IMG/VR virus record: IMGVR_UViG_3300038696_000205
Span: 1 to 64,000 of that record
From: a virus
Reading direction: 5' to 3' (one strand)
Length of the DNA: 64,000 nucleotides
Both the position numbers and the translations under genes were made by a program. The notes under the pieces were generated by a model. That model had not been told where the DNA came from and searched no databases. It saw only the letters and a list, made by a program, of their open reading frames with translations. Each line of letters starts with the position of its first letter. Position 1 is the first letter of the stretch. This document shows, piece by piece, positions 1 to 64,000 of this stretch.

Positions 1-110
1 TCAACGCTGTTTCATCGTCTGAATCCAATTCATCACTAACCGCATCAACAACATCCCTAGCCTGTTTAGCTACGGCCTGTGGATTTATTTTTTCCCTAAT
101 ATGTTTCTTC

Positions 111-521
111 TTAATCCTCATCACTTTTTATTTGTTTGTTTGTATTATATTCTAATATTAAATCATTTGCATATAATTTATCATGAACCACTTCTAATGT
201 TTCACCGAACATAAAATGGGTTCTTGTGTCTGGGTATGTATCATAGTCTGAAATATCCTCCCAACCTAATGCAACTATACCGTCAACAGCATCCCAAAGT
301 GCAAATGTATCACTATTTTGAATTAAAGTTATTTTAAAATCCGATGTCAATGTACCAACCCTACTAACTAATTCAGCGTGTGGGGGCGATGGTTGACCAG
401 AAGCTGGATAAACGTCCCAATCGTCACCATCGATATTATCTATTGTACTTGAAAATAAAAATTCATATATATTATTTCCCGTCCAATTAGAACCTATTTC
501 ATTTATGTAGACCAAAAACAT
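111..521 (-). CDS. hypothetical phage protein
   Basis: Intact 136-aa ORF tightly packed with upstream gene; no motif recognised. Confidence 0.8.
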   Translation of the reverse strand: MFLVYINEIGSNWTGNNIYEFLFSSTIDNIDGDDWDVYPASGQPSPPHAELVSRVGTLTSDFKITLIQNSDTFALWDAVDGIVALGWEDISDYDTYPDTRTHFMFGETLEVVHDKLYANDLILEYNTNKQIKSDED

Positions 522-522
522 A

Positions 523-2235
523 TTATTTACTTGCTTTAGGTTTTGGTGCTACTAATGGGTTTGGTTCCCAAATACGTTTTCTCCTTGGTGAAGGTGTTTC
601 AACTGGGGTAATCGTTGGTTTTGTGGTTGGCTCAACCTCATTATCAACTACTTCCTTAATCTTATTTTTAATATAATCCATAATATTCATATTTTCCGTA
701 AATATAGCATTTTTTTTTGAATTATACAAGTTACTTAACTCATTTAATTCAAAACTACCTGAATCATTGGATATTCCAGATTCTAATTTATAAAGAACCT
801 TTAAAATTAAATCATCCATTTCTAAACTTTCACCAGGTTGATTGGTCATCATATTTATTGCCGTATCTATTACATCAGATTTTAAGGCCCATGCCGCCAA
901 CTTAGGTCTATCCAATATATATGACTTAACCTTACCTATTATTCCCTCTTCGTCTTGGTAATTATTAGATAATTTAGCTGAAAGTATTCCGATTACCTCA
1001 ATTAGTTCGGTTACGGCTACCTGGTCAACACTTTCATCCAAACCTGGTTTGGGTATATATGCTCTTAGGTTCTTTTTACCAGTCTTAGCGTCATACTCTT
1101 TCTCAACCTCAATATCGTGTGAGGATTTAACATCTTGACCCAATTCGGAACCTTCACTAACTGGTACACAATTAGGAACTTGTTTTCCACCCTTATCTTT
1201 CATGCCAATTTGCTCATAACCCTTCCAACAAGGACCTTTGGTCTCATTCGTTAAATAGTTACTCACTTCCTCGGTATCATCTGTCGATGTTGATATATGG
1301 TCTTTGGCCCAATCAGCATTTTTAAGTTTTTTCTGTATGGTGGCTTTATCCATCGATAATATTTTATCGGTATCGCTTTTAATGTTCTTAAGATTCTGTA
1401 CGAACATATCTTCACCCTCTGTCATTTTGGAAACTGGTGTTGATGACCACATTTTACATGACCAATATCTAGCTTTCCACTTTGGACCTGGGTTATCACA
1501 ATTATGTCTAGCTCTAAATGCTTTTTTTCTATCTGGGTTATCTCTTTTTATCTCCATGTTAGGGTCACCAAAGTTAACTTTAACTACGTTGCCCTTATCG
1601 TTCTTAACAAATACTTTAAATTTTTTGACATCACCCCTACTTGGTTTGTTCAACTCAACGTCCTTTCCTTGGTATTCCGACTCACGTAGCATATCAATAG
1701 TCTCACCTAAGCCATCATCGCCCTCTAGGTCACCACCTAGGTCCTCAAAGTCGTCCATGCCCTCGCCATCGGCTTCTATGTCATTATCGTCAACGGATAC
1801 TTCATCATCGGCAGCACCAGACGTTTTAACTTTTTTAATTATGTCTTCTTGGTCCTCTTCACTCATTTCAGATGTGTGGGTTGCGGATATAACGGAGTTA
1901 ACGGCAAATTTCTCCAAATCAAAATCTGGTTGCCCACGCTCGTCACTATATTTTCTAAGGGAAGTTCCTAATTTACCCGATAATTGTTGAATAAATTTTT
2001 CTGGGTCTTCGGCTTCACTGGTTTCAATGCCAGCATCGAACGGTTCATCGTCAAATGGTTTTTCATCGTCACCACCATCGTCACCACCAAAATCCTCTAG
2101 GCTACCTAAATCTTCGTCACCACCAGAATCACCAAAAGCTGGCCCACTACTAGGTGCGTCCAGCTTTAGTTTATATTTTGTTTCTTCCTCTAGGTTGTAA
2201 CCATCTTCTTCATCTTGAAAAAGACCAGTAGACAT
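523..2235 (-). CDS. large acidic multi-module phage protein, possibly virion-associated
   Basis: 570 aa; D/E/G-rich N-terminus, FRARHNC..KARYWSCKMW module, PCWKGY..GMK..VPNCVP module, Pro-rich C-terminus; such modules recur in large-phage proteins. Confidence 0.7.
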   Translation of the reverse strand: MSTGLFQDEEDGYNLEEETKYKLKLDAPSSGPAFGDSGGDEDLGSLEDFGGDDGGDDEKPFDDEPFDAGIETSEAEDPEKFIQQLSGKLGTSLRKYSDERGQPDFDLEKFAVNSVISATHTSEMSEEDQEDIIKKVKTSGAADDEVSVDDNDIEADGEGMDDFEDLGGDLEGDDGLGETIDMLRESEYQGKDVELNKPSRGDVKKFKVFVKNDKGNVVKVNFGDPNMEIKRDNPDRKKAFRARHNCDNPGPKWKARYWSCKMWSSTPVSKMTEGEDMFVQNLKNIKSDTDKILSMDKATIQKKLKNADWAKDHISTSTDDTEEVSNYLTNETKGPCWKGYEQIGMKDKGGKQVPNCVPVSEGSELGQDVKSSHDIEVEKEYDAKTGKKNLRAYIPKPGLDESVDQVAVTELIEVIGILSAKLSNNYQDEEGIIGKVKSYILDRPKLAAWALKSDVIDTAINMMTNQPGESLEMDDLILKVLYKLESGISNDSGSFELNELSNLYNSKKNAIFTENMNIMDYIKNKIKEVVDNEVEPTTKPTITPVETPSPRRKRIWEPNPLVAPKPKASK

Positions 2236-2255
2236 ACCATCGGAATGAGTTTCAT

Positions 2256-3041
2256 TTAAGCTTTTTTTTTTAAAAGGGAAATAAGTGTGTTCCTTTCAGA
2301 TTCGTTTAATTTTTCTAAAATTCCATCAATATCGTCACTACCCACAACAGATTCGATTATAGAATCCATTTCAGAGATAGCCTTAGCGATACTATAACCT
2401 TTTTTAGTTTCCTCAACTTCCTCAACGGATTCTTCAACACCATCTAGCATATCATCAATAGCCATTTCATTCTCACTTAACTTAACAGTTTCGAAATCAT
2501 CGGCCTTACCGTCCTTAGCTACATTGTCACCAGATGTTTCAGTATCTTCATCAGCATCGTACTCTAATTTTTCACCCTTCTTATCTACAACATATTCGGT
2601 ATTGTCACCAAATGATTTTGAAGGACTAAGTTTAGCATCAGCCTTTAATGGGTGATGTTCTGAGATTAAGTTATCATCTAAAAAGGTGTTAACATTACTA
2701 CTCACACCCTTAGCTTCGTTAAGACTAATAAACTTTAGGTTTAACATTTTAATTGCCTTGGCATAAGATGGATAAGCTTTATCTTTTTTGTTTTGTAAAC
2801 CACCGATATAATTAAAGCTTTCGGCAACTAAATTAGTTTTACTATTAGCAACCTTTACATAATATTCATGGTTCTCTCTTACGATTGCGTAAATTTTACC
2901 ATCTGGGCCTTCTTTTGTTAGTTCTATTACAGATGGGTTAACACCCTCTTTGATAGGGGTAATATTCATCAAAGACTTCATTCTATCAAGGGTTTGATTA
3001 CCTTTTAAACCCATAGGGTTAATTATATTATTGTTTTTCAT
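2256..3041 (-). CDS. hypothetical phage protein, possibly virion-associated
   Basis: Intact 261-aa ORF with TATTTAT motif upstream. Confidence 0.75.
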   Translation of the reverse strand: MKNNNIINPMGLKGNQTLDRMKSLMNITPIKEGVNPSVIELTKEGPDGKIYAIVRENHEYYVKVANSKTNLVAESFNYIGGLQNKKDKAYPSYAKAIKMLNLKFISLNEAKGVSSNVNTFLDDNLISEHHPLKADAKLSPSKSFGDNTEYVVDKKGEKLEYDADEDTETSGDNVAKDGKADDFETVKLSENEMAIDDMLDGVEESVEEVEETKKGYSIAKAISEMDSIIESVVGSDDIDGILEKLNESERNTLISLLKKKA

Positions 3042-3229
3042 ATTATTTTAAATTTTAATCTATATTAATAAATATATGTTAACATGTAAAAGAACCACAG
3101 GTGTTATAAAAATGTCAGCAAACTTGTTTTTAAAAAACTTATAATCATTTCATTTTATTTTAAACTCGTTATAAAAAGCTCTAGCTATTACCGCTAGGTA
3201 TATATAAGCTAAAATGATAAATAGCTCCC

Positions 3230-3364
3230 TCACGCCTTTGCTAATAGCTTACACTCTTCAACAAAATGAAAATATTCTTGCCACTGAATAGGGTCAGTAT
3301 CTCTTTCTCTGTGAATTGAAAATTCGTCATCAACACTATACCTATTTCTTATTAAATTAATCAA
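3230..3364 (-). pseudogene. truncated paralogue of the C-terminal half of 5364..5645
   Basis: Manual translation LINLIRNRYSVDDEFSIHRERDTDPIQWQEYFHFVEECKLLAKA aligns to IIDLVRQRYSIDEELAIQRQKETKPEQWQEYFDYVEECKLQAK. Confidence 0.6.
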
Positions 3365-3373
3365 AAAATTAAT

Positions 3374-3580
3374 TTAATATTCTTCATCAACCTCAATTCC
3401 ATTTTCGATTAATAACTGCTTCCACACATTTTCATCTAAATAGTAGTCTATCTCATTCCAAGGCGTATCCATACATTGCTCTGGGCCTATAGGCCCATAA
3501 GCCTTAATTTCGCTTCTTAAATCATTCCAACATATAAACCACGTTTGAAATTCTGGGTAACATAATTTTTTATTTTCCAT
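3374..3580 (-). CDS. small hypothetical protein (tail-fibre module)
   Basis: 68-aa ORF following the BspA-like gene. Confidence 0.7.
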   Translation of the reverse strand: MENKKLCYPEFQTWFICWNDLRSEIKAYGPIGPEQCMDTPWNEIDYYLDENVWKQLLIENGIEVDEEY

Positions 3581-3622
3581 ATTTATTTTATTTATTTATT
3601 TACTTGTTTATTTATTTATTAA

Positions 3623-4708
3623 TTAAATTCCACCACCATCTGTGATAGTCCAATTATATGTGTTAATTAATGTGTTACGTGCTGCTTCTGCTGCTCCTCC
3701 TAGCGTGTATTTTGAACCCCCGAAATTTATACTGATTCCGTTAGTTGGTGCTTGCGCTGCCCAGCTTATTAATGTTGCATCGTAGTTTGGTGTGGATAAG
3801 CCATTTGTAAATCTTAAAAATCCGCTAAAAACAAGAACTTGATTTATATCCCAGTTTGCTAGAGAGTAATCAAATAAACGAGCTTCTTGAAACATGTAAT
3901 TTATTTTCGTAACATTTCCAACATTCCAATTTGTAACATCTAATATTGATAAAGATGAGCATGCAAAAAACATATCTTGCATTGTTTGTACATTTCCAAC
4001 ATCCCAATTTTCAACGTTTAATGTGGTTAAAGATGAGCAAAGTCTGAACATAGCTTGAGTATTAATAACACTACTAACATCCCAATTCTCAACGTTTAAT
4101 GTGGTTAAAGATGAGCAATTTAAAAACATTAAACGCATATCAGTCACACTACTAACATCCCAATTCTCAACGTTTAATGTGGTTAAAGGTGAGCAATTTA
4201 AAAACATTGAACGCATATCAGTCACACTACTAACATCCCAATTCTCAACGTCTAATGTTGTTAAAGAAAAACAGTTTTCAAACATCCGAAATAAGCCATT
4301 AGAACTAGAAATAACAGGATAATCGGTAGCAGTCGTATCTAAATTAGAACACCCATTAAATGCTTGTTCAACACTAACATCAAAACTCCCCCAATTAGCA
4401 ATGTTTAAAATCTTATCTTTATCTCCACTATTACCAAACCTACACCCATTAACAACCCCATCCATAGTAATCTCATAGATACCTTGCGTGTCGTAACGGT
4501 GTGAAACCTCTGCTTGGTTATAAGATGTAATTAAATCGCTAGTTCCATCCCCCCAATTAACAACTGCGTTGATAGTGGATGAACTAACTAATGGTAACTT
4601 AAACGTATGGTTATCACTTGAGCCACTGCCTATATTACGAGTGTCAACGGTAAAGATGAACCGCTTATCTTTTAAATTACTTAATATTTGTTGTTGTAAT
4701 AATATCAT
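3623..4708 (-). CDS. BspA-family / DUF285 repeat surface protein with PKD-like N-terminal domain
   Basis: 26-aa repeats WDVSSVTDMxxMFxxCxxLxxLxVEN; VNWGDG..H.Y PKD-like motif; NYD.TLI.WA..YTLGGAAEAARNTL C-terminus typical of the family. Confidence 0.85.
   Translation of the reverse strand: MILLQQQILSNLKDKRFIFTVDTRNIGSGSSDNHTFKLPLVSSSTINAVVNWGDGTSDLITSYNQAEVSHRYDTQGIYEITMDGVVNGCRFGNSGDKDKILNIANWGSFDVSVEQAFNGCSNLDTTATDYPVISSSNGLFRMFENCFSLTTLDVENWDVSSVTDMRSMFLNCSPLTTLNVENWDVSSVTDMRLMFLNCSSLTTLNVENWDVSSVINTQAMFRLCSSLTTLNVENWDVGNVQTMQDMFFACSSLSILDVTNWNVGNVTKINYMFQEARLFDYSLANWDINQVLVFSGFLRFTNGLSTPNYDATLISWAAQAPTNGISINFGGSKYTLGGAAEAARNTLINTYNWTITDGGGI
3925..4290 (-). repeat. 78-nt coding tandem repeat (5 units) in BspA-like gene
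   Basis: (c/t)ccaatt recurs at 3925, 4003, 4081, 4159, 4237. Confidence 0.9.
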
Positions 4709-5361
4709 GCTATTTCACGTTTTTGAAAAATTAGTATTCCTTTTAATGTACCTACATTATCCCACATTTCAGGAAATATGTCATTCCATAAAGTCCCATC
4801 ATAGTCTTCTCCAAATATCTCTAATCCTGTTTGTGTCCAACTTGGTATAAATTCGCCTGTTAATCTAATTTTACATCTTTTAACTTGCTGACCTGTTGGT
4901 GTGTTTGTAAAAGTGAAAGCTGTATCTGCTGTCATTATTAAATGAAAATCACTTGCTAAATTTAAGTCTATATTATAAGTGCCGTTTACAGAACTGGTTG
5001 TTTTTATTCCTATTATCTTATTTTCAGTAGGTGTTAAATTTATACTATCAATATCATCTTTTAAATCTTGAGAAGTTCCTGTATAACCACCTTTATCAGT
5101 TTTAGTATCCAACGAATTTTGAGTTGCCGTACTTATTGGTTTATTTAAATCACTTGTGTTATCAACATTATCTAAACCAACATCTGTTTTAGTAGTCCCA
5201 TGTGGATTTGTACCATCGTCTAGACTTAATTCACTATGTTTATCTAATACTGGAACCGAGGGTGTTGACTTCTCTGAAACTAACTCATAGATATTCTCTT
5301 CAACTACATTAGATGTATTTGATTTAACCCTATTTTGTAATATGTATTTTCTTTTTGCCAT
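4705..5361 (-). CDS. putative tail fibre-associated protein
   Basis: VGLDNVDNTSDLNKPISTATQ motif common in phage tail fibres. Confidence 0.6.
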   Translation of the reverse strand: MAKRKYILQNRVKSNTSNVVEENIYELVSEKSTPSVPVLDKHSELSLDDGTNPHGTTKTDVGLDNVDNTSDLNKPISTATQNSLDTKTDKGGYTGTSQDLKDDIDSINLTPTENKIIGIKTTSSVNGTYNIDLNLASDFHLIMTADTAFTFTNTPTGQQVKRCKIRLTGEFIPSWTQTGLEIFGEDYDGTLWNDIFPEMWDNVGTLKGILIFQKREIA

Positions 5362-5363
5362 AA

Positions 5364-5645
5364 TTATATATTTTTAGCTTGTAATTTGCACTCTTCGACA
5401 TAATCGAAATACTCCTGCCATTGCTCTGGTTTGGTTTCCTTTTGTCTTTGTATTGCTAGTTCTTCATCTATGCTGTATCGCTGTCTAACAAGGTCTATAA
5501 TGGTCTTTTCGTAGTTACTTAGAATACGCTCCACATTTACTGTGTATGTTTCGTTGTCTGCATTTAACACATACCCTTTTACTTCCCATTTTTCAAGGTC
5601 GATACTTGATAAGTCAGCATCTCCGTTTATTTTTTTTACTATCAT
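5364..5645 (-). CDS. small tail-fibre-associated protein
   Basis: RYSIDEELAIQRQ..W.EY..YVEECK motif; sits between fibre-like genes. Confidence 0.6.
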   Translation of the reverse strand: MIVKKINGDADLSSIDLEKWEVKGYVLNADNETYTVNVERILSNYEKTIIDLVRQRYSIDEELAIQRQKETKPEQWQEYFDYVEECKLQAKNI

Positions 5646-5646
5646 A

Positions 5647-7446
5647 TTATTTGTATATTATAAAATCCGCATCACCAGAGCTGACACTTTTAAATCCTAT
5701 TTTAGTGTAGTTCTCTGAATCTGTTATTTCTGAAATACCATTAGTGATAAACGCATTTACAGTGCTTCCAAAAGCTGTAAAAGTCCAACTTCCAGTTCCT
5801 GAACTATCTTTAGTTATTTTTAACTCAAATGACCTAACGTCTACCCTCAAAATACCTATTGGCTGAGTTTGAGATAATAAATTTGTCTTAACTCCTGAAA
5901 TCACCTTACTAAAATTAACTGTTGACCTATTTATATTAATTTCCAAGTAATTATCAGCGTCCTTCATAAGGGCTACATAGAAATTATTAGAACCATCAGA
6001 AGAACCCGGTCTAAATGTTAGGTTGATTGTAACTCTATTTAATGCTACGTCAAAACTTTTAAACCCACCTAAAAGAACGTATGGGTCTCCTTTGTATGTC
6101 TGATTTTCTCCAGTATTACCCCAATTTTCAATAAAAGAATAACCTAATGCCATGCCCAAAGGACTTTTGCTATGTGGTAGTTTTGGTCTCAAAAACTCAA
6201 CCTCCGAAATACTCCTAAACTTAACCCCATCAGCTCGCAGAATATTCCCCGCTGTTGTATTTGTTTCTATTGTTTCTTTATCAACTTTAGTATCCAAAGC
6301 CGTTTCAATTTCACCTGCAAACTCTTCAACGCCTTGTATAAACTCTTTAAATCCTTCTTGTTCAAAAATAGGTCTTACAAATATAATCCCATCAGTCGCA
6401 CCAACTTTTAAAACAATACCAACAACTACTGCCCCTTTTGTTTCTGAATATTCTTTAGTCATTTTACCAGCTTCTGTGTCACTGGCGAAAAGTAACTGCC
6501 CATTGTACCAATTCTCACTTCCACCCGTTGTATCAATATCTTTAACAAATCCAAATGAAGTGACTAAACCTTTTTGCCCTGGTTCTAAATCTTGTGTTAA
6601 AAGTCCAACAAACGAAAAGTTAGGTCCATTACCTGTACTAGCTAAAAATGGAGCCACACAAAAATGTTCATCTATCACATTATTAGCGTAAACTGATGTT
6701 CCATTCAAAATAATTGTAGATGTATCATTCATTACTTGTACATATTGTTCCTTACCAATTTGTTGAGAAACGCCACCGCCCATTCCTAAATCAAGCGTTT
6801 TGTCCTCTGCGCACCATCTTAATTGACCTTCTTGCAAAGGTATATGGTCGTCGCTTAATACATCAAATTTTAGTATATCTATATTCGAATTTAGACCGTC
6901 TATATCTATTTTATTATTTAAAGCGTTCGTTACAGTATTTTGGTCAACACTTCCATCTATATTTTGTCCTAAACTATTATATAATTTGGCTATCCCTTTT
7001 GTTGTAGAGCTTGCATCTGGTATTATATCACCAACACCCTCCAATTCATAAACGTAGAAATATTCTTCGGTCTCTACTAGTCCAAGACTTGCGATATAAT
7101 TTGCAACTATTGCATCTGTTACTTCATTAAATGATGTTAAACCTAAATCGGTTAATGTAAATGGGACTATAATATTCTTTCTACTACCCCCACCACCAAT
7201 ATTTACATAAATGGTACCACTCCATCTATACGTAAGATTTGTATCTAAAGCAACATATATTTTACCATTCTCACCGATAGTTGGGAAAGATGTTAAGTCT
7301 GCATATTCCAATACGTCACCAACCACATTATCTAATAGTTGACTAACTAACCCTTTTTCGGTAATTCCGTTATTCACTACAACTATAAGACTTGATGGGG
7401 TTACCCCTGTTGTCAAATCTAATTCAGTTATTCTCTTATTTGCCAT
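5647..7446 (-). CDS. putative tail fibre / structural protein
   Basis: 599 aa; MANKRITEL start, EYADL.SFP..GE.GKIYVALDTN.TYRW.G..Y motif, ASSTTKGIAKL motif. Confidence 0.65.
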   Translation of the reverse strand: MANKRITELDLTTGVTPSSLIVVVNNGITEKGLVSQLLDNVVGDVLEYADLTSFPTIGENGKIYVALDTNLTYRWSGTIYVNIGGGGSRKNIIVPFTLTDLGLTSFNEVTDAIVANYIASLGLVETEEYFYVYELEGVGDIIPDASSTTKGIAKLYNSLGQNIDGSVDQNTVTNALNNKIDIDGLNSNIDILKFDVLSDDHIPLQEGQLRWCAEDKTLDLGMGGGVSQQIGKEQYVQVMNDTSTIILNGTSVYANNVIDEHFCVAPFLASTGNGPNFSFVGLLTQDLEPGQKGLVTSFGFVKDIDTTGGSENWYNGQLLFASDTEAGKMTKEYSETKGAVVVGIVLKVGATDGIIFVRPIFEQEGFKEFIQGVEEFAGEIETALDTKVDKETIETNTTAGNILRADGVKFRSISEVEFLRPKLPHSKSPLGMALGYSFIENWGNTGENQTYKGDPYVLLGGFKSFDVALNRVTINLTFRPGSSDGSNNFYVALMKDADNYLEININRSTVNFSKVISGVKTNLLSQTQPIGILRVDVRSFELKITKDSSGTGSWTFTAFGSTVNAFITNGISEITDSENYTKIGFKSVSSGDADFIIYK

Positions 7447-7850
7447 TATAAACTTATTTTAAAATTGTTTTCTTGTAATAAATAAAAACCATTTTCTTGC
7501 AATAAAAAATCACCAATTTCTGGGTCAACATTATTAACCTCAACGCAATCAAGCGTTTTAATATCGAATATCTCACATTTTTCATTTGGAAATTCATCAA
7601 AACCTATTAAAAATACATTAACATTGGGATTAATTGACGTTACCACAATTGGGATTTTAAACCCACGGGGTATAGTAACACTTTCCCCATTGATAATTGT
7701 CGTAGTGGTTCTCATTGAATACACTCCATTATAATTATATCTTTGGAAAAGTGCTCTATCGCTTCTATGTACTACATTATTAATCATTAATCGGTAATCC
7801 TGTTTTAATGTCGAACGGTACAGTATATTTATAGATTTGTTTAACTCCAA
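7446..7850 (-). CDS. hypothetical structural-module protein
   Basis: C-terminal LLQENGFYLLQEN motif seen in phage structural proteins. Confidence 0.6.
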   Translation of the reverse strand: MELNKSINILYRSTLKQDYRLMINNVVHRSDRALFQRYNYNGVYSMRTTTTIINGESVTIPRGFKIPIVVTSINPNVNVFLIGFDEFPNEKCEIFDIKTLDCVEVNNVDPEIGDFLLQENGFYLLQENNFKISL

Positions 7851-8055
7851 TTAAATATACACCACTATCATTCGATGTTGTGATAGTTGAAATAATAATG
7901 TCTATAACTAATCCAGGGTCCAATGAAAATTCATCACCATCGTTTATTGTAACAACAGCCGCTGAATCGCTAAATACTTTAAAATATGAATATTCCTCAA
8001 AATTAGCATTATCTACACTATGTATAACCCCCCCTATTAAATTATTAATTGCCAT
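7780..8055 (-). CDS. hypothetical protein
   Basis: 91-aa ORF with TATTTAT motif upstream. Confidence 0.65.
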   Translation of the reverse strand: MAINNLIGGVIHSVDNANFEEYSYFKVFSDSAAVVTINDGDEFSLDPGLVIDIIISTITTSNDSGVYLIGVKQIYKYTVPFDIKTGLPIND

Positions 8056-8091
8056 TATGAATTGTTTAATAATAAATATAATAATAAAACA

Positions 8092-8115
8092 AAAAGCACC
8101 GATTAAGGTGCTTTT
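8092..8115. terminator. intrinsic terminator after thyA
   Basis: AAAAGCACC-N6-GGTGCTTTT inverted repeat. Confidence 0.75.
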
Positions 8116-8133
8116 ATTATTATTATTATTATG

Positions 8134-10209
8134 TTAATTACTTAGTGGCATATTAATTTTACCGTGTGACTTATAACCTACTATTTCAAAATCATCAATA
8201 CTATAAGAATAAATATCTTTAGCTTTATTTAATTTTAATCTAGGTAATTCAAAAGGTTTGTTTAGTAATTGAGTTTTAAGTTCCTCAACATGGTTACTAT
8301 AAATGTGTACGTTAGTTAAATCACCAATAAGTGTTTCTGGAATCATACCGACTTGTTGTGCTAACATTTCTAATAACAATGCATACGATGTAATGTTAAA
8401 CGGTAACCCAAGACCCACATCAACACTACGTTGATGCCATTTAAGTGAAAGTGCTCTTTCTGGTGTTGGCTCCCAATAGTTATTCTCAAAGTCGATAGTT
8501 AAATCATCATTATATTCCATACCAGTTTCATAATTATTACTAAACCATTCCTTATATCTTTCCTTATAAGTTAATTCTCTAGTATAAACCTCAAAGGACC
8601 AATGACAATTATGGTTAATAATATTATTGACGGTATAAGTATGGTTGTTGGCTACTGATAAATTGTATACTGTACCCTCAAAACCATGAATCGTTTCTTT
8701 ATCATATACCCGCAACCAAAGTTTATCACCATCGAAGATAAATTTATCACTATTATTTTTATTCTTTGAGGTTTGAATTGAATAAGTATTATTTTGGTTA
8801 ACTTCTCTACCTTCAATGATAGTTTTTTCTGGTCTATGTTGATAATATAATGAACACTTTAAACCTACTTTAGCATATAATATTTGCATATTAAAAGCAA
8901 TGTTATCAGATATTGTGGTGATACTATAACCATCTTTTGTTTTACAACCATCGGCATCTTCATACCCTTCAATAAATTTAACTATTAATTCTTTTTTCCC
9001 ATTTAATATGAATTCTGGTATTTTTTTATTTTTAGCACCAGAACCGAATTCACTTAAAATCAATTCCCATTTCTTTTGTTTAAAACAATACTTTTTAACG
9101 TTTTCACCAGAGTTAGCCAATTTTGCTAAAGGTACGATACCACCAATCTTCCCATTAATTAACTCAAATTGTGTATCGTTAATACTTAATAATGTTTCAC
9201 CCTTTTCGATTAACCAACCATCACCTAAAAAGTAACCCATTAAATACCATTGTCTTTCGTCATCAATAATTTCTTCATAATTTTTTGATGAAAATTGGTT
9301 TTGTTTTAGTGAGTAATTAATTATAAAGTCTTCTTCCTTTTGTGGTATTGGTATGGCAACATAATCACCATTTTCCATTTCACCAGCATCAATATAACCC
9401 TTACCTTTGATTAAAAATGGGTGATTATGAGTACATTTTATTGGATGAGGGGAACCACAATATCTAAATGACACTAATTTTGTATCATGAACTTTAGTTT
9501 TCATTAACTCATAAACCTCATTATATGAACCATCCTCCGTTAAAACCAAATCACCCTCACGTACTTTTTCAATTGGTATGTATTCACCACTAATTGTTTT
9601 TACTAGAGAACCCTCAACAAAACAAGGTGGTAATGTCATATTCTCAATTTCATCAACGTTCCAGGCACTGACAAGCATTCGTCTACTATCTGGATTAGTT
9701 TTAAGTGTATTTATTAAATCCTGAATCTGATTTACACCAGGATTATCATCGGATGCTCCCCAACCAACCCATTGTTGACCATATATCGGACCAAGCTCAC
9801 CCCACTTATTTGCGAAGTCTTCATTTGTCTTAATTTTATCTACAAACTCGCTCATTGATAAATGTCTAAATTCATTAGGGGCTATTTTTTTATAGTCTGA
9901 ATTATCCATAACCTCACATCTAATTTGTTTTAAATAAGCAGCATAAGAATCGCCATTCCAAATATTAACCCCGTTTAATACTAGGGGTCTAATATTGGTG
10001 CCACCGCTTAAAAACCAAAGTAACTCATAAATAATCCCCTTAGTAAACATTTTCTTTGTCGTTAACAATGGAAACCCATCACGCATGTCTATTTTTAACG
10101 TACTAGAGAATAATGATAATGTACCAGTACCAGTTCTATCACCCTTAACGTCACCATCATTCAATATCTTCCTAACTATTTTTAAATATTTTTTATCTAC
10201 TTTATTCAT
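8134..10209 (-). CDS. thyA: thymidylate synthase ThyA containing an intein
   Basis: DRTGTGT, FPLLTTKK, LGPIYGQQW, NPDSRR..VSAWN, LPP[intein]CH, QRSVDVGLGLPFNI.SY, HIYSNH motifs. Confidence 0.97.
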   Translation of the reverse strand: MNKVDKKYLKIVRKILNDGDVKGDRTGTGTLSLFSSTLKIDMRDGFPLLTTKKMFTKGIIYELLWFLSGGTNIRPLVLNGVNIWNGDSYAAYLKQIRCEVMDNSDYKKIAPNEFRHLSMSEFVDKIKTNEDFANKWGELGPIYGQQWVGWGASDDNPGVNQIQDLINTLKTNPDSRRMLVSAWNVDEIENMTLPPCFVEGSLVKTISGEYIPIEKVREGDLVLTEDGSYNEVYELMKTKVHDTKLVSFRYCGSPHPIKCTHNHPFLIKGKGYIDAGEMENGDYVAIPIPQKEEDFIINYSLKQNQFSSKNYEEIIDDERQWYLMGYFLGDGWLIEKGETLLSINDTQFELINGKIGGIVPLAKLANSGENVKKYCFKQKKWELILSEFGSGAKNKKIPEFILNGKKELIVKFIEGYEDADGCKTKDGYSITTISDNIAFNMQILYAKVGLKCSLYYQHRPEKTIIEGREVNQNNTYSIQTSKNKNNSDKFIFDGDKLWLRVYDKETIHGFEGTVYNLSVANNHTYTVNNIINHNCHWSFEVYTRELTYKERYKEWFSNNYETGMEYNDDLTIDFENNYWEPTPERALSLKWHQRSVDVGLGLPFNITSYALLLEMLAQQVGMIPETLIGDLTNVHIYSNHVEELKTQLLNKPFELPRLKLNKAKDIYSYSIDDFEIVGYKSHGKINMPLSN
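8608..9624 (-). mobile_element. cis intein (339 aa) with LAGLIDADG endonuclease domain
   Basis: Starts CFVEGS after LPP, ends NHN before catalytic Cys; block B CTHNHPF; YLMGYFLGDG and FIEGYEDADG motifs. Confidence 0.95.
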
Positions 10210-10534
10210 AGGTTACTTTTTTTTCGGTTACTATTATTTGGTTTTGTATTGCGTATGTCGCCATATCGGACCAACTTTCAAAATCAACTTCCGTTAGTAT
10301 ATCACCATTTGGGTGAATTTCCTTTAAGTTTATTTTTTTAGTTTCGGAATCAATACGATAAAACCAATCCGTTTTATTAAAATTAATTGTTTTTTTTATA
10401 ATTAAGTCACCCATGTGCAATGCATCACAAGAACCCCTGGGACAAGGCACCATACGACCTTCCGTCATAGAGTCAATTTCACACCTACTACACGACCAAT
10501 ATTCCTCTACCGTATCTTCTAGAAATTTTTTCAT
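10202..10534 (-). CDS. hypothetical protein
   Basis: Intact ORF overlapping thyA start; Cys-rich N-part. Confidence 0.75.
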   Translation of the reverse strand: MKKFLEDTVEEYWSCSRCEIDSMTEGRMVPCPRGSCDALHMGDLIIKKTINFNKTDWFYRIDSETKKINLKEIHPNGDILTEVDFESWSDMATYAIQNQIIVTEKKVTYE

Positions 10535-10535
10535 A

Positions 10536-10967
10536 TTATATTTTATATTCGGTAATGTGTTTACCTAATTTATTGTTTAACGCTTTAATACTATCCTTAT
10601 GGAATATCCCATATTGGTCAAAGTACTCAACGTTTTCAGCCATCATGGTCTTCAATTCGTTCTCACTTTTAAATTGCTCCTTATCCTTAAGAATTTTAAT
10701 CTCCTTTAATATCTTATCGACATCTACCGAATCATTCTTACTAAAGGCATACGCCTTTATGTTACTGTTCAACACCTTACCTTGACTATCGGCAGTCTCG
10801 AACCTCATATAATCCGTAGGTGAAACCTTAAGGTAGGTATATGACCCACCGTTTTTAAAGATAATTGTTAAATTTTCTGTACTCTTGTCCAATGTTGAGG
10901 ATAAAATATTAGATGATTCGTATATCACGTCAATTTTATCGTCATTTTCTACTCTTTGTAATATCAT
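10536..10967 (-). CDS. KTSC domain protein
   Basis: SSNI....D.....LTIIFKNGGSYTY..V....Y..F..ADSQGK..N.NIK pattern. Confidence 0.8.
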   Translation of the reverse strand: MILQRVENDDKIDVIYESSNILSSTLDKSTENLTIIFKNGGSYTYLKVSPTDYMRFETADSQGKVLNSNIKAYAFSKNDSVDVDKILKEIKILKDKEQFKSENELKTMMAENVEYFDQYGIFHKDSIKALNNKLGKHITEYKI

Positions 10968-10984
10968 AATTTTTAGTTTTAATG

Positions 10985-11188
10985 CTATATACCCGTTTTA
11001 TAGTATACTTTTTTTATTTTATTTACCTTACTTAATTCAAATATTTCACCACTAATATAACCGTCAAGGTCACTTTCTATGATAAGGTAATTACCACTAA
11101 AAGAAACTTTTGCGTTAAAAAAATCAAGTTTTTCCCGTGAATTATTACTATTCACCAATATTGAAACTTCGTCATATATCGTATCCAT
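10985..11188 (-). CDS. hypothetical protein
   Basis: 67-aa ORF co-oriented with downstream genes. Confidence 0.65.
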   Translation of the reverse strand: MDTIYDEVSILVNSNNSREKLDFFNAKVSFSGNYLIIESDLDGYISGEIFELSKVNKIKKVYYKTGI

Positions 11189-11301
11189 ATTTAATCAACT
11201 ATTTACTTTACCTTACAAATATACTATTTATTTAGTAGAAAATCAAGCTTGTTTTTCCGAATATAATTAGCTATATTTGTAGCGAAGATAAAACACAATT
11301 T

Positions 11302-12129
11302 ATGAATAGAGAAATTATACCAAAAGTAAAATTAATTATGGGCAAGGCCAATGAAACGGCCAGGGAGTATGATGACTCTATGGTGAGACCAGAACATATT
11401 ATGTTGGCAATTTTAACTGACGATAGTAATTCATGTATTACTTACCTATCGAAAATGGGTGTAAATTTAGACAACCTTTATGATGAAATAACCGAATCAA
11501 TAAAGTCACAGGAATTAAAGACCACCAACATATATGTTAGGAAACTTAAACTACCTTTTAGCGATGAGGTTAAGTTGGCATTTAAATTGCTAGATAAAGA
11601 ATCAGAAGGTGTTGGGTTTACCGTTATTAATACGTCACACATATTACTGGCCTTATTAACATTCCCAAAACTACACATTACTAAAATTTTAAAAACAAAA
11701 AAAGTCACACATACAACCTTTAAAAATAAAATTATGGAATTAAGTAACGGTTTTAAGGAAAATATAGAAGTAATTAAAAATTCCATTAAAGATGATGGTG
11801 ATGATTTAACGATAGGGCGTGGTAAAAATGAAAATCAGACCATTAAAAATGAAACAAAAACCCCAGCACTTGATAATTTTTGTAGGGATATAACCAAGGA
11901 TGCCAAAAATGGTAAATTAGACCAAGTTATTGGTAGGGCCAAGGAAATCAAACGTGTTTCACAAATTTTAGCCAGACGTAAGAAAAACAACCCAGTCCTT
12001 ATAGGTGAACCTGGAGTTGGTAAGTGTTTTTCTTCTGATACTGAGGTAGTTATTAAAAATGATTTAACTGGTGAAGTATTTAAAATTAAAATCGAAGATT
12101 TATTAAAACGATTGCCAACCCCTAGTTAA
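11302..12129 (+). CDS. clpC: ClpC-type AAA+ ATPase fragment 1 (Clp N-domain to Walker A of NBD1) plus 34-aa N-intein
   Basis: EHIMLAIL Clp-N repeat, [44 protein letters not shown] then CFSSDT; TATATTTG promoter box upstream. Confidence 0.95.
12025..12126 (+). mobile_element. split intein 1, N-fragment (34 aa)
   Basis: [34 protein letters not shown] then TAA; intein block A directly after GK of Walker A. Confidence 0.9.
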
Positions 12130-12177
12130 CTAATTTAACGTTAGGTATTGACTTTTTAAATTAAACCGTATATTTAT

Positions 12178-13623
12178 ATGAAATATATAGATATGAAAAT
12201 TAATTATAAAAAGAATGGTAACCATAGTGTTGAATTTAACGAATATTTTAAAACTGTTGATGATTTAAAATTATTCATTAAAAATAATAATAAATTTATA
12301 AATGTAGGTGTTTTAACTAATGATATTACTAACATTTATTATGAGTTAGTGAAATTAGAAGAATCTATCAAGTCAAGCGTTTTAGATAGATTCTTAGTTA
12401 GTAAATTTAATTTTAAATTCAAAAGACCAAATAATATTAATTTTTGGTTAGAAAGAGGTTTTGGAATTTATGAATTTAATGAATATGTTGGGGTTAAAAT
12501 AAATAAATTAGGAAATAATACCGAAAATATATTCAAGTTTAACAATTTTAAATTTAAAATTTTAGGAATTCCAAAATGTAATTTATGTGATTCTGATTTA
12601 ATAATTGAACCTACAATTGGTAGGTATGAAATTAAAGGGTGTTTAAATATTAATTGTGAAACCCATAAAAATGAAACGGTAAGTACAATTAAACAATTAG
12701 CATTTTTACCAATTAATTTATATGAAAATAAAAATAATAGAATTAAGGTTAATAGTAAGTTATATAAAGAGTATTGGTTATTAAAAGGGTTGTCTTATGA
12801 TATTGCTAATGAAAAAATTAATGAAATTAAAGAGTTGTTAGTTAATATCACTGTAAACTCTTTTGATTATTATAAAATTACAACTGATTTAAATGATTTT
12901 GAAATAAATAAAATCATTAATAAGCAATCATCTTGGTGTATTGAACATTGGTTAAGTAAGGGGTTAGATATTAACGAGAGTAAAAGTAAAGTTAGTGAGG
13001 TACAAGGTAAAAATGCTGATAAATTAGTTAAACTTAGAAAAAAATATCCAGAAAGATATGGCGCAACGACTGAAACACAACTACAGTATTGGATAAATAA
13101 AGGTTATAACTTAAAGGATGCTGAAATTAAATTGAGTGAGAGACAAACAACATTTTCAAAAGAAATATGCGTCCAAAAATATGGTGAAGAAAAAGGATTA
13201 GAAAGATTTATTAATAGACAAGAAAAATGGTTAAATAATTATAAAAGAGTTAATTTTTCTAAAATTTCACAAGAATTATTTTGGGATGTTTTAAATAACA
13301 ACCCAAATATTTTAAATGAAAATATTTATTTTGACACATTATTAGATGGCAATAGAGATGATTCTGGTAAAAATAATGAATATCGACTAAAATTGGGGGA
13401 ATCTTATATATTACCAGATTTTTTTGATAAAACAAACGGTAAAATTATTGAGTTTGATGGAACTTATTATCATAGAAAAACTCCAGAAAATAGTAAAAGG
13501 GAAGATAAGAGAGATAAGATGATTTTAGATGGTGGCTATAAAGTATTACACGTAACTGAAAAGGATTATAGAGAAGATAAGCGAAAAGTAATAAATAAAT
13601 GTATAGAATATTTAAAAGAATAA
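12178..13623 (+). CDS. free-standing putative homing endonuclease (Vsr-like PD-(D/E)xK C-terminal domain)
   Basis: LPDFF..KIIEFDGTYYH..D..RD...GYKVLHV motif; CxxC..CxxxxC; repeated W-x-x-[KR]-G units; lies between intein halves. Confidence 0.8.
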   Translation: MKYIDMKINYKKNGNHSVEFNEYFKTVDDLKLFIKNNNKFINVGVLTNDITNIYYELVKLEESIKSSVLDRFLVSKFNFKFKRPNNINFWLERGFGIYEFNEYVGVKINKLGNNTENIFKFNNFKFKILGIPKCNLCDSDLIIEPTIGRYEIKGCLNINCETHKNETVSTIKQLAFLPINLYENKNNRIKVNSKLYKEYWLLKGLSYDIANEKINEIKELLVNITVNSFDYYKITTDLNDFEINKIINKQSSWCIEHWLSKGLDINESKSKVSEVQGKNADKLVKLRKKYPERYGATTETQLQYWINKGYNLKDAEIKLSERQTTFSKEICVQKYGEEKGLERFINRQEKWLNNYKRVNFSKISQELFWDVLNNNPNILNENIYFDTLLDGNRDDSGKNNEYRLKLGESYILPDFFDKTNGKIIEFDGTYYHRKTPENSKREDKRDKMILDGGYKVLHVTEKDYREDKRKVINKCIEYLKE

Positions 13624-13627
13624 AAAT

Positions 13628-13990
13628 ATGAATGAATTAAAAAAAATTACAAAATCATTTGATATGTCAAATTATAGTATATTAACTGATACTGGGTTTG
13701 AAAAATTAGAAAAGTTGCATGAAACTATCCCATATGAAGTTTACCAACTTAAATTAGATAACGGTAACGAACTTAAATGTGCTGATAATCATATAGTATT
13801 CTTCCAAGATACTTTTGATGAAATCTTCGTAAAAAATCTAAAAGTTGGAGATAAGATTGAAGTAGAAGGTAATAAAGGAGGGTCAGTTGTTGAAGTAATC
13901 AATTTAGGTTATGAAGAAGTAATGTACGATTTTGAACTTATAGAGGGTTCTAATAGACGTTATTATACCAATGGAATTCTATCACATAAT
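13628..13990 (+). mobile_element. split intein 1, C-fragment (121 aa)
   Basis: Block B KCADNH, block F MYDFEL, block G GILSHN, +1 Thr. Confidence 0.9.
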
Positions 13991-15085
13991 ACGGCAATAG
14001 TCGAGGGAATCGCAAGCCTAATCAATGAAGGTAAAGCACCAAGAGTATTACTGGATAAAAAGATATACTCATTAAACCTAACCTCAATGGTCGCTGGTAC
14101 AAAATACAGAGGACAATTCGAGGAAAGGATGAAGGCCATTATGGACGAGTTAGAAGAAAGTAAAAACATTATACTCTTTATAGACGAACTTCATACAATC
14201 GTGGGTACTGGAAATGCATCTGGTAGTATGGATGCCGCAAATATTCTTAAACCAGCATTAGCCAATGGCGGAATACAGTGTATTGGTGCCACCACGTTAG
14301 ATGAGTACAGGGAAAATATCGAAAAGGATAAGGCCCTTGATAGAAGATTCCAATCAGTTATAGTGGAAGAAACTACAATGGACGAAACCCAAACTATACT
14401 TGAAAATATAAAGGGTAAATACGAAGACTACCACAAAGTGACCTACACTGATGAGGCTATTGTGGAATGTATTAAATTATCCAATAGATACATATCGGAT
14501 AGGTCCATGCCAGATAAAGCCATCGATGTACTTGATGAAGCTGGGGCATCTACTAATGTAAACCAAAAAATACCAGAGATAATCAAAAAACTGGAGGCCA
14601 GAAAAGACCAAATAAATATTAGTAAACTAGAAGTAGTTAAAAAACAAAATTACGAGGAAGCTGCCAAACTTAGAGATGAAGAACGCAAAATAAACGATGA
14701 GTTGGATAAGTCAAAAAAAGAGTGGAACGATTCTTTGGATAAAAAACGTACAATAGTCGATGTTGAATTGGTGTCGGAAGTTATATCCATGATGACTGGA
14801 ATTCCAATTAGTAAGGTTTCCTCACAAGAAAACAAAAAACTTATAACCATGGACAAGGATTTGATGGGTAAGGTTATCGGTCAAGATGAAGCGGTCAGTA
14901 AAGTCGTAAGAGCAATTAAAAGGAACCGTTTGGGTATCAAGGATAAATCCAAACCAATCGGGTCATTTATATTCCTAGGTTCAACTGGTGTAGGTAAGTG
15001 TATTTGCTCGAACACTCAGATTAAAATTAGGTCTAAAATCGATGGTGTTGTTAAAACCATCAATATAGGTGAATTGGATAGCTAA
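13628..15085 (+). CDS. clpC: ClpC fragment 2: C-intein 1 (121 aa), rest of NBD1 and UVR middle domain to Walker A of NBD2, then 28-aa N-intein 2
   Basis: SHN|TAIVEG; AGTKYRGQFEER, LFIDELHTIVG, DKALDRRFQ, PDKAIDVLDEAG, QNYEEAAKLRD, VIGQDEAV, FLGSTGVGK|CICSNT. Confidence 0.95.
   Translation: MNELKKITKSFDMSNYSILTDTGFEKLEKLHETIPYEVYQLKLDNGNELKCADNHIVFFQDTFDEIFVKNLKVGDKIEVEGNKGGSVVEVINLGYEEVMYDFELIEGSNRRYYTNGILSHNTAIVEGIASLINEGKAPRVLLDKKIYSLNLTSMVAGTKYRGQFEERMKAIMDELEESKNIILFIDELHTIVGTGNASGSMDAANILKPALANGGIQCIGATTLDEYRENIEKDKALDRRFQSVIVEETTMDETQTILENIKGKYEDYHKVTYTDEAIVECIKLSNRYISDRSMPDKAIDVLDEAGASTNVNQKIPEIIKKLEARKDQINISKLEVVKKQNYEEAAKLRDEERKINDELDKSKKEWNDSLDKKRTIVDVELVSEVISMMTGIPISKVSSQENKKLITMDKDLMGKVIGQDEAVSKVVRAIKRNRLGIKDKSKPIGSFIFLGSTGVGKCICSNTQIKIRSKIDGVVKTINIGELDS
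14999..15082 (+). mobile_element. split intein 2, N-fragment (28 aa)
   Basis: CICSNTQIKIRSKIDGVVKTINIGELDS then TAA, directly after GSTGVGK. Confidence 0.9.
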
Positions 15086-15159
15086 TTATCACCCAAAACC
15101 AGTTGAACCAATATTTAATTATCAACAAATAGGTCTTTCTCAAATAATTAACATAGTTA

Positions 15160-16710
15160 TTGCTAAACGTAATAGGTATGTTAATTATAAAAGAGAGAAA
15201 AAAGTATGAATTTAATGAAGTCTTTAAGGCTAATAATGATTTTAATGAATTTTTATTATTAGAATATAATAAACTTAATTTTGATAATGATGATATACAA
15301 TCATCAATTAAGATTCTATATGATAAGTTAGTTAATGATGAGGGAGTTGTCAAATACTTAAGATTAACTAGGTGGGTATCAAAAGAATTTAAATTTAAAT
15401 GTAAGAATATATTACAAGAGTGCTTCTGGTTAGAGCGAGGGTGGTCATCTAATGAAACCAAAGAAAAGATTTCAAATATTATGGTGGAACGAAGTAATAA
15501 GGCTAGTATAACTAAAAGTGAATTAAAAAAAGATATTATATTTGACGACACTGAAAAAGATATTAAATATAATAAAATTAAATTTAAATCAATACATGAA
15601 CCAAGGTGTGGTAAGTGTAATTCAACTTTAGAATTAAAAAAACGGAATAAAAATAATATATTGGGTGATTTTTATTATGAAATAATAAAATGTTCTAACG
15701 ATAGTTGTGAAACCCATAATATGGGTAGGAATAATAAATATCGTGCGTTTCTACCATCAATTAAGGCTGAATGTATTATAAACGAGATAACTAATAATAT
15801 TAAGGGTAGTAATAAATTATGTGTAAAGTCTTGGATTAATAAGGGTTATTCAGAAAAAGAAGCTAAAAATATAATTAGTGAAATCCAAAGTACTAACTCG
15901 AAATTAGTTAAAAATAGATTTATAGTTAGTAAAGAAAATTTAAAAATGAATGGCTTTAGTGATGATGAAATAATTAAAATTTGTCAAACGCCAACTCGGA
16001 GAGAATTTTATGAAGGTAAAGGACTTACCGATGATGAAATTACAAGTAAGATAAGGAAACAACAAAAGTACGCTGCATCATTTGTTGATTATGAAAAAAG
16101 ATTATTACCTAGTAATATTGAATATTGGGTTAATAAAGGACATGGGTACATTGAGGCTAAACAAAAAGTAATTGAAAGACAAACAACATTCTCAAGGGAA
16201 ATATGTATTGAAAAATATGGTGAAATCGAAGGGTTAAAGGTATTTACTGAAAGACAAAATAAGTGGTCTAAATCATTAAATAATGGTGGTAAAATGAAGA
16301 ATGGTTACTCTAAAATTTCTCAACATTTATTCCATATATTATTAAATTCATATGAAGTTGATGATAGGGTTAAAATTATGTTCGCAACCCATAATGGTGA
16401 ATTTAAGTTAAATAAATGTGAAAATGAGGGGGGTATTTGGATGTATGATTTCACAGATGTAAAAAATAAAAAAATAATCGAATATCATGGGGATATGTTT
16501 CATGGTAACCCTAAAAAATATTTAGCAGAAGATTATCCACACCCTTTTAGAAAAACAATCACTGCACAAGAAATGTGGGATAAAGATAAAAAGAAGATGG
16601 ATATTGCTTATCAAAATGGTTTTGAGGTATTGGTAATTTGGGATAGTGAATATAGGTGGGGGAATAAACAAAAAATAATCGATAAGTGTCTCGCATTTAT
16701 CAATAAATAA
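15160..16710 (+). CDS. second free-standing putative homing endonuclease, paralogue of 12178..13623
   Basis: Shared WLERG, C..C, CETH, YW.NKG..ERQTTFS.EIC..KYG, SKISQ.LF, KIIEY.G..FH motifs; start may be ATG 15178. Confidence 0.8.
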   Translation: MLNVIGMLIIKERKKYEFNEVFKANNDFNEFLLLEYNKLNFDNDDIQSSIKILYDKLVNDEGVVKYLRLTRWVSKEFKFKCKNILQECFWLERGWSSNETKEKISNIMVERSNKASITKSELKKDIIFDDTEKDIKYNKIKFKSIHEPRCGKCNSTLELKKRNKNNILGDFYYEIIKCSNDSCETHNMGRNNKYRAFLPSIKAECIINEITNNIKGSNKLCVKSWINKGYSEKEAKNIISEIQSTNSKLVKNRFIVSKENLKMNGFSDDEIIKICQTPTRREFYEGKGLTDDEITSKIRKQQKYAASFVDYEKRLLPSNIEYWVNKGHGYIEAKQKVIERQTTFSREICIEKYGEIEGLKVFTERQNKWSKSLNNGGKMKNGYSKISQHLFHILLNSYEVDDRVKIMFATHNGEFKLNKCENEGGIWMYDFTDVKNKKIIEYHGDMFHGNPKKYLAEDYPHPFRKTITAQEMWDKDKKKMDIAYQNGFEVLVIWDSEYRWGNKQKIIDKCLAFINK

Positions 16711-16745
16711 ATATAAATAAATAAAAATAAATAAAAATAAATAAA

Positions 16746-17414
16746 ATGGTGAAAGAAAAGGATAATTATTATACGTACTTAACTGGATATATTAATGACG
16801 TGATACAACCAAGTGGTGAAGTAGAATCTACTTCTGAGTTATTTAGTGATAAAAAACTAAAATTGTGGATAGTAGATGAATTAATGAAAATACCCGAAAT
16901 TAGTAAAACATTACTATGTAATTACTTTCATGAGTTATATGATTACATATTAGAAAATGAAGTTACAGATTTAGAAGACTTAGTTAAATCATTCTGTTTT
17001 AATAAAATAACTAAATGGGAAATGAATTCAGATTCCAATACAATAATATTAAAAACAGATGAATCTAGTAAAAAAATAACTAAAACAACTAAAATTAGTG
17101 AATATGAAGTCGAAACCCCAAGCGGTTGGGTTGATATAGAAGCACTACACGAGACTATTGAGTACCAAGTGTATGAATTAACCTTATTAAATGGTTATAG
17201 TTTTAAATGTGCTGATAATCATATTGTGATTAATGGTAAGGGTGAAGAAGTGTTTGTTAAAAATTTAAATGAAGGTGATGAGGTTAAAACAGACGATGGG
17301 GTCAGTAATGTTATCTCGGTTATTAATTTAGGTTATAAAGAAACTATGTATGACCTAGAATTAGATGATGATTCAGATAGAGTATATTATACCAATGGGA
17401 TTTTATCACATAAT
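16746..17414 (+). mobile_element. split intein 2, C-fragment
   Basis: KCADNH, MYDLEL, GILSHN, +1 Thr; last ~118 aa clearly similar to C-fragment 1. Confidence 0.9.
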
Positions 17415-18188
17415 ACGTATTTAACAAAATTATTGGCAGAGCACATATTTGGTGATGCCGATGCGCTAATTAGAATGGACATGTCCGAATACATGGAAAA
17501 ACATTCGGTATCTAGATTAGTTGGTGCACCTCCAGGATATGTGGGCTATGAGGAAGGTGGTCAATTAACCGAAAAGGTTAGACGTAAACCTTACGCAGTA
17601 ATTCTTTTTGATGAAATAGAAAAAGCACACCCAGACGTATTCAATATATTATTACAATTATTGGACGAAGGGCAATTAACGGATTCATTGGGTAGAAAGG
17701 TAAACTTTAAAAATTGTTTAATAATCATGACATCTAACGTAGGTGTTACCGAATTAAATAGTTTTGGTAAGAATATGGGCTTTGAAACCAAGAATAAATC
17801 GTTGGACGAACAGGAAAGGTCTCGCTCTATTATTCAAAAGGCACTTAAAAAGAAATTTAAACCAGAGTTCTTGAATAGAATTGATGAGGCGATTATCTTC
17901 AACAGCTTAAAACAAGAGGATATCCATAAAATTATATATATTGAATTGGAAAAATTAAAAGTTAGGGTCAAGGAAACTGGATTCGACCTAAAATTCAATA
18001 AAAGTGCTGTGGAATACATAGCTAAAAAAGGATATGATGAAGCATATGGGGCAAGACCACTTAACAGGGCAATCCAACAATACGTGGAAGACCCGATTGC
18101 CGATGAAATTCTAAACGGTAAATTTAAAGAGGGTGATACAATAAAAGTAACCCTAGACAAGAAAACGGATAAAATTGCATTAACATAA
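16746..18188 (+). CDS. clpC: ClpC fragment 3: C-intein 2 (223 aa incl. N-terminal extension) plus rest of NBD2
   Basis: SHN|TYLTKLLA; RMDMSEYMEKHSVSRLVGAPPGYVGYEEGGQLTEKVRRKPY, LFDEIEKAHPDV, IMTSNVG, PEFLNRID, YGARPLNR. Confidence 0.95.
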   Translation: MVKEKDNYYTYLTGYINDVIQPSGEVESTSELFSDKKLKLWIVDELMKIPEISKTLLCNYFHELYDYILENEVTDLEDLVKSFCFNKITKWEMNSDSNTIILKTDESSKKITKTTKISEYEVETPSGWVDIEALHETIEYQVYELTLLNGYSFKCADNHIVINGKGEEVFVKNLNEGDEVKTDDGVSNVISVINLGYKETMYDLELDDDSDRVYYTNGILSHNTYLTKLLAEHIFGDADALIRMDMSEYMEKHSVSRLVGAPPGYVGYEEGGQLTEKVRRKPYAVILFDEIEKAHPDVFNILLQLLDEGQLTDSLGRKVNFKNCLIIMTSNVGVTELNSFGKNMGFETKNKSLDEQERSRSIIQKALKKKFKPEFLNRIDEAIIFNSLKQEDIHKIIYIELEKLKVRVKETGFDLKFNKSAVEYIAKKGYDEAYGARPLNRAIQQYVEDPIADEILNGKFKEGDTIKVTLDKKTDKIALT

Positions 18189-18191
18189 AAT

Positions 18192-18219
18192 AAAAACCCA
18201 CCATTCGGTGGGTTTTTTT
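18192..18219. terminator. intrinsic terminator after clpC fragment 3
   Basis: AAAAACCCACC-ATTC-GGTGGGTTTTTTT. Confidence 0.9.
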
Positions 18220-18231
18220 ATATTTATATTT

Positions 18232-18849
18232 ATGATACAAGATATACTAAGTAAAAAATATCCTAAATATTTAGATGCTCTGGATATTTACGAGAAAGAG
18301 GGTAGTTTAACCCTAGCAAGAATAATTATTAAACCTGAGTTTAGAAAAACAGGTGTTGGTAGTCAGATAATGACCGATTTAATAGATTATGCTGACGAAA
18401 CTAATAAGATAGTAGTACTTACACCTTCCGAAGATTTTGGTGGTCTTAAAAGCAGTCTAATTAGATTTTATAAACGTTTTGGTTTTAAGGACAATAAGGG
18501 TCCGAATAAAAACTTTGAATTTAGGGAGGCAATGATTAGAGAGCCAAAACTAAATGAAATGAAAAATAATAAATTTAAAGGTGGGTTAAGTGATAACTTA
18601 ACTATTAATGATATTGCAAATAAATTCAACGTAACCGTAGACTCGTTAAACAAGGAATTAATTATGGGGATTAAGGTCGAAATGGAACATGTTAATAATA
18701 AAGAGTCCGCAAAAGAAATAGCCATGGACCACTTAACCGAATTACCAAATTATTATACTGAATTAAATAATATGGAAGTTAGGGCAAAAAATAAATTAAA
18801 TAAATCCGTTAAAGAAATGGTCCACGAAGCTTTAAGAAGAAATATATAA
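18232..18849 (+). CDS. GNAT-like domain fused to DUF5661-like domain
   Basis: IIIKPEFRKTGVGSQIM..LIRFYKRFGF (GNAT); GIKVEMEH..AKEIAMDHL.E.PNYY (DUF5661-like); start moved to ATG 18232 since the track start lies inside the terminator. Confidence 0.65.
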   Translation: MIQDILSKKYPKYLDALDIYEKEGSLTLARIIIKPEFRKTGVGSQIMTDLIDYADETNKIVVLTPSEDFGGLKSSLIRFYKRFGFKDNKGPNKNFEFREAMIREPKLNEMKNNKFKGGLSDNLTINDIANKFNVTVDSLNKELIMGIKVEMEHVNNKESAKEIAMDHLTELPNYYTELNNMEVRAKNKLNKSVKEMVHEALRRNI

Positions 18850-18911
18850 ACAAAAAAAGTTAAGGCTATTGATAAAATAACCTTAACTTTAATTTTATTT
18901 CTTTAAAAGAA

Positions 18912-19121
18912 TTACTTCTTCCCTTCGGTAATCTTAGCTATCTTAGCTTCTAAATTAGCTATCTTACTTTCTAAAAGGTTACCAGCGTTAGCTTTTTGTT
19001 CAGCAATCCATTGTTTTTTCTTAACCGCAACAGCCTCAGTTACAATACCATCGATTAAATCAACCAATTCGTTTTCAGTAATTTTTACAGTTTTTGCGCT
19101 TTTCTTTAAGTTATTTGACAT
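18912..19121 (-). CDS. small coiled-coil hypothetical protein
   Basis: 69-aa ORF convergent on a bidirectional hairpin. Confidence 0.7.
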   Translation of the reverse strand: MSNNLKKSAKTVKITENELVDLIDGIVTEAVAVKKKQWIAEQKANAGNLLESKIANLEAKIAKITEGKK

Positions 19122-19416
19122 AATTTTATAGGAATTTTAGTTTAAATTTTATTCACCTACTAATAAGTATTATGAAAATCACCAAAAGACAAAATAATAA
19201 AAAAAAATTATTTATCTTCAAAAACATTATAAATCATTGTTAAATCTGCAATGCTTAAACCTTTTCTCATACTGAAAAATCTTCTGGCCTCATGTAATGA
19301 GACTGCTTCACATTTATTTATAATTTCATCATCATCTGTAACCAGTTTATATTTCATAATTTATTTTTTAAAAATTTATTTATTGCGACATAGCGACACA
19401 TTGAATGTCGCAAAAC

Positions 19417-19950
19417 TCATTGATTTCTAGTCATTTTGTCTGCGCTTTTCGTGGCTGCCCAAGCTGACGGCTTAACCTTAAAATCATACCCCATACCTAA
19501 AATATAACCAACGGCCTCGTTTAAAGCCTTGCTTGATTCCCATTTTATATCTGGGTTAATGTCAGCGTGGATTTCTAATGGAATATCATATAAATCTAAA
19601 AGAGGTGAAATTTCATATGCGACCTCGATAGATTTTGACACCTCATAAAGCATTCTTTCTTTTACACCAGTCTTATCTTTACTGTAATTATTTTTGTTAT
19701 AGCTGGCCCCGATTACCTTACATCCTCTACCAACGGTAATACCACCACCCAAATCTTCATACGTGGCAATAACGATAACAGTCGCAAACCTATAACCCTT
19801 ACCTTTTCTTTGTGAATCGGTACCGATACAAACTTTAAAACCTCTACCCAAACTTATTTCTTTCTCAAATAATAATTCTAGGTAATCAACCAGGTCCATA
19901 TTAATTGGCCCGTTGTTCATTCTTTTCCACTTTAACTCTAATTTTTCCAT
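19417..19950 (-). CDS. RNase H-like YkuK (DUF458) family protein
   Basis: VCIGTDSQ, ERMLYEV.KSIEVA, LEIHADIN, VKP.AWAATK.AD motifs. Confidence 0.85.
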   Translation of the reverse strand: MEKLELKWKRMNNGPINMDLVDYLELLFEKEISLGRGFKVCIGTDSQRKGKGYRFATVIVIATYEDLGGGITVGRGCKVIGASYNKNNYSKDKTGVKERMLYEVSKSIEVAYEISPLLDLYDIPLEIHADINPDIKWESSKALNEAVGYILGMGYDFKVKPSAWAATKSADKMTRNQ

Positions 19951-19971
19951 AACACTATTTTTAATAATCTA

Positions 19972-21396
19972 TTACATCTTAACGGATGGTAATAAATCCC
20001 TTATTTTTTTATAATTTTTAGCTCCTATATCTTTTTCACTTACCGCTATTCTAACCAATGAGCCACCGTTCGTACTATCCAAATATTTTATTTCATCTGG
20101 TATTTCACTCAGTGGGTTCCCCAATAGGTTAATAAATACTAAATTTTTTAAGTTACCGATTTCTTTTGGTAACGCAATAATCTTATTATTGGGTAAAGCC
20201 AACGATTCCAAATGTTTTAGTTTACCAATACTTGGGTGTAAATCATGTAATTTAGAATCACATATAATCAACTGCCTAAGCTCGGTAAATTTAGTCATAT
20301 TGGCTAATTTAGGTATTTCCCTATTTATTAATTTAATGACTGGGGTAACGTCCAACATTAAATCAAATAAAGCCTGTGTCCAACCAAATTTAATGAGATA
20401 ATCCAAATAAACGTTATTATCTATCTTGAATTTCTCCTTGGCCATGGTGGTTAATTCACTATTAAAAAAATTAGCCACACCCTCACTCTGTGAAATCACA
20501 TTTAAATAAAAATCGGCAGTGTTGCTTTGATTTTTATTCTTAACCTGTTTTGTTTCAAAATGTATCTGATAAATCATTTCATTATCCAATACATTGGTCC
20601 CACCCTTGAAAAAGTCATTATTGATTACAATATAAATCTTAGACTTCTTACCGTCTGGTCTTAAATTATTCTTAGTATAAGAATTAAACATAGTATTACC
20701 AGCTTTAGCCGTGCACCAACTCGCAAATTTATCAAAAATAACACTGGCCTCGGTTGTCTTAGGAATGAATACCGTAAATTTTCTATCCCTAACTGGAATT
20801 TCGGCCTGACCCATCTCAACAAATTTATTCAACGTCTTTTCAATTTCAGATGCATCCCTTTCTATAAAGGGGTCAACCGCATCATATAATTGACTAAGTG
20901 ACGAGTATTGATTTATATTAGTGGGGTCCGAAACATTCAACAACACATAACTTAACTTACAATACTCCTTAAATTTATTTTTCCTTTTATTACCTTCAAA
21001 TATTTGCAAGTATTCCTCGGCCTGTGGTAAATCCTCATCAACGAACCTTATCGCTTCTTCCAAATTACCATCCTTAATCAGGTTAGAGAAAATGTTCAAC
21101 ATCCACTGCGTATTTGTTTTATTCTTAGTCGGGTCGGAGTGAACCATAGAATCGAATACCTCACGGGATATGAATATCTTATTGGTTTTCTTGATTAAAT
21201 CCTCACCAGACCTATTAACCTTAACCGTAGACATGGTAAACACATAGGCCATAACGGACCTACCCTCAATAACACCCACATCTTGATACCCAGATTCCAT
21301 CATTTCACTATGTAGCTCATCAACTAATTTTTCATTAGTTATGTCACACACATTGAACTTGTTAATTAAAAATTCTAATCTACTTTTATTTTCCAT
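19972..21396 (-). CDS. protein with C-terminal leucine-rich repeats
   Basis: LHPSIGKLKHLESLALPNNKIIALPKEIGNLKNLVFINLLGNPLSEIP; N-part has DPT.NK..QW and WCT motifs. Confidence 0.8.
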   Translation of the reverse strand: MENKSRLEFLINKFNVCDITNEKLVDELHSEMMESGYQDVGVIEGRSVMAYVFTMSTVKVNRSGEDLIKKTNKIFISREVFDSMVHSDPTKNKTNTQWMLNIFSNLIKDGNLEEAIRFVDEDLPQAEEYLQIFEGNKRKNKFKEYCKLSYVLLNVSDPTNINQYSSLSQLYDAVDPFIERDASEIEKTLNKFVEMGQAEIPVRDRKFTVFIPKTTEASVIFDKFASWCTAKAGNTMFNSYTKNNLRPDGKKSKIYIVINNDFFKGGTNVLDNEMIYQIHFETKQVKNKNQSNTADFYLNVISQSEGVANFFNSELTTMAKEKFKIDNNVYLDYLIKFGWTQALFDLMLDVTPVIKLINREIPKLANMTKFTELRQLIICDSKLHDLHPSIGKLKHLESLALPNNKIIALPKEIGNLKNLVFINLLGNPLSEIPDEIKYLDSTNGGSLVRIAVSEKDIGAKNYKKIRDLLPSVKM

Positions 21397-21496
21397 CGTT
21401 AATAATTTAATCTATATTGTACAAAAATACGAATAAAAAAGCGAACTTACAAGTCTTATACAAAAAAAGTGCGGCAATTGCCACACTTTTTATTAT

Positions 21497-21832
21497 TTAA
21501 TAGAACTGATTATAATAATCATCCTCGATATAAACCTCTATTCTATTTTTTAAAAACCATGATAATTTCGAAAAATTACCTTCCCTATTTATCACATCCA
21601 ACATAATATGATTTGGACACTCACCGTCAGTGATTCTATATTTCACCTCATCAAAAACCGTTCGCAATCCCAATGTTATTAATTCTTCCATAATTAAATT
21701 ATAGGTCTCCCATCTGTCGCCCTTATCTTCGTCTAATTCTCTAAGGGTTTTGTTGATGAAACTGTTATAGTCCTTATCTAATTTAGAGTAGGTCCCAGAC
21801 CCACCCTTAATTTTGAAATCTAAGTTTTCCAT
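21497..21832 (-). CDS. hypothetical protein, paralogue of 21912..22232
   Basis: W.TYN..M.EL..Y..TD...PN shared with neighbour. Confidence 0.75.
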   Translation of the reverse strand: MENLDFKIKGGSGTYSKLDKDYNSFINKTLRELDEDKGDRWETYNLIMEELITLGLRTVFDEVKYRITDGECPNHIMLDVINREGNFSKLSWFLKNRIEVYIEDDYYNQFY

Positions 21833-21911
21833 CAGTAGTAAATTTCATTAATGTTATTAATTATAAATATTAAATAACCGACCTAACTACAATAAAATAT
21901 GTTATTTTTTA

Positions 21912-22232
21912 TTAAAAATTCATTATCTTATAATATAACCTATCTAATTCCGTTGTTTTAACACCCAAATCCTTTATTATTCCCAAACATACCTCGTTCG
22001 GTCTTGAATCATCCGTTAATTCATACTGTAACTGCCTGACCCTCAACATATCCTTAAGGTTATGTTTCAACTCTATCATAACTTGATTGTAGGTAACCCA
22101 CTCTTCTCTATTCCTAGTGTCGCCAGTTAATAACGTCTCGGTCAACCTGGCTTCGTATTGTATTTCCAATCCAGTTTTAAACTCACCGTAAACTTCGGAT
22201 AATGCAATTTTAATTTTATCTTTGAGTTCCAT
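21912..22232 (-). CDS. hypothetical protein, paralogue of 21497..21832
   Basis: EEWVTYNQVMIEL..QYELTDDSRPN. Confidence 0.75.
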   Translation of the reverse strand: MELKDKIKIALSEVYGEFKTGLEIQYEARLTETLLTGDTRNREEWVTYNQVMIELKHNLKDMLRVRQLQYELTDDSRPNEVCLGIIKDLGVKTTELDRLYYKIMNF

Positions 22233-22241
22233 AAGCCGAAC

Positions 22242-22583
22242 TTATTTACTTAATTCCACGTTTTTAGATAGTTTACCATCCTTAATGGCGTTATTACACC
22301 AATCATCCAGTAATTGCTTCACGAACGTTTCTCCAACACTGAACTTAGATTTAATATAATTGGCCAAATCCTTTGGGGAAATCAAATCACCATCCGCTTT
22401 TATCTCAAACACCTTTCTAGTTTTATATTCATTACCATCACGATAATTCTCGATGGCTTTTTTATAGTTCATTTCTAGGTGGTCAATGATTTCACTAACC
22501 ATATTATTATAGTTGTTATCTTCATTGATAAATTTATTCAACTTATTGTATTGTCTTTCGGATATGATTAATTTCTTCTTCAT
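22242..22583 (-). CDS. hypothetical protein
   Basis: MKKKLIISERQY start typical of large-phage proteins; TATTTAT motif just upstream. Confidence 0.75.
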   Translation of the reverse strand: MKKKLIISERQYNKLNKFINEDNNYNNMVSEIIDHLEMNYKKAIENYRDGNEYKTRKVFEIKADGDLISPKDLANYIKSKFSVGETFVKQLLDDWCNNAIKDGKLSKNVELSK

Positions 22584-22599
22584 ACTAATAAATACTTTT

Positions 22600-22911
22600 T
22601 TATTTTAAATTATTGGTAAATTCCTCTAATTTTACTTGTGGTACGACCCCTGGTACTTTAGTAATCAACCTACCGTTCTGTAATAGTACGGTCATCGGTA
22701 TACCCCTTACCCCATATGTGGTAGCCAGTTCACTATTCGCATCAACATTAATTTTAGCAACACCGATGTCTGGATTATCCTCCGCAAATTTACTAATTAT
22801 GGGCGAATACATCCTACATGGACCACACCAATTAGCATAAAAATCCAATACTGTTATATTACCCTTACTTAATACTTCTTCTAAATTATTATCATTTACT
22901 TCTAAAACCAT
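22600..22911 (-). CDS. trxA: thioredoxin
   Basis: LDFYANWCGPC active site, KINVD, YGVRGIP. Confidence 0.95.
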   Translation of the reverse strand: MVLEVNDNNLEEVLSKGNITVLDFYANWCGPCRMYSPIISKFAEDNPDIGVAKINVDANSELATTYGVRGIPMTVLLQNGRLITKVPGVVPQVKLEEFTNNLK

Positions 22912-22971
22912 TTCTTTATATTTAACTTAATTATTATATTAATAAATATACTAAAACTTATTTAAAACTCA

Positions 22972-23223
22972 ATGAATGAAAGTGAAATAATCAATAGTTA
23001 TATAGAATTAACCATACCCGATGACCACCCAGTTATATATCAATATATTATGGGTGGTATAAGGAGTAAAGAAACTGCCGTTAATAATATTCTATCCGAA
23101 TGTTCACCAATTTTCTCACCACCCTACACCGAAGGTCACGTCAAGACCGTAATACGTAGATTCTTAAATGAAAAATTAAGGCTCTATAACCACACTAAAA
23201 TAAAAATTAAACCAATTTATTAA
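22972..23223 (+). CDS. hypothetical protein
   Basis: 83-aa ORF. Confidence 0.6.
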   Translation: MNESEIINSYIELTIPDDHPVIYQYIMGGIRSKETAVNNILSECSPIFSPPYTEGHVKTVIRRFLNEKLRLYNHTKIKIKPIY

Positions 23224-23278
23224 AAAATATTCGCATGTTCCATATTTTTTTTATATATTTGTATAAATTATATGAGAT

Positions 23279-23434
23279 ATGGGTAAAAAATTAAAGAATA
23301 TTAATACTGAGGACGTAGTTGCAATCATTGTGATTATTATAAGTGGTATTATTTGTATTAATAACCCAGAAATAATGGGTTGGGTTACGATTGCAACCAT
23401 CGGATGTATTTTATTAATAAAAACTTTATGGTAA
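23279..23434 (+). CDS. small membrane protein (51 aa)
   Basis: Manual translation with two hydrophobic stretches; TATATTTG box upstream; TAATG overlap with next gene. Confidence 0.65.
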   Translation: MGKKLKNINTEDVVAIIVIIISGIICINNPEIMGWVTIATIGCILLIKTLW

Positions 23435-24708
23435 TGGTTAAAGAAGAAGAAAAAGATAAGGGAGTTTTAATTCATTGTATCGAAAACCCGAATATAGAAA
23501 AACTGGTGAAAATTTATAAAAAAGATAAATTTTCAGCTAGGGTAATTTTTATGAACGGTGATGGTTCCCAAGACTATAGACACGAGACCACGTATTTATT
23601 CGGTGATATCGAGGGGGATTTTCAGATTGTAAAATATGAGAAACGTTTTGGAATCAGCAAGAGCAGTAAGATGTATTCAAGCCAAAAAAAATCTGTTACC
23701 ATAACGTGTGTAAAGAATAAAATATATAGGATAACCCATGGGAAACACAAGCAGATTTCCAACGTAACCTATAATAATATTTTAGCTAAATTCACCCACG
23801 ATGAAGCGGCTGTAGTTATAGACAAACTAATGTCTAGGTTTGGTTGGATTCGTTTTATGAGGGAAAAAAATATCATGCACGATGTTTCCTTTAATACCAT
23901 AATATCTAAAAAATTATTTTCATTTAAAAAAGCGTTACAATATGTATATAAAACAACAATTCCAGTTGCCGAAATATTACATAACCGAAGAAATAATGGA
24001 CGGGTTAAAAACCTTAAATATTATTTAGAGTGGATGTCCAATATAGAGAATCTTAAATCGGAATGGGTCGATGATTACCATATACAAGGTATTTTTTTCG
24101 ATACGGTTAAAATGGCAAAAACGCTAGACCGAAAGATTAATTGTTCGTGGTCCAATAAAAGACTTAAAACCGAACATGATAATTGGTCAAAGGAAATTAC
24201 TGATATTGTTTTCGACAATGACAATAGACCCCTTAAAATTAAACAAATATACTTAGATTTCGAGAGTTTCACCAAAATTTATCTAATTAAGGATACCAGA
24301 GGTTTAGCAATAGAGGGTAGAGAAAAAAAACATTGTGTCGCAACATATGCATCAAATGTAGATTCTGGTGTGTCTGGAATATTTAAATTTGGCGAATACA
24401 CGGTTGAATTACAAGCTCAGACCTATAATCCAAACGAAATTTTGGCAAATGACCCATCAAGTATTAGAGCATTTGCAAGAAGAGTGATTATAAAGCAAGT
24501 AAGGGGGTTTGGTAACAGGAATCCATTGTATGAAGAATTAGATAAACTTCAAGGTTTAGTTAATTCATTTAATTCAGCTTATTTAACTAATCAAGATAAC
24601 ATTACACACAATAAAATATATGATACGTCAATGACAATTCCAGTTTCTGAGATAATTGAATTACAGCGAAATGTGGAATTTGAAAGGTGGGGAAATGAAC
24701 CATTTTAA
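23434..24708 (+). CDS. PcfJ-like domain protein
   Basis: L..EHD.W, LAIEGREKKHCVATY, IKQVRGFGN motifs; start set at coupled ATG 23434. Confidence 0.75.
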   Translation: MVKEEEKDKGVLIHCIENPNIEKLVKIYKKDKFSARVIFMNGDGSQDYRHETTYLFGDIEGDFQIVKYEKRFGISKSSKMYSSQKKSVTITCVKNKIYRITHGKHKQISNVTYNNILAKFTHDEAAVVIDKLMSRFGWIRFMREKNIMHDVSFNTIISKKLFSFKKALQYVYKTTIPVAEILHNRRNNGRVKNLKYYLEWMSNIENLKSEWVDDYHIQGIFFDTVKMAKTLDRKINCSWSNKRLKTEHDNWSKEITDIVFDNDNRPLKIKQIYLDFESFTKIYLIKDTRGLAIEGREKKHCVATYASNVDSGVSGIFKFGEYTVELQAQTYNPNEILANDPSSIRAFARRVIIKQVRGFGNRNPLYEELDKLQGLVNSFNSAYLTNQDNITHNKIYDTSMTIPVSEIIELQRNVEFERWGNEPF

Positions 24709-24717
24709 AAATATAAT

Positions 24718-25113
24718 ATGATAGAGATACCAAAAAAAGGAATATGTGTAGATGCTGGAACCGAAGGTAACCCAGGTAATTGTTTTTATAGGGGCCTAAT
24801 CCTAGAAACTGGTGAGATAATATTCGAGGAAACCTTGGGTATGGGTACCAATAATATAGGTGAGTTCCTGGCCCTGGTACACGCAATACACTACTGTAGA
24901 AAAAATAATATATCACCAGATATATATTCGGATAGTAAAACGGCAATGGCCTGGGTCAGAAATAAATCCACCAACACATCATTTAAGGGTGAGATAAACG
25001 CCAGACTTAGTAAAGCGGTCGAATATCTCAACTCTAAACCCGTAAACCTTAATATATTGAAATGGGATACCAAAAACTGGGGAGAAATACCAGCGGACTT
25101 CGGTAGAAAATAA
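24718..25113 (+). CDS. rnhA: ribonuclease HI (short Bacteroidota/B. halodurans type)
   Basis: ICVDAG..GNPG..YRG, TNNIGEFLALVHA, IYSDSKTAMAWV, KWDT..WGEIPADFGRK. Confidence 0.9.
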   Translation: MIEIPKKGICVDAGTEGNPGNCFYRGLILETGEIIFEETLGMGTNNIGEFLALVHAIHYCRKNNISPDIYSDSKTAMAWVRNKSTNTSFKGEINARLSKAVEYLNSKPVNLNILKWDTKNWGEIPADFGRK

Positions 25114-25494
25114 TTACTTATTGTTGGTGTAGATTTCAGGGTTCTGTTTACCGAATACCCTCATAATCTCACCAGCTTTAGCGTTGGCCTCGTTCTCAAT
25201 TACCGAACCATCGGCACCCTCATCTGGGTTCCCGACCAAATCACCCCTTTCATTTTGATGGTGGTGCACCATTTCGTGGGCCAAAGAGCGCATTACATCC
25301 ATTATCGCCCTATCTTTAATATAAACACACGTAAACTTATTTTCTATATCATAGTAGGCGGTTGTGACAACATCACCCCTCTCAGTGGTCAGCTTTATCT
25401 TTAATGGTGTCGTAATTTCCAAATAGCTTTTAACGAAATCGATGAATTTCCCCATTAATTCCTTATTGCTCATTCTAGGTGCGGTATTTAACAT
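25114..25494 (-). CDS. putative zinc metallopeptidase-like protein
   Basis: RSLAHEMVHHHQ..ENEANA (HExxH plus downstream Glu); start set at ATG 25494. Confidence 0.65.
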   Translation of the reverse strand: MLNTAPRMSNKELMGKFIDFVKSYLEITTPLKIKLTTERGDVVTTAYYDIENKFTCVYIKDRAIMDVMRSLAHEMVHHHQNERGDLVGNPDEGADGSVIENEANAKAGEIMRVFGKQNPEIYTNNK

Positions 25495-25498
25495 AGTT

Positions 25499-26185
25499 TT
25501 ATTTATTTCTTCTAGCCAAAGCCTTTTCCCTTCTAGCCAAAGCATCGGCCTGTCGTTTCTCAACGGCAGATTTCAACTCGTCACTAGCGGTTATTTTTTT
25601 ATTGGAAGCTCTTTCTTTCTCCTTGGCCAATTTATCGTACATGTACTTCTTATTGTCGGGCGTTAATTCCTTTGAAATTTCAGCACCCTTATTATCGGCA
25701 GTATATGGATTTTCCCCAGACATATTCTTTTTTAAAAATTCTAAAATATCATCCTTGAAAAATACCAATACCTTAACCACAGCATCCGACATGGGCGATG
25801 CGCCAACTGGTGAACACGTCTTATCCGATTGGTCCTTATGCTGTATGTTGGTACATGATTTAACAAAAAATGAACGCTTATTATAATTAGGGTCGTTAAA
25901 CGTACCTGGCTCCCTATTGGTTCCACCACTGGTCTGCTTACCAACAAGTTCACCGTTCGGAAACAAATCTACCTGATAAACACCGTCACCATAATAAACA
26001 CTACCATAACCCTCTGGATTATTCTTGAACATCGTCATAGCATTTACTACCCTGACCAAAACTCTATTGTAATCGGACTGGGTGGTCACTTTACCAACGT
26101 TGTTACCTCTACTATTAATAGGTGTGTGCGTAGCCAACCTACCTTCCAGTATTGTTTTCAACTTATTTTTTATATATCCTTTCAT
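25499..26185 (-). CDS. hypothetical protein
   Basis: 228-aa ORF, TATTTAT motif upstream. Confidence 0.75.
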   Translation of the reverse strand: MKGYIKNKLKTILEGRLATHTPINSRGNNVGKVTTQSDYNRVLVRVVNAMTMFKNNPEGYGSVYYGDGVYQVDLFPNGELVGKQTSGGTNREPGTFNDPNYNKRSFFVKSCTNIQHKDQSDKTCSPVGASPMSDAVVKVLVFFKDDILEFLKKNMSGENPYTADNKGAEISKELTPDNKKYMYDKLAKEKERASNKKITASDELKSAVEKRQADALARREKALARRNK

Positions 26186-26258
26186 ATCAATTAATAAATA
26201 CTTGATTTTTTAAATAAAATACACTATATTTGTCAGTATAATATATAAATATAACGAA

Positions 26259-26624
26259 ATGGCAACGAAGTTAGAAAAGGACGTTACAAGAGAATCCACA
26301 TCCAAAGCCGATGATAAGGAAATCATGATAACAATCACCGCTAAACAAACCATTAATCTAAAACTTAAGGGTATGAGAAGTGGTAGTGTTGAAGTATCGA
26401 TAGCCGACCTATACGGTCAGTTGACGAATAAACCCACTAACAATGAAGAATCTAACGAGGTAGAGGAAAAGGCGGTACCCAAAAACAAATATCAAAAGGT
26501 AGATAAAAAAAACCCTATGCTATCACTCATAGATTTAAGGTCACATAATGTAATATCGACCCTGGATATACCTACCATGGCCAAATTCGACCACATAATA
26601 AAAAGCTTAATGGATGCAAATTGA
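26259..26624 (+). CDS. hypothetical protein
   Basis: First gene of + operon; TATATTTG box upstream. Confidence 0.8.
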   Translation: MATKLEKDVTRESTSKADDKEIMITITAKQTINLKLKGMRSGSVEVSIADLYGQLTNKPTNNEESNEVEEKAVPKNKYQKVDKKNPMLSLIDLRSHNVISTLDIPTMAKFDHIIKSLMDAN

Positions 26625-26820
26625 AAATAGGGCGTTCACGCCAGAGGAAAAGAAAGTAATACTAGATGACCTACTAGAAGCTTGGTTAAAGGTGCCCGAA
26701 TTAAGGTTGGGTCAACTACTCGAATGTGCAAAACCAAAAGGTCTTGACGATATATTTTATATCGAGGATAAAACATTAATAAAAAATATACAAAAATTTA
26801 TAAAAGATAATGGAAAATAA
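26614..26820 (+). CDS. conserved small hypothetical protein
   Basis: W.KVPELRLGQLL..DIFYIED motif. Confidence 0.75.
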   Translation: MQIENRAFTPEEKKVILDDLLEAWLKVPELRLGQLLECAKPKGLDDIFYIEDKTLIKNIQKFIKDNGK

Positions 26821-27211
26821 AGTTTTAAACTATAAAATAGACGGCCTCACCAAAGAAGGTGATTGTTGCCCAGAATGTAACGAAAACTGGGATGGTGGAG
26901 ACATCTTGGAACACTTTAAAAATGTTAGGTCCAATCCAGAAATGGTCGCACACCCATTTTATAAGGATAAATCAGACGAAGAGTTACTTGAAGTCGTAGC
27001 CTCTTACGGTTGGTTTGAACATACACCCATTCGTTTCGGTAAACTAATAGGTATGGAACTGGGTTATAATGACCCAGAACGTTATGATGGTGTATCGTAT
27101 TGGTGTTGCCCAGGTTGTGGTGTCTCGTGGAACAGGTTCAACGGGGAAAGAAGTGAACGTTTTATTAAAACAATGACACACGGAGAAAATATAACACAAA
27201 ATGAAATATAA
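26810..27211 (+). CDS. hypothetical zinc-ribbon protein
   Basis: CPEC..YDGVSYW.CP.C. Confidence 0.75.
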   Translation: MENKVLNYKIDGLTKEGDCCPECNENWDGGDILEHFKNVRSNPEMVAHPFYKDKSDEELLEVVASYGWFEHTPIRFGKLIGMELGYNDPERYDGVSYWCCPGCGVSWNRFNGERSERFIKTMTHGENITQNEI

Positions 27212-27524
27212 AAAGATAAAAGTCAATGACCATATAGCGTTAAACGTATATCCAGTATACGTCAATAGTGTCTATAATGGACACGAACCATTTAAAATAG
27301 TGGGTATCAGGGAAAATCATATTGAACTAGAAGGTGATTTTTCTGGTGGAACACATTTGGTCTGTCAGAAAGATTGGTTTAGATATGATGAAACATTTAT
27401 GGTTAAAACCGTATGTGAAGAAACGCTAAAACCAAATGGCTGTCAAATTCATAACGTATATTGTTGTGGGGGTGGTAGCATAATAACAAAGCACGTTAAA
27501 TATTGGGATTCTATGGAATCTTAA
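27201..27524 (+). CDS. hypothetical protein
   Basis: Overlap-coupled ORF in + operon. Confidence 0.75.
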   Translation: MKYKKIKVNDHIALNVYPVYVNSVYNGHEPFKIVGIRENHIELEGDFSGGTHLVCQKDWFRYDETFMVKTVCEETLKPNGCQIHNVYCCGGGSIITKHVKYWDSMES

Positions 27525-27531
27525 AACACTT

Positions 27532-28008
27532 ATGGGAAATTTAAACTTTAAACTGGACCTGGATAAAATAGGTCTGCAAGGTGAAAAACACGTAACCTTG
27601 GAATTGATAAAAGAAGGTAGTACATTATTAAAAGATAATGATAATAAAGAATACGACCTTAAAATGCTGATGCCGAACGGTTCGGAAGTATTATTCGAGG
27701 TAAAGACCGATGTATTATGTAAACCAGATAACGACACTGGTAATATGTTCATAGAATTTGAATGTAGAGGTGAGGAATCAGGTATTAAGGTCACTAAAGC
27801 TGAACATTTTGTATACTATTTACCATTTTTAAACCAAATGTGGTTCATAAAAGTTAAAGATTTGATATTTATATTAAATAACAACGACTTTAGAACAACA
27901 ACCATGTCGGGTGATAAGGATAGTAACACAAAGGGTTATCTATTAGGCCGTGAATGGTTTAGAAAAGCTTTTAAAGTTAGGGAAACTAACTATGAATGGG
28001 AAATTTAA
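27532..28008 (+). CDS. putative PD-(D/E)xK nuclease-fold protein
   Basis: YDL..FEVKTD..TGNMFIEF..SGI.VTKA..FVYY pattern. Confidence 0.65.
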   Translation: MGNLNFKLDLDKIGLQGEKHVTLELIKEGSTLLKDNDNKEYDLKMLMPNGSEVLFEVKTDVLCKPDNDTGNMFIEFECRGEESGIKVTKAEHFVYYLPFLNQMWFIKVKDLIFILNNNDFRTTTMSGDKDSNTKGYLLGREWFRKAFKVRETNYEWEI

Positions 28009-28071
28009 CAGTATGTTTTACGTTACCTCAACGTTACCTAAAGTGAAACATATTTATAATAAATTTTAGAT

Positions 28072-28677
28072 GTGAAAAAATGTAGAAAATGTGGTATAAA
28101 TAAACCACTTGACGAGTTTAGAAAAGTTAACACTAAACATGGTTATAAATTAGATTGCAAAATATGTTTTAGGGCTAACGATAGAAAAACTAGGTTAGCT
28201 CGAATAATGAAAAATAACCCAGAACACGGTAAAAGGGTTTATGAAATACAAAAAGAACGAGAAGGTAGGGGTAAAAAACCTAGTAATAGTGCTTGGTGTT
28301 ATAATTGTAAGGTTTATAAACATAATAATAATTTTTCAAAATATAACTTAAAAAATAGTGGTCAATGTCGAGAGTGTTCTAATAATAACGACATTCAACG
28401 AAATAGGCGTTTAAAATTAGAAGCAATAGAATATAAGGGTGGTAAGTGTATTAGATGTGGGTTTAATGGACATTATTCTTGTTTTGATTTCCACCATATT
28501 GACCCATATAAAAAAGAATTTATGTGGACCAAAGCAAGAAAGACTACGTTTGATAAAATAAAAGATGAGTTAGATAAATGTGACTTATTGTGTTCTAATT
28601 GTCATAATATAGTACATAGTAAATTAAATAATGACGGTTCTTTAAATGAAGAATATATAATAAGTGTTAAAAAATGA
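28072..28677 (+). CDS. HNH endonuclease
   Basis: KGGKCIRCG..FDFHHIDP..ELDKCDLLCSNCH; N-terminal CxxC zinc motifs. Confidence 0.85.
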   Translation: MKKCRKCGINKPLDEFRKVNTKHGYKLDCKICFRANDRKTRLARIMKNNPEHGKRVYEIQKEREGRGKKPSNSAWCYNCKVYKHNNNFSKYNLKNSGQCRECSNNNDIQRNRRLKLEAIEYKGGKCIRCGFNGHYSCFDFHHIDPYKKEFMWTKARKTTFDKIKDELDKCDLLCSNCHNIVHSKLNNDGSLNEEYIISVKK

Positions 28678-29172
28678 AGAAAATTAAACTAACAATAGAG
28701 CTAATCCCTAAAACTTGCTTCTTCTCGAATGTGAGAACTTTATTACCAAAAAAATACTGGGACCTTCTTAGAAGGTCCTCATACGCAAAAGCTGGATATA
28801 AATGTGAGATATGTGGGGAGTCGGGAAAGAACCAAGGATATAAACACGAAGTTGAATGTCACGAGATATGGGAGTATAATGATAGGTTAAAAATTCAAAA
28901 ACTATTAGGTTTAGTATCTTTATGTCCCTAAGTGCCACCAGGTCAAGCATTTCGGCAGAACAAGTGCAATAGGTTTACAGGCACACGCATTCAAACGAAT
29001 GGAAAGAGTAAATAACTGGACACATAAACAATGTGTCACCCACCTTGCGGAATCAATGATAGAGTGGTCCGAAAGGTCGATATACAAATGGAGATTGGAT
29101 ATAAGCGTACTAAACGAATTGGTCGATATACCAGAAAAATTAATAGCGGAAGCGGTAAAAAAACGAAAATGA
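28674..29172 (+). CDS. HNH-like protein interrupted by a +1 frameshift at CCC-TAA (28926-28931)
   Basis: CEICG..ECHEIWEY..LVSLCP continues in +1 frame as KCHQVKHFG..W..DIS to TGA 29170-72, which overlaps the next ATG. Confidence 0.75.
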
Positions 29173-29342
29173 TAGAATTTATTAAACACGCACTTGGATT
29201 ATGCGGTGAAGGGCACCCATCAATGATATGGCTTATGGCTGGTGGAAGCACCATGCTATATTACCTAAAACATAACATCACATGGTGTTGGAAAAGAGGT
29301 TGTGATATATGCAAGGCCAAAATAAAGAATATTAAAGCTTAA
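29169..29342 (+). CDS. small hypothetical protein
   Basis: ATGA-coupled start; H.LGLCGE.HPS motif. Confidence 0.6.
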   Translation: MIEFIKHALGLCGEGHPSMIWLMAGGSTMLYYLKHNITWCWKRGCDICKAKIKNIKA

Positions 29343-29571
29343 GATTATAATGGTTCTTCAATAAATTGGCGACCTTATCGGATTCCACCGAATAGACCAA
29401 CTCCAATATGTTGAACATTGTACCGATTATGGCAATATTATCCTTAGGAATAAAAAAATTTTTACCCTCGATGCAAATACCACGTTTAAACCTATTGTTC
29501 TCCTTAATTCTACCCAATGGATATGATTCATTTAGGAATTCGGTCATCAATAGGTTAATTTTTTCATCCAT
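29332..29571 (-). CDS. hypothetical protein
   Basis: 79-aa ORF, isolated on - strand. Confidence 0.6.
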   Translation of the reverse strand: MDEKINLLMTEFLNESYPLGRIKENNRFKRGICIEGKNFFIPKDNIAIIGTMFNILELVYSVESDKVANLLKNHYNLKL

Positions 29572-29601
29572 AAAATACCATTTTAATATAAATATCCAGG
29601 A

Positions 29602-29928
29602 ATGAAGAAGTATGAAGATTTAATATACTATACCATATGTGAATCCCTTTATGATGAACAAAAATCATCAAAGGATATTCACCATACGACCACATTTAGA
29701 AACTTATGTAGGGGAATCGCAATAAACATCGAACACGATGTTAAGCTATCTTCCGCACAATATAAGATTCTCACCAACACCATAAGTAAACTATTACTCA
29801 TATATGGTGAGGATACGGATACCATTGGCACCTTTATTAAAATTTTCTTTATTGAAAAAAAATGGGAACTATATGAGAAGACCGTAATACTACTTAAGAA
29901 CAATTTAATCTTCGAATATCAAATATAA
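29602..29928 (+). CDS. hypothetical protein
   Basis: 108-aa ORF. Confidence 0.6.
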   Translation: MKKYEDLIYYTICESLYDEQKSSKDIHHTTTFRNLCRGIAINIEHDVKLSSAQYKILTNTISKLLLIYGEDTDTIGTFIKIFFIEKKWELYEKTVILLKNNLIFEYQI

Positions 29929-29957
29929 TTTGTTTATTCGATTTTTTTTTATTATAT

Positions 29958-30299
29958 TTGTATAAATTGAATAATATGTTAATAAATAAAGCTAAAAAAG
30001 ATTTCGATGATTACCTATCGGAAAATTCATTATGTTACCTAATGGGAATCAATAAGGATACGTTCTATGATTTTCCATTCCATATGCAATACGGAATGTT
30101 CGAAAAATTTTTTTTCGATAAGGGCCTTGTTATAGATAAAAATACAAAAAAAACAATATATAAAATCTGGGACTATAGAGAAGAAGAACCAATAAATCCG
30201 ACAGTACTCGATTTTACATATATCCCCGACCAAACAGATGCAATGCAATTAGTAATAGGATTAATAAATAAAATATATAATAAAGATGGGAAAAATTAG
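29958..30299 (+). CDS. hypothetical protein
   Basis: TATATTTG box at the 5' end; true start probably ATG 29976. Confidence 0.7.
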   Translation: MYKLNNMLINKAKKDFDDYLSENSLCYLMGINKDTFYDFPFHMQYGMFEKFFFDKGLVIDKNTKKTIYKIWDYREEEPINPTVLDFTYIPDQTDAMQLVIGLINKIYNKDGKN

Positions 30300-30636
30300 T
30301 ATCAACGGTCAAAGAATTACGAATAACGGTAAATCGATAGATATAATCTAGGACCAAATTTACGTGGATGGTAGACCCATGGACCTAAGGGGGTTAACCA
30401 ACGTCAACATACATGTCGAAGGTTCATTAAATAACCTAAAAGCGGACGTAACACAACAAATTACCGTAAACGGTAACATAGGTACCATAACAACGGTATC
30501 TGGTGCCGTAGAAACCCTGGGCGATGTAAGTGGTGATGTAATAACAATGTCTGGAAACATTACGTGCCTTGATATAAAGGGTAAGGCATCATCAATGTCT
30601 GGAAATATAAAATATAATAATAGATATAATAATTAA
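30286..30636 (+). pseudogene. beta-strand repeat protein (DUF4097/adhesin-like) with in-frame TAG at 30349-51
   Basis: MGKISINGQRITNNGKSIDII*DQIYVDG in frame with GNIGTITTVSGAV..GDVITMSGNI..ASSMSGNI. Confidence 0.65.
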
Positions 30637-30646
30637 ATCATATAAG

Positions 30647-31039
30647 ATGAATATAAAATACGTAAGAGCGGAAAGTATTAAATCAATAGTCTTTAGAGGT
30701 AGTAAACCACTAAACCTTACATGGCACGAAGCTACACCAGAAATTACAAAGTTTTTCGGTCTAATACTTAAAAAAAGTGCCGTAAAAGCTGGATGGGCCG
30801 AAAAAGACGATTACTACAAATCATCTACCGAGGACCTAATTGAAAATGGGGATAAAAACTTTGATTCAAATAAACCCAATGGCAAACAATGGTCAACCAA
30901 ACCATCAATCGGTATATACTATAAAAACCAAGGTTATGATAGAACATATTATAATACGGATGAAGAGGCCATGCACGAACTTACTAATTTAGTTAGAAAT
31001 AATCCAGACCTACCCAAGGTAAAATTTAAGACCAACTAA
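30647..31039 (+). CDS. hypothetical protein
   Basis: 130-aa ORF in + operon. Confidence 0.75.
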   Translation: MNIKYVRAESIKSIVFRGSKPLNLTWHEATPEITKFFGLILKKSAVKAGWAEKDDYYKSSTEDLIENGDKNFDSNKPNGKQWSTKPSIGIYYKNQGYDRTYYNTDEEAMHELTNLVRNNPDLPKVKFKTN

Positions 31040-31040
31040 T

Positions 31041-31481
31041 ATGTTATACACAATTTTACTGGATTTTGACGGCACTTGCGTAACCCATGAATTCCCCAAA
31101 GTGGGCGATGATATAGGTGCCGTACCAGTGCTTAAGGAACTCGTTGAAAACGGAAACCGACTTATCCTCTTTACAATGAGGGGCAGCGGTGAACTATCAC
31201 TTAAAAAATTCGGCACGGACGGTCTACAGGATGCCGTAAATTGGTTCGCCACTAACGGTATACCACTATACGGTATTCAGACCAACCCAACGCAGCACAC
31301 ATGGACCAACAGTCCAAAACCGCACGGTGATTTAATAATAGACGACACGGCAATAGGCATACCACTCATATACGACCCAAAAATAAGTAAGGGGGTTTTC
31401 GTGGACTGGAAAAAGTTAAGGGAAATGCTAATAACCTACGAGGCAATAAAAATAAAGGATAATGACAAGGAAGGAAGCTAG
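31041..31481 (+). CDS. HAD-superfamily hydrolase-like protein
   Basis: LLDFDGTCV, LILFTMR, KP..DLIIDD motifs. Confidence 0.85.
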   Translation: MLYTILLDFDGTCVTHEFPKVGDDIGAVPVLKELVENGNRLILFTMRGSGELSLKKFGTDGLQDAVNWFATNGIPLYGIQTNPTQHTWTNSPKPHGDLIIDDTAIGIPLIYDPKISKGVFVDWKKLREMLITYEAIKIKDNDKEGS

Positions 31482-31794
31482 GGAAATATCGGAAACGTTC
31501 AAGTTCACAAGACGTGAACTATACGACATATTAACAAAGGCATTAAAACAAATGCCAGATGATTTCTGGACCAAAAGGAATATGTCAAATAAATCAACGG
31601 ATAACGGATTCTATTTTAACCTATGCGTTAAATTAGTGGACCTACAGGAAAACGTAAACGAGGACGAAGTGGTGGCGCACATGATTGCATTCAGGGTGTT
31701 ACATATCTTTGGAGAGTTCAGTGAAATACAACCCTATAAAAAAGCTAAAAGAATATTGCCGAAAATAACAATGAGTGAAAAACCAAAATTATAA
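31462..31794 (+). CDS. hypothetical protein
   Basis: Overlap-coupled ORF. Confidence 0.75.
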   Translation: MTRKEAREISETFKFTRRELYDILTKALKQMPDDFWTKRNMSNKSTDNGFYFNLCVKLVDLQENVNEDEVVAHMIAFRVLHIFGEFSEIQPYKKAKRILPKITMSEKPKL

Positions 31795-32149
31795 TATGGA
31801 ACTTAAAGGAGATATATTAAGTAAAATTAAATTTATAAAAAATCTAAACGTAAAAGAATTAATTTTACAAAAATATACATACATTCCGTGGTATAAATAT
31901 TCAGATTTATTTAAAGAATCTTTTAATGATGATTTATTAAAATCAGAGTTTTTATTGAAATTAGGACCAGATAGGTTAAATATTATATATAATGAATGCT
32001 TAAATACTATTAAAAATTTAAATATACCTTCACCACATAATATAGCATTAGCCGAAGGTGTTATCTTAAGTCTAATAGCACAAGGAGATAAAATATACAA
32101 ACAAACAAATGAAAGTATGTTGATATTCAATAGAACAAAAAAAAAATAA
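31775..32149 (+). CDS. IFNRT-tail family protein 1
   Basis: Ends SMLIFNRTKKK; LLKLGPDRLNII core; start probably 31796. Confidence 0.75.
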   Translation: MKNQNYNMELKGDILSKIKFIKNLNVKELILQKYTYIPWYKYSDLFKESFNDDLLKSEFLLKLGPDRLNIIYNECLNTIKNLNIPSPHNIALAEGVILSLIAQGDKIYKQTNESMLIFNRTKKK

Positions 32150-32150
32150 A

Positions 32151-32489
32151 ATGGAATACATAGGATTGGTAGGTATGACAGAATACTATAAGAGCCTTAA
32201 TCTATATGATTTAGTGAGAGCGGAACCTTATCCAGATAATTGGATTGACGAAAATGAATACCTAGATGAATACTCACTGGAATTCCTAAGTAAGATAGGA
32301 AAGAAAGGTTTAGATATCTTACGTGAACAATTACTAGCCTTTGAATTATTTCGAGATGAAAAAGATTCCCCACTTCTACAAAATCACGTAAAAGAGGAAA
32401 TATTAAAGTGCTTATATAGAAGTGGGGAAGAATATAAAAAAGCTAAAATTAGTATGCTAATATTTAATAGAACAAGAAATTTAATATGA
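32151..32489 (+). CDS. IFNRT-tail family protein 2
   Basis: Ends SMLIFNRTRNLI; LSKIGKKGLDILREQL core. Confidence 0.75.
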   Translation: MEYIGLVGMTEYYKSLNLYDLVRAEPYPDNWIDENEYLDEYSLEFLSKIGKKGLDILREQLLAFELFRDEKDSPLLQNHVKEEILKCLYRSGEEYKKAKISMLIFNRTRNLI

Positions 32490-32646
32490 ACGATGTAAAA
32501 CAAAATGCCGCTAAAGAATACATAATACAAGGGATAGTGAATAACCAATACTTGGACGATTTAAATAAAATAGTCAACGGGTTAATGATGTAAGAATTTC
32601 ATATACAAAAAAATCAAAGGAAATATTTAATAGAACAAGAAAATGA
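32486..32646 (+). pseudogene. IFNRT-tail family protein 3 (frameshifted near GGG 32579-81)
   Basis: MNDVKQ..KIVNG continues in -1 frame as VNDVRISYTKKSKEIFNRTRK. Confidence 0.55.
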
Positions 32647-32968
32647 AAGTTAACGGAAGAATGAACGAGATTAAATACGTACAGGACTTAGATATAAGCG
32701 AGCTGGTCAAATCAGAACTCATTCACGAACCATGGCAAATAATCTCCGAAAACCTAAGATACCAGAACCTGGACCTAAACGATTATGAGGCCGCATTAAA
32801 AATAGGTCCAGAAGGTATTGAAATAATCCGTGAACAATTGACCGAAATAATCAGACATAGAAAAGTTCAGGAAATTATGATAGTCAATTTTATTCTAAAA
32901 ATAGAACCCATATATTAGGACACAAAAAAAGTATGGCAATATTCAATAGAACAAAAAATGCAAAATAA
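32643..32968 (+). pseudogene. IFNRT-tail family protein 4 (frameshifted near AAAA 32861-64)
   Basis: ALKIGPEGIEIIREQL core; -1 frame ends KKSMAIFNRTKNAK; track ORF stops at 32918. Confidence 0.6.
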
Positions 32969-33104
32969 ATCCGATAACGAAAATCGTGCACTACCCAAAT
33001 ATTTAAATTTTGACCTATTTCCGCTCGCAGATGAAATGATAAGGGAATTTAAAGAAGAGGAAAAATCAAAACAAATATTTAATAGAACAAAAAATGGAAA
33101 ATGA
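32958..33104 (+). CDS. IFNRT-tail family protein 5 (48 aa)
   Basis: Manual translation ends KSKQIFNRTKNGK. Confidence 0.65.
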   Translation: MQNKSDNENRALPKYLNFDLFPLADEMIREFKEEEKSKQIFNRTKNGK

Positions 33105-33243
33105 GAATTATACAATATGCCCGACCAAGATAAAAGCAGATGCTGAATTAAGTAGATTGATACAAGATGAATTTGATAAACTTATCTTAGAATCATTAAA
33201 TAAAGTAGCGTCAAAACAAATGTTTGAAAAATCAAGAAAATGA
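33094..33243 (+). CDS. small protein with degenerate tail SKQMFEKSRK (49 aa)
   Basis: Manual translation; ATGA-coupled to next ORF. Confidence 0.55.
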   Translation: MENENYTICPTKIKADAELSRLIQDEFDKLILESLNKVASKQMFEKSRK

Positions 33244-33455
33244 CAGTACCAGATATTAACGAATTATTGGATAGACCAAAGGTCAGAGAACAAAAATTCG
33301 AATGGTTGACCAAACTTACATATGTAGAATCGCATCGAATCCAGACAGAGCTGGACTATGAGGTGGAGAAACTTATGGTAACCGAAACGTACCATTATGA
33401 CACTATTAACATACATACTTTTAGGTTCAGGTTCTACACGAAGATTGAAAAATAA
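33240..33455 (+). CDS. hypothetical protein; frame stays open after TAA with AKSKRIFDR to 33572
   Basis: 71-aa ORF; in-frame continuation carries a tail-like motif. Confidence 0.6.
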   Translation: MTVPDINELLDRPKVREQKFEWLTKLTYVESHRIQTELDYEVEKLMVTETYHYDTINIHTFRFRFYTKIEK

Positions 33456-33695
33456 TATCAAACGGCCAAATCAAAACGAATATTCGACAGGTTTATAAAG
33501 CCTAAAGAAGTAGATGAAAAATTTACCAAAAAAATAGCCCAAAAATTTTACCAAAAATTTTTTTGCATATGACCTAACTAAATATTTAAAGTCAAAAAAT
33601 CTGGAGAACAAATAAAATTACATAATGGTACCAAAACGTTTTACCCCATATTAACCCAAAAAATTACCAGAAAAATTTTGTGAACGACATCATGT

Positions 33696-33766
33696 GGGGG
33701 TATATAGCACCAGTACGGGGGGTGTATAAGAGGGGTTACATAGGGGGGGTCTATGGGGGTATAGGG
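33696..33766 (+). other. G-run cluster with G-quadruplex potential at the convergent strand junction
   Basis: Six G-runs of 3-7 nt in 71 nt. Confidence 0.6.
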
Positions 33767-34000
33767 CACCCCTCCCTACGTTATAGCCTTAATAGGTATT
33801 CAGCTATACCCCACAAACAAACTACCGTTAGAACGTCTTAAAAGGATTCCTTTAATAACCTAATATAAAATAGGTTATTCGATGAACGGTAATTCCTAAT
33901 TTATTATGTTAAAGTTTTTTAATATAGAATAATTCTAAATAATAAAATAGGTACAAAAAAACTACCTTTATTAGAGGTAGTTTTTTTATTTATAATCGTT

Positions 34001-34570
34001 CTAAATTTCTAAACCTTGTAGTGCTAAGGTTTCACCGTTTTTAATCTTAAAGGTTTTGAAATTCATCTGATTTGATAATTTTTCAACCTTATTTTTCAAT
34101 TTCATATAGTTAGACCTGGTATCTTCGCCATATTCGATTGGACTAATAACTTTTTTGGTCATTAACAAGCCTTTAAAATAAAGATATTCATCTTTAGTGG
34201 CTAAACCTTTAGCTAGGCTAACATACGCTTCAATTTGCGCTTTAGATTTTACCATGGTTGAATCGCCCTCGGCTAACAATTTCGCCTTAATTTCCTCGCT
34301 AGAGGTTCTTTTAACAAGACTGGCAACAAGTTTGTTGTAAACGTTTTTAACGTTATCTTTGTTGTCTACATTATATAGTTCTACTAATTTACGTCTAACT
34401 TCGATTGATTGGAGGCTGTTTAAGTCCTTTATAAGCCTTTTTTCATAACTAAAGCCTACCAATATGGTTTGGTTTGAAATCTCGCCTTGTGAGTTCTCAT
34501 AGTTCCTAATACCTACAAAAGAAGTACCTTTGATTTGCTTTGCTGCTACGATTGTTTTTAATACTGACAT
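34001..34570 (-). CDS. hypothetical protein
   Basis: 189-aa ORF with own promoter (34608-15) and terminator hairpin (~33956-33987). Confidence 0.85.
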   Translation of the reverse strand: MSVLKTIVAAKQIKGTSFVGIRNYENSQGEISNQTILVGFSYEKRLIKDLNSLQSIEVRRKLVELYNVDNKDNVKNVYNKLVASLVKRTSSEEIKAKLLAEGDSTMVKSKAQIEAYVSLAKGLATKDEYLYFKGLLMTKKVISPIEYGEDTRSNYMKLKNKVEKLSNQMNFKTFKIKNGETLALQGLEI

Positions 34571-34702
34571 AATTTCTAAATTTTAAGGTTCATATTGTTT
34601 GATGGTGTAAAGATACAAAAACATATTTGATATTTATGTTAATAAATGTTAAAGTTTTTAATATTATAAAATATAATTTATTATTTAGCTATTGGACGTA
34701 AC

Positions 34703-34749
34703 GGAGTCTACTCTACTAAGGTGTTACCTCAGCCCGTATCTTTCTACAT
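34703..34749 (-). ncRNA. three-hairpin repeat element copy A (candidate sRNA)
   Basis: TGTAGAAAGATACGGGCTGAGGTAACACCTTAGTAGAGTAGACTCC behind its own promoter. Confidence 0.6.
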
Positions 34750-35150
34750 TGTAAAGGTACAAATAAAAATCCTAACTACAAAAGTAATTAGGATTTATTT
34801 TTAGTTAATATGTTATCTAGTTATCCTAGAATAACGATACGATAGCCAATATAATAGCTATTAATAAGCTACCTAGTACAAAGGTCGCTAAAAGTCTGGC
34901 TATAATTAAATAAATCATTCCAATTGTGATACTGTTTTTTAAGGTTTCCATGTTATATATTTTTAGGTTTATATTATTTGATACTCAAAGATAATTTTTT
35001 TATCCGTAACCACCAAAAATAATCGATGAACTACATCATTTTTATTAAAATTGGATATTATTAAATAATATTTGTTAATTCGTTAGATTATTAGAAATAT
35101 GGTTTGTATCTTTGCCATGAACAAATATTATAACCTTTAATTTTTAAGAT

Positions 35151-35447
35151 ATGGAAAGTTTGTCAATTTATGGTCGTGCGCACAATGTAACATCTGAAAT
35201 AGAAATCTTCAATGATTCCGAGTTCGGTATGGATGTGGTAATTTGTCGATATGATGATGGTATTGAGGTTCGCAGAAATTGCACCGAGTTTCATCACTTG
35301 TTCGACACCAAAGAAGAAATCTTATTCAGCCATTGCGCATCAGCTTTTGAGTCCGACATACATACTACGGGTGGAACGATTAGTTACGATAAGATTAAAT
35401 GGATTATTGTGGAACACGCTACCAAATTACATGATAGCCACCGATAA
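35151..35447 (+). CDS. hypothetical protein
   Basis: TATCTTTG box at 35107-14; terminator ~35462-90. Confidence 0.75.
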   Translation: MESLSIYGRAHNVTSEIEIFNDSEFGMDVVICRYDDGIEVRRNCTEFHHLFDTKEEILFSHCASAFESDIHTTGGTISYDKIKWIIVEHATKLHDSHR

Positions 35448-35566
35448 TGGCTAACATCAAATAAGAAACCCCTAAATGGGGTTTTTTTTGTTGCTTGTTT
35501 TATACAAAAAAAAAAGGTGCCGATTAATCAGCACCTTTAAATATGATGTACACAAATGTGTATATA

Positions 35567-35797
35567 TTAGTCTTGGTAGACTGGTTCTATTAATGTTCCG
35601 TCTTCCGTTTCTATTGTTTGACCCTCCCAAAGTACCATGTACTCTAGTTCATCCCATTCGTAGCCATCTATTAAGGCTTGGTTTACATTTTCATCATCGA
35701 CTACATCAAAGATGCTTGTACCGTCTGTAAGGTATTCAGAAGCTCTATATGGGTGGTCGATTGCTACTTTTAAATCGGCTAAGGTATTAATTTTCAT
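35567..35797 (-). CDS. hypothetical protein
   Basis: Promoter at 35822; start set at ATG 35797; VYWEG..IE.EDG..IEPVY-like C-terminus. Confidence 0.7.
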   Translation of the reverse strand: MKINTLADLKVAIDHPYRASEYLTDGTSIFDVVDDENVNQALIDGYEWDELEYMVLWEGQTIETEDGTLIEPVYQD

Positions 35798-35843
35798 GTG
35801 GTTTGTTTTATTGTTCCCTACAAAGATAAGTATAATAATTGTA

Positions 35844-36161
35844 TTATACAAATTTAATCGTAAGAAAAAATGAATTAATATCAGCTATGTGTTTGTAGTG
35901 TGTAAACGTTGCAATTTCTTTTTTGTTTTGGTAGGTGTAAGATAGTTCGCTATCGTATGATGGTTCATAATTTATTTTCATTACCATTGTACCCATGACA
36001 TAAAATGACACCTCATACGTTGTCATTTCTTCAATGAAATCATCATCGTTAATGAAGCGTTTTTCCATTTTCTTCTTTAGGGTTACGTTACCCTGAAAAC
36101 CGCTACGATTGTTTTTTACATTAAAGGTAGTGTTTTCAGCATCTATTTTATTATCGACCAT
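35844..36161 (-). CDS. hypothetical protein
   Basis: 105-aa ORF in early-type block. Confidence 0.7.
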   Translation of the reverse strand: MVDNKIDAENTTFNVKNNRSGFQGNVTLKKKMEKRFINDDDFIEEMTTYEVSFYVMGTMVMKINYEPSYDSELSYTYQNKKEIATFTHYKHIADINSFFLTIKFV

Positions 36162-36278
36162 TTGAAAATCATTTTCATCTTTGCCCCAAACTAAATCTGT
36201 ATCGTTCTTCTTTAATTTTGTTACTATAATATCATCAATGATATAGTCTTCTTGTTCGTGGGTGCTTGCTATACGGTC

Positions 36279-36542
36279 TTATATAATTTTAACAAACCCT
36301 TGTATTCTATTATTAAAGAATTTTTTAGCTATTGCATCATCAAAAGAGGACATTCCCATCAATATGGTATGTTCTTCGTCATACCTTGGATAGTTTGAGT
36401 TGCCTATCGTTTCTGGCAATAAATAATTAAAGGCGTATAGGTTATCTGAACCATCGGTTTTACCCTCGTTCTTATTTGATAGTTCAAGAAAGTTTTTAAT
36501 AAATTCGTTGGTTAGTTCCTGTAAATTATCAGCTATTTTCAT
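36279..36542 (-). CDS. hypothetical protein
   Basis: Own promoter and hairpin leader. Confidence 0.75.
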   Translation of the reverse strand: MKIADNLQELTNEFIKNFLELSNKNEGKTDGSDNLYAFNYLLPETIGNSNYPRYDEEHTILMGMSSFDDAIAKKFFNNRIQGFVKII

Positions 36543-36705
36543 GTGGGTTGTTTTGTTTAATACTCCCGTTGGTCGGGCTTACCACAAAGATACAAAATAA
36601 AAACAACCCCACCTAATTTTGATGGGGTTATTTTTATTAAAATTTTAAAATAAAACTTTAACATATTATATTTTGTAGTCTCAAATAAAAGGCTTATCTT
36701 TGTAG

Positions 36706-36795
36706 TGTGCAAGAGACACGGGCTGAGAAATCAGAAGAGTAGACTCCGTTATGCAACTGCGTCAGCGTTGCTAGACTCCGACCTACCTTATACTC
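36706..36795 (+). ncRNA. three-hairpin repeat element copy B (with extra hairpin)
   Basis: TGTGCAAGAGACACGGGCTGAGAAATCAGAAGAGTAGACTCC behind TTTG-N19-TATCTTTG. Confidence 0.6.
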
Positions 36796-36820
36796 AAATA
36801 TTTTGTTTTTAAAAAAAAAT

Positions 36821-36850
36821 AACCTAGAATAGAAATTTCTATTCTAGGTT
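36821..36850. terminator. 30-bp perfect palindrome, likely bidirectional terminator
   Basis: AACCTAGAATAGAAA/TTTCTATTCTAGGTT. Confidence 0.75.
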
Positions 36851-36859
36851 AAAGTTATT

Positions 36860-37030
36860 TTAGATTAATCCTATTGATAACAATACGGACTCGTGACCAT
36901 GCTCACAATGTCCATCAGGCTCAACCTCGCAACCATCTGAACAACAAGCTGGAACTACTGAATCCATACATTCAATCAACTCTAGTCCGTGTAATCTTAA
37001 TGCTGCACCCGCTGAAATTTTCTTACCCAT
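36860..37030 (-). CDS. small Cys/His-rich protein (56 aa)
   Basis: Manual translation PACCSDGCEVEPDGHCEHGHESVL; own promoter at 37067. Confidence 0.7.
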   Translation of the reverse strand: MGKKISAGAALRLHGLELIECMDSVVPACCSDGCEVEPDGHCEHGHESVLLSIGLI

Positions 37031-37105
37031 AATAATATATTTTAAGGTTTATGTTATTTGTTACATCAAAGATAAGAATAATAATTGAATAAACCTAATT
37101 TTGTT

Positions 37106-37489
37106 TTAAATCTTTTCAAAAAGTTCTTCTATACTATATGGTGTTGTATGTGAACCGCAATACTCCCGTAAATCTTTAGTAATTAAAACGTAATCATCAT
37201 AACTACCGATAGGCGCATAAACTTTAGCAGACGTAATAAAACCATAATCACCACTTTTAAGTTTTACTATCTCACCTACTTTATTACCCTCTAATTCTTT
37301 AATGTATCTCGGTTTGATAAATTTATTAACGTTTCCATCTTTATCACAAATAAATGAAAGTTCATTATGGATTAATTTTGGTTTATCCAATAGGATACTT
37401 TGTATCCAAAGTTCGTCACCCTCTTTAAAAATATGGGCAAGACTATTAATCGTTAACCTTGCCCTAACCTTAATTTTTTTACCTCTCAT
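37106..37489 (-). CDS. hypothetical protein
   Basis: 127-aa ORF. Confidence 0.75.
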   Translation of the reverse strand: MRGKKIKVRARLTINSLAHIFKEGDELWIQSILLDKPKLIHNELSFICDKDGNVNKFIKPRYIKELEGNKVGEIVKLKSGDYGFITSAKVYAPIGSYDDYVLITKDLREYCGSHTTPYSIEELFEKI

Positions 37490-37491
37490 AA

Positions 37492-37719
37492 TTATACAAA
37501 TCTGTTTATATCGTTACCGCACATTTGCTTTGCACGGCTAATAAATTCGTCCTTAGAAGCCATCATAAGAATATCTCTAGTGTCCTTATCGAACCAGTAA
37601 GAAACACCCTCATCTTTGGTATTTTCGACTAGAATCTCGTTTGTCATGTTGAATTGACCTTTAGCCATCCCATCACCCTCGTTTAATTCAAATTGACCTA
37701 TTTTTCTTAGAACTTTCAT
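37492..37719 (-). CDS. hypothetical protein, paralogue of 38983..39210
   Basis: KIGQFELN.GDG.AKG.FNMTN.ILVENTKDEGVSYWF shared. Confidence 0.8.
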   Translation of the reverse strand: MKVLRKIGQFELNEGDGMAKGQFNMTNEILVENTKDEGVSYWFDKDTRDILMMASKDEFISRAKQMCGNDINRFV

Positions 37720-37801
37720 AATAATAAGGTTTATATTGTTCGTTACTCAAAGATACGAAATAAAAACAACTCTACCAAATTAATGATAGAGTTATTTTAA
37801 A

Positions 37802-38137
37802 TTATTTTACATATTCGTCAACCCGTTCAATTTTGTTGTCGATAACATCTACCAAATCTTCAAAGTAAATATCTTCGATAACCTCTTTTACAGTACCCCT
37901 AGTACTAGTAAGGTAGATATTGTAAAGGTCTGAACCGTTAACTGAAATATAAACATGACCTTTATGGTGGTGTCCGTTTACCTTGAATCTAAGGAACTTA
38001 TTATACAAGTTCATCCATGCTTGACCACCCCAACTAAAAAACTTAAGACCGCCAGTCCTAAGAAGTCTCAAGGTTTCATTAACGTCTTGTTGTCTCATTG
38101 ATTTTGATAACTCTGATGTGTTTATTTTGTTTGACAT
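37802..38137 (-). CDS. conserved hypothetical protein
   Basis: LRFKVNGHHHKGHVYI..DLYNI..YFEDLVDVID..IE motif; own promoter. Confidence 0.8.
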   Translation of the reverse strand: MSNKINTSELSKSMRQQDVNETLRLLRTGGLKFFSWGGQAWMNLYNKFLRFKVNGHHHKGHVYISVNGSDLYNIYLTSTRGTVKEVIEDIYFEDLVDVIDNKIERVDEYVK

Positions 38138-38275
38138 GATATAAGGTTTAATTATTAATAATAATCAAAGATATGAAATAAAAACTATAACAACTAATTA
38201 TTTAACATTTAATTTTATTTTAAAACTTTAACATATTATATTTTGTAGTCTGGAATAATAGCCGTATCTTTACGG

Positions 38276-38335
38276 TGTACAAAGATACGGTCTGACCCAG
38301 CAAGTTAGTAGAGTAGACTCCGTTGCACCATATAC
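38276..38335 (+). ncRNA. three-hairpin repeat element copy C
   Basis: TGTACAAAGATACGGTCTGACCCAGCAAGTTAGTAGAGTAGACTCC behind TTTG-N19-TATCTTTA. Confidence 0.6.
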
Positions 38336-38382
38336 TGAAAATTCTTTTAAATGGAAAATGAGGTTTTTACACCTCATTTATT

Positions 38383-38906
38383 TTAGTAATTTTGGATTTG
38401 CTCCAAGACATATTTCTCATTATATGCGTGTGGATAACATTTTGAACATGATGCTTTACGCTTCCTTTTTTTATGTGAGGGACTTTCCGTACCACAAGAG
38501 TTACATTTCATGGTATATTTAGATTGAACGCTACTAGAGTGCTTAATACTAGAGCATCGCTCCCCATCGCAACCTATCGCTAGCGCAATACTTCTCCATT
38601 GCCAGTCGTGTGAACTTTTCCCCTAACCTCAAAATCTATGGCGTGGGCTATCTCGTGCAATATTGTATTTTTCCAAGTGGATAGCGGATTTTCACTATTT
38701 TCAATTATCCAACTGGATAGGGCAACCGTTTTCCTAGATTTACTACAAGTACCCAAAGCTGTTTTTTTCGTGTGGAAAACAAACCGCCATCCCAATTTAG
38801 CCATATTATAGACGTTACCTCTATAAACAAAATCGTTGGACATATACTCTAAAGCTAATTTCTTAATCGTTACTAGGTCGCTATTTACTTTTGTAGTTGT
38901 ACACAT
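38383..38906 (-). CDS. SprT-like zinc metalloprotease with C-terminal zinc ribbon, interrupted by -1 frameshift at G-GGA-AAA (38622-38616)
   Basis: LGTC, TILHEIAHA; -1 frame gives SHDWQWRSIALAIGCDGERC..KYTMKCNSCG..CSKC to TAA 38383. Confidence 0.8.
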
Positions 38907-38982
38907 AATATATGGTTTATTTGTTATCGTTAATCAAAGATATTAAATAATATTTAAAATTCTTAATTATTTAACATTTAAT

Positions 38983-39210
38983 TTAAACAAACCGATTAAT
39001 ATCATTACCGCACATTTGTTTAGCACGGCTAATAAATTCATCACTAGAGGCTAACATAAGTATATCCTTAGTATCGTTACCAAACCAGTAAGAAACTCCC
39101 TCATCTTTGGTATTTTCCACCAGTATTTTATTGGTCATATTAAATAGACCTTTAGCCGCTCCATCACCCTGATTTAATTCAAACTGACCTATTTTTTTTA
39201 AGATTTTCAT
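38983..39210 (-). CDS. hypothetical protein, paralogue of 37492..37719
   Basis: Near-identical sequence; start set at ATG 39210 downstream of promoter. Confidence 0.8.
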   Translation of the reverse strand: MKILKKIGQFELNQGDGAAKGLFNMTNKILVENTKDEGVSYWFGNDTKDILMLASSDEFISRAKQMCGNDINRFV

Positions 39211-39402
39211 GATATTATGGTTTAAATTATTTGTTACATCAAAGATACAAATAATAAATGTAACTACCAAATAAAAATATTAAATAAAAACTTGTGTATT
39301 AAAAAACTTTGTTTTATATTTGCAACCGCATTAAAGCAGACTATTGGGAATCACCAGTATAATGTACGGTATAATATACTGGTGAGTTTTAACATAATGT
39401 GT

Positions 39403-39789
39403 CTACCACATGCCGTAGGCTTCTCTATTTAGCTCTACTTTACTTTCAATCCATTTCAATACTTTTTCAGAATAGTAGGGTGTGCCGTTTTCTTCTAGGA
39501 AATTGCTTAACTTTCTTCGCACGTTTCTTGCATCTATACTGGTTTCCATTTTCAGGACGGTTCTTTTGCTGTAATAATCCCTGAACTCTAATGTGAGGTC
39601 GTTACCCTTAATGATAACACAAATAATACCACCTACCACGGACTCGCCAATCTTGAAACTTTTAGTTGCCTTTAACATCTTATAACTTATTTTGGTTAAT
39701 AATTTTAGCCGTTTGTCGAACCCATGTACACATTTGTGTATATTGCTATTCCACATATCAAAGATAATACTTTTAATTGAATCTACCAA
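39403..39789 (-). CDS. hypothetical protein
   Basis: ORF behind promoter at ~39760; true start is downstream of the track start. Confidence 0.7.
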   Translation of the reverse strand: MVDSIKSIIFDMWNSNIHKCVHGFDKRLKLLTKISYKMLKATKSFKIGESVVGGIICVIIKGNDLTLEFRDYYSKRTVLKMETSIDARNVRRKLSNFLEENGTPYYSEKVLKWIESKVELNREAYGMW

Positions 39790-39900
39790 ACATTATTTAC
39801 AAATAAAAAGGTTCGCACAATTAAGTACGAACCTCCTAACAAACAACAGGGAACCACCCCTATAACCAGTTTAGTACTGGTCAAACATCAACATCAAATC

Positions 39901-40386
39901 TTATATCGTTATTGATAGCGAACCATCTAAGGTTTTGCTATTTTCACCCCATGGCTTGAAACTAAAACCTATGTTTCTTTTTGGGAATATCTCTTTATAT
40001 AATTCAAAAGGTCTTCCCCAGTCGTCAGCATCACCATCACTAGTAACCTTTGTACTTCTAATGTGGTATTTAATTGACATTAAGAATAAACATACCGCCA
40101 AATCATAAGGCTTCCTAGCGGTCTTACAGAAATTATAATCAACCTCGCCCAAATCAATTAACATAGACTCATGGTCAAGTCCAAATTTAGAATTACCATT
40201 GAACGATATAAAGTCGTCATAGTAAACTACTCCATGTTTTTCACCCAAACCATCATGTAGGGTAAAGTGGTCTTCAAATTCAGGATTTGTAACAAAAGCT
40301 TCAATAGCTTTCATATCGGCTGTTAATTTCTTAAAGTTTCTTTTTGAAACTTCTCTTGACATACTAAAATAATGTGTGTAACCCAT
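39901..40386 (-). CDS. conserved hypothetical protein (MGYTHY family)
   Basis: MGYTHYF..FCKTARKPYDLAV..VTSDGD motifs. Confidence 0.85.
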   Translation of the reverse strand: MGYTHYFSMSREVSKRNFKKLTADMKAIEAFVTNPEFEDHFTLHDGLGEKHGVVYYDDFISFNGNSKFGLDHESMLIDLGEVDYNFCKTARKPYDLAVCLFLMSIKYHIRSTKVTSDGDADDWGRPFELYKEIFPKRNIGFSFKPWGENSKTLDGSLSITI

Positions 40387-40459
40387 AATATAATTGTTTA
40401 TTTGTTCCCTACAAAGATAATACTTTTAATTGAATCTACCAAACATTATTTAATATTTT

Positions 40460-40706
40460 TAATATAAAAGGTAAGAAGCATTGTTTATCTCGCCCATACA
40501 CCCTTTAAGGGGTGCGTTCCCAGTCGGCTCATGGCAGACTATTTGCGAATGCAGGAATATTTTACCTGTACCTTCCTCTTGTGGTACAGTACTCCTTACC
40601 AATTAATTAAACCGTCAACCCTCGGTGCTACTTTTAAGTTTCTAGTTATGTGAGGGTAATTTTATATAGTTCACTAATCTATACTTCACAATAACGGTTA
40701 TTTTCT
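40460..40706 (-). ncRNA. candidate structured ncRNA (~250 nt)
   Basis: Promoter 40713-44, no ORF, raised GC, several hairpins. Confidence 0.45.
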
Positions 40707-40755
40707 ACTCTGTAAAGATAATACTTTTAATTGAATCTACCAAATATATTTTGAT

Positions 40756-40977
40756 TTATTCTTCTCTAGCTAAAAAATTAGCTATCTCGTGCCGTAATAT
40801 GTTCCAACCTCCAGCGGTAGTTGCTTGGTCAAGTAATAACCTAGCTTCACCTATTACCCTACGTTTTTTTATGGTCGTTGGGGTGTATTTGTCAGTACCC
40901 TTAATAGTTGTTTTGGGTATAGGTCTATTGGTTATCGCCCTTAACCTATTTCTTTGGTTCGTATAATAAGCTTCCAT
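40756..40977 (-). CDS. hypothetical protein
   Basis: 73-aa ORF coupled to upstream gene. Confidence 0.65.
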   Translation of the reverse strand: MEAYYTNQRNRLRAITNRPIPKTTIKGTDKYTPTTIKKRRVIGEARLLLDQATTAGGWNILRHEIANFLAREE

Positions 40978-40978
40978 A

Positions 40979-41215
40979 TTACTCGTTTTCGATTATCCAA
41001 GTTTCAACTTCATCTATGAAGTCGGTAACTTCTTCCTCTTGCTCTTTACCGTCTTCATCATAATAGTCATCGGTAGTTGGTAGAGACACCCCAATCATAG
41101 TTCCTAGGTATTCATCGTTTACCGTGACCTCAACACCATTATCATAATCGTCATTAAAGAATAACCTACATACTACGTTATCATTTGTAGGGGTACTAAA
41201 GCTGAATTGTGACAT
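40979..41215 (-). CDS. acidic hypothetical protein
   Basis: Own promoter at 41242. Confidence 0.75.
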   Translation of the reverse strand: MSQFSFSTPTNDNVVCRLFFNDDYDNGVEVTVNDEYLGTMIGVSLPTTDDYYDEDGKEQEEEVTDFIDEVETWIIENE

Positions 41216-41260
41216 AATTTATTTGTTTTATTTGTTCTTAACAAAGATACGAATTAATAT

Positions 41261-41509
41261 TTAGTCTACCAAATTATTTTTAAATAAAATCAATAATTCT
41301 TCTCTATTCATAAAATGTAGTTTGGTATCACCATCTTGACTATAAAAATGTAGTATAGGGTACATTTTACCTTCTTCCTTATCGTACTCTATTAATATGG
41401 TTTCACCGTTTAAAGTCTCAAATGTATGTTCATCGCTTTTACGCTTAGGGTCGTTCACCATTAGTAAAACCAACTTGTTCATATCACTATTGGTCATTGT
41501 AAAGTACAC
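41261..41509 (-). CDS. hypothetical protein (possibly C-terminal part of a frameshifted gene starting at 41705 with a signal peptide)
   Basis: 82-aa ORF; upstream ORF MKTSLKFLIVILL.. follows promoter at 41727. Confidence 0.55.
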   Translation of the reverse strand: MYFTMTNSDMNKLVLLMVNDPKRKSDEHTFETLNGETILIEYDKEEGKMYPILHFYSQDGDTKLHFMNREELLILFKNNLVD

Positions 41510-41760
41510 CCACTTGAAACACGTTGGTTTATTTGAATGTACGCTTACCTTTTGCGTTTTTAAAACTTAGGGTCGAATGTGTTGTCGTCTTGGTCATTTC
41601 GGCTATCTCATAACCACCAAAGGACATCTTGCTATTAACGGTCTGGGCATTACCCACCCAAGAGGTTAATAGAATTACGATTAAGAATTTTAGTGAAGTT
41701 TTCATGGTTGTTTTTATTTGTTCATAGTAAAGATACGAATTAAAAACTAGACCACCAAAT

Positions 41761-42078
41761 TTATTTCCTAATAAATGCGAATAATTTTCTCTTTTTAAGA
41801 TAATTTAGTTTCTTCTCGTTTTTATAGGCTTCCTTCTCAAAGATTATATTCATATAAGCCGTTTTAACATCACCGTACTTTAAATACTGTATAAGAAAAT
41901 CAAATGCGTACCAAATATAAAATAATATTATCAATAATTCAAGTTGTTGTCTTAAATGAATATTCTCATGATTCAATCTAACTTGTGTAGCTTTCGACAT
42001 ATCCTTGAAAATGATAAAAGGGAATATCGTAATTGCAGCATATCCCCTTGGTACTAAATACTTATTGATTATTGTCAT
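41761..42078 (-). CDS. conserved hypothetical protein with HExxH motif
   Basis: AITIFPFII..HENIHLRQQLEL..FEKEAY.NE..YL..RK.FA. Confidence 0.8.
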   Translation of the reverse strand: MTIINKYLVPRGYAAITIFPFIIFKDMSKATQVRLNHENIHLRQQLELLIILFYIWYAFDFLIQYLKYGDVKTAYMNIIFEKEAYKNEKKLNYLKKRKLFAFIRK

Positions 42079-42120
42079 AACTTTGGTTAATTTCTATATA
42101 AATATGTAACAATGATAGAA

Positions 42121-42444
42121 TTAGTTTGTCCTATCTTCAATAAATGATTCAATTGTTTCATAAAAATCCTTATTTACCCAAGTTTCACCCTCATATTCTT
42201 TCTCAAATTCAGCAGTAAGGTTTGATGCTAGTGCGGATATACTCATTTTACCCTTCATTAAGCGCATTTCTCTAACTGGATTACCCAATACATCACAAAG
42301 ATATAATAGTTCGCTAGTGACCTCGAAAAACGTTTCCTGATAGGATACAAAGCCATTGGGCATATCTTCCGTGATTGCGGTCATAATATCCCAAGCACCC
42401 TCAACATTTTTTGGGTTACCATCTTTAATTGGCATAATTTTCAT
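42121..42444 (-). CDS. hypothetical protein
   Basis: Start set at ATG 42444 since the track start is inside the -7 box. Confidence 0.75.
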   Translation of the reverse strand: MKIMPIKDGNPKNVEGAWDIMTAITEDMPNGFVSYQETFFEVTSELLYLCDVLGNPVREMRLMKGKMSISALASNLTAEFEKEYEGETWVNKDFYETIESFIEDRTN

Positions 42445-42670
42445 CTTGTTTGTTTTATTTGTTCTTAGCAAAGATACTAAATAAAAACTAATCTACCAAA
42501 TTTATTTTTATTCATCTGATTTACTTAGTCCAAGCCCACATAAAAATCCACCTGATAACATAATTATAACATACATTATCATAAATTTAGGTGACGTAAA
42601 TAATAATTCATAATAAAACATCACCGATGAAAACCCAATAGCTAATAATAAAAGCCCTATAATCGTTATG

Positions 42671-42868
42671 TTATGTGATTTCATTTTTTTCTGTTTTAAG
42701 ATTTTTGATTTGTTTTTTATATTTCCCTAACAATTCCTCATGCATACCATCATTTAATAGTTTCAACTTGTTTAGATATTTTCCCACTCCACAATTTTCA
42801 ATGGTCTTCGTTCCCATCCTTAAACCTCTTAAACCATTTTCAATTCTAGTGATATATAATTTTTCCAT
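42671..42868 (-). CDS. small hypothetical protein
   Basis: Behind TATATTTG box. Confidence 0.65.
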   Translation of the reverse strand: MEKLYITRIENGLRGLRMGTKTIENCGVGKYLNKLKLLNDGMHEELLGKYKKQIKNLKTEKNEIT

Positions 42869-42909
42869 ACTACAAATATAACTGATTAATTATTAATTTA
42901 CGAATATTT

Positions 42910-43500
42910 CTACGATTTAATTTCTAAACCTTCATACCACTTATCTTCGATATGCTCACTAATACCATTGGTACTCAAATTATCACCATAGAACCCATAA
43001 CAAGAGTCTATATGGTCGCCATTTTCATCGGTTACCTCAAAACCATATACCTCACCACTAATCCAATTATTAAGCGTATCAACCTCTGAAACCGCAATAT
43101 CGTTAGCCATCTTAATATATTTCTTGGTAACGTTTTTAATTCCCCAATTCTCCCTGATATCTTTTTTGGTTACAACTACGAACCCAATGGTTCCAGAATC
43201 CCACCTACAATTAAATGGGTACCCATTGCTAGTGCTGATTGAAGTGCCAGAATGTTGATATAGGTTAACGGGAATGACTACAGCGCAGTCAAGTTCTTTA
43301 CTGATTTTTTCAGCACCATCGATTTTAAAACTATCCCGACTATCATAATCGGGTAAGTTGATATTGTGCTTATCACCCAAATGGTTATGCCTACCAAAGA
43401 AAATCATTTCACTTAGGTTATACCAATTTCTAGGTGACTCGGAATCTGTATCGTTTACTATCTTAATTGTTTCGTTTCCTAATGTGAATTCAGTTATCAT
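42910..43500 (-). CDS. conserved hypothetical protein
   Basis: SPRNW.NL, LYQHSG.SIS, WDSG.IGF, GEVYGF, DSCYGFYG motifs typical of a phage/plasmid early protein family. Confidence 0.85.
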   Translation of the reverse strand: MITEFTLGNETIKIVNDTDSESPRNWYNLSEMIFFGRHNHLGDKHNINLPDYDSRDSFKIDGAEKISKELDCAVVIPVNLYQHSGTSISTSNGYPFNCRWDSGTIGFVVVTKKDIRENWGIKNVTKKYIKMANDIAVSEVDTLNNWISGEVYGFEVTDENGDHIDSCYGFYGDNLSTNGISEHIEDKWYEGLEIKS

Positions 43501-43565
43501 GTTGTTTGTTTTATTTGTTCAATACAAAGATACTAAATAAAAATAACCCTACCAAATAAAATTCA

Positions 43566-43811
43566 CTATTCCTTATAATATTTTTCTAAGCTATACTCTT
43601 TAAGTTTAGCTCTGTTTTTAGCCAACACAACTTTAACGGACTCATTATCCATGCTCCAAACATTGGAACTTATTAATCCCTGTATTAGTTTTTCATCATT
43701 TTTTAACTCTAGGTATTTTTTCTTACGTAGTCTATACGCCCTCCAATCTTCAAAAGAATACAGCAACTCAAAAAAAAAGAATAGAATATTTAAAAATAAT
43801 TTCTTAATCAT
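43566..43811 (-). CDS. hypothetical protein
   Basis: 81-aa ORF. Confidence 0.65.
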   Translation of the reverse strand: MIKKLFLNILFFFFELLYSFEDWRAYRLRKKKYLELKNDEKLIQGLISSNVWSMDNESVKVVLAKNRAKLKEYSLEKYYKE

Positions 43812-43999
43812 AATTATTTAAGATTATAAAATTGTTCAAGTTGTTCTAACTCGTTTTCATCTTCACTTGTATCGTTATCCCTATTCTTATCATATTGAAT
43901 AGAAGCGATTAAAGTACCCCTATGTAAGTTTACATGGAATTTACTTGCACTAGGTTTAAAGTTATATGTTTTCATAAGTCAAAGATACGAATTAAAGTC

Positions 44000-44320
44000 T
44001 TATAACCCAAATGTTTTAACATTTTTTATTTCCTTAAATTCAAATATGATTTTCTTAGGGAATAAAAAATTCTTAAAACTAATTTCCTCCCTAGTCATAT
44101 TAACTGGATTACCTTTTGAATCAAAAGGGGAAACCTCATATAATTTATTATTGATATGAACCTCACCATCCGTAAAAAACCATGAGATATATGAGTAATT
44201 ATAGTCCAGGCGTTCCAATTCACTCTTTAACAAGTGCGCACCAATACAACCTGATTTAGACCATGTTTGATAACCTCTGTTTATTATCCTATTGGTTAGT
44301 TTTGTTATTATAGTTTCCAT
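44000..44320 (-). CDS. hypothetical protein
   Basis: 106-aa ORF; TATTTAT motif upstream. Confidence 0.7.
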   Translation of the reverse strand: METIITKLTNRIINRGYQTWSKSGCIGAHLLKSELERLDYNYSYISWFFTDGEVHINNKLYEVSPFDSKGNPVNMTREEISFKNFLFPKKIIFEFKEIKNVKTFGL

Positions 44321-44417
44321 AATTAACGTATTTATTATATAAATATACTGCTTTTTTATATAAAAAACAAAAAAAAGGCACTAAAAAGCACTTTTTTAAC
44401 ATATTTTACCCTAAAAC

Positions 44418-44816
44418 CTAGATATTCCTATTTAAAATCTCGTAACCATCATCTTTGAATTTTGTTAACATACTCTATTTCCATGTTTGGAAATCCTTAT
44501 GTTTCTTCAATTTTGACAATAAAAGGGGAAAGTTTACAGTATAATGTTTTTCATCCTTGGATAAACACCAACCTTTTGACTGATTTACGGTTACAAAGTT
44601 GTAATTTTCAACAATTTCAAGAATTTCGCTCTCGGTTTCTAAGTTTCCGTACTTCTTATGTACCTCGTTTGAGTTACTGGATAGGTCGTTAGGACCTCCC
44701 TGACCTCGATTGGACACATCGCAGATATATTCCCCATTATCCCATAACTCGCCACTAAAACAAGCCGTTTCTTCTGATAACGCTTCATTGAATTTAATCT
44801 TTCTTACTTCTAATAT
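44418..44816 (-). pseudogene. hypothetical protein with ATA at the expected start and in-frame TAG at 44477-75
   Basis: SEET.CF.G.L..NG....VSNRGQGG.N motif; frame continues SMLTKFKDDGYEILNRNI after TAG. Confidence 0.55.
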
Positions 44817-44919
44817 AACTGAATTGTTTATTTGTTCAATACTCCCGTTGGTCGGGCTTACCACAAAGATACAAAATAAAAACTAATCTACCAAATTAAT
44901 GATAGATTAGTTTTATAAT

Positions 44920-45255
44920 TTAAGCCTGTTGTGGAGAATTAACCCCATCGGCAAACAAACCACCAAATTTAAAATCAACACCACCTTTCGTAGAGAAAAT
45001 ATCGCTATCTTCATTACCATAGGTTAGGATAATATCAATATCCTTATGCTCGGTCAATTCTAGCTCGGCTATTGCTTCTGCAATTGTCATTGGTTCAATG
45101 TCACCGAATTCACTTATGAATATTTCTCGGTAATCATCATGCTCACTAAAGATAGTTACATTCTGCTTTCCGCAATATCTTGTGATAGTTCCCAATAACG
45201 GTTTATTGGGTTGGTTACTCGTTTTTAACTTGTCAATTAATTCTTGAACTGTCAT
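44920..45255 (-). CDS. hypothetical protein
   Basis: Own promoter; two MT..ELI..L-like repeats. Confidence 0.75.
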   Translation of the reverse strand: MTVQELIDKLKTSNQPNKPLLGTITRYCGKQNVTIFSEHDDYREIFISEFGDIEPMTIAEAIAELELTEHKDIDIILTYGNEDSDIFSTKGGVDFKFGGLFADGVNSPQQA

Positions 45256-45334
45256 GATATTATTGTTTTGTTTTAATGTTAATCAAAGATACAAAATAAA
45301 AACTAACCCACCAAATAAATGATGGGTTATTTTT

Positions 45335-45715
45335 TTAAAAGAATTTATCTCCAATGGATAAATTAAAAGTCTCCTCAAACCAATCCCATATATCGTATTT
45401 ATGCGTGCCAACTACAAAATGTAAAAATTCTTCTTCTATGTGTTCATCTTCTTCTTCGTCACATGGAATATCTCCCAACTTAACCCAAAGTGCCTTGTAA
45501 TCAATATCCATTAAATATGAATCCGTATTACATTCTGGACAACCCTTTAGAAAGTCACGCTCACTAGGTTCATCATTTAACCTTTGCACCGCACCACCAG
45601 TTTGCTCGGTTGCCGTTGGTGTCTCGTTTTCATCGTTGATGTCGAACTCAACCAAGATAAGGTCTTCTTCATCACCGTACCACCCACAATTATTACACTC
45701 ACAAAAATTTTTCAT
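45335..45715 (-). CDS. hypothetical zinc-ribbon protein
   Basis: CNNCGWYG..GCPECNTDSYLMD; IWDWFEE.F. Confidence 0.8.
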   Translation of the reverse strand: MKNFCECNNCGWYGDEEDLILVEFDINDENETPTATEQTGGAVQRLNDEPSERDFLKGCPECNTDSYLMDIDYKALWVKLGDIPCDEEEDEHIEEEFLHFVVGTHKYDIWDWFEETFNLSIGDKFF

Positions 45716-45794
45716 AACGCTTGTTTTATTTGTTCCCTACAAAGATACTAAATAAAAATAACCCTACCAAATATTTGATAAGGTTATTTTATAT

Positions 45795-46001
45795 TTATTT
45801 AACCACATAGTATTCACTTGACACACTCAAAAAATATTTCCAATCGTTTTCGGTAGAGTTTTCATCAGAATCAAACTCATATTGGCTAACTGGGTGAGTT
45901 CTATATTTTACAAAAAACTTACCATCAATATATTTTCTAATGGTAAAGGTTCGTTTACTTTTATTTGACGTTACCTTAATCGTTTCTCTTTGTTTTCTCA
46001 T
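45795..46001 (-). CDS. conserved small hypothetical protein
   Basis: N.SKRTFTIR..KYRT..EF..END.W..FL motif. Confidence 0.75.
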   Translation of the reverse strand: MRKQRETIKVTSNKSKRTFTIRKYIDGKFFVKYRTHPVSQYEFDSDENSTENDWKYFLSVSSEYYVVK

Positions 46002-46043
46002 AATACATGCTCTATAACGGCAGTTACATTAGGAGCTTTTACG

Positions 46044-46262
46044 TTATTCGCCTAATGAAACAGTAACCTCGGTATCACTATACCACTCGTTTACATGAAT
46101 TATCTCGGTATATATATCGGAATCTTCTGGAGCAAGTCCTGCGGTGTTAGCTTGCTCTAGAATGGCATCCGCAATGTTTTGCGCCATCTCGTTCTTATCT
46201 TCATCACTTGTGATTTTATCACTTGTGGTAATCGTAACCATAAATCTAGTTTCCTTATTCAT
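46044..46262 (-). CDS. small acidic protein
   Basis: Own promoter at 46287. Confidence 0.75.
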   Translation of the reverse strand: MNKETRFMVTITTSDKITSDEDKNEMAQNIADAILEQANTAGLAPEDSDIYTEIIHVNEWYSDTEVTVSLGE

Positions 46263-46305
46263 TTTGTTTGTTTTATTTGTTCAATACAAAGATACGAATT
46301 AAAAT

Positions 46306-46578
46306 CTAATCTACCAAACTATTTTTATAATATAATTCAAAACTTCTGTTCTTATAATCATCTGAATTATACCACTTATTTAAAGCACATTCCCATTTGA
46401 AGTCTTTAAATTTATTATAGTAGCTAGCATCACAACGTCTATTTTTTAAATAGAACTTATCCAAAATTTCCTGTTCATCAACACCCTCTAAAATAACCTC
46501 ACTAATGTTGAATCTCTCATTACCAGAAAAATTATAGTGGTCTATTTTTCTAACATATTCCTGTACAATAGCTTACAT
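46306..46578 (-). pseudogene. 90-codon ORF with TAA at codon 2
   Basis: ATG TAA GCT ATT GTA CAG.. open to TAG 46306; own promoter at 46606. Confidence 0.65.
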
Positions 46579-46703
46579 AATATATTTGTTTATTTGTTGC
46601 TTAATCAAAGATACGATTAATAATCTTATAAACCTAATAATATTTAAACAAAAATAAATTAAAATATGTTTGGTAGAACCAAATAAAAGCCGTATCTTTA
46701 CGG

Positions 46704-46765
46704 TGTACAAAGATACGGGCTGACCTAGCAAGTTAGAAGAGTAGACTCCGACCTACCTTATACTC
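46704..46765 (+). ncRNA. three-hairpin repeat element copy D
   Basis: TGTACAAAGATACGGGCTGACCTAGCAAGTTAGAAGAGTAGACTCC behind TTTG-N20-TATCTTTA. Confidence 0.6.
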
Positions 46766-46870
46766 AAATTAAAATAAAAAATAAAAATAGGGTGCGAATC
46801 ACCACACCCTACTCTAATATAAAAAATAAAACAACCAAATTATGGAATATCTGGTATTTTTTAATAACTT

Positions 46871-47071
46871 CTAAGGTTGGTAGAAGTCAATTAATATTTC
46901 AAAAATCCCTAAATCAGGATTATATTCTATAAATTCTTCAATCGATAAATTTGTATTATCGTTCTTAGCTATATATGCATCCCATGCATCACATACCGTA
47001 ATAAATCCACAATCGGAACTTACAGTTCCAATTATTTCTTCATCTAAATCGTGCAATTGTATTCCGCTCAT
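46871..47071 (-). CDS. small hypothetical protein
   Basis: Own promoter at 47098. Confidence 0.7.
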   Translation of the reverse strand: MSGIQLHDLDEEIIGTVSSDCGFITVCDAWDAYIAKNDNTNLSIEEFIEYNPDLGIFEILIDFYQP

Positions 47072-47145
47072 ATTCTTATATTTATTTGTTGCTTAATCAA
47101 AGATACGATTAATAATCGTATAAACCTAATTTAATTTCATTAAAA

Positions 47146-47352
47146 TTAATCCTCTTGATATACAAAAGGTTGTATTGTAATTGAATCGGAAGCATCCTGT
47201 AATACGCTAACATCAATATTAACACCCTCGAAATTAAGTGTATTAAAATCTTCATCCATATAACACCACATACCATTTTTATTGTAAACCACAATATTAA
47301 CTTGTGGGAAAAATGATTTTACATGTTGAAATGCTGTAACTACTTTTGACAT
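47146..47352 (-). CDS. small hypothetical protein
   Basis: Own promoter at 47376. Confidence 0.7.
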   Translation of the reverse strand: MSKVVTAFQHVKSFFPQVNIVVYNKNGMWCYMDEDFNTLNFEGVNIDVSVLQDASDSITIQPFVYQED

Positions 47353-47435
47353 AACATTTTTTTTTATTGCTTAATCAAAGATACAAATAAAAATCCTAAC
47401 TACCAAAAGTAATTAGGATTTTTATTAATTAATTT

Positions 47436-48263
47436 TTATGCATTAACAACCTCGTTATTTTCTACATTAATAATAAAGTCGTTATTATCTAGGTTATCCT
47501 TATTAACCCCTTTTGTGCCCTTGCCAGTCATTAACTTATACTTTAGACCTACAATGACATTATCCTTATCTAAGAACCTTAAATCGCTTTCGTCACCGTT
47601 AACAACCTCATAGCCCATATAAGTTTTAGGTAAGTCGCTTTCGTTACGTACACCAAAAACCATAGCAACATTATGACCGTTTTTTAACATTGCCATACTT
47701 TTTTCATCGTTCGTTTCAGAACGGCTAAAAGTTAAATGCAAATTTTTAGGTAGGCCGGCATTATACCTTAAATAATTTTTGGTATAATCGTAAAATTGAA
47801 TTTCAGGAAATAACTCAAAGATATTTTTACCATCTTTAATCTTAAATTTCTCAAATCTAATATCAGCCGTACCGTTTAAACGTACTGCAAACTTTTTATA
47901 CCTTAATACATCACCGTTACGTTTTAGCGTTAAATCGCCTAATATGGCATCATGCTTTGCTTCTATTTTAGTTAGTTCATCTACCAACTGGTTAAGAAAT
48001 TTTACCCTATCGGCTAAAAAATACTCGGTCTTATTAACTTTGCCCGCTTGAACTTTGTCGAACCTAGCAGCACCACTACTAAAGAGACAAGCAGCAGCAC
48101 AACCCTTGCTCGCATGACTACATAAATTGATACCCTTACTATTTTGGGTAAAAGGAGACATATACATTATATAAGTGGTATATGAAAATTTTTCACCCTT
48201 AATGGTTTTGCTATTTTCAGTAGATAATAAATTGTTGGGAACTCGGTAATTTAAAGTTTTCAT
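47436..48263 (-). CDS. GP88-like phage protein
   Basis: LC..ASKGCAAACL, VRLNGTADI, QFYDYTK, HLTFS.SE, VNGDESDLRFLD, VGLKYK; start set at ATG 48263. Confidence 0.75.
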   Translation of the reverse strand: MKTLNYRVPNNLLSTENSKTIKGEKFSYTTYIMYMSPFTQNSKGINLCSHASKGCAAACLFSSGAARFDKVQAGKVNKTEYFLADRVKFLNQLVDELTKIEAKHDAILGDLTLKRNGDVLRYKKFAVRLNGTADIRFEKFKIKDGKNIFELFPEIQFYDYTKNYLRYNAGLPKNLHLTFSRSETNDEKSMAMLKNGHNVAMVFGVRNESDLPKTYMGYEVVNGDESDLRFLDKDNVIVGLKYKLMTGKGTKGVNKDNLDNNDFIINVENNEVVNA

Positions 48264-48342
48264 GTTGTTTGTTTTTTTGTTCAATACAAAGATACAATAT
48301 ATAATTGAATTGACCTAATAATATTAAATAAAATTTACTTAA

Positions 48343-48576
48343 TTAAAATGAACCTATAAGAGTCTGTTTAACCTGACTACCATAGCACCAACTACCATTA
48401 TCCAAAACCAGTATAACACTACGACCCCTTACATCAACCCATGGCACTTCTTCAACATCATCACCAGACTTGTTAACACAATTAATTTCAATACCTTTAA
48501 CCACCACTAACTTAGGCGCATCACTACCAAAACAACCCCTCCAAGATACTACATCACCAACTTTTAAATTTACCAT
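48343..48576 (-). CDS. small hypothetical protein
   Basis: LKVGDVVSWRG.FG..P..LDNG.W.YG.Q. Confidence 0.75.
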   Translation of the reverse strand: MVNLKVGDVVSWRGCFGSDAPKLVVVKGIEINCVNKSGDDVEEVPWVDVRGRSVILVLDNGSWCYGSQVKQTLIGSF

Positions 48577-48791
48577 AATTTCTATTGTTTTATTTGTTCA
48601 ATCAAAGATACAAATTAATATCTTATAAACCTAATTTCCCTTATGTGATTTTAAAAACATTATAGAATTTTCATAATTCTTAATCATTTTAAAATAAGCC
48701 TTAATTATAATATCATTATCTTTAGTAAGAACTTCTAACCTTACCTTATACAATTGATATTCCAATAATTTAATAGCTAACCATTTCATAA

Positions 48792-49019
48792 TTATAATTC
48801 TTTTAATTCATAATCCCTAGTACCAAAACCATTTACAAATAACCATGCCCGTATTTCATTCTTAGCATCATCGCCAATAGATTTTTCTATATTAAAAAAT
48901 AACTTAGGAATATCATTAACAATCTCATATACATCAATAAATATAATACCATTAAGTTCAGCCTTACCATTGCGAACCCGTGTTTGTTTATCAACCGTAA
49001 AATAAAGTCTACCTTTCAT
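48792..49019 (-). CDS. small hypothetical protein
   Basis: Start set at ATG 49019 downstream of promoter at 49043. Confidence 0.7.
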   Translation of the reverse strand: MKGRLYFTVDKQTRVRNGKAELNGIIFIDVYEIVNDIPKLFFNIEKSIGDDAKNEIRAWLFVNGFGTRDYELKEL

Positions 49020-49152
49020 AACTCCTGTTTTAATCGTTCCCCACAAAGATACAAAACAATATCTTATAAACCTAATAAAAACATAACGAAAATAAAATAA
49101 AAATAATTGCAATTATGTTTGGTGGAACCAATTATTAATCGTACCTTTACAA

Positions 49153-49215
49153 TGTGCAAGAGACACGGGCTGACCCAGCAAGTCAGAAGAGTAGACTCCA
49201 CCGAACCCTATACCC
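49153..49215 (+). ncRNA. three-hairpin repeat element copy E
   Basis: TGTGCAAGAGACACGGGCTGACCCAGCAAGTCAGAAGAGTAGACTCC behind TTTG-N20-TACCTTTA. Confidence 0.6.
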
Positions 49216-49289
49216 AAATTTTAAATTAATAAAAAAATTTGCAAAGATAAGAAATAAATCCTACCCTCGCAAATCTTTTATGTTAAATC

Positions 49290-50219
49290 TTATACCGCCA
49301 TCTCACTAGCCGCAAATTTGAAACTCTTATCATTAATGGTATAGTTACCACTTAACATAAGGCTCTCAACCCTCCCATTGTCACGCTTAGGGGCGTTTCT
49401 ATCATGTGTTGACCATCTAGTAAACCCACTATGTAATCCCCATAGATTTTTGCCCTTATCAGATATTTGATGCCCTATATTACCATATATGGTGTCCAAT
49501 ACATTTTCAACCCTAGTAGGCAAATCTTGGTCTAACCTACTATACCCATAAACAGTCTTAACCGCCCTATGTATAGTCTTATCGTTAATATCGAACCTAC
49601 TAAATTTATTGTAGGTGTCAACCAAATTTAAAGAGTTACGCAATTGACGTTCTATCAAAGTTGGTAATTCCCCTTTACGTACATTTAAACTAGCAGTATG
49701 TTTCAACTTACTCTGACCATCTTTGTAAAATTGATAAAATTGATTCATACAACTTACAGTCAAATCACCCACACCAACACTTAAACCAGTACTACCATCA
49801 TTACTATCGACCAAGGTAATATAACGCTTAATTACATCACCGTTTACATCACCATCACCCTCTATCGATAATTGTAAAAATACCTTTCGACCACCATTAA
49901 TACTACCACCCTTAACAACGTCCAAAGTATTTGAATACTTACTAGGTAAATTCCCAATACCCTCCAACATTAATTCCACAATTTCATCATTCTGCGAAAC
50001 CGTATAACCCTTTTTAACACTATTGATAATCTCACCAGTCTTATCATTGTATAACATAAAATAAGGGGTCTTAACCTCCTCGATACATTCTACCATACCA
50101 CCATTATCACCAATGGTCAAACCATTACGCAAAGCAACACTAGGTAACTTCTCAATCCTGAAATCTAAATCATACTTAATTAAAATTTCCCTCGCCAATA
50201 CATCTAAATTCTTATCCAT
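49290..50219 (-). CDS. DUF932/DUF945-family phage protein
   Basis: Y...QN, GGSINGGRKVFLQ, LVDSNDGSTG, VSCMNQ, KHT, NLWGL..FT.W.TH motifs. Confidence 0.8.
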   Translation of the reverse strand: MDKNLDVLAREILIKYDLDFRIEKLPSVALRNGLTIGDNGGMVECIEEVKTPYFMLYNDKTGEIINSVKKGYTVSQNDEIVELMLEGIGNLPSKYSNTLDVVKGGSINGGRKVFLQLSIEGDGDVNGDVIKRYITLVDSNDGSTGLSVGVGDLTVSCMNQFYQFYKDGQSKLKHTASLNVRKGELPTLIERQLRNSLNLVDTYNKFSRFDINDKTIHRAVKTVYGYSRLDQDLPTRVENVLDTIYGNIGHQISDKGKNLWGLHSGFTRWSTHDRNAPKRDNGRVESLMLSGNYTINDKSFKFAASEMAV

Positions 50220-50368
50220 AATATAACAGTTTAATTATTGTTCATGGCAAAGATATAACTTAATATCTTATAAACCTAATATTTTAATTAAAAACTTTAA
50301 AATAATTTTATTTAAAAACTTTAACATATTATATTTTGTAGAACCAATTATTAATCGTACCTTTACAA

Positions 50369-50430
50369 TGTACAAAGATACAGGCTGACCTAACAAGTTA
50401 GAAGAGTGGACTCCGACCTACCCTATATCG
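50369..50430 (+). ncRNA. three-hairpin repeat element copy F
   Basis: TGTACAAAGATACAGGCTGACCTAACAAGTTAGAAGAGTGGACTCC behind TTTG-N19-TACCTTTA. Confidence 0.6.
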
Positions 50431-50514
50431 AAATGTTGTCCTTATTTAGATTTAATAAAAATAAGAAAATAAATCAAAAATATTTGGTAGATGGGAATAA
50501 AAACCATACCTTTG

Positions 50515-50640
50515 CAATGTATAAATGTCAAAGTGTGTTTGTGGTGGCAAGATTGCACCTAAAACGACTTAACCATATAGGTTGGGTTAACTATGCGTAT
50601 AGAGGTATTATAACGTTCTCTTGCCATCTGAACACATAAA
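50515..50640 (+). ncRNA. candidate long-hairpin ncRNA
   Basis: TTTG(50483)-N20-TACCTTTG(50507); GGTGGCAAGA/TCTTGCCATC and GTGTTT/GAACAC stems. Confidence 0.4.
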
Positions 50641-50905
50641 ATAAATTTTAATATTAACCCATAAATAAAAATAATATGAAATAATTTGGAAATCTTAAAT
50701 ATTGTTCTTACCTTCGTAAGATATTACTTCCCATGTATAATGGAGTAAGTAAACAAATACATCCCATCCAAACGGAAGAGGGTGCAGATTTGTATATACC
50801 CATGTCAAAATGATTCTAAAAATCATAGGACGGTTGGGTGTATTGTCATGGAATATATCCACAGGACACCACCTAAAATTATACCCAGAAGTATACCGTA
50901 CCATC

Positions 50906-51410
50906 TGCCTTTAGGCCATACATGGCAACAGGACATGGATGTACACAATTGTGTATACATGGAGGTGCCCAAAGGTGCCTTTAGGCCATGAATGGCCACA
51001 GGACATGAATGTACAATAAAATCTAGCATGTATTCTAAGCAAAAATAGGCTTAAAATGCACAGGGATAATATTATTTAAAATTTTAGCAAAATTTATCGG
51101 CTGTTTGAAAGCTACATGATATATTTCTGCCAGTAAATACCCTCGAATATGCACATAAAACCTCTTTCCGCAACTCCACGTCCTCATCGTTACCCCTAAA
51201 TCCCACTATTTACCACTTTTTACCCCATTTTCACATTTTCATCAATATAGCGAGTACGTGCGAAGTAAGGGGCGTAAGGAACACTACAGTACCCAAATAG
51301 GTATATTAAAAGATAGTGCGTTACGTGTCCTTATTTCGCTATCTGGGTGTGCCTTTAGGCCATGAATGGCCTGTGGCCATGGATGTACACAATTGTGTAC
51401 ATAAAGGCAC
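50906..51410. repeat. three copies of a GC-richer palindromic module
   Basis: TGCCTTTAGGCCATnnATGGC..CATGnATGTACA at 50906, 50976, 51350. Confidence 0.85.
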
Positions 51411-51442
51411 ATAAATGTCCTATATCACATAAGGCTTTATAA

Positions 51443-51682
51443 TTATTCTACTAGGTTTATTTCTTGTAGGTTATTATATGATTTTCTATAGCCGTTAGTA
51501 AAGGTTATTTCTATGGTAGTCCAATTTTCTGATTTAGGCCACCAGTCGTTTGCTGATGTTGATGGTTCTAAATCTCGTGAGTGATATTCTTCTTTAACTT
51601 CTTTAATTTCCAGTTCGACCATTACTTTTGCATCGGTCATAATTTTAACTAGTTTTCCTTTCAATAGATTTGTTAGGTTCAT
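51443..51682 (-). CDS. hypothetical protein
   Basis: H...LEP.T.ANDWWP..W motif; 79 aa. Confidence 0.75.
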   Translation of the reverse strand: MNLTNLLKGKLVKIMTDAKVMVELEIKEVKEEYHSRDLEPSTSANDWWPKSENWTTIEITFTNGYRKSYNNLQEINLVE

Positions 51683-51979
51683 ATCCTTATTTTTATATTA
51701 TTGTTTAATGAGATATTGTGTTGCAAAGCATCCGCTAAAGTTTTCTAGGAAGACTACATCTTATTTCCTTTGGTAAAGATAATGAATATTTGTTTAATGT
51801 GCAAATATTATTTAGATTTATTTTCTAACTTCTTCAAGGTTTAACGTTTTATTTTAAAACCAATTGACCTTTAATTTTAGGATTTGCTATCTCGTAACTA
51901 ACAAGAACAAATCCTTTTTGTCCGTTGTGTTCTACCTCAAAATAATTTTCGTTAAGAATTGCTCTCATGGTTGTATTGT

Positions 51980-52168
51980 TTAATGTTGCACCACCTTATC
52001 TTGCCAGTCATACCAATCATCATCGTCCGATGCGCCTAGGGCTATGGCTTTTTCGTAATTCGACATTTGCTCATTGGCTAGTTGTAATTGAATTGCACCT
52101 AGTCCTGTATTTGCATTGGCAAAATTATAAATTGCATTTTCCTTTACTCCCCCTACTGTTAAACCCAT
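51980..52168 (-). CDS. small hypothetical protein
   Basis: Own promoter at 52186. Confidence 0.7.
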   Translation of the reverse strand: MGLTVGGVKENAIYNFANANTGLGAIQLQLANEQMSNYEKAIALGASDDDDWYDWQDKVVQH

Positions 52169-52220
52169 GTTTTAATTATTAGATTACAAAGATAGATTCA
52201 CTATCTTTAATGTGCAAGTA

Positions 52221-52415
52221 TTATTTCTTTGTTTTTAATGCTATGACCTCTATTTTTTCACACTTTTCACATGTTCTTGTTAGTAGCATGTTACCCGACC
52301 TACCTTTGTCGTCCATTTTTTCATCTTCAAAATGTCTGAATTTGAAGTCTGCCCAATAGTGTCCACAAAGATATTGTTTAATATTTCTTATATGTTGTTG
52401 TATTATTTTTAACAT
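52221..52415 (-). CDS. small zinc-ribbon-like protein
   Basis: LCGH.W..RTCEKC. Confidence 0.7.
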   Translation of the reverse strand: MLKIIQQHIRNIKQYLCGHYWADFKFRHFEDEKMDDKGRSGNMLLTRTCEKCEKIEVIALKTKK

Positions 52416-52417
52416 AC

Positions 52418-52720
52418 CTAATATTTTTGCCAGTCATTATTATTTATATTATATTCACCCAACATCATACCTCGACCATTAGGGGAGTATGATTGTACCG
52501 TAATTTTATTTTCTGTAACCCGTTTTACCCTTCCCCTATATACCCCAAATGGAGTATCCATAAATACTTTATCGTTTACTTCTAAAGTTTGTACGACTGT
52601 TAGGTTTATTTTGGCTAGGATAAGGTTTCTTTTATATCTTTCATCCTTACTAAGATTAACGGCATTAATTATGTGTTGCGTATCCATCTTAATCGTTAAT
52701 AGTTCTTCGTTTGTAAACAT
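52418..52720 (-). CDS. hypothetical protein
   Basis: Tightly packed ORF. Confidence 0.7.
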   Translation of the reverse strand: MFTNEELLTIKMDTQHIINAVNLSKDERYKRNLILAKINLTVVQTLEVNDKVFMDTPFGVYRGRVKRVTENKITVQSYSPNGRGMMLGEYNINNNDWQKY

Positions 52721-52731
52721 ATTATTTTATT

Positions 52732-52971
52732 TTAATTGTTGTAATAGATGTGTATAGGGTTATTGCAGTTTCCCTTATGAGCCATAAAACCAGAATTTGT
52801 TGTTCCCATAGTAATATATTGGCAATTATCTATATAGATAATTTTATGGCGTGGTTGGGTTTCTTTCTCACTTACAATATCATAATCCTTTTTACAGCCC
52901 AGTACACCTAGTAGTACAAGGGCTAATAGGGTGAATATTGCGTGGGCGACATTAAATTTATTTCTTTTCAT
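52732..52971 (-). CDS. putative small lipoprotein
   Basis: Hydrophobic leader ending VLGC; IDNCQYI..MAHKGNC.NP.H. Confidence 0.7.
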   Translation of the reverse strand: MKRNKFNVAHAIFTLLALVLLGVLGCKKDYDIVSEKETQPRHKIIYIDNCQYITMGTTNSGFMAHKGNCNNPIHIYYNN

Positions 52972-53042
52972 ATTGATATTATTTGTTCATCATTGCTATT
53001 AGTATTAACAGAATGAGGAATATTAGGTTTACTATGTGTTTT

Positions 53043-53255
53043 TTATATTCTGTTTTCATCATCTTTTTTATTTTTCTTATTAATGATATTTCGTTCGTTA
53101 AAGAATATGAACAAGAGCATCGTTAATGTAAACCCCATATAAATCATACTGAAAACAACTTGCTTTTGTACGATTAGGACGTAGCTACCAAGACCTAGTG
53201 TAAGTGCTACCCTAAGTACGGTGTTTATAATATTTTGTTTATGCTCCTTATTCAT
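53043..53255 (-). CDS. small membrane protein
   Basis: Two hydrophobic segments. Confidence 0.65.
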   Translation of the reverse strand: MNKEHKQNIINTVLRVALTLGLGSYVLIVQKQVVFSMIYMGFTLTMLLFIFFNERNIINKKNKKDDENRI

Positions 53256-53307
53256 TTTGTTTTATTTATATTGCAAATATACTCCAAATAAATTTAACTT
53301 GCAAATA

Positions 53308-53610
53308 TTATTTTTGCAATTGTTTAATTTTATTTAATAAGTTCTTCTTTTTTAAGTTTGCAACTTTTCTTTTTTCAATAATATTTTTGGTTTTCCTCAT
53401 ACCCTCATTATATTTTAGGGTAAGGATTTCATCGGTATCATTAACGTTTAGGTCGAAGTAATACAATACATACCCTTTGTACCAAAAATTAACGGAATTA
53501 TGGTCTTTGTAACCCACCGCATATATTCCGAACATACCAACTCTTCTTAAAAGAAATATTATTATTATTATGGCAACCATTCCTACCATTGATATTATTA
53601 ATTGTTCCAT
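53308..53610 (-). CDS. membrane-anchored hypothetical protein
   Basis: N-terminal hydrophobic helix. Confidence 0.65.
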   Translation of the reverse strand: MEQLIISMVGMVAIIIIIFLLRRVGMFGIYAVGYKDHNSVNFWYKGYVLYYFDLNVNDTDEILTLKYNEGMRKTKNIIEKRKVANLKKKNLLNKIKQLQK

Positions 53611-53630
53611 TTTATTTCGTTATTAAACTA

Positions 53631-53993
53631 TTAGTAACCCCTAAGGTTTTTAAAATCCTCATATATTTCGTCTGGCGTTTTATCTCCACACGGGTTTAGG
53701 ATTTCCTCTAACGCTTTCTTTCCTTGCTCTCCATTACTTAATCTATCATACCAAATAGTTGCTTCCAATGAGCCTTCCACTTGTATGTCCTCTAGTTCTG
53801 AATCATGTATGACCGTATACGTTCTATTATCCCATTCAGTACCCTTTAGGCATAGTTTGTATGTCACACTACCCACTGGGTATATATCGTCCATTTCGGG
53901 GTCTTGGTGATGTGTTGAGGCTGTAAGTATATTTAAGGTCTTGCCCTTATATACGTACCTTGAAGAATCTTTAACTTTTGCCGTACCTTTCAT
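53631..53993 (-). CDS. hypothetical protein
   Basis: 120-aa ORF. Confidence 0.7.
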   Translation of the reverse strand: MKGTAKVKDSSRYVYKGKTLNILTASTHHQDPEMDDIYPVGSVTYKLCLKGTEWDNRTYTVIHDSELEDIQVEGSLEATIWYDRLSNGEQGKKALEEILNPCGDKTPDEIYEDFKNLRGY

Positions 53994-54393
53994 TTTTATA
54001 TTTTAAAAATTTTCCTCTGTTAATACCGTACTTTAAATATTGTATGTTAGATTCCCCACACGTTGTTAGTTTATTGTTCTTCCAATTAAATGATGAATCG
54101 TGCATAGCTTGTAGCTTTTTCCATAGCTTAGTACTAAACCCTCTATATTGTGGTTTAAACACCTCTTGTCCTAATTTTTTAATTAAAAAAGAAACGTCAA
54201 AACCAGTATTATACAGGTCATAGTTCATAACGTCTTGGTCAAGGCATCTACCAACAGCGCACATATTACCCTCTTCTGATTTATATACACATAGGGTCGT
54301 ACCGACAAGTACACCTCGTCTTGATGGGTCTTCGGTGTAGTATTGAACTGTTTCGTCCAGTAAAGCTAATTGTTCATCTATTGTTCTTGACAT
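53971..54393 (-). CDS. conserved hypothetical protein
   Basis: CVY....MCAVGRC..LQ.MHD....W motif. Confidence 0.8.
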   Translation of the reverse strand: MSRTIDEQLALLDETVQYYTEDPSRRGVLVGTTLCVYKSEEGNMCAVGRCLDQDVMNYDLYNTGFDVSFLIKKLGQEVFKPQYRGFSTKLWKKLQAMHDSSFNWKNNKLTTCGESNIQYLKYGINRGKFLKYKNERYGKS

Positions 54394-54460
54394 AATCGAT
54401 ATGTTTTAGTTATCTTAGACAAAGATAGTGATAATATTTGGTCTGACCAAACATTATTCT

Positions 54461-54820
54461 TTAATATTCTTTAATATTTTTTTCTATTTTTGTTCTAAGT
54501 CTGTCCACATACTCCATTAACTTATCTTGTGGCATTTCTTCCATACCCATTTTAAGAATATCGTTTAATATTGTGTAGCTTCTGGGCAGATTAATAAAAT
54601 CCAAGACTATTAAATTTTCTTTTAATCTGTTATAATGGGAGATAAATGTTTCTTCTAATAGGTGGAAAAAATCACCTTCAATTTCAAATTCTGGAATACC
54701 GAATAATTCTTCTAAGTACCAATTTATACCATCTTCATCGCATAACCTTACGTAGCATTTACCTTCGTACTCCATTACATGAGAATCTTGGGATGCTATA
54801 AATTTTACATTAGTTTTCAT
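54461..54820 (-). CDS. hypothetical protein
   Basis: Start set at ATG 54820; the longer track ORF overlaps a zinc-finger gene. Confidence 0.7.
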   Translation of the reverse strand: MKTNVKFIASQDSHVMEYEGKCYVRLCDEDGINWYLEELFGIPEFEIEGDFFHLLEETFISHYNRLKENLIVLDFINLPRSYTILNDILKMGMEEMPQDKLMEYVDRLRTKIEKNIKEY

Positions 54821-54989
54821 ATTTTCGTATTTTTTGTTTACCAGTACCCTTACATAAGCCACATTTTGGACTTCCATCATCGTCATAATAACCACTACCA
54901 TTACAAGCACCGCAAGGTTCTTCCTTAACACCCTTTACGTATTTGTTATAATGTTCCGTTCTTTTTAATTTTCTTTCGTGAAAGCTCAT
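54810..54989 (-). CDS. small DnaJ-type zinc finger protein (59 aa)
   Basis: Manual translation CGACNGSG..CGLCKGTG (two CxxCxGxG). Confidence 0.75.
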   Translation of the reverse strand: MSFHERKLKRTEHYNKYVKGVKEEPCGACNGSGYYDDDGSPKCGLCKGTGKQKIRKYEN

Positions 54990-55000
54990 TATAAAGTTTT

Positions 55001-55258
55001 TTAAGTAGTTTTTATCGACTTGTATATTGTGATAATTGATTCCTTCAACACATTTTCACCAAAAAAGGATGTATCTTTTTTATTGTTAATGGTAAAGGGA
55101 TACATATTTCCCGAAATAACCTCATTTATGGTGTCGGTTAAATCCATTATTTCTCCATTTGTCATTTCGTTATATTCGGAAGTGTAGGTTTTATCCCTAT
55201 AGGTTAGTTCAACACAAACCGTATATATTATCGGGGTTATTTTGGTTTTATTTGACAT
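55001..55258 (-). CDS. hypothetical protein
   Basis: 85-aa ORF. Confidence 0.7.
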   Translation of the reverse strand: MSNKTKITPIIYTVCVELTYRDKTYTSEYNEMTNGEIMDLTDTINEVISGNMYPFTINNKKDTSFFGENVLKESIITIYKSIKTT

Positions 55259-55270
55259 AAAGTTATTATT

Positions 55271-55591
55271 TTAAATTATTGAATCTATAAATGTTTTTAA
55301 TTTAATTCCATCACTTCTTGACTCAATCATGAATTTGGCACCTTTAATTTTTATATCCCTGATTTTTGTGTCGGTATTGCCCCATTCTTTTAATCGGTTA
55401 TCGTCCGCTGTATTAGTAAATTCCTTTCTAAATTTATCGAATATTTTAATGTATTGTTCGTCCGTAAGATTAGTGTCCGATTTCCTATTTATTATGTCAA
55501 GACATTTTTCAATAATCACTTCCTCACGACCCGTAATATGGGTAGGTTTTTCAGTGCCAGTTAATTCAAAATATAATTCTTCTTTTGTCAT
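55271..55591 (-). CDS. hypothetical protein
   Basis: 106-aa ORF. Confidence 0.7.
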   Translation of the reverse strand: MTKEELYFELTGTEKPTHITGREEVIIEKCLDIINRKSDTNLTDEQYIKIFDKFRKEFTNTADDNRLKEWGNTDTKIRDIKIKGAKFMIESRSDGIKLKTFIDSII

Positions 55592-55609
55592 GTTACCTGA
55601 TTTATAGGA

Positions 55610-55831
55610 TTATTCCAAATTTTTTGATAAATTAAGTTCGGTTTCCAACCTATTTACTAATTCTTCAAGTTCTTCTTCATTACCTAACCATTGGAAGGCA
55701 ATATCGTAATATACGTTATTACTCCATTTGCGACTTGGATTTTTATTTTCGGAGCAAATTTGTAGCCTATCGATTAAGGAATAAAACTTATCGTTAGTTC
55801 CAGCTATGTTAGGTTTTTTTATATTTTCCAT
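55610..55831 (-). CDS. hypothetical protein
   Basis: 73-aa ORF. Confidence 0.7.
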   Translation of the reverse strand: MENIKKPNIAGTNDKFYSLIDRLQICSENKNPSRKWSNNVYYDIAFQWLGNEEELEELVNRLETELNLSKNLE

Positions 55832-55869
55832 ATTAAATAATTATTTAAGAAAATATAGCGAATATTTTA

Positions 55870-56388
55870 TTAAAAAACTAATTTTTTATTTAATAATTTT
55901 TCATTACCGTACACATGTAAGTATTTTAGGGTATCTAAAGACCAGATTAGATTACTTTTTCTTTTATTACACGTTTGACATGATACCACCAAATTATCTT
56001 TATCCCTTGCGGCACCTCCCTTTGATTTCGGGTTGAAGTGGTCAGCGGTAGCCATCTTTTTAAGGTCTTTATTCGGGTGGTCACATTGATAGATTATTAG
56101 GTCTTCCTTGCCACAATACACACAAGTTAACTTATGGTGTTCGTCTAACATTTCCTGTAGAAACGTCATGTTGAATAAGGTTTGGGCAAGACCATCCATT
56201 CGTTTTTTTGATTTCGGTATAAAGTGAATGCCTATTGACTTGAAACCAGATAATAAACTATTTATTTCATCTTGTAATAATTCATCTTTAATTAAGAGAT
56301 AATCACCATACGGGGTTGACCCGTATATTTGGTGTTGCTCTATTATATTAGCTGACTTATTTTTCGATGTTACAATTGTTTGACACAT
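55870..56388 (-). CDS. HNH endonuclease
   Basis: CVYCG..TADHFNPKSKGG..NLVVSCQTCNKRK. Confidence 0.9.
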   Translation of the reverse strand: MCQTIVTSKNKSANIIEQHQIYGSTPYGDYLLIKDELLQDEINSLLSGFKSIGIHFIPKSKKRMDGLAQTLFNMTFLQEMLDEHHKLTCVYCGKEDLIIYQCDHPNKDLKKMATADHFNPKSKGGAARDKDNLVVSCQTCNKRKSNLIWSLDTLKYLHVYGNEKLLNKKLVF

Positions 56389-56445
56389 ATTATTATTGTT
56401 TTTGTTCCTTACAAAGATACGTAAAATATTTTAGACCACCAAATA

Positions 56446-56979
56446 TTATATATTAATAACTATACCCCCATTAATATAAGCAGGATTTATCACTATTAAT
56501 GGTGATATTTTACCAAATTCGTATGATAGGGCTAGAGTAATTATCGGTAAGATACCATTATTGCGAATCCATGTAGGTAGATTATTTGTAAGTGGGTTTG
56601 TTACCCCGTGTTCTTTGTAATTACCATTTCTGGTAAAGTGCGCATCAAATAGATTATTATAGCCACTAATTATTCCCATATTCAAGGAAATGTCAAAATC
56701 ACCTATACTTCTACCCACACCATATTGTGTTAAAATTGATAATTTATGATAACTATTCGCTAGTACTCCTACTTGAATATCGTTGAACCAAATTTTATTG
56801 GTTTTTCTATATATGCCCACAATACCATGTCCACCCTCTGTATTGTGATATGGTAAGTCTGGTGTCCTGTCAAAGTGATAGGTCTTTAGCGGAATATATA
56901 ATTTAAATTCCGTTAACCTATCCTGTGATATTAGATTGATAGAGAAAATACAAAATAAAATTATTATAAATTGTTTCAT
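56446..56979 (-). CDS. putative exported beta-barrel-like protein
   Basis: Signal-peptide-like MKQFIIILFCIFSINLISQ; amphipathic strands; H....N.E.G.G..NSY pattern reminiscent of PagP-like proteins (weak). Confidence 0.5.
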   Translation of the reverse strand: MKQFIIILFCIFSINLISQDRLTEFKLYIPLKTYHFDRTPDLPYHNTEGGHGIVGIYRKTNKIWFNDIQVGVLANSYHKLSILTQYGVGRSIGDFDISLNMGIISGYNNLFDAHFTRNGNYKEHGVTNPLTNNLPTWIRNNGILPIITLALSYEFGKISPLIVINPAYINGGIVINI

Positions 56980-56981
56980 AA

Positions 56982-57356
56982 TTAATTGGATAAATATATG
57001 ACCAAAGAGTTTATTATAATATGAAATGTGTTGTCCACTATAAATAATAACCACATTGAAAGGTAGATGGGTGTTTCCATTGGGTAGCCGAAATTCTTTA
57101 GGTTCTGAGTTCTATTTATAAATTGAATCCAATATCTAGCCAACCTATATCTATCTATGAAATAGTGCGTAATAAAGATTATTAACCAGTACCAATTTAG
57201 GTTGATTAATAAAAATGGTAACGAGTACACTAGGGCGTGTATTAGAGCCACATAACTCTTGGTGGTCTTTTTATTAGCCATCCAACTAGTTTGTAATAAA
57301 TAGTCACCTACAAAGTGTAATAGCAACCCGATAAATAATTTTAATTCTATACTCAT
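56982..57356 (-). CDS. DUF3307-like membrane protein
   Basis: LLLHFVGDYLLQ..WMA.KK..HALVY..THYFIDR..DNTFH. Confidence 0.85.
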   Translation of the reverse strand: MSIELKLFIGLLLHFVGDYLLQTSWMANKKTTKSYVALIHALVYSLPFLLINLNWYWLIIFITHYFIDRYRLARYWIQFINRTQNLKNFGYPMETPIYLSMWLLFIVDNTFHIIINSLVIYLSN

Positions 57357-57459
57357 GATATTAAGGTTTTATTTACAACAAAGATACAATAAAAAATCCT
57401 AACTATCAAAGATAATTAGGATTTAATGAACAAACTAACAAACTAACAAACAAATTATA

Positions 57460-57810
57460 TTAAGATTTTCTTTTTAAGCCAAGTTCAGCCGCTGAATAGT
57501 GGATATTGAACCACATGGATTCCATCAGGGATTCGCTTTGTGATGCATCGTCCAATACATCCATTGCTTCTTCTTCCGAGCAATCGTAATGACCCGTTAC
57601 ATCTTCTATTGACCACATATTACTTGCACATATACCAAGGTCTGTTAGAACCTCTTTGGCTTCTTTTTCCTGTGCATATTCGGAATCATTGATTTCTTCT
57701 AATGTATCGGCTATGTTGAACCTTTCATCACCAACGATAACAAACTCGTTAGACGAATACTCTTGAAGTTGTAATAATGCCAATTTTAAAAGTGCTTTTG
57801 AATTTTTCAT
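57460..57810 (-). CDS. hypothetical protein
   Basis: NMWSIEDV..Y.C..EEAM.VL motif; own promoter. Confidence 0.75.
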   Translation of the reverse strand: MKNSKALLKLALLQLQEYSSNEFVIVGDERFNIADTLEEINDSEYAQEKEAKEVLTDLGICASNMWSIEDVTGHYDCSEEEAMDVLDDASQSESLMESMWFNIHYSAAELGLKRKS

Positions 57811-57880
57811 AATTTAGGTTTTTAATGTTGTTATTATTTCTTTTGTCAAAGATACGTAACTTAATTCGTTATACCAAATA

Positions 57881-58906
57881 TTATTTAAAGAAATATTTGA
57901 AATTTTCTCCACCATAAGCATCCTTGGTCAAATTAATCATTTCGCCAACACTATAATCTCGTTCCTCAATCTTAAATTCATTAACGAAATCCTTGACTCC
58001 GAACGAACATGCGCCAGTAATTATCCTGTAACATTCTATCGCATCACCAAATGACAATACGTTATCCAACGTTAACCCTTTGTAATCTTCCACACACTTA
58101 TTACTTATCTTAAATAATAAATCAAGTTTAGCTTCTTTAATGGTTTCACCGTGCGCCCATCTATCCTCACCATCGGTAACTAAATAAAGTTTATTCTCAT
58201 CGCTTAATTTCTTCACCTCATATACATTACCCCGTTTATGTAGCACTTCGGTGAACACCCCATCAACCTTTACGTATTTCCCATCTTGCCAAAATATTGC
58301 CTTTGGGGGTAGACTTTTTTGAATCGATGTAACCTTATCCAAATATAAGTGACCACCCACCGTAGGGTTAAATCCTTCTGGAATCATTGTAAGTGAGTTT
58401 AAGTCTAAACTACCCCCAACCGTAGGATTAAATCCTTCTGGAATATTTTTAAGTGACCTTAAGTATAAACTACCATCCACCATAGGATTAAACCCCCCTG
58501 GAATCGATTTTAGACTACTTAAATCTAAAGTACCACCAACGGTGGGATTGAATCCTTCTGGAATCGATGTAAGTTTATATAAATCTAAATCACCACCAAC
58601 GGTGGGGTTGAATCCATCTGGAATAGAGATGAGATTTTCTAAAAATAAACCCCCACTAACGATTGGGTTAAATCCTTCTGGAATCGATGTTAGGTAACCT
58701 AAATATAAACTACCACCAACAATTGGGTTAAAGCTATCTGGAATCGCCGTGATATTATTTAAGAATAAATGATTTCTGACTTTAGGATTAAACCCATCTG
58801 GAATCGATGTGAGTAAATTTAAGAATAAATTATCGTTAATTATATCAATTCCTAAGAATTGATTTTCCGTTATATTTGCATATTGCATTAATTCTTCTTT
58901 AGTCAT
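57881..58906 (-). CDS. 20-aa leucine-rich-repeat protein (8 full repeats), paralogue of 60647..62335
   Basis: GxLxLxxLTSIPEGFNPTVG units; C-terminal AHG.T..AK.DL..K..YR.ITGACSFGV. Confidence 0.85.
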   Translation of the reverse strand: MTKEELMQYANITENQFLGIDIINDNLFLNLLTSIPDGFNPKVRNHLFLNNITAIPDSFNPIVGGSLYLGYLTSIPEGFNPIVSGGLFLENLISIPDGFNPTVGGDLDLYKLTSIPEGFNPTVGGTLDLSSLKSIPGGFNPMVDGSLYLRSLKNIPEGFNPTVGGSLDLNSLTMIPEGFNPTVGGHLYLDKVTSIQKSLPPKAIFWQDGKYVKVDGVFTEVLHKRGNVYEVKKLSDENKLYLVTDGEDRWAHGETIKEAKLDLLFKISNKCVEDYKGLTLDNVLSFGDAIECYRIITGACSFGVKDFVNEFKIEERDYSVGEMINLTKDAYGGENFKYFFK

Positions 58907-59078
58907 TTCAAGTATTTTTAAGTATTTTAACCAAGTGATTTTCTATAACCCATTACCCATCGTTCAAAATCTTGAACTTCATCGTGTGCTATTAAATATT
59001 CCCAAAGTCCAGATTCACTAATCAAAGCTTGTTTTCTACTGTCTTTTATCGCTTGTGACATAAAGTTTTTATTTTAAA

Positions 59079-59402
59079 TTATTGTAGACCAACTGCCCTA
59101 AACCAATTCAATATTCTATTATTTTCGCTTAAAGGGTAACTCCAACGCCCCGTAATAAGAAAAATAAAAGGTAATGATAACAACATTAACATCATTAATA
59201 CAAACGCAAATGGCATCGTTAATCTTAACCAAAAGGTTACTGGTGTTTTAATTTCAGAGAAAAATTCAACATTTAATTCTATAAACCTATTACAAAGTTC
59301 CTGACTATCTAATTTAGATAATTCTGGGAATGTTTTCTTAAAATTGGGTATATGGTTTAAATAACCATGTGACCAAGTTCTTTTTAATTTTCTATACAAC
59401 AT
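59079..59402 (-). CDS. membrane-associated hypothetical protein
   Basis: RLTMPFA..LPF.FLITG.W hydrophobic segment. Confidence 0.75.
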   Translation of the reverse strand: MLYRKLKRTWSHGYLNHIPNFKKTFPELSKLDSQELCNRFIELNVEFFSEIKTPVTFWLRLTMPFAFVLMMLMLLSLPFIFLITGRWSYPLSENNRILNWFRAVGLQ

Positions 59403-59407
59403 ATTAT

Positions 59408-59614
59408 TTAATATTTTTCCAATTCTTTTTCTTCAAATTCAATACTGGCACTTATTTTTTCATCAGTATCTACAATAAGGTAATTACCCCTAACTAGAAC
59501 AACAAACTTGGTATTGGTCTTAATTACGTCATAGACCTCACCTTTTATAAACGCCAATTGACCGTGTAAGGTCAACTGGTTAATTTTTCCATTTAAGTTA
59601 TTTAGTCGTATCAT
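59408..59614 (-). CDS. small hypothetical protein
   Basis: Overlap-coupled ORF. Confidence 0.65.
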   Translation of the reverse strand: MIRLNNLNGKINQLTLHGQLAFIKGEVYDVIKTNTKFVVLVRGNYLIVDTDEKISASIEFEEKELEKY

Positions 59615-59819
59615 CCTGTAATAGTTTTTCTAAGGTTTCAAAATCTTCATCCCTACTTTTTTTATCCTCATAATATGTAAAGGATGCTATTGAGTTGGTG
59701 GCCTCTACAACCAATATAGAGTAACCGCTAACATGACTTTTTTTAACCTCAAAGTCATTTTCCTTAGCATCCTCAACTATATTTTTTATAGAACTATTAT
59801 TAAATTTAGATTTTATCAT
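59598..59819 (-). CDS. small hypothetical protein
   Basis: Start set at ATG 59819. Confidence 0.7.
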   Translation of the reverse strand: MIKSKFNNSSIKNIVEDAKENDFEVKKSHVSGYSILVVEATNSIASFTYYEDKKSRDEDFETLEKLLQDDTTK

Positions 59820-59919
59820 AGTTTTAATTTTAAATTTAGTTTGCAATTACTATTAAATAGTGTAAGACATCGCAAACTAAATTTTAACAATGTCTTACAA
59901 ATATACTGAAAATAATCGA

Positions 59920-60195
59920 CTATTCCAAATCGTTTGTTAGGATTTTATCGATTCTATCGATTCTATCCATAATTTCATCAATCTTTAAAAACCACATATT
60001 TTCATAGTAACCTCCATCACTATCCATACCCTCTTGAAATTCCTTATTTTCGTAGCACCAACTTTTTAATTCTTTTAATTGGTCAAGATGAAATTTAATT
60101 GATTTTTCAGCACAAAGTTCAGCAAATATTTGAGTAGGTTGATTTTTATCTATTAGTTTTTTAAAGCTAACTATTAATTCTTCTTTTGTTTTCAT
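59920..60195 (-). CDS. hypothetical protein
   Basis: 91-aa ORF. Confidence 0.7.
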   Translation of the reverse strand: MKTKEELIVSFKKLIDKNQPTQIFAELCAEKSIKFHLDQLKELKSWCYENKEFQEGMDSDGGYYENMWFLKIDEIMDRIDRIDKILTNDLE

Positions 60196-60196
60196 A

Positions 60197-60589
60197 TTAT
60201 TTATTATTTGTGTAAATTTCCTTAACCAATGACATCAAAGATTCTTCGGTAATTATAACCTCATCAGGGTTTTCATAACAATCGTCCATTTCATGCGTCT
60301 GTGTATGAACCCTACCATCGGGTAAATTTGTTACCCTTGGCTCATCAAGTTCGATAAGACCGCAGTATTGTACACCGTAATTAATTTCCTGTGGGTCACT
60401 TGGTTTTGTCTTTGGTATGTCGTCAGCCCACGCATTCATATCGAATAATGGTTTACCATCATTACCTATAATCGTATCCCAACCCTCAAACTCAAAATTT
60501 CTGATTGTTTGTACGGGAATACCCTTACCTATAACTAATGCTAATTTTTCTTTTTCGTTGATAAAAACTTGTTTGATTCTTACTTCCAT
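60197..60589 (-). CDS. hypothetical protein
   Basis: Own promoter at 60613. Confidence 0.75.
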   Translation of the reverse strand: MEVRIKQVFINEKEKLALVIGKGIPVQTIRNFEFEGWDTIIGNDGKPLFDMNAWADDIPKTKPSDPQEINYGVQYCGLIELDEPRVTNLPDGRVHTQTHEMDDCYENPDEVIITEESLMSLVKEIYTNNK

Positions 60590-60646
60590 AATATTGTTAT
60601 TTTTGTTCCCTACAAAGATACATAATTTATTTCATTATACCAAATA

Positions 60647-62335
60647 TTATTGAAAGAAATGTTTAAATTGCTGACCACCATAGCTATCTTTGGTTAAATC
60701 AATCATTTCCTCAATCGTATAGTCCTTATGCTCGACCTTAAATTTCTTAACGAAATGCTTAACACCGAATGAACATGCACCAGTTATCACCCTGTAACAC
60801 TCGATTGCTTCCTCAAAGGGAAACACGCTATCTAGCGATAAGTCCTCATAATCCTTTTTGTTTCTGTTACTTATCTTGTAGATTAAATCTTCTTTTGCAT
60901 CGTTTAATGTATCACCATGCGCCCACTTACCCTGACCATCGGTGATAAGATAAAATTCTATAGGGTTGTTTAATCTCTTAACCCTATGGACATTACCCCT
61001 TTTCTTAACCACCTCAACGAATATTCCATCGACCGATATATATTTACCATCTTGCCAAAATAACGGTTGCCCGTTTAGTTTGGTGTGATTAATATATTTA
61101 AGATTTTCTAAATATAAATTACCACCAACAATTGGGTTAAAGCTATCTGGAATCGATGTAATCTTACATAAAATTAAACGACCACCAACGATTGGATTAA
61201 ATCCTTCTGGAATCGATTTTAGACTACTTAAATCTAAAGTACCACCAACGGTGGGATTGAATCCTTTTGGAATCGATATTAGACTACTTAAATCTAAATC
61301 ACCACCAACGGTGGGATTGAATCCTTCTGGAATCGATGTAAGTTTATATAAATCTAAATCACCACCAACGGTGGGGTTGAATCCATCTGGAATAGAGATG
61401 AGATTATTTAAAAATAAATTACGACCAACGTTCGGATTAAATCCTTCTGGAATCGATGTGAGATTATTTAAAAATAAACTACCACCAACAATTGGGTTAA
61501 AGCTATCTGGAATCGATGTGGGATTATTTAAAAATAAATCACCACCAACGGTGGGGTTGAATCCATCTGGAATAGAGATGAGATTATTTAAAAATAAATT
61601 ACGACCAACGTTCGGATTAAATCCTTCTGGAATCGATGTAAGTTTATATAAATCTAAATCACCACCAACGGTGGGATTGAATCCTTCTGGAATCGATGTA
61701 AGTTTATATAAATCTAAATCACCACCAACGGTGGGGTTAAATCCTTCTGGAATTGATGTAAGCTTACTTAAATCTAAAGTAGAACCCACCGTAGGATTAA
61801 CCCCCTTTGGAATCGATGTGAGTGAATCTAAATATAAACTACCCCCGACCGTGGGGTTAAAATCCTCTTGCATTGTTGTGACTGAATCTAAATATAAACT
61901 ACCTCCAACCGTAGGGCTAAACCCCTTTGGAATCGATTTAAGCTTACTTAAATGTAAGCTTAGACCCACCGTGGGTTTGAACCCATCTGGAATTGATGTA
62001 AGCTTATTTAAATATAAAGTACCCCCGACTGTAAGGTTAAACCCTTCTTGCATTGATGTGATATTATCTAAGTATAAATCACGACCAACCTTAAGATTAA
62101 ATCCTTCTGGAATCGATGTAAGTGAACTTAAATATAAATTACCCCCAACTGTGGGGTTAAACCCTTCTGGAATCGATGTAAGTGAATCTAAGTATAAATC
62201 ACGACCGACTTTAAGGTTAAATCCCTCTGGAATCGATGTGAGATTATTTAAAAATAAATTCCCGATAATTGCATCAATACCTAAGAATTCATTTTCGGTT
62301 ATATCTGCATATTCTAATAAATTTTCTTTAGTCAT
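60647..62335 (-). CDS. 20-aa leucine-rich-repeat protein (19 full repeats)
   Basis: Same repeat and same N/C caps as 57881..58906. Confidence 0.85.
   Translation of the reverse strand: MTKENLLEYADITENEFLGIDAIIGNLFLNNLTSIPEGFNLKVGRDLYLDSLTSIPEGFNPTVGGNLYLSSLTSIPEGFNLKVGRDLYLDNITSMQEGFNLTVGGTLYLNKLTSIPDGFKPTVGLSLHLSKLKSIPKGFSPTVGGSLYLDSVTTMQEDFNPTVGGSLYLDSLTSIPKGVNPTVGSTLDLSKLTSIPEGFNPTVGGDLDLYKLTSIPEGFNPTVGGDLDLYKLTSIPEGFNPNVGRNLFLNNLISIPDGFNPTVGGDLFLNNPTSIPDSFNPIVGGSLFLNNLTSIPEGFNPNVGRNLFLNNLISIPDGFNPTVGGDLDLYKLTSIPEGFNPTVGGDLDLSSLISIPKGFNPTVGGTLDLSSLKSIPEGFNPIVGGRLILCKITSIPDSFNPIVGGNLYLENLKYINHTKLNGQPLFWQDGKYISVDGIFVEVVKKRGNVHRVKRLNNPIEFYLITDGQGKWAHGDTLNDAKEDLIYKISNRNKKDYEDLSLDSVFPFEEAIECYRVITGACSFGVKHFVKKFKVEHKDYTIEEMIDLTKDSYGGQQFKHFFQ
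61100..62265 (-). repeat. 60-nt coding tandem repeat array
   Basis: atccttctggaatcgatg.. recurs every 60 nt. Confidence 0.9.
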
Positions 62336-62403
62336 TTTAAATATTTTTATATTATCTACTCAAAGATAATTAGGGTTTAATGAACAAATTAACAAACAAA
62401 ATT

Positions 62404-63231
62404 TTATATTTCTACTCTCATTACATCACGTAGCTTACTGGCATAACCATAATTTTCATTGCTTATAGCAACCTCCAATAGATAAGCTATTAATTTTTTA
62501 GGGTATTTTTCATTAACCACTTCACGGTTATATATCATTTTAACCACAATGGCTTCATACGATTCTACACCATTTTTAACGTCCTCTAATATTTTATCTA
62601 ATTCCCCATCGGCATTATCGACTATATCGTATATTAAATCACTAAAAATATAACAATCTAAATCACCGTTTAACCTAACGGACATATCGAACGCTTCATA
62701 ACTACCACCAACTGGGTCGAATTGTTTTATACATTCACCATTTTTTATGTTATAAGTACCCACATTATAACCCAAATCTTCATCGGCATATTGAACTTCA
62801 ATTTCCACCTCTGGAAATTTAACACTAGCCTTTATAAATAACATGAACGGGGTAGACCAAGCAGTTATAAATTCATATTTTCCATTCTCCACCATAACAC
62901 ATTCAGATGCATTCCACTTAACACCCCAATTTAAAATACACCAATCATACCAATTATCAGCCCCAAATCTAACAATAAGGTCTTTACTCATTTTTTTGGT
63001 AATACCTCTGGACATAAAAGGGTTCTTGGGGTTATCCAATGATTCTTGTTCATCATATTTCTTTTGTGATATAATGGTGGTCGGTGCCGATGTACCCTTT
63101 AGTTCATCGGGTAATTCAATTATCTTATTAAAGTCGATAACCCTTTCCTCACTTTGGATGGATTCAACCACTTCTTTAATTTTTTCGTCAGAACCTTTTA
63201 AGGTTAAAATATTCGTAATGTAATTTGGCAT
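62404..63231 (-). CDS. DUF1281/YubB-like ferredoxin-fold protein
   Basis: MPNY..N.L, DFNKII..P, NWYDWC..NWGVKWNA, F.TAWS.P, FPE.EIE..YADE; start set at ATG 63231. Confidence 0.8.
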   Translation of the reverse strand: MPNYITNILTLKGSDEKIKEVVESIQSEERVIDFNKIIELPDELKGTSAPTTIISQKKYDEQESLDNPKNPFMSRGITKKMSKDLIVRFGADNWYDWCILNWGVKWNASECVMVENGKYEFITAWSTPFMLFIKASVKFPEVEIEVQYADEDLGYNVGTYNIKNGECIKQFDPVGGSYEAFDMSVRLNGDLDCYIFSDLIYDIVDNADGELDKILEDVKNGVESYEAIVVKMIYNREVVNEKYPKKLIAYLLEVAISNENYGYASKLRDVMRVEI

Positions 63232-63283
63232 AATATTTACTTTAATATGTTTATACAAAGATACAAAAAGTTATTCTAATTGT

Positions 63284-63955
63284 CTAATCTTTTTCCTTAA
63301 ATTTTTTATCTAATTTATTCTTGACTTCTTCCCAAGTGTAAAACCACTTCATCTTACCCTGTGCTATACCCACCAATAGCTTGAATAACTCTTCTCCGTG
63401 CATTACATCGTGCTTATCACTATGTATGAACTTGCCATCCACTATTTCATCAATACCCACTTTAAAGTCCTTAAAATAGCTATAGTACGTATATTTGAAA
63501 GGAATCTCTAGGTAAAATCTTAACCTCCATAATTTACCCAATGGTTTTAGGTCTTGATATCTTACACCTTTATTATCACTTAAATAGTTATTTTTAAATA
63601 ATAACTTCTTATCGTCTAGCTTTGGGGTGTAATCACTATTTAATTTCACCCATATTTTACTTTTACCATCGGTATAGAAATTTGATATTAAATCTTTTGG
63701 AATGTACGTCATATTAAGTTCGGGGTCAGTAGATGCTATAACCTTACCTAAATTTTTAACAGTACCTAATGTACTATTAGCGAACGATACATCGAATTTA
63801 TCCTCTATTAAATGAATACTAGATGATTCGCCATTAACGATATAGTCACCGATTTTTACGGCACGTTTTATAACAATATACAAATCATGTCTATCCACGG
63901 TATGATTTTGTATTCGATTTGTTCTTATTCTAACTATTCTAGCTTTTTTATACAT
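63284..63955 (-). CDS. hypothetical protein
   Basis: 223-aa ORF; KVIASTDPEL..IP motif. Confidence 0.75.
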   Translation of the reverse strand: MYKKARIVRIRTNRIQNHTVDRHDLYIVIKRAVKIGDYIVNGESSSIHLIEDKFDVSFANSTLGTVKNLGKVIASTDPELNMTYIPKDLISNFYTDGKSKIWVKLNSDYTPKLDDKKLLFKNNYLSDNKGVRYQDLKPLGKLWRLRFYLEIPFKYTYYSYFKDFKVGIDEIVDGKFIHSDKHDVMHGEELFKLLVGIAQGKMKWFYTWEEVKNKLDKKFKEKD

Positions 63956-64000
63956 TTTTTATTTTTAGATTGTACCAAGATAGCTATGTGGTAATGAACC

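Follow-up and report, generated by a model that had tools for sequence, protein, structure and literature searches.

We found that the clpC gene of an uncultured large phage is fractured at two points, and its three products are very probably stitched together by two related split inteins. The window analysed is a 64,000-nucleotide stretch of IMGVR_UViG_3300038696_000205, a 119-kb record that CheckV estimates to be 34% complete. Positions 11302-18188 hold five same-strand (+) open reading frames: extein 1 with IntN1, nuclease 1, IntC1 with extein 2 and IntN2, nuclease 2, and IntC2 with extein 3 (Table 1). From these sequences we infer protein trans-splicing of three ClpC pieces. The arrangement is a natural three-piece version of the known fractured-gene layout and recurs in related phages; a literature search found no paper describing a three-piece phage ClpC stitched by split inteins.

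The anatomy of the locus can be read directly. Fragment 1 (11302-12129, 275 aa) carries 241 extein residues up to GEPGVGK and a 34-aa tail beginning with Cys. Fragment 2 (13628-15085, 485 aa) consists of 121 aa up to SHN, 336 aa running from TAIVEG to GSTGVGK, and a 28-aa tail that also begins with Cys, and fragment 3 (16746-18188, 480 aa) has 223 aa up to SHN before the 257 aa that start TYLTK. The gaps between them are occupied by frames listed at 481 and 516 aa. All fragment coordinates and residue counts in an initial annotation of this DNA hold, and we confirmed on the sequence its observation that both Walker A motifs, one per AAA+ module, are cut between Lys and Thr. At each break, an in-frame IntN and stop codon follow the N-terminal part, an in-frame IntC on the same strand precedes the C-terminal part, a separate endonuclease frame (12193-13623 or 15178-16710) lies between the halves, and uninterrupted alleles continue across the break point. 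Among the 80 closest IMG/VR relatives, most carry clpC as a single uninterrupted gene, and in intein-free relatives the three extein parts adjoin to the nucleotide at both junctions. The whole cluster recurs, colinear, in two independent metagenome contigs, L129 (97.3% identity) and L130 (99.2%), which keep 5/5 starts and 5/5 TAA stops, so the stops are not the assembly errors that the initial annotation had allowed for. A 98%-identical middle fragment is recorded from eight contigs (JGI, Logan, ENA). Given this recurrence of the same frames, starts and stops, the layout is neither a product of chance nor an assembly artefact.

A single transcription unit probably covers all five genes, running from a promoter before fragment 1 to the terminator at 18192. 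A TAnnTTTG motif lies 30-36 nt upstream of the ATG in 31 of the 141 frames of the 119-kb record (7.7 expected) and, among the five cluster genes, only at fragment 1. The only strong terminator follows fragment 3, where weak Rfam matches are terminator-like only. The promoter type suggests a Bacteroidota-like host.

Table 1 Features of the interrupted clpC locus (positions in the 64,000-nucleotide window).
Feature	Position	Strand	Description
TATATTTG box (TAnnTTTG type)	11272..11279	+	30 nt upstream of fragment-1 ATG; likely promoter of the five-gene unit
Extein 1, 241 aa	11302..12024	+	Clp N-domain, linker, first NBD1 strand to Walker A Lys (GEPGVGK); Pfam Clp_N; NCBIfam ClpB/ClpA/ClpC
IntN1, 34 aa + TAA stop	12025..12129	+	Begins Cys1; C-x-x-x-D-T-x-V-V-x-x-N-D-[LI]-T-G-E kept in 12 site-1 relatives
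Nuclease gene 1 (HEG1), Vsr-like/EDxHD	12178..13623	+	Conserved start ATG 12193 = Met6 of listed frame; Pfam DUF559 21.2 bits (cut-off 20.6), MTES_1575
IntC1, 121 aa	13628..13990	+	Blocks B, F, G, ends SHN; phmmer against PDB: CatC 6DSL_B (E 2e-9), gp41-1, VidaL
Extein 2, 336 aa	13991..14998	+	Rest of NBD1 (Walker B, lid), UVR-type middle domain, NBD2 start to Walker A Lys (GSTGVGK); Pfam AAA, AAA_lid_9, UVR
IntN2, 28 aa + TAA stop	14999..15085	+	Cys1; aligns with 15 site-2 IntN fragments
Nuclease gene 2 (HEG2)	15178..16710	+	Conserved ATG 15178 (ORF finder: TTG 15160); PHROG 22677 E 8e-25
Fragment-3 N-terminal orphan extension, 92 aa (putative)	16746..17021	+	Open frame only; without relatives
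IntC2 + linker	17022..17414	+	Core from about 17061, ends SHN; 99/99-supported site-2 clade
Extein 3, 257 aa + stop	17415..18188	+	Rest of NBD2 (Walker B, pore loop, MGF loop, sensor 2), D2-small; Pfam AAA_2 4e-60, ClpB_D2-small
Intrinsic terminator hairpin, 11 bp	18192..18217	.	Bidirectional; T-runs on flanks; 4 nt after fragment-3 stop

That the joined exteins would form an 834-aa ClpC-type protein, as first proposed, agrees with several searches. Pfam domains occur across the exteins in the expected order (Clp_N, AAA, AAA_lid_9, UVR, AAA_2 and ClpB_D2-small), and exteins 1, 2 and 3 match consecutive positions of the NCBIfam ClpB model (4-208, 207-~600 and 608-848). Scored one by one, the fragments reach 115, 389 and 354 bits, with a model cut-off of 1232. 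The Walker B motifs read ILFIDE and ILFDE, and the Walker A motifs are whole only once the exteins are joined. The top PDB sequence matches of extein 3 are ClpC and ClpC1 chains (E 1e-81 to 1e-83). ClpB lacks the [LIVM]-G-F ClpP-docking loop of NBD2; here, a candidate loop in NBD2, K-N-M-G-F, aligns with F-N-L-G-F of a ClpC1-type chain. Domain architecture and docking loop thus support a predicted Hsp100 unfoldase of the ClpC type.

The intein halves are in frame at both sites, as the initial annotation had reported, and have the residues expected of class 1 inteins: Cys1, the His of A-D-N-H, S-H-N and Thr+1. Cys1 is invariant in all IntN fragments, and an alignment of 22 IntC sequences shows no variation at the block B His, the block F Asp, Ser-His-Asn or Thr+1. 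Of the three canonical +1 nucleophiles, Thr is the rarest. Block B reads A-D-N-H, with Ala replacing the usual Thr/Ser three residues ahead of the His, and this may slow the first acyl shift. Among the PDB matches of IntC1, VidaL has an E value of 0.008. Additionally, in one relative (L094) the same intein is contiguous, with a length of 173 aa, and lies at site 2 inside a single clpC frame. An AF2 model of this intein (pLDDT 77.6), standing in for the window's own halves, has the intein (HINT) fold: VidaL was the top Foldseek match (1.5e-8), and 64 PDB matches reached E <= 0.001, with inteins throughout the listed top ranks. In this model, the sole low-confidence internal stretch is a linker (residues 45-59) after helix alpha-1 (residues 28-42), and the window's inteins are split where that linker lies. 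IntN1 ends within or after the helix and the short IntN2 early inside it, and a linker motif in fragment 3 matches the linker of the contiguous intein. A split after helix alpha-1 defines the atypical S2 site, for which published IntN lengths range from 15 to 37 aa (PMC13014065). The IntN lengths of 34 and 28 aa, the location of block B in IntC and the relatedness to CatC support classing the window's inteins as putative S2-split inteins. The initial annotation gave 223 aa up to the SHN of fragment 3. Only about 120-130 of these are intein; the first ~92 are an orphan extension, which had no tblastn match in 120 related loci, no Pfam or PHROG match and no Atlas relative. The chance of 92 open codons in DNA of ~30% G+C was estimated at ~5 in 10,000.

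The Vsr-like endonuclease frame that the initial annotation placed in each gap also withstood closer analysis. HEG1 passes the Pfam DUF559 cut-off narrowly, HEG2 alone has no Pfam match, and the two are 32% identical over their full length (E 4e-46). HEG1 is 57% identical, full-length, to the site-1 nuclease of a related contig (L044), and HEG2 shares 54-61% identity with its site-2 counterparts in three others (L006, L015 and L030); the aligned start Met is invariant among the nuclease relatives. A profile of the nuclease family searched against the PDB gave I-Bth0305I (3R3P) as the best match (E 1e-3), followed by Vsr (about 0.1), and Foldseek with an AF2 model of HEG1 also ranked 3R3P top (probability 1.00, target TM 0.66), ahead of 1CW0. 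HEG2 shares the nuclease motif D...IIE[FY].G..[YF]H; across 15 relatives, Asp414 and Glu425 of the nuclease core are invariant and His432 is nearly so. In these proteins, which are 476-510 aa long, a Cys4 module and four W-x-x-K-G helical repeats lie in the N-terminal part. These data support placing both in the Vsr-like/I-Bth0305I homing endonuclease family, with predicted activity.

Two paralogous mobile cassettes thus occupy matching positions in the two AAA+ modules, each separating Lys from Thr of Walker A and comprising an atypically split class 1 intein and a free-standing Vsr-like/EDxHD homing endonuclease gene. In the mechanism that we infer, which extends to docking, orthogonality, nuclease activity and transcription as a single unit, this unit would yield three ClpC polypeptides and two nucleases. 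IntN1 would dock on IntC1 and IntN2 on IntC2, and each rebuilt HINT fold would perform standard Cys1/Thr+1/terminal-Asn splicing, joining the exteins into full-length ClpC and restoring the P-loops as GEPGVGK-TAIVEG and GSTGVGK-TYLTK. The predicted splice-junction peptides are GEPGVGKTAIVEG and GSTGVGKTYLTK, and precursors of ~31, ~55 and ~54 kDa would give a spliced product of ~93 kDa. If splicing did not occur, neither ATP site would be made whole. The nucleases would be the selfish drivers, presumably cutting intein-free clpC alleles of co-infecting phages and thereby spreading the cassettes.

Such a mechanism requires the two inteins to be largely orthogonal, because a middle fragment with the order IntC-extein-IntN would cyclise on cross-reaction. 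Some cross-reaction might even be useful, giving a cyclised extein 2 or, because the two AAA+ modules are broken at corresponding positions, a single-ring chimera of exteins 1 and 3, either besides or instead of full-length ClpC. Engineered cyclisation uses the same topology as that of the middle fragment, IntC1 shares 57% identity with IntC2, and the IntN fragments of both sites share C-x-x-x-[DN]-T-x-[IV]. Yet the inteins of the two sites are separate lineages: all 21 site-2 IntCs form one clade with 99/99 support, so that a single site switch suffices, and the DNA core common to both Walker A sites, CTGGnGTnGGTAAG|ACG, explains how one lineage could have jumped once between them. Moreover, the site signatures are perfect in the sequences recovered (12 site-1 and 22 site-2 IntN; 12 site-1 and 21 site-2 IntC). 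At IntN position 13, site-1 inteins have Asp where site-2 inteins have Lys, and at IntC position 27 the site-1 residue is Lys and the site-2 residue Asp, making these fixed residues candidate orthogonality determinants. These partly charge-reversed signatures in IntN and the N-terminal part of IntC look as if cross-reaction had been selected against; they suggest largely orthogonal inteins, between which some cross-reaction may still occur. In a cyclised extein 2, moreover, NBD1 and NBD2 would both be incomplete. We therefore consider useful cross-reaction improbable.

It is less probable still that the intein halves act as non-covalent clasps only, with the three polypeptides assembling into a working ClpC without a peptide bond. 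The pieces of the split NrdA of Aeromonas phage Aeh1 reportedly associate in this way, without peptide-bond formation, and the block B Ala in place of Thr/Ser would fit such a role. However, the invariance of Cys1, the block B His, the block F Asp, His-Asn and Thr+1 across relatives argues for active splicing. The closest solved relatives, Cat, VidaL and gp41-1, splice actively (PMC13014065). An unspliced intein of ~150 aa between the Lys and Thr of each Walker A motif should also abolish ATP binding.

Survey of related contigs revealed a population polymorphic for these insertions, with empty sites, cis mini-inteins, and split inteins that have an intact nuclease gene, a decayed one or none. 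The initial annotation had noted that a doubly fractured Clp ATPase is not known to have been described and had called for a search of IMG/VR for other multi-piece clp genes; its anatomy stands, but other contigs share the double break, with clpC broken at both sites in at least six further IMG/VR contigs (L012, L019, L064, L087, L090 and L107). A cis LAGLIDADG intein occurs together with a split intein in clpC of L091-93, sister inteins occur in TerL of related contigs (L119 and L122), and in two contigs TerL is in three pieces by the same kind of layout. Public metagenomes hold at least 18 protein clusters of ~490-aa middle fragments of the IntC-E2-IntN type. Split halves remain without a nuclease gene in L020, L060, L064, L087 (site 1) and L095, and with a decayed one in L012 and L019. 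For IntC, dN/dS ranges from 0.05 to 0.4, also for pairs of loci that both lack a nuclease gene, and for IntC1 between relatives it is 0.05-0.37. Purifying selection thus evidently acts on the intein halves, even at loci that have lost the nuclease gene.

These observations bear on a further explanation, to which we give about as little credence as to the clasps: that selfish cassettes have simply wrecked a clpC that the phage can do without, so that no working ClpC ATPase is produced. ClpC is accessory for a phage, no clpP gene was found in the 119-kb record, and both nuclease genes appear intact and recently mobile, with 0-1 differences in ~4.3 kb of cassette DNA relative to L129/L130. But the exteins are without frameshifts or stops; extein 2 is 61-73% identical to the 80 IMG/VR relatives, with pN/pS of 0.08 relative to L129/L130, and the exteins overall have pN/pS of 0.00-0.08 between strains. 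Intact exteins, selection on the intein halves and the persistence of split forms in many diverged lineages would not be expected unless splicing continues to restore a useful protein. Finally, removal at the RNA level by group I or II introns with nuclease frames, which the initial annotation had named as a challenge to its reading, is scarcely credible, as are assembly or sequencing artefacts: Vsr-like nuclease genes do also lie inside group I introns (PMC2677866), but an Rfam search of 10500-19000 gave no intron match at E up to 1, at each gap the intein motifs share the reading frame of the exteins on either side, and the two independent and eight further contigs carry the same frames and stops.

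Together, these data favour the trans-spliced, doubly fractured clpC, which we compared with known systems. Dassa, London, Stoddard, Schueler-Furman and Pietrokovski (2009) described 26 loci, each 'fractured in two', half of which use the Vsr-like nuclease family (PMC2677866). As in those phage genes, a split intein and a free-standing endonuclease gene between the halves lie here on one strand of a phage genome with short spacers. Unlike those loci, this gene has two fractures and needs three polypeptides, none of the published loci has ClpC as its host protein, and the inteins here are split at an atypical N-proximal site rather than the canonical nuclease-insertion site. In their short IntN, long IntC, S2 split and Cys1, the inteins resemble AceL-TerL, GOS-TerL, the Cat consensus and VidaL (PDB 6DSL, 6VGV; PMC13014065, PMC10189870). 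They differ from these in inserting at the Walker A motif of an AAA+ unfoldase, in having Thr+1 instead of Cys+1 and a block B Ala instead of Ser/Thr, and in occurring as two paralogous copies in one gene with site-specific signature residues; splicing is here predicted from sequence. The nucleases share the C-terminal D...E...H...D catalytic domain of I-Bth0305I (EDxHD; 3R3P), their best PDB match by profile and fold, but they are much longer, are free-standing between intein halves rather than intron-encoded, and have predicted cleavage activity. Insertion directly after the Walker A Lys is also seen in the P-loop inteins of archaeal RFC small subunits (NCBIfam PRK04132), and NCBIfam RFC-with-intein models match weakly across the fragment-1 junction (E 1e-4 to 2e-3); those inteins, in contrast, are contiguous, cis-splicing and found in cellular genomes. 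Engineered tandem trans-splicing has the same three segments, the middle one with IntC at its N-terminal end and IntN at its C-terminal end (PMC12707363). That system is man-made from unrelated inteins picked for orthogonality, whereas the present one is natural and its inteins are paralogous.

The clpC gene of this phage is broken at the Walker A motif of NBD1 (site 1) and again at that of NBD2 (site 2), and a nuclease gene stands free in each gap (see table). The parent record, whose first 64 kb form the window, is 119,322 bp long, with a completeness of 34% by CheckV, and the window has a G+C content of about 31%. We re-read the ORFs and found the layout in the initial annotation, namely three clpC fragments with their breaks and lengths, to be exact. 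At break 1, GEPGVGK is followed by a 34-aa tail that starts with Cys and ends in a stop, and the sequence resumes after 121 aa ending in SHN with TAIVEG; at break 2, GSTGVGK is followed by a 28-aa tail, again starting with Cys and with a stop, and the sequence resumes after 223 aa ending in SHN with TYLTK. Coordinates on the ClpB model are consecutive over fragments 1-3 (4-208, 207-~600 and 608-848).

Features of the broken clpC locus, its surroundings and related contigs (window coordinates unless a contig is named)
Feature	Location	Strand	Length	Content
clpC locus	11302-18188	+		Five ORFs, head to tail
TAnnTTTG box	11272-11279
Fragment 1		+	275 aa	Clp_N and start of NBD1 (Pfam/NCBIfam)
Gap-1 ORF (nuclease 1)		+	481 aa as listed
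Nuclease 1, Cys4 module and repeats	12193-13623
Fragment 2		+	485 aa	AAA, AAA_lid_9, UVR (Pfam/NCBIfam)
Gap-2 ORF (nuclease 2)		+	516 aa as listed
Nuclease 2, Cys4 module and repeats	15178-16710
Fragment 3		+	480 aa	AAA_2, ClpB_D2-small (Pfam/NCBIfam)
Start of fragment 3	16746-17021		92 aa	Orphan extension
Bidirectional hairpin	18192-18217			Terminator
Thymidylate synthase gene	8134-10209	-	691-aa ORF	Contiguous intein with LAGLIDADG endonuclease domain (Pfam Thymidylat_synt, Intein_splicing, LAGLIDADG_3)
Leucine-rich-repeat neighbours	3623-4708; 19972-21396	-		DUF285/BspA-type and classical proteins
Uncut mini-intein	L094:5851-6369		173 aa	In frame at site 2 of single clpC ORF
Cis intein, site 1	L014:2763-3854		364 aa	LAGLIDADG type
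IntN2 ORF without stop	L019:9009-9521			Continues into a domain
Extended IntC2 ORF	L030:10935-11426			Domain at N terminus
Three-ORF TerL	L119:4537-9050			Two atypical split inteins
Three-ORF TerL	L122:4678-8883			Two atypical split inteins

The initial annotation had named two ways in which this layout could be illusory: removal of the inserts at the RNA level and stops that are assembly errors. RNA introns are ruled out, as an Rfam search of 10500-19000 at E up to 1 returned no intron and only terminator-like matches, at 18159-18286. An assembly artefact is ruled out by L129 and L130, two metagenome contigs from other samples that keep five of five ATG starts and five of five TAA stops. These contigs, found by a 25-nt exact-pattern scan of metagenome contigs, are colinear with 10001-18549 at 97.3% identity (L129) and with 10618-18952 at 99.2% (L130); a 34-nt exact pattern spanning the junction of extein 1 and IntN1, the N-terminal intein half at site 1, had no match there. 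The middle fragment is on record at 98% identity from 8 contigs. Searching IMG/VR with extein 2 yielded 418 relatives, and in most of the best 80 of these, which we read, clpC is a single ORF; in uninterrupted relatives the three extein parts join without a nucleotide gained or lost, with GVGK/T at both junctions. No phage record, of 50,697 compared by megablast, matched the 6.9-kb region, and the nearest named phage records are Al-Shayeb-type megaphage contigs, with extein 2 just 56% identical.

The inserts belong to the atypically split inteins. The two C-terminal halves, IntC1 and IntC2, are 57% identical, and IntC1 matched CatC (6DSL_B), the solved consensus atypical split intein, at E 2e-9, as well as gp41-1 and VidaL. 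Cys1 is invariant in all IntN fragments, and 22 relatives show no variation at the His of block B, the Asp of block F, the Ser-His-Asn terminus or Thr+1, with the caveat that block B reads A-D-N-H, with Ala at the usual Thr/Ser position. One related contig, L094, has an uncut mini-intein of the same family, which is nested among the split forms in the tree and may either have survived unsplit or have arisen by re-fusion. Its AlphaFold2 model (pLDDT 77.6) has a HINT fold, for which Foldseek ranked VidaL first and then other inteins, and inside the model confidence is low only in the linker that follows the first helix, the point at which the window's inteins are cut. This is the atypical 'S2' site, that of AceL-TerL and GOS-TerL (PMC13014065), and the IntN lengths of 34 and 28 aa lie within the 15-37 aa published for natural IntNs (PMC13014065). 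Splicing would join the three exteins into a ClpC of about 93 kDa, with predicted junction peptides GEPGVGKTAIVEG and GSTGVGKTYLTK.

Some intein ORFs carry additional sequence. In L019 the IntN2 ORF runs on into a domain (containing GGIAKPEYKFTVLI) that L030 carries as an N-terminal extension on its IntC2 ORF, and it is therefore an extra split-point domain attachable to either half. The extension at the start of the window's fragment 3 has no relatives in Pfam, PHROG, the Atlas or by tblastn; extensions on other site-2 IntC ORFs are unrelated and span 33-164 aa. Together with the thymidylate synthase intein, the two clpC inteins make three inteins inside 10 kb of the window, and the neighbouring leucine-rich-repeat proteins are unusual phage cargo.

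We scored the states of clpC over 120 related loci, of more than 418. Both sites are empty in most of them, L008 and L009 for example. L014, L026 and L052 have the cis LAGLIDADG intein at site 1, and L094 has the contiguous mini-intein at site 2. Split inteins accompany an intact nuclease gene in the window (both sites), L044 and L111 (site 1), and L006, L015, L030 and others (site 2); they accompany nuclease remnants in L012 and L019; and they stand without a nuclease gene in L020, L060, L064, L087 (site 1) and L095, where the two ORFs overlap or lie a few dozen nucleotides apart. The fractured-gene life cycle, from the empty site through the cis mini-intein, nuclease invasion with splitting, and nuclease decay to the nuclease-free split, can thus be followed within one gene family. 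In L091-93 the 364-aa LAGLIDADG-type cis intein at the site-1 position occurs together with a split intein, and in L065, L066, L072, L090 and L107 a split intein of a third, divergent type is inserted about 3 codons upstream of site 1. At least three types (cis LAGLIDADG, clpC-family and divergent split inteins) have thus settled in the NBD1 P-loop, which makes it an intein hotspot.

The initial annotation had suggested a search of IMG/VR for other tripartite clp genes, and we recovered at least six further contigs with clpC interrupted at both sites: besides the window, double breaks occur in L012, L019, L064 and L087, and also in L090 and L107 with the divergent site-1 intein. A collection of 5.8 billion proteins contains at least 18 clusters of middle fragments of about 490 aa with the order IntC-extein 2-IntN. 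The strongest indirect evidence that splicing may work is the dN/dS of IntC, 0.05-0.4, including pairs in which the loci have no nuclease gene; the host protein that an intein half must set free is the only route by which selection can reach that half.

The inteins at the two sites form distinct lineages. In a maximum-likelihood tree, 21 of 21 site-2 IntCs fall in one group (support 99/99), and therefore one change of site explains the data. The DNA common to both sites, CTGGnGTnGGTAAG followed by ACG, is imposed by the Walker A motif and is a plausible route for ectopic homing between them. Pairing of IntN2 with IntC1 would turn fragment 2, with its IntC-extein-IntN topology, into a cyclic product. 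Site-specific residues are fixed in all sequences recovered: IntN position 13 is Asp at site 1 (12/12) and Lys at site 2 (22/22), IntC position 27 is Lys at site 1 and Asp at site 2, IntC 11-13 is of F-D-M type at site 1 and T-K-I type at site 2, and block F is Y-D-F and Y-D-L, respectively. These signatures persist where site-1 and site-2 C-terminal parts have the same insertion (L044/L020 versus L030), and the N-terminal region of each IntC therefore seems to evolve in step with its cognate IntN. We tentatively propose, while rating it somewhat short of an even chance, that the two inteins, paralogous and atypically split, form a naturally orthogonal pair arising from one Walker A-to-Walker A jump, that a few co-varying residues (IntN-13, IntC-27 and IntC 11-13) set pairing, and that the three-piece state is stable, selected and outlives the nucleases.

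The gap ORFs are, on sequence and model, putative homing endonuclease genes. Aligned from end to end, the two nucleases show 32% identity, and both have the C-terminal motif D...IIE[FY].G..[YF]H...D. Nuclease 1 scored 21.2 bits against Pfam DUF559, barely over the 20.6 cut-off. A profile built from 15 relatives found I-Bth0305I (3R3P) at E 1e-3 and Vsr next, and Foldseek with the AlphaFold2 nuclease model returned the same order. The Vsr-like family is present in half of the fractured genes of Dassa et al. (PMC2677866). We place the true starts at the ATGs at 12193 and 15178 because the start Met is aligned among relatives. Each nuclease has a Cys4 module and four [FYH]-W-[LIV]-x-[KR]-G repeats, with helices after each repeat in the AlphaFold2 model, and these probably serve as modular DNA-binding units. 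The subtype of the nuclease domain, either short or with an insert of about 20 aa, is independent of insertion site, which suggests that modules are shuffled.

Comparison with L129 and L130 bears on recent mobility. The inteins and nuclease genes differ at 0-1 positions over about 4.3 kb, the cassettes being 99-100% identical, whereas extein 2 has 47 substitutions (pN/pS 0.08) in patches at 14008-14053 and 14545-14896, near both homing sites. The stretches 10000-10600 and 18200-18549 contain mosaic patches as well. Identical cassettes alongside a diverged extein fit either recent cassette spread or recombination.

In the 119-kb record, 31 of 141 ORFs have a TAnnTTTG box 30-36 nt ahead of their ATG, where 7.7 would be expected; fragment 1 is the sole member of the five-gene set with such a box. 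Fragment 2 starts 4 nt past the nuclease-1 stop, and the only strong terminator is the hairpin after fragment 3. We infer from these signals that the five genes may share one transcript. No Shine-Dalgarno sequences are visible in the 119-kb record, and a sigma-70 promoter scan found 52 sites against 49 in shuffled sequence, no excess; the promoter type suggests a Bacteroidota-like host. Extein 3 best matched ClpC and ClpC1 chains (E ~1e-82), its M-G-F aligns with the ClpP-docking L-G-F loop of ClpC1, and the middle domain is of the short UVR type. We found no clpP in the 119-kb record, which carries little weight because the record is about one-third of the genome.

TerL is encoded in three ORFs with two atypical split inteins on two IMG/VR contigs, L119 and L122, and clpC is therefore not the only gene to be fractured twice. 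The first TerL intein, at Walker A (GRQxGK/C...HN/T), is sister to the clpC inteins; the second resembles AceL-TerL/Cat (...HN/C). Each gap has a nuclease gene, Vsr-like in three and, by eye, GIY-YIG-like in the second gap of L122.

In the literature, with subscription journals thinly covered, we found no account of split inteins with ClpB, ClpC or jumbo/huge phages, nor of natural genes with two split inteins, and the published natural split inteins that we found all join two polypeptides. Two trans-splicing reactions among three gene products have so far been an engineering construct only. If the orthogonal-pair reading is true, no natural case of tandem protein trans-splicing would have been documented before this one, which would also supply a ready-made short-IntN intein pair for three-segment ligation. 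In this locus and its relatives the middle fragment has to escape self-cyclisation in a natural setting, and the paralogous inteins should therefore show how orthogonality evolves. Common P-loop DNA evidently opens the two ATP sites of a double-ring AAA+ machine to selfish elements, and new short-IntN (28-34 aa) inteins at a Lys(-1)/Thr(+1) junction may be of practical interest for semisynthesis. The locus layout belongs to the 'fractured gene' kind and its inteins to the atypically split kind; what is new is the tandem arrangement within one gene, ClpC as the host protein, the paralogous inteins at both Walker A sites and the evidence that the three-piece state is stable across many lineages.

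Follow-up and report, generated by a model that had tools for sequence, protein, structure and literature searches.

A doubly fractured clpC-like gene with two paralogous split inteins in an environmental phage

In a stretch of 64,000 nucleotides from a large environmental phage (positions 1 to 64,000 of IMG/VR record IMGVR_UViG_3300038696_000205; hereafter the window), a clpC-like gene lies in three separate pieces, E1-IntN1, IntC1-E2-IntN2 and IntC2-E3, flanking two endonuclease genes. In the reading that we favour, to which we give a probability of about 60%, the three products would be spliced mainly through their cognate intein halves into one ClpC-type unfoldase of 834 aa, with cyclic or skipped products minor at most. 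One clpC-like gene would have been broken twice, in the manner of a 'fractured gene', by two paralogous class 1 split inteins, a selfish Vsr-like endonuclease gene would have been inserted between the halves of each, and two trans-splicing reactions would restore the protein. Both fractured genes and inteins with an atypical split are already known; the three-piece Clp form is new.

Anatomy of the locus

The five open reading frames (ORFs) of the locus all lie on the plus strand, and 4 to 74 nt separate each from the next. The first encodes the N-extein E1 (241 aa, 11302..12024), consisting of Clp_N (Pfam, E = 1.1e-12), a linker, the first strand of NBD1 and Walker A as far as GEPGVGK, followed by IntN1 (34 aa plus stop, 12025..12129; stop at 12127-12129). 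After the free-standing endonuclease gene HEG1 (481 aa, 12178..13623) comes the fragment 2 ORF (485 aa, 13628-15085), which is made up of IntC1 (121 aa, 13628..13990, with blocks B (CADNH), F (MYDFEL) and G (ILSHN), ending in SHN), the middle extein E2 (336 aa, 13991..14998) and IntN2 (28 aa, CICSNTQIKIRSKIDGVVKTINIGELDS, plus stop, 14999..15085; stop at 15083-15085). E2 starts at the Walker A Thr of NBD1, ends in GSTGVGK and contains the remainder of NBD1, the AAA lid, the UVR/M-domain and the first strand and Walker A of NBD2 (Pfam AAA, AAA_lid_9 and UVR). A reading made from the sequence alone (the sequence-only reading) had described fragment 2 as beginning with IntC1, ending with IntN2 and enclosing 336 extein residues, and this is the layout that we find, with YYTNGILSHN/TAIVEG at the first boundary and GSTGVGK/C, 27 further residues and the stop at the second.

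A second free-standing endonuclease gene, HEG2 (15160..16710), has 516 aa when counted from a TTG, and a downstream ATG may be its true start. The last ORF contains the IntC2 core (116 aa, 17067..17414, likewise ending in SHN) and the C-extein E3 (257 aa plus stop, 17415..18188), which comprises NBD2 from its Walker A Thr and the D2-small domain (Pfam AAA_2, E = 4.3e-60; ClpB_D2-small, E = 2.5e-28). The 107 aa of this ORF that precede IntC2 (16746..17066) probably lie outside the functional protein. Met93, at 17022, is the likelier start; a family search with this stretch returned no match, and among related loci it has a counterpart solely in the near-identical L075 and L076.

A bidirectional hairpin resembling an intrinsic terminator (18192..18217; 11-bp stem, T runs on both strands) closes the locus, and no comparable terminator was found between its five ORFs. 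A sigma-70 promoter scan showed no enrichment (47 found against 50 expected). We also considered an RNA element, a group I intron, as a means of joining the ORFs and rejected it: Rfam detected no group I intron or intron-like RNA in 11000-18500, just terminator-like matches at ~18.2 kb, and the pieces are therefore true separate ORFs.

An endonuclease gene thus stands between an IntN and an IntC part twice, on one strand, as in fractured genes. HEG1 has a Vsr/DUF559-like C-terminal nuclease domain (Pfam DUF559 at 21.2 bits, cut-off 20.6, and MTES_1575; residues 408-478). HEG2 shows 33% identity with HEG1 along its whole length and matches phrog_22677 (E = 8.3e-25), with no match in Pfam, and a sequence search of the PDB gave no relative. 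Among related loci the endonuclease gene may be intact, degraded or absent, a pattern that looks like the turnover of selfish elements, and we regard each of the two genes as a selfish Vsr-like element encoding a putative nuclease.

The inteins and the Clp product

Both inteins interrupt a Walker A motif at the same K|T position, that of NBD1 (site 1) and that of NBD2 (site 2), so that the two share one extein context, K at -1 and T at +1. Each is split, with its IntN and IntC halves in separate ORFs and each half fused to its own extein. The catalytic residues of a class 1 intein (HINT domain) are present in both, namely Cys1, the block B His (CADNH), the block F Asp (MYD[FL]EL), the terminal His-Asn and Thr+1, and the splicing residues are also intact across dozens of diverged relatives. 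Profile searches match the CatC, gp41-1 and VidaL inteins (E = 2.9e-9 to 1e-6; best CatC, PDB 6dsl_B, E = 2.9e-9), and the match to Pfam Intein_splicing stays below threshold (20.3 bits, cut-off 35.8). The split is of the atypical kind, between blocks A and B, leaving IntN of 34 and 28 aa and IntC of 121 and about 116 aa. A relationship to TerL inteins is seen in CatC as the top PDB match and in TerL-like ORFs of related contigs, where the same HMM finds the family.

The three exteins together carry Clp_N, AAA, AAA_lid_9, UVR, AAA_2 and ClpB_D2-small (Pfam), the domains of a class I Hsp100/Clp protein of the ClpC/ClpB type. Joined, they amount to 241 + 336 + 257 = 834 aa; intein-free relatives have 826-848 aa, at identities of up to 79%. 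Compared with the near-identical relative L075, the exteins differ by 41 synonymous and 9 nonsynonymous codons (33 and 9 within E2 alone), and the intein parts by none. These counts indicate that the exteins are under purifying selection, and from this selection and the intact catalytic residues we infer protein trans-splicing by both inteins.

The same data bear on another possibility, that of a broken gene in decay or of pieces that act without covalent joining, assembled non-covalently through the intein halves. Degraded endonuclease genes in some relatives would fit decay, but intact splicing residues in both inteins and in the diverged relatives, as well as the excess of synonymous changes in the exteins, argue against it, and an intein left in place would make a Walker A loop unable to bind ATP. 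We give this explanation very little credence.

Partner choice between the two inteins

The order IntC-target-IntN in one polypeptide is the SICLOPPS geometry, as the sequence-only reading had recognised, correctly in both chemistry and layout; here the two halves come from different intein lineages. Since both inteins sit at the same K/T position, its hypothetical junctions, GSTGVGK-TAIVEG for a cyclic middle protein and GEPGVGK-TYLTK for a product that skips it, are also correct. In our preferred reading, however, the layout of the middle piece would be an unavoidable consequence of the double break and not a device of its own.

The two inteins are clearly similar, as had been claimed: IntC1 and IntC2 share 63 of 117 residues (54% identity), all the motifs quoted for them are present, and when the genome is searched with its own fragment 2 by tblastn, a second copy appears at 17067-17495 (E = 2.8e-35), far beyond chance. 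As a ground for expecting cross-reactivity, this similarity is less telling. It resides mostly in the catalytic body, the IntC1 and IntC2 consensus sequences being nearly identical beyond the first 26 residues, whereas seven of the eight systematic differences between site-1 and site-2 IntC fall within those first 26 residues, adjoining the split. The IntN differ too, with 9/26 residues identical between IntN1 and IntN2.

Charge is distributed with opposite polarity in these differing parts. Intein 1 combines Asp13 of IntN (codon 12061-12063) with Ser14, Lys23 and Lys26 of IntC (13676-13678, 13703-13705 and 13712-13714), and intein 2 combines Lys13 (15035-15037) with Glu14 and Asp23 (17106-17108 and 17133-17135), residue 26 being Ala (17142-17144). 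The charge of IntN residue 13 co-varies with that of IntC residues 14/23 with none of 63 intein pairs discordant, 13 IntN/IntC pairs having been matched solely through the equal length and source of their contigs. At site 1 we count ~23 pairs with Asp13-Lys23, two with Asn13-Asn23 and two with Lys13-Glu14/Asp23, and the IntN signature RNDLTGE occurs in 35 of 41 site-1 IntN clusters. At site 2, Lys13 is found in nearly all IntN, Glu14 in 111 and Asp/Glu23 in 105 of the 112 IntC clusters. TerL-type relatives have either Lys13-Glu14 or Asp13 with Arg/Lys14. Phylogenetically independent contrasts on well-supported branches number just three, all of them concordant (3/3; sign test p = 0.25). We infer that IntN residue 13 touches IntC residues 14/23 at the IntN/IntC interface. 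An AlphaFold2 model of fragment 2 folds the IntN2 tail into a beta-hairpin and a helix (pLDDT ~72-78); we discarded it as evidence of docking because the control P0045, without an IntC, gives a tail of the same shape and confidence.

Owing to the opposite polarity of inteins 1 and 2, both non-cognate pairings would place like charges together. Such a clash would disfavour IntN2 with IntC1 (cyclisation) as well as IntN1 with IntC2 (skipping). Cyclisation might be further disfavoured by the order of synthesis, as IntC1 would emerge from the ribosome ~360 residues ahead of IntN2 and could be occupied by IntN1 that has already been made. The comparative data thus suggest that a charge-swapped contact keeps the two inteins apart, and that they are not used for making alternative or circular proteins. 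The sequence-only reading had left the choice between strict orthogonality and alternative splicing; the framing was fair, and the polarity swap, the frequency of the three-piece form and the selection on the gene lean towards orthogonality.

How complete this separation would be is less certain. The inteins may be partly selective, with substantial cyclisation or concatenation of fragment 2 and some E1-E3 skipping, these being tolerated by-products and not functional isoforms; we consider this possible, at distinctly lower odds than mainly cognate splicing. The near-identity of the two IntC consensus sequences in the catalytic body and the shared extein context are in its favour, and cyclisation, being intramolecular, would be kinetically favoured once IntN2 is made. 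Short-IntN split inteins cross-react at an IntN identity of only 41-50% (PMC3443213), within the TerL family the IntN of GOS-TerL and AceL-TerL are interchangeable (PMC11766414), and in a 24x24 matrix of split inteins cross-talk occurred mostly among short-peptide splits (PMC7090010). Natural site-2 inteins show a similar tolerance, with IntC of 85-92% identity paired with very different IntN, only 35-50% identical. Binding of Cat-type IntN and IntC is reported as mainly hydrophobic, so one salt bridge may confer just partial selectivity. Moreover, in the double-split P0034 site 1 is of the Lys13/Glu14 type and IntN2 also has Lys13, so that its two sites are alike in charge state, and the related P0028 shares the site-1 type but has Val13 in IntN2; a charge lock between the two inteins is thus not universal. 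Against partial selectivity stand the like-charge clashes predicted for both non-cognate pairings and the synthesis of IntC1 long before IntN2. Cyclisation would also waste the essential middle piece of a gene on which purifying selection acts and whose three-piece form is common.

The three-piece form recurs among relatives. Of the nearest 120 protein clusters, both inteins occur in 21, only the site-1 intein in 28, only the site-2 intein in 47 and neither in 23, and one cluster has a contiguous site-2 intein. The layout is absent from the GenBank phage records listed; one record with at least 80% coverage of the query was counted without being listed, and could be that of the window itself.

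This recurrence pattern weighs on the proposal that cross-reaction has been selected, so that one fractured gene yields several unfoldase isoforms by programmed alternative protein splicing. The products would, speculatively, be full-length ClpC, a circular NBD1/M-domain ATPase with a chimeric Walker A, and a single-ring ATPase of the N-domain and NBD2. The homologous P-loop positions would indeed leave both aberrant products with an intact chimeric Walker A, and an intein-mediated version of alternative splicing has been achieved by engineering (Aranko et al. 2013, cited in PMC8175363). Yet relatives fare equally well whether they have a single intein, a contiguous one or no intein at all, meaning that the isoforms cannot be required; IntC1 and IntN2 show no sign of co-adaptation and carry like charges at the co-varying contact, and the presence of inteins and endonucleases resembles the turnover of selfish elements. 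We consider programmed splicing highly unlikely; the several Clp isoforms envisaged in the sequence-only reading find nothing here in support of a programmed form and stay speculation.

As to the history of the inteins, a first IntC tree nested a site-1 clade inside site 2, with site-2 monophyly borderline in an AU test (p = 0.052). A larger, poorly resolved tree needs ~5 site changes and places the IntC2 of the window among site-1 sequences. We accordingly dropped the idea of clean site-specific lineages, and claim only that inteins have been exchanged at least once between the two sites, the paralogous P-loops of a duplicated ATPase. L047 looks mosaic. Character displacement was likewise rejected: it would make the inteins of double-split genomes more different than random site-1/site-2 pairs, and they are not (IntC identity 0.54-0.69 against a random-pair mean of 0.61; IntN 0.35-0.50 against a mean of 0.40).

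Comparison with known systems

We found no report of a natural protein necessarily assembled from three polypeptides through two split inteins, nor of a single gene that harbours two closely paralogous split inteins of the same family. The three-piece gene can be regarded as a natural experiment on intein specificity, in which the middle piece would be lost unless IntC1 and IntN2 mostly disregard one another. From the comparison of relatives, the determinant would be small, namely a pair of residues that adjoins the split site and has swapped polarity. Changing interface charges, as in charge-swapped pairs, is how engineers have sought orthogonality between closely related inteins. If confirmed, the two inteins would be a natural orthogonal pair with short IntN and identical junction needs (K at -1, T at +1), of use in one-pot ligation of three segments, and would suggest a simple rule for further such pairs.

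The locus resembles most the fractured genes described by Dassa, London, Stoddard, Schueler-Furman and Pietrokovski (2009, PMC2677866), which share its order of N-part with IntN, short spacer, endonuclease gene and IntC with C-part, as well as a probably Vsr-like endonuclease, the phage context and a conserved enzyme motif as the target. Steps of their model, loss of the endonuclease and contiguous forms, are visible among the relatives of the present locus. Unlike their cases, it has the arrangement twice in one gene, with paralogous inteins at paralogous sites, and Clp is not among their hosts; we found no doubly split locus in PMC2677866, the closest being DnaE-1, where a second intein is present in part and in frame. 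The inteins characterised from that set (gp41-1, NrdJ-1, IMPDH-1) have the canonical split site, whereas the present ones are split after block A. In this they are like AceL-TerL, GOS-TerL and the consensus Cat intein (PDB 6DSL), which also are of phage origin and split between blocks A and B, with IntN of 25-37 aa and IntC of 104-115 aa. They differ from these in their host, a Clp ATPase and not a terminase, in Thr instead of Cys at +1, in a longer IntN hairpin (RN[DK]xTGE) and in occurring as two diverged copies in one gene.

SICLOPPS shares the IntC-target-IntN order, the geometry that gives backbone cyclisation. It uses two halves of one intein, whereas the middle piece here has halves of two inteins whose polarity at the co-varying contact is opposite, around a folded ATPase module of 336 aa. 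The concept of iPAS (intein-mediated protein alternative splicing; Aranko et al. 2013), so far as it is described in PMC8175363, likewise conceives of inteins that join alternative extein combinations; it relies on domain swapping of engineered cis-inteins, and a natural case is seen neither in that description nor here. In engineered three-piece ligation with orthogonal split inteins (e.g. PMC7090010; bioRxiv 10.1101/546465) the middle segment, IntC(a)-X-IntN(b), has the same design, and success hinges on the orthogonality of a and b. The present locus is a natural counterpart of this design, built from close paralogues, with IntC 54% identical, and not from unrelated inteins.

The three-piece Clp locus

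The Clp locus comprises five ORFs arranged head to tail on the + strand (11302–18188). Fragment 1 has a Clp_N domain and terminates in GEPGVGK/C (the slash marking the splice point), 33 further residues and a stop, followed by HEG1, a 481-aa ORF with a putative C-terminal nuclease domain (DUF559/Vsr-like). Fragment 2 (13628–15085, + strand) begins with 121 intein residues up to SHN/TAIVEG, continues through AAA, AAA_lid_9 and UVR, and ends in GSTGVGK/C, 27 residues and a stop; after it lies HEG2, a 516-aa putative nuclease ORF with 33% identity to HEG1. Fragment 3 opens with an intein C-part reaching SHN/TYLTK, ahead of AAA_2 and ClpB_D2-small. Upstream of this C-part, 107 in-frame codons (16746–17066) have no related-locus counterpart and no family match, and an AT-rich (ATAAA)n-like repeat precedes the annotated ATG of the ORF; Met93 (17022) is the probable translation start of fragment 3.

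Joined without their intein parts, the exteins amount to 241 + 336 + 257 = 834 aa with both Walker A loops intact, and intein-free relatives measure 826–848 aa, with identity up to 79%. The IntC-extein-IntN layout described by the sequence-only reading, with its 336-aa extein, is read directly in the sequence; its likeness between IntC1 and IntC2 also holds (54% identity over 117 aa, quoted motifs found, E = 2.8e-35 for the match within the same genome), and IntN1 and IntN2 share 9 of 26 residues. Both inteins cut the P-loop at the same K/T bond, so the hypothetical cyclic (IntN2 with IntC1) and skip (IntN1 with IntC2) junctions would each form an intact chimeric Walker A motif, as the sequence-only reading had noted for the skip product. 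Once paralogous split inteins with short N pieces have fractured a gene twice, the IntC-extein-IntN layout follows inevitably.

An Rfam search of the locus returned no intron; no terminator lies between the five ORFs, and a strong bidirectional one follows the last. From the absent internal terminators, we infer one transcription unit yielding three polypeptides. IntN1 would bind IntC1 and IntN2 would bind IntC2, and two class-1 splicing reactions with Thr+1 would restore both P-loops in an 834-aa ClpC-type unfoldase.

The window is the opening 64 kb of a 119-kb IMG/VR virus record with a CheckV completeness of about 34%, and its source is therefore a large phage. Matches to a Bacteroidota-type promoter pattern (TTTG-N18-21-TAnnTTTR) number 49 across the window, where 9.9 would be expected. 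They cluster at 34000–61000, mostly on the − strand and in a near-invariant TTTGGTAG...GTATCTTTG form, with none on the + strand of the Clp locus; these motifs suggest a Bacteroidota host and an early-gene block at 34000–61000.

Recurrence, intermediates and selection

The IntC1-extein-IntN2 layout recurs in 21 of the 120 protein clusters nearest to fragment 2, at identities down to 52% and on contigs of up to 367 kb, while 28 carry intein 1 only, 47 intein 2 only, 23 neither and one a contiguous site-2 intein. A search of phage genomes counted one GenBank record with 80% or more of fragment 2 covered, at 60–80% identity, which may belong to the window itself or to a close relative. Among the viral and metagenome contigs, every intermediate of Dassa's model is present, with the endonuclease gene intact, reduced to remnants (loci L017, L051) or gone (L003 at site 1, L022, L028). 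At site 2 of L027 (6351–6869), a member of this intein family is contiguous, a 173-aa mini-intein inside a 1019-aa uninterrupted ClpC; as a naturally occurring cis intein, it might suit structural studies. In L086 (6483–9692; contig family of L018), site 1 is occupied by a split intein and site 2 by a cis one: a single 1070-aa ORF, downstream of degraded endonuclease remnants, runs from IntC1 and the middle extein through a 343-aa contiguous site-2 intein to the C-extein. The NBD1 P-loop can also hold other inteins: in L023 (3634–5157) and L041 (3632–5143), a different, more distant one (…SNG[VI]VSHN/CGKTAIVEG) lies two residues upstream, site 2 keeping its usual split intein, and in L024–L026 site 1 has an unrelated contiguous insert of 364 aa.

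Two metagenome contigs, L075 and L076, are almost identical to the window. Codon differences in the Clp exteins amount to 41 synonymous and 9 nonsynonymous ones, the latter all mild, and the four intein parts have none. With the 21/120 recurrence, this 41:9 ratio indicates a widespread three-piece gene with purifying selection acting on its exteins; that the gene is dead, or acts non-covalently, is highly improbable. Over about 7.7 kb (10500–18250), the window is nearly identical to L075 except for 42 differing codons, all in the middle extein, a pattern suggestive of a recombination patch within fragment 2 (14000–15000); outside the 7.7-kb interval, the flanks are out of register in the alignment.

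Pairing of the intein halves

Systematic differences between the inteins of the two sites are few and local. In IntN, the sole strict one is residue 13, Asp (RNDLTGE) at site 1 versus Lys (RNKxTG) at site 2; in IntC, systematic ones fall at residues 8–10, 13, 14, 23, 26 and 99. IntN 13 and IntC 14/23 co-vary in charge. At site 1, Asp13 goes with Ser14/Lys23, two Asn13 cases with Asn23, and two Lys13 cases (proteins P0155, P0192) with the only two double-split IntC1 having Glu14/Asp23 (P0034, P0028). At site 2, Lys13 accompanies Glu14 in 111 of 112 clusters and Asp/Glu23 in 105 of 112, and among TerL-type relatives Glu14 again accompanies Lys13, residue 14 being Arg or Lys in two Asp13 cases. 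None of 63 IntN/IntC pairs was discordant, 13 of them being assigned on equal size and source of contigs rather than by contig reading. AlphaFold secondary structure places residue 13 in the IntN hairpin turn and IntC 14 and 23–26 on the two strands of the first IntC hairpin, so that these IntC positions probably face each other. IntN 13 and IntC 14/23 may thus form an interface contact of reversed polarity in the window's two inteins, which would set IntN2 (Lys13) against IntC1 (Lys23, Lys26), and IntN1 (Asp13) against IntC2 (Glu14, Asp23), like charges together. The structured IntN2 tail predicted in fragment 2 was rejected as a docking test, since the same tail appears in a control Clp fragment without IntC.

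This small candidate charge-swapped contact favours partner discrimination, the orthogonality that the sequence-only reading had offered as one of two outcomes; its other, programmed alternative splicing into Clp isoforms, is unsupported and very unlikely. Middle-piece cyclisation would be disfavoured by the like-charge contact and by timing, because IntC1 precedes IntN2 by about 360 residues in synthesis and fragment 1 is the first to be translated, and skipping would be disfavoured by the reversed clash; minor by-products would be likely. We put mainly cognate splicing at roughly 60%.

Substantial but non-functional cross-reaction between the two inteins is a less probable alternative. Beyond the first 26 residues the site-1 and site-2 IntC consensus are almost the same; the IntC of a short-IntN split took an IntN only 41–50% identical (PMC3443213), the IntN of GOS-TerL and AceL-TerL can reportedly replace each other (PMC11766414), and cross-talk in a 24 × 24 matrix fell mostly within short-peptide splits (PMC7090010). 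Natural site-2 IntC that are 85–92% identical pair with IntN only 35–50% identical, which equals the IntN1–IntN2 distance here, and the inteins of double-split genomes are no more different than random site-1/site-2 pairs. Against this stands the charge swap itself, a predicted clash in non-cognate pairings at one of the few local site differences.

The covariation yields only three independent contrasts on well-supported branches, so a sign test (p = 0.25) cannot reach significance; Cat-type IntN/IntC binding is described as mainly hydrophobic, and in the P0034 lineage both sites share one charge state. Simple co-travel of IntN, endonuclease gene and IntC start in homing would also be expected to produce the signature. 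The double-split Clp genes of P0034/P0155 (7,484-nt contig) and P0028/P0192 (21,723-nt contig) have at site 1 an intein of the Lys13/Glu14/Asp23 type, which elsewhere is typical of site 2; the site-2 IntN of P0028 has Val13 in place of Lys13. IntC trees unite all Clp inteins in one clade strongly clustered by site; they do not resolve into two clean site lineages (AU test of site-2 monophyly, p = 0.052; about 5 site changes in a larger tree), and L047 looks mosaic. The claim made here is limited to one or more intein transfers between the two paralogous P-loops.

Relation to known split inteins

In both inteins the split follows block A, leaving block B (CADNH) to the C-part, which places them among the atypically split AceL-TerL/GOS-TerL/Cat inteins; the best solved relative is CatC (PDB 6dsl_B, E = 2.9e-9). 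Searched with the IntC HMM, other viral contigs show members of this family in TerL-like genes. In the TerL-like region of contig L071 (4329–6509 and 7566–8786), a 727-aa ORF has two IntC-model matches and a neighbouring ORF a third, and several inteins of the family therefore share one neighbourhood with two nuclease genes. A search of the available literature library found no paper on inteins in ClpC/ClpB. The arrangement is that of the "fractured gene" of Dassa et al. 2009 (PMC2677866), here occurring twice in one gene.

Follow-up and report, generated by a model that had tools for sequence, protein, structure and literature searches.

A multicopy family of RNA-like phage genes with a covarying hairpin and a nearly invariant core

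Related systems and the six copies in the window

Antitermination signals of the nut/put type and of rrn leaders combine a boxB hairpin with a boxA. The element described here resembles them in being promoter-adjacent and in its variable hairpin, whose loop is often GNRA-like in family members, ahead of a conserved linear block, but its core is not boxA-like, it opposes the genes, and terminators lie directly downstream. In Bacteroides thetaiotaomicron, FopS and GibS are reportedly paralogous multicopy small RNAs of the chromosome, under TAnnTTTG promoters; compared by description, they share with the present family several separately promoted paralogous RNA genes, the TAnnTTTG promoters and the phylum, whereas the present family is found on phage-like DNA only.

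Two further systems are phage-borne. The promoter-early stem-loops (PeSLs) are defined as strong promoters with stem-loops in hyperplastic regions (PMC2839356), and the present copies, judged from sequence, likewise unite repeated strong host-type early promoters with stem-loops, scattered through a hyperplastic early region between small orphan genes. PeSLs are substrates of recombination co-oriented with the ORFs that they flank, and are not known to share a transcribed sequence across distant phages, whereas the present element, apparently transcribed as a unit, combines a covarying hairpin with an invariant 11-mer and is mostly antisense, five of the six copies being inverted. The Racrs are solitary repeat units of phages and function as RNA anti-CRISPRs (PMC10651486). 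The present element shares with them, as far as that source describes them, the form of a short, promoter-driven hairpin-plus-tail RNA singly encoded in phages, thought to act as an abundant decoy for a host protein, and its copies are also solitary units with their own promoters in a virus. Racrs are, however, defined there by mimicry of a CRISPR repeat in host arrays, and no such repeat was found for the present core in 401 Bacteroidota genomes; moreover, it is the hairpin that differs between copies here, and the conserved part is a 3' single-stranded or loop module.

The window, a 64,000-nt stretch of the virus record IMGVR_UViG_3300038696_000205, contains six copies and none further, according to a covariance model and a pattern search. 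The model, built from relatives, recovered exactly these six (E 7e-17 to 1e-7), the next-best match reaching only E 0.58, and the six matches to the gapped element pattern are far above the chance expectation of 0.00. A seventh copy was looked for across the whole 119-kb phage record and was not found. All six lie where a preliminary description had placed them, dispersed at distances of 1.2-8 kb and not in tandem, and, as it also stated, five are on the plus strand, antisense to the surrounding minus-strand array of small genes. Mechanical ORFs with GTG or TTG starts overlap some copies.

Each copy contains the core GAGTRGACTCC. Copy 1 (34681..34782; E 1e-7), the sole copy on the gene (minus) strand, comprises a promoter (34782-34752), hairpin P1 (TGTA 34748-34745/TACG 34738-34735), hairpin P2 (34732-34716), the core GAGTAGACTCC (34713-34703) and the tail GTT-ACGT-CC, which belongs to a minority ACGY tail class. 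Copy 2 (36672..36799, plus; model match 36708-36797, E 2e-9) has its promoter at 36672-36702, P1 at TGTG 36706-36709/CACG 36717-36720, P2 with a GAAA loop at CTGA 36723-36726/TCAG 36731-36734 and the core at 36737-36747; 3' of the core there is an inserted hairpin, GCAAC..GTTGC (36753-36771), then a second TAGACTCC (36772-36779) and a GAC-CTAC tail. This architecture is matched in family member L205, and TAGACTCC is duplicated within one RNA in both. In copy 3 (38242..38339, plus; E 2.5e-11) the promoter (38242-38272) is followed by P1 (38276-38279/38286-38289), P2 (CTGAC 38292-38296/GTTAG 38304-38308), the core (38311-38321) and the tail GTT-GCAC-C, with a bidirectional terminator-like hairpin downstream (38356-38379). 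Copy 4 (46669..46767, plus; E 7e-17) consists of a promoter (46669-46700), P1 (46704-46707/46714-46717), P2 (46720-46724/46732-46736), the core (46739-46749) and the tail GAC-CTAC-CTTATAC, and a minus-strand terminator hairpin (46784-46815) lies immediately beyond it. The last two copies bracket a DUF932 gene (49290-50219, minus). Its 3' end converges with copy 5 (49118..49217, plus; E 2.6e-12; promoter 49118-49149, P1 TGTG 49153-49156/CACG 49164-49167, P2 CTGAC 49170-49174/GTCAG 49182-49186, core 49189-49199, tail ACC-GAAC-CCTATAC), and the promoter of copy 6 (50335..50432, plus; E 1.5e-14) is divergent from it (promoter 50335-50365, P1 TGTA 50369-50372/TACA 50379-50382, P2 50385-50389/50397-50401, core variant GAGTGGACTCC 50404-50414, tail GAC-CTAC-CCTATAT).

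Hairpins, core and tail

Across the family the layout is an optional P1, a variable P2, a nearly invariant GAGUAGACUCC, RNC-CUAC and a semi-conserved tail. Three hairpins had been proposed originally, of which P2 alone is demonstrated. Its pairing is preserved in all six window copies, and in the family alignment five of six outer pairs vary on both sides, the P2 pairs give the top mutual information, and cells with changes on both sides number 204, where shuffles give 59 and slid controls 17-82, which bears out the claim that P2 keeps pairing despite change. For P1 the pair sequences (TGTA/TACG in three copies, TGTA/TACA in one, TGTG/CACG in two) and a compensatory change are as first described, although this is a single event among the six copies and P1 does not hold as a general hairpin, being weak and optional across the family (mean -2.1 versus -0.7 kcal/mol in shuffles). 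Similarly, the letters of P3 (GAG-TRGA-CTC) are present but the helix is not upheld: GAG/CUC pairing is weak (-4.3 kcal/mol), no covariation was found for it in the family, and a few variants (GCG, AAG, GAC, GAA, GTG) break it. The GUAG/CUAC pairing is kept in about 95% of copies but is nearly invariant, and the minority class with ACGY in place of CUAC breaks it. Outside P2 the family alignment gave no demonstrable structure and no long-range covariation. Folding the copies one at a time gave energies without significance (z -3.7 to +0.6), so the evidence for structure is comparative.

The first two scans fixed the core, so that family membership is biased towards it; in one later core-free scan, covering one P2 type, the core was still conserved although the pattern did not include it, being exact in 51 of about 61 true hits. 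In a rare variant, found in phage immuto and in L266, CUCC is replaced by GGRG. The tail, previously taken to be variable, is semi-conserved (consensus xxC-NNNN-C-YU-AUA) and falls into few classes common to different phages. A guide RNA with a constant scaffold and a variable 3' end, as first suggested, was rejected, since the few tail classes are kept between unrelated phages and tail complements in the 119-kb phage genome reached at best 30 bits or less, whereas shuffled tails reached 32 bits.

Promoters, spread and neighbours

A TTTG-N18-21-TAnnTTTR match ends 3 nt before P1 in all six copies, in agreement with the promoter (TTTG-N19-20-TAnnTTTR) first proposed for each, which is of the Bacteroidota type; the window holds 49 such matches versus 9.9 expected. 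Among 143 unique family copies about half have the Bacteroidota -7 box upstream, and the remainder carry other recurrent motifs (GCTATACA-type, TGATAATAnnTATGG-type and a GGATTTGACAAAGGG-type), presumably different promoter types. This recurrence of several motif types points to selection acting on the RNA's own expression. Orientation relative to the neighbouring genes is mixed (50 same/same, 36 opposite/opposite) and many copies are trailed by strong hairpins and a fresh upstream motif, which makes them stand-alone units and not leaders.

The covariance model found 137 copies in 100 sequences, and the family recurs, often multicopy (1 to 6 copies per carrier genome), in well over a hundred uncultured aquatic phages as well as in two cultured phages of Flavobacteria-type hosts, Tenacibaculum phage Larrie and, as a diverged copy, Flavobacterium phage immuto. 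In sampled Bacteroidota genomes the model matched phage-like contigs only, in three MAGs, and among the 25 stretches returned by a genome scan true copies were located only on small MAG contigs (about 3-39 kb), with none on contigs of hundreds of kb. No match was obtained in Rfam 15 over the whole window at gathering thresholds; around copy 4 there were only chance-level matches, the best (E 0.043) being to the terminator part of the L20 leader on the opposite strand. ARAGORN predicted no tRNA or tmRNA gene in the window, and the core sequence was not found in any paper in the literature searched. With separate promoters, hairpin covariation, a large phage-wide membership and no known RNA family, the earlier view of a multicopy RNA-like phage gene family is sustained, and by these comparisons the family is restricted to phage-like DNA.

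A protein common to all carriers was looked for by BLASTP, which could miss remote homologues, and was not found, and the proteins neighbouring the window copies gave no annotated family hits. At this level thymidylate synthase is the sole protein common to four carrier genomes. DUF932 and GP88 are frequent neighbours yet dispensable: DUF932 is flanked on both sides by copies in four contigs but is missing in five of five carriers without the Bacteroidota box, and GP88 is present in the window record, in five of ten further carrier genomes tested and in 18 fetched loci, against a background of 268 of 50,697 phage records, but is missing from three complete carrier genomes. GP88 has three invariant cysteines, and its radical-SAM-like fold matches are weak, at noise level (Z 5.5). 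That only thymidylate synthase is shared, together with the absences of DUF932 and GP88, points to a partner from the host rather than the phage.

Possible functions and significance

The reading that we favour, tentatively, is that the copies are separate genes for an abundant, early, trans-acting small RNA whose invariant UAGACUCC module captures a host factor, serving as decoy or sponge. Each copy would encode a non-coding RNA of roughly 65-145 nt, transcribed by host RNA polymerase from a strong Bacteroidota-type promoter amid small, early-looking genes; host-type promoters and this position are what suggest transcription and early timing. The RNA would consist of P2 as a sequence-free clamp hairpin, with P1 ahead of it in some cases, and of a 3' module that hardly varies, RA-GAGUAGACUCC-RNC-CUAC, maybe shown as an 8-nt ACUCCRNC loop atop a short GUAG/CUAC stem. 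We infer that it acts in trans and that the module is bound sequence-specifically by a factor, presumably a protein, that is conserved in the hosts and belongs to their defence or gene-expression machinery; several copies per genome, sometimes with two modules per RNA, could raise the amount of RNA to the level needed to titrate or redirect this factor.

It is unlikely, though plausible in anatomy, that the C-rich module (the ACUCC loop or UAGACUCC) serves instead as a seed for pairing with an mRNA or a stable RNA of the host, in the manner of the C-rich loops of Gram-positive small RNAs. Seed-bearing small RNAs usually have an exposed invariant stretch beside a structural hairpin, and here an invariant, probably exposed stretch of 8-11 nt adjoins one; the swap of CUCC to GGRG is also what a pairing or kissing surface might undergo. 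Complements of the core in the phage genome are, however, the elements themselves only, the exact 13-mer on either strand of the 401 Bacteroidota genomes is no commoner than a reversed control, pairing with one Bacteroidota rRNA operon is no better than that of shuffled queries, and the phage genes have no Shine-Dalgarno motif for CUCC to mask (5/192).

Somewhat less probable is a cis-acting transcription element (a signal close to the promoter that alters or halts RNA polymerase, such as a nut/put-like antiterminator, an insulator or a sequence-specific terminator, or else an R-loop or primer site). The element begins at about +1 of its promoter, many P2 loops in the family are GNRA or GACAA/GAAAA and resemble lambdoid boxB, a conserved linear block follows the P2 hairpin, an arrangement shared with rrn and nut leaders, 35 of 76 Bacteroidota-type copies finish with a U-tract 3' of the possible GUAG/CUAC hairpin, and copies without the Bacteroidota box are co-directional with downstream genes. 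Against this, the element opposes the gene array here and in L190, L224, L152, Larrie and immuto, so that antitermination would yield antisense RNA only. The core is also unlike boxA of a Bacteroidota rRNA operon (GTTCTTTGA), the P3 hairpin is weak, and a cis signal has no need of the same 11-mer under different upstream motifs.

We regard as improbable that the RNA mimics a host RNA used in defence, as an RNA anti-CRISPR or a pseudo-antitoxin of a type III toxin-antitoxin system, despite its being a solitary hairpin-plus-tail unit with its own promoter, sharing in this the anatomy that the Racr account gives (PMC10651486), despite the CRISPR-repeat size of hairpin plus core (about 37 nt), and despite a location amid small early genes, the usual site of counter-defence genes. 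In the 401 Bacteroidota genomes searched, where diverged repeats could be missed, the 13-mer RAGAGTAGACTCC was encountered 22 times, a frequency close to that of its reversed control, and in no case within an array, one contig with three copies looking like phage; the antitoxin mimicry considered at the outset, like that of a CRISPR repeat, is not supported. The covariance model matches only the phage-like contigs noted above, and the hairpin varies among copies of one phage, unlike the repeats of a single array. A ToxI-like type III antitoxin, which would form tandem repeats directly upstream of a toxin endoribonuclease gene, finds no support, as the copies are dispersed with no tandem repeats and their neighbours lack annotated family hits.

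Rather more doubtful is a mobile promoter cassette, in which the repeats, like the PeSLs of T4-type phages, mainly serve recombination and gene shuffling and the RNA is a by-product. Cassettes of small orphan genes do flank the copies, and the region is rich in hairpin-plus-promoter modules, which fits the PeSL definition as given (PMC2839356), and DUF932 is bracketed as described; but recombination repeats need no compensatory hairpin changes, the inversion of most copies is unexpected, and the 11-mer is kept across phages with almost no common proteins and under different upstream motifs.

Small ribozymes and aptamers typically have variable helices around invariant unpaired nucleotides. Equally doubtful is a catalytic or ligand-binding RNA (a small self-cleaving ribozyme, an aptamer that soaks up a signalling nucleotide, or the substrate or cofactor of an enzyme of the phage, for instance GP88), since this general form and the enrichment and cysteines of GP88 are outweighed by the single supported helix, the lack of long-range covariation and of any Rfam ribozyme or riboswitch match, and, for GP88, its absence from three complete carrier genomes and its noise-level fold matches.

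Under the preferred reading of a trans-acting RNA, the element may be, at a somewhat lower confidence, a sequence-specific RNA decoy, with UAGACUCC borne by a clamp hairpin, for a conserved protein of the Bacteroidota host, and one that mimics no host RNA; the protein captured might be a nuclease of host defence or belong to the machinery of transcription, RNA decay or translation. Such a decoy would possibly be a new kind of phage inhibitor or hijacker, brought into play in many copies within the first minutes after infection. Few small RNAs are encoded by phages, and the majority occur in a single phage group each, whereas this RNA spans phages that share almost no proteins. Its spread, its copy number, its varied upstream motifs and an 11-nt block that hardly ever changes suggest a strong common selective pressure on phages infecting hosts of the Flavobacteria type, which are major degraders in lakes and oceans. 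Since two cultured phages, Larrie and immuto, carry the element, the question is directly testable, and identification of the partner could reveal a new mechanism of host take-over or counter-defence and provide a compact RNA tool for Bacteroidota.

Six promoted copies and their surroundings

The element is a candidate small-RNA gene with six copies in the window, whose near-invariant core, GAGTRGACTCC, lies at 34713-34703 (-) and at 36737-36747, 38311-38321, 46739-46749, 49189-49199 and 50404-50414 (+). At all six sites the parts follow one another in the same order, namely a match to the promoter pattern TTTG-N19-20-TAnnTTTR, three bases, the hairpin P1 (TGTA..TACG, TGTA..TACA or TGTG..CACG), GGG or GGC, the hairpin P2, RA, the core and a C-rich tail. 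Searched with the gapped pattern GGCTGA-N4-14-AGAGTRGACTCC, the window gave five matches against 0.00 expected, the remaining copy reading GGTCTGA where the pattern needs GGCTGA, and the promoter pattern had 49 matches against 9.9 expected, one of which ends exactly 3 nt upstream of each copy. A covariance model made with relatives from other sequences detected the six copies only (E from 7e-17 to 1e-7; next match, E 0.58). Six dispersed, individually promoted copies, as proposed in the preliminary description, were recovered. Their strands also agree with that description: five copies are on the plus strand, opposed to the small genes around them, which form a long array on the minus strand, and the copy at 34703 is the single one on the gene strand. 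Copy 2 contains an extra inserted hairpin and a second UAGACUCC, an architecture also seen in another carrier contig (L205). No seventh copy was found beyond the window in the remainder of the 119-kb IMG/VR record, whose first 64 kb it forms and whose completeness is estimated at 34%.

Other features were observed around these copies. Three of them are preceded by one and the same 25-nt block, AACTTTAACATATTATATTTTGTAG (36654-36678, 38224-38248 and 50317-50341, +), the core of which, ATGTTAAAGTT on the other strand, is found again beside elements in the unrelated contigs L039, L042, L069 and L080; this block may be an upstream element common to divergent promoters. At copies 3 (38262-38290) and 4 (46690-46718) a perfect inverted repeat of 10 bp, CCGTATCTTT..AAAGATACGG, is made up of the -7 box together with P1; its minus strand scores as a terminator-like hairpin, with a T-rich run after it at copy 4 only. 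A further plus-strand promoter match (50483-50514), 70 nt past copy 6, drives a 40-codon ATG ORF (50517-50639) and not an RNA element.

On the minus strand, about 30 terminator-promoter modules are recognizable in the sequence between 34767 and 60644 (for example, 47426-47376, 45790-45740 and 44914-44864), and they precede most of the small genes. These modules consist of a hairpin with TTTGGTAG in its loop (the -33 box, TTTG), after which come a run of T and GTATCTTTG (the -7 box), and the 3' side of the hairpin continues into TATCTTTG. In architecture, these modules of a Bacteroidota phage are reminiscent of PeSL, the promoter-early stem-loop cassette of T4-type phages.

Extent of the family

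The preliminary description could assign the element to no RNA family, and a cmscan-type search of Rfam likewise returned none at either gathering or permissive thresholds. ARAGORN gave no match, and a full-text literature search for the core in both orientations retrieved unrelated primers and similar sequences only.

Two pattern scans of IMG/VR followed by a profile filter yielded at least 143 distinct copies, and the covariance model identified at least 137 copies in at least 100 sources, many contigs carrying 2-5. In a third scan, which specified one P2 hairpin type and CGGAA and left the core unconstrained, about 61 of 85 unique matches were true elements, the others being chance matches in coding sequence. 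The exact GAGTAGACTCC was present in 51 of the about 61, which indicates that the core hardly varies even when the search does not require it. Prokaryote genomes totalling 596 Gb gave 25 stretches; the true copies among them all lay on short MAG contigs (about 3-39 kb), several of which bore 2-5, and contigs of hundreds of kb had none. Judging from these scans, the family is large and restricted to phage-like DNA. The sequencing runs listed for the element are all of DNA, from metagenomes of salt lakes and lake water, and none is of RNA.

Among cultured phages, Tenacibaculum phage Larrie (ON950054) has three covariance-model matches, at about 16.9, 18.8 and 19.4 kb, and a single, diverged copy occurs in Flavobacterium phage immuto, GAGTAGAC followed by GGGCC; in both, the element is opposed to the surrounding small genes and occupies unannotated or dubiously annotated gaps. 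The immuto copy (MW353175; locus L236, 2990-3060) and that of locus L266 form a variant subfamily in which GACUCC-RNC-CUAC is replaced by GACGGG-CCG-GUAC or GACGGA-GCA-GUAC, the CUCC stretch being exchanged for its near-complement.

Among the matches listed, a Bacteroidota -7 box is found upstream of 76 out of 143 copies, about half. The remaining copies are preceded by other recurrent motifs, either GCTATACA immediately before GGCC, TGATAATAnnTATGG or GGATTTGACAAAGGG, which we infer to be other promoter types. Across the family the element faces either way with respect to adjacent genes: where a phage has the Bacteroidota box and small-gene arrays it consistently runs antisense, and in phages with the other motifs it is sense to its neighbours.

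RNA anatomy and tails

RNAalifold applied to a MAFFT alignment gave only the GAG/CUC pairing (P3, the third hairpin of the preliminary description), without covariation; a structure-aware realignment was needed. In the model-guided alignment, five of the six outer pairs of P2 vary on both sides (composition of an example pair: CG 47, UA 44, AU 16), and compensated cells number 204, as compared with 59 in shuffles and 17-82 with the partner slid. P2 pairs also ranked top in a mutual-information screen, which detected nothing beyond P2, that is, no loop-tail pseudoknot, 5'-3' closing helix or other long-range pair. On this comparative evidence P2 is a real hairpin; the preliminary description had claimed that its pairing is kept despite length change. 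The wider claim, a three-hairpin element with covariation, stood for P2 and had to be revised for the other two. P1 is optional, since it is missing in copies without the Bacteroidota promoter box, and where present its stability is slightly above that of shuffles; the putative P3 shows zero covariation across the family and its few variants break the pairing. A candidate alternative stem, joining GUAG to a CUAC seven bases past the core, is 95% paired and has a small number of consistent changes (GUAU opposite GUAC in several copies related to one another, as well as CUGC, CUGU and UUAC), and it is impossible in a minority tail class in which ACGY replaces CUAC.

The tail was originally described as variable; in the family it has a fixed layout of RNC, four bases, C, YU and AUA. 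Of the 143 copies among the matches listed, 127 have CUAC as this quartet, the other quartets being CUGC, GAAC, GUAC, GUGC, CUGG, GCAC, the ACG type and a few singletons. As far as the alignment indicates, tails are constrained, not free. We take one P2 type to resemble the 5' end of tmRNA and the tail, presumably, the 3' end of 16S, but neither likeness holds across the family. It is highly probable, in our judgement, that an RNA gene family exists.

In a subset of the family (L043, L082, L176, L195, L212, L222, L229 and L231), a second recurrent, nearly palindromic motif, CTTATTTAGAATGATTATAAAT, occurs 10-30 nt downstream of the tail, and a weaker version follows copy 6 in the window (about 50441-50470, +). 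This motif might serve to bind a protein, or it might represent a further promoter type.

Candidate partners and possible roles

Two neighbouring protein genes were considered as obligate partners, and both were rejected. DUF932 is flanked by two elements in the window and in three other contigs, and it was found in none of five carriers with the other upstream motifs, of which three have a completeness of 96% or more. GP88 (PF17338; 47436-48284, -), with 18 homologues in the fetched loci, is enriched in carrier phages, being present in the window record, in 5 of 10 further carrier genomes tested and in those 18 loci, versus 0.5% of cultured phage records; it was not found in three complete carrier genomes (G404, Larrie and immuto). 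GP88 has three invariant cysteines (C55, C62 and C66). Its predicted fold (pLDDT 77) had no Foldseek match, and VIA-align returned radical-SAM (leading) and TIM-barrel enzymes at Z of 5.5 or less, within noise; as modelled, GP88 may be an Fe-S enzyme. PDB sequence searches with GP88 and DUF932 gave no matches. At BLASTP level, the sole protein common to this phage, two complete carriers of the other motif type and Larrie was thymidylate synthase. In the window an intein with Hint/intein-splicing domains and a LAGLIDADG endonuclease splits its gene (8134-10209, -); homologues free of an intein occur in other carrier phages.

Pairing with other RNAs was also considered, and a seed-pairing regulator is a rival reading of the element. 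The preliminary description had proposed looking for tail complementarity to host or phage RNAs. A guide-like role found no support: the complementarity of the tails to the phage genome was at the level of shuffled controls, no complement of the core was found elsewhere in that genome, and pairing with one Bacteroidota rRNA operon was no better than for shuffled queries. Masking of ribosome binding sites by CUCC was rejected because no Shine-Dalgarno motif was found in the genes of this phage, whose leaders are A-rich.

A second rival is a transcription signal acting in cis. The tail is followed by strong hairpins and often also by a fresh upstream motif, which points to a stand-alone small gene and not a leader. 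For a further rival, mimicry of a defence RNA, a counterpart in the host (a CRISPR repeat or another host RNA) was rejected, since across the 401 Bacteroidota genomes sampled the frequency of the 13-nt core equalled that of its reversed control, as by chance, and the core never lay in arrays. A recombination cassette and a catalytic or ligand-binding RNA are the other rivals.

The reading that fits best, which we propose tentatively and at less than even probability, is an RNA acting in trans, bound to a host factor that is conserved. It is suggested by selection on the RNA under several presumed promoter types, by an invariant short module beside a hairpin free in sequence, and by the high copy number, occasionally with two modules per RNA; it is also favoured by the searches that found no host RNA counterpart, phage RNA target or universal phage protein.
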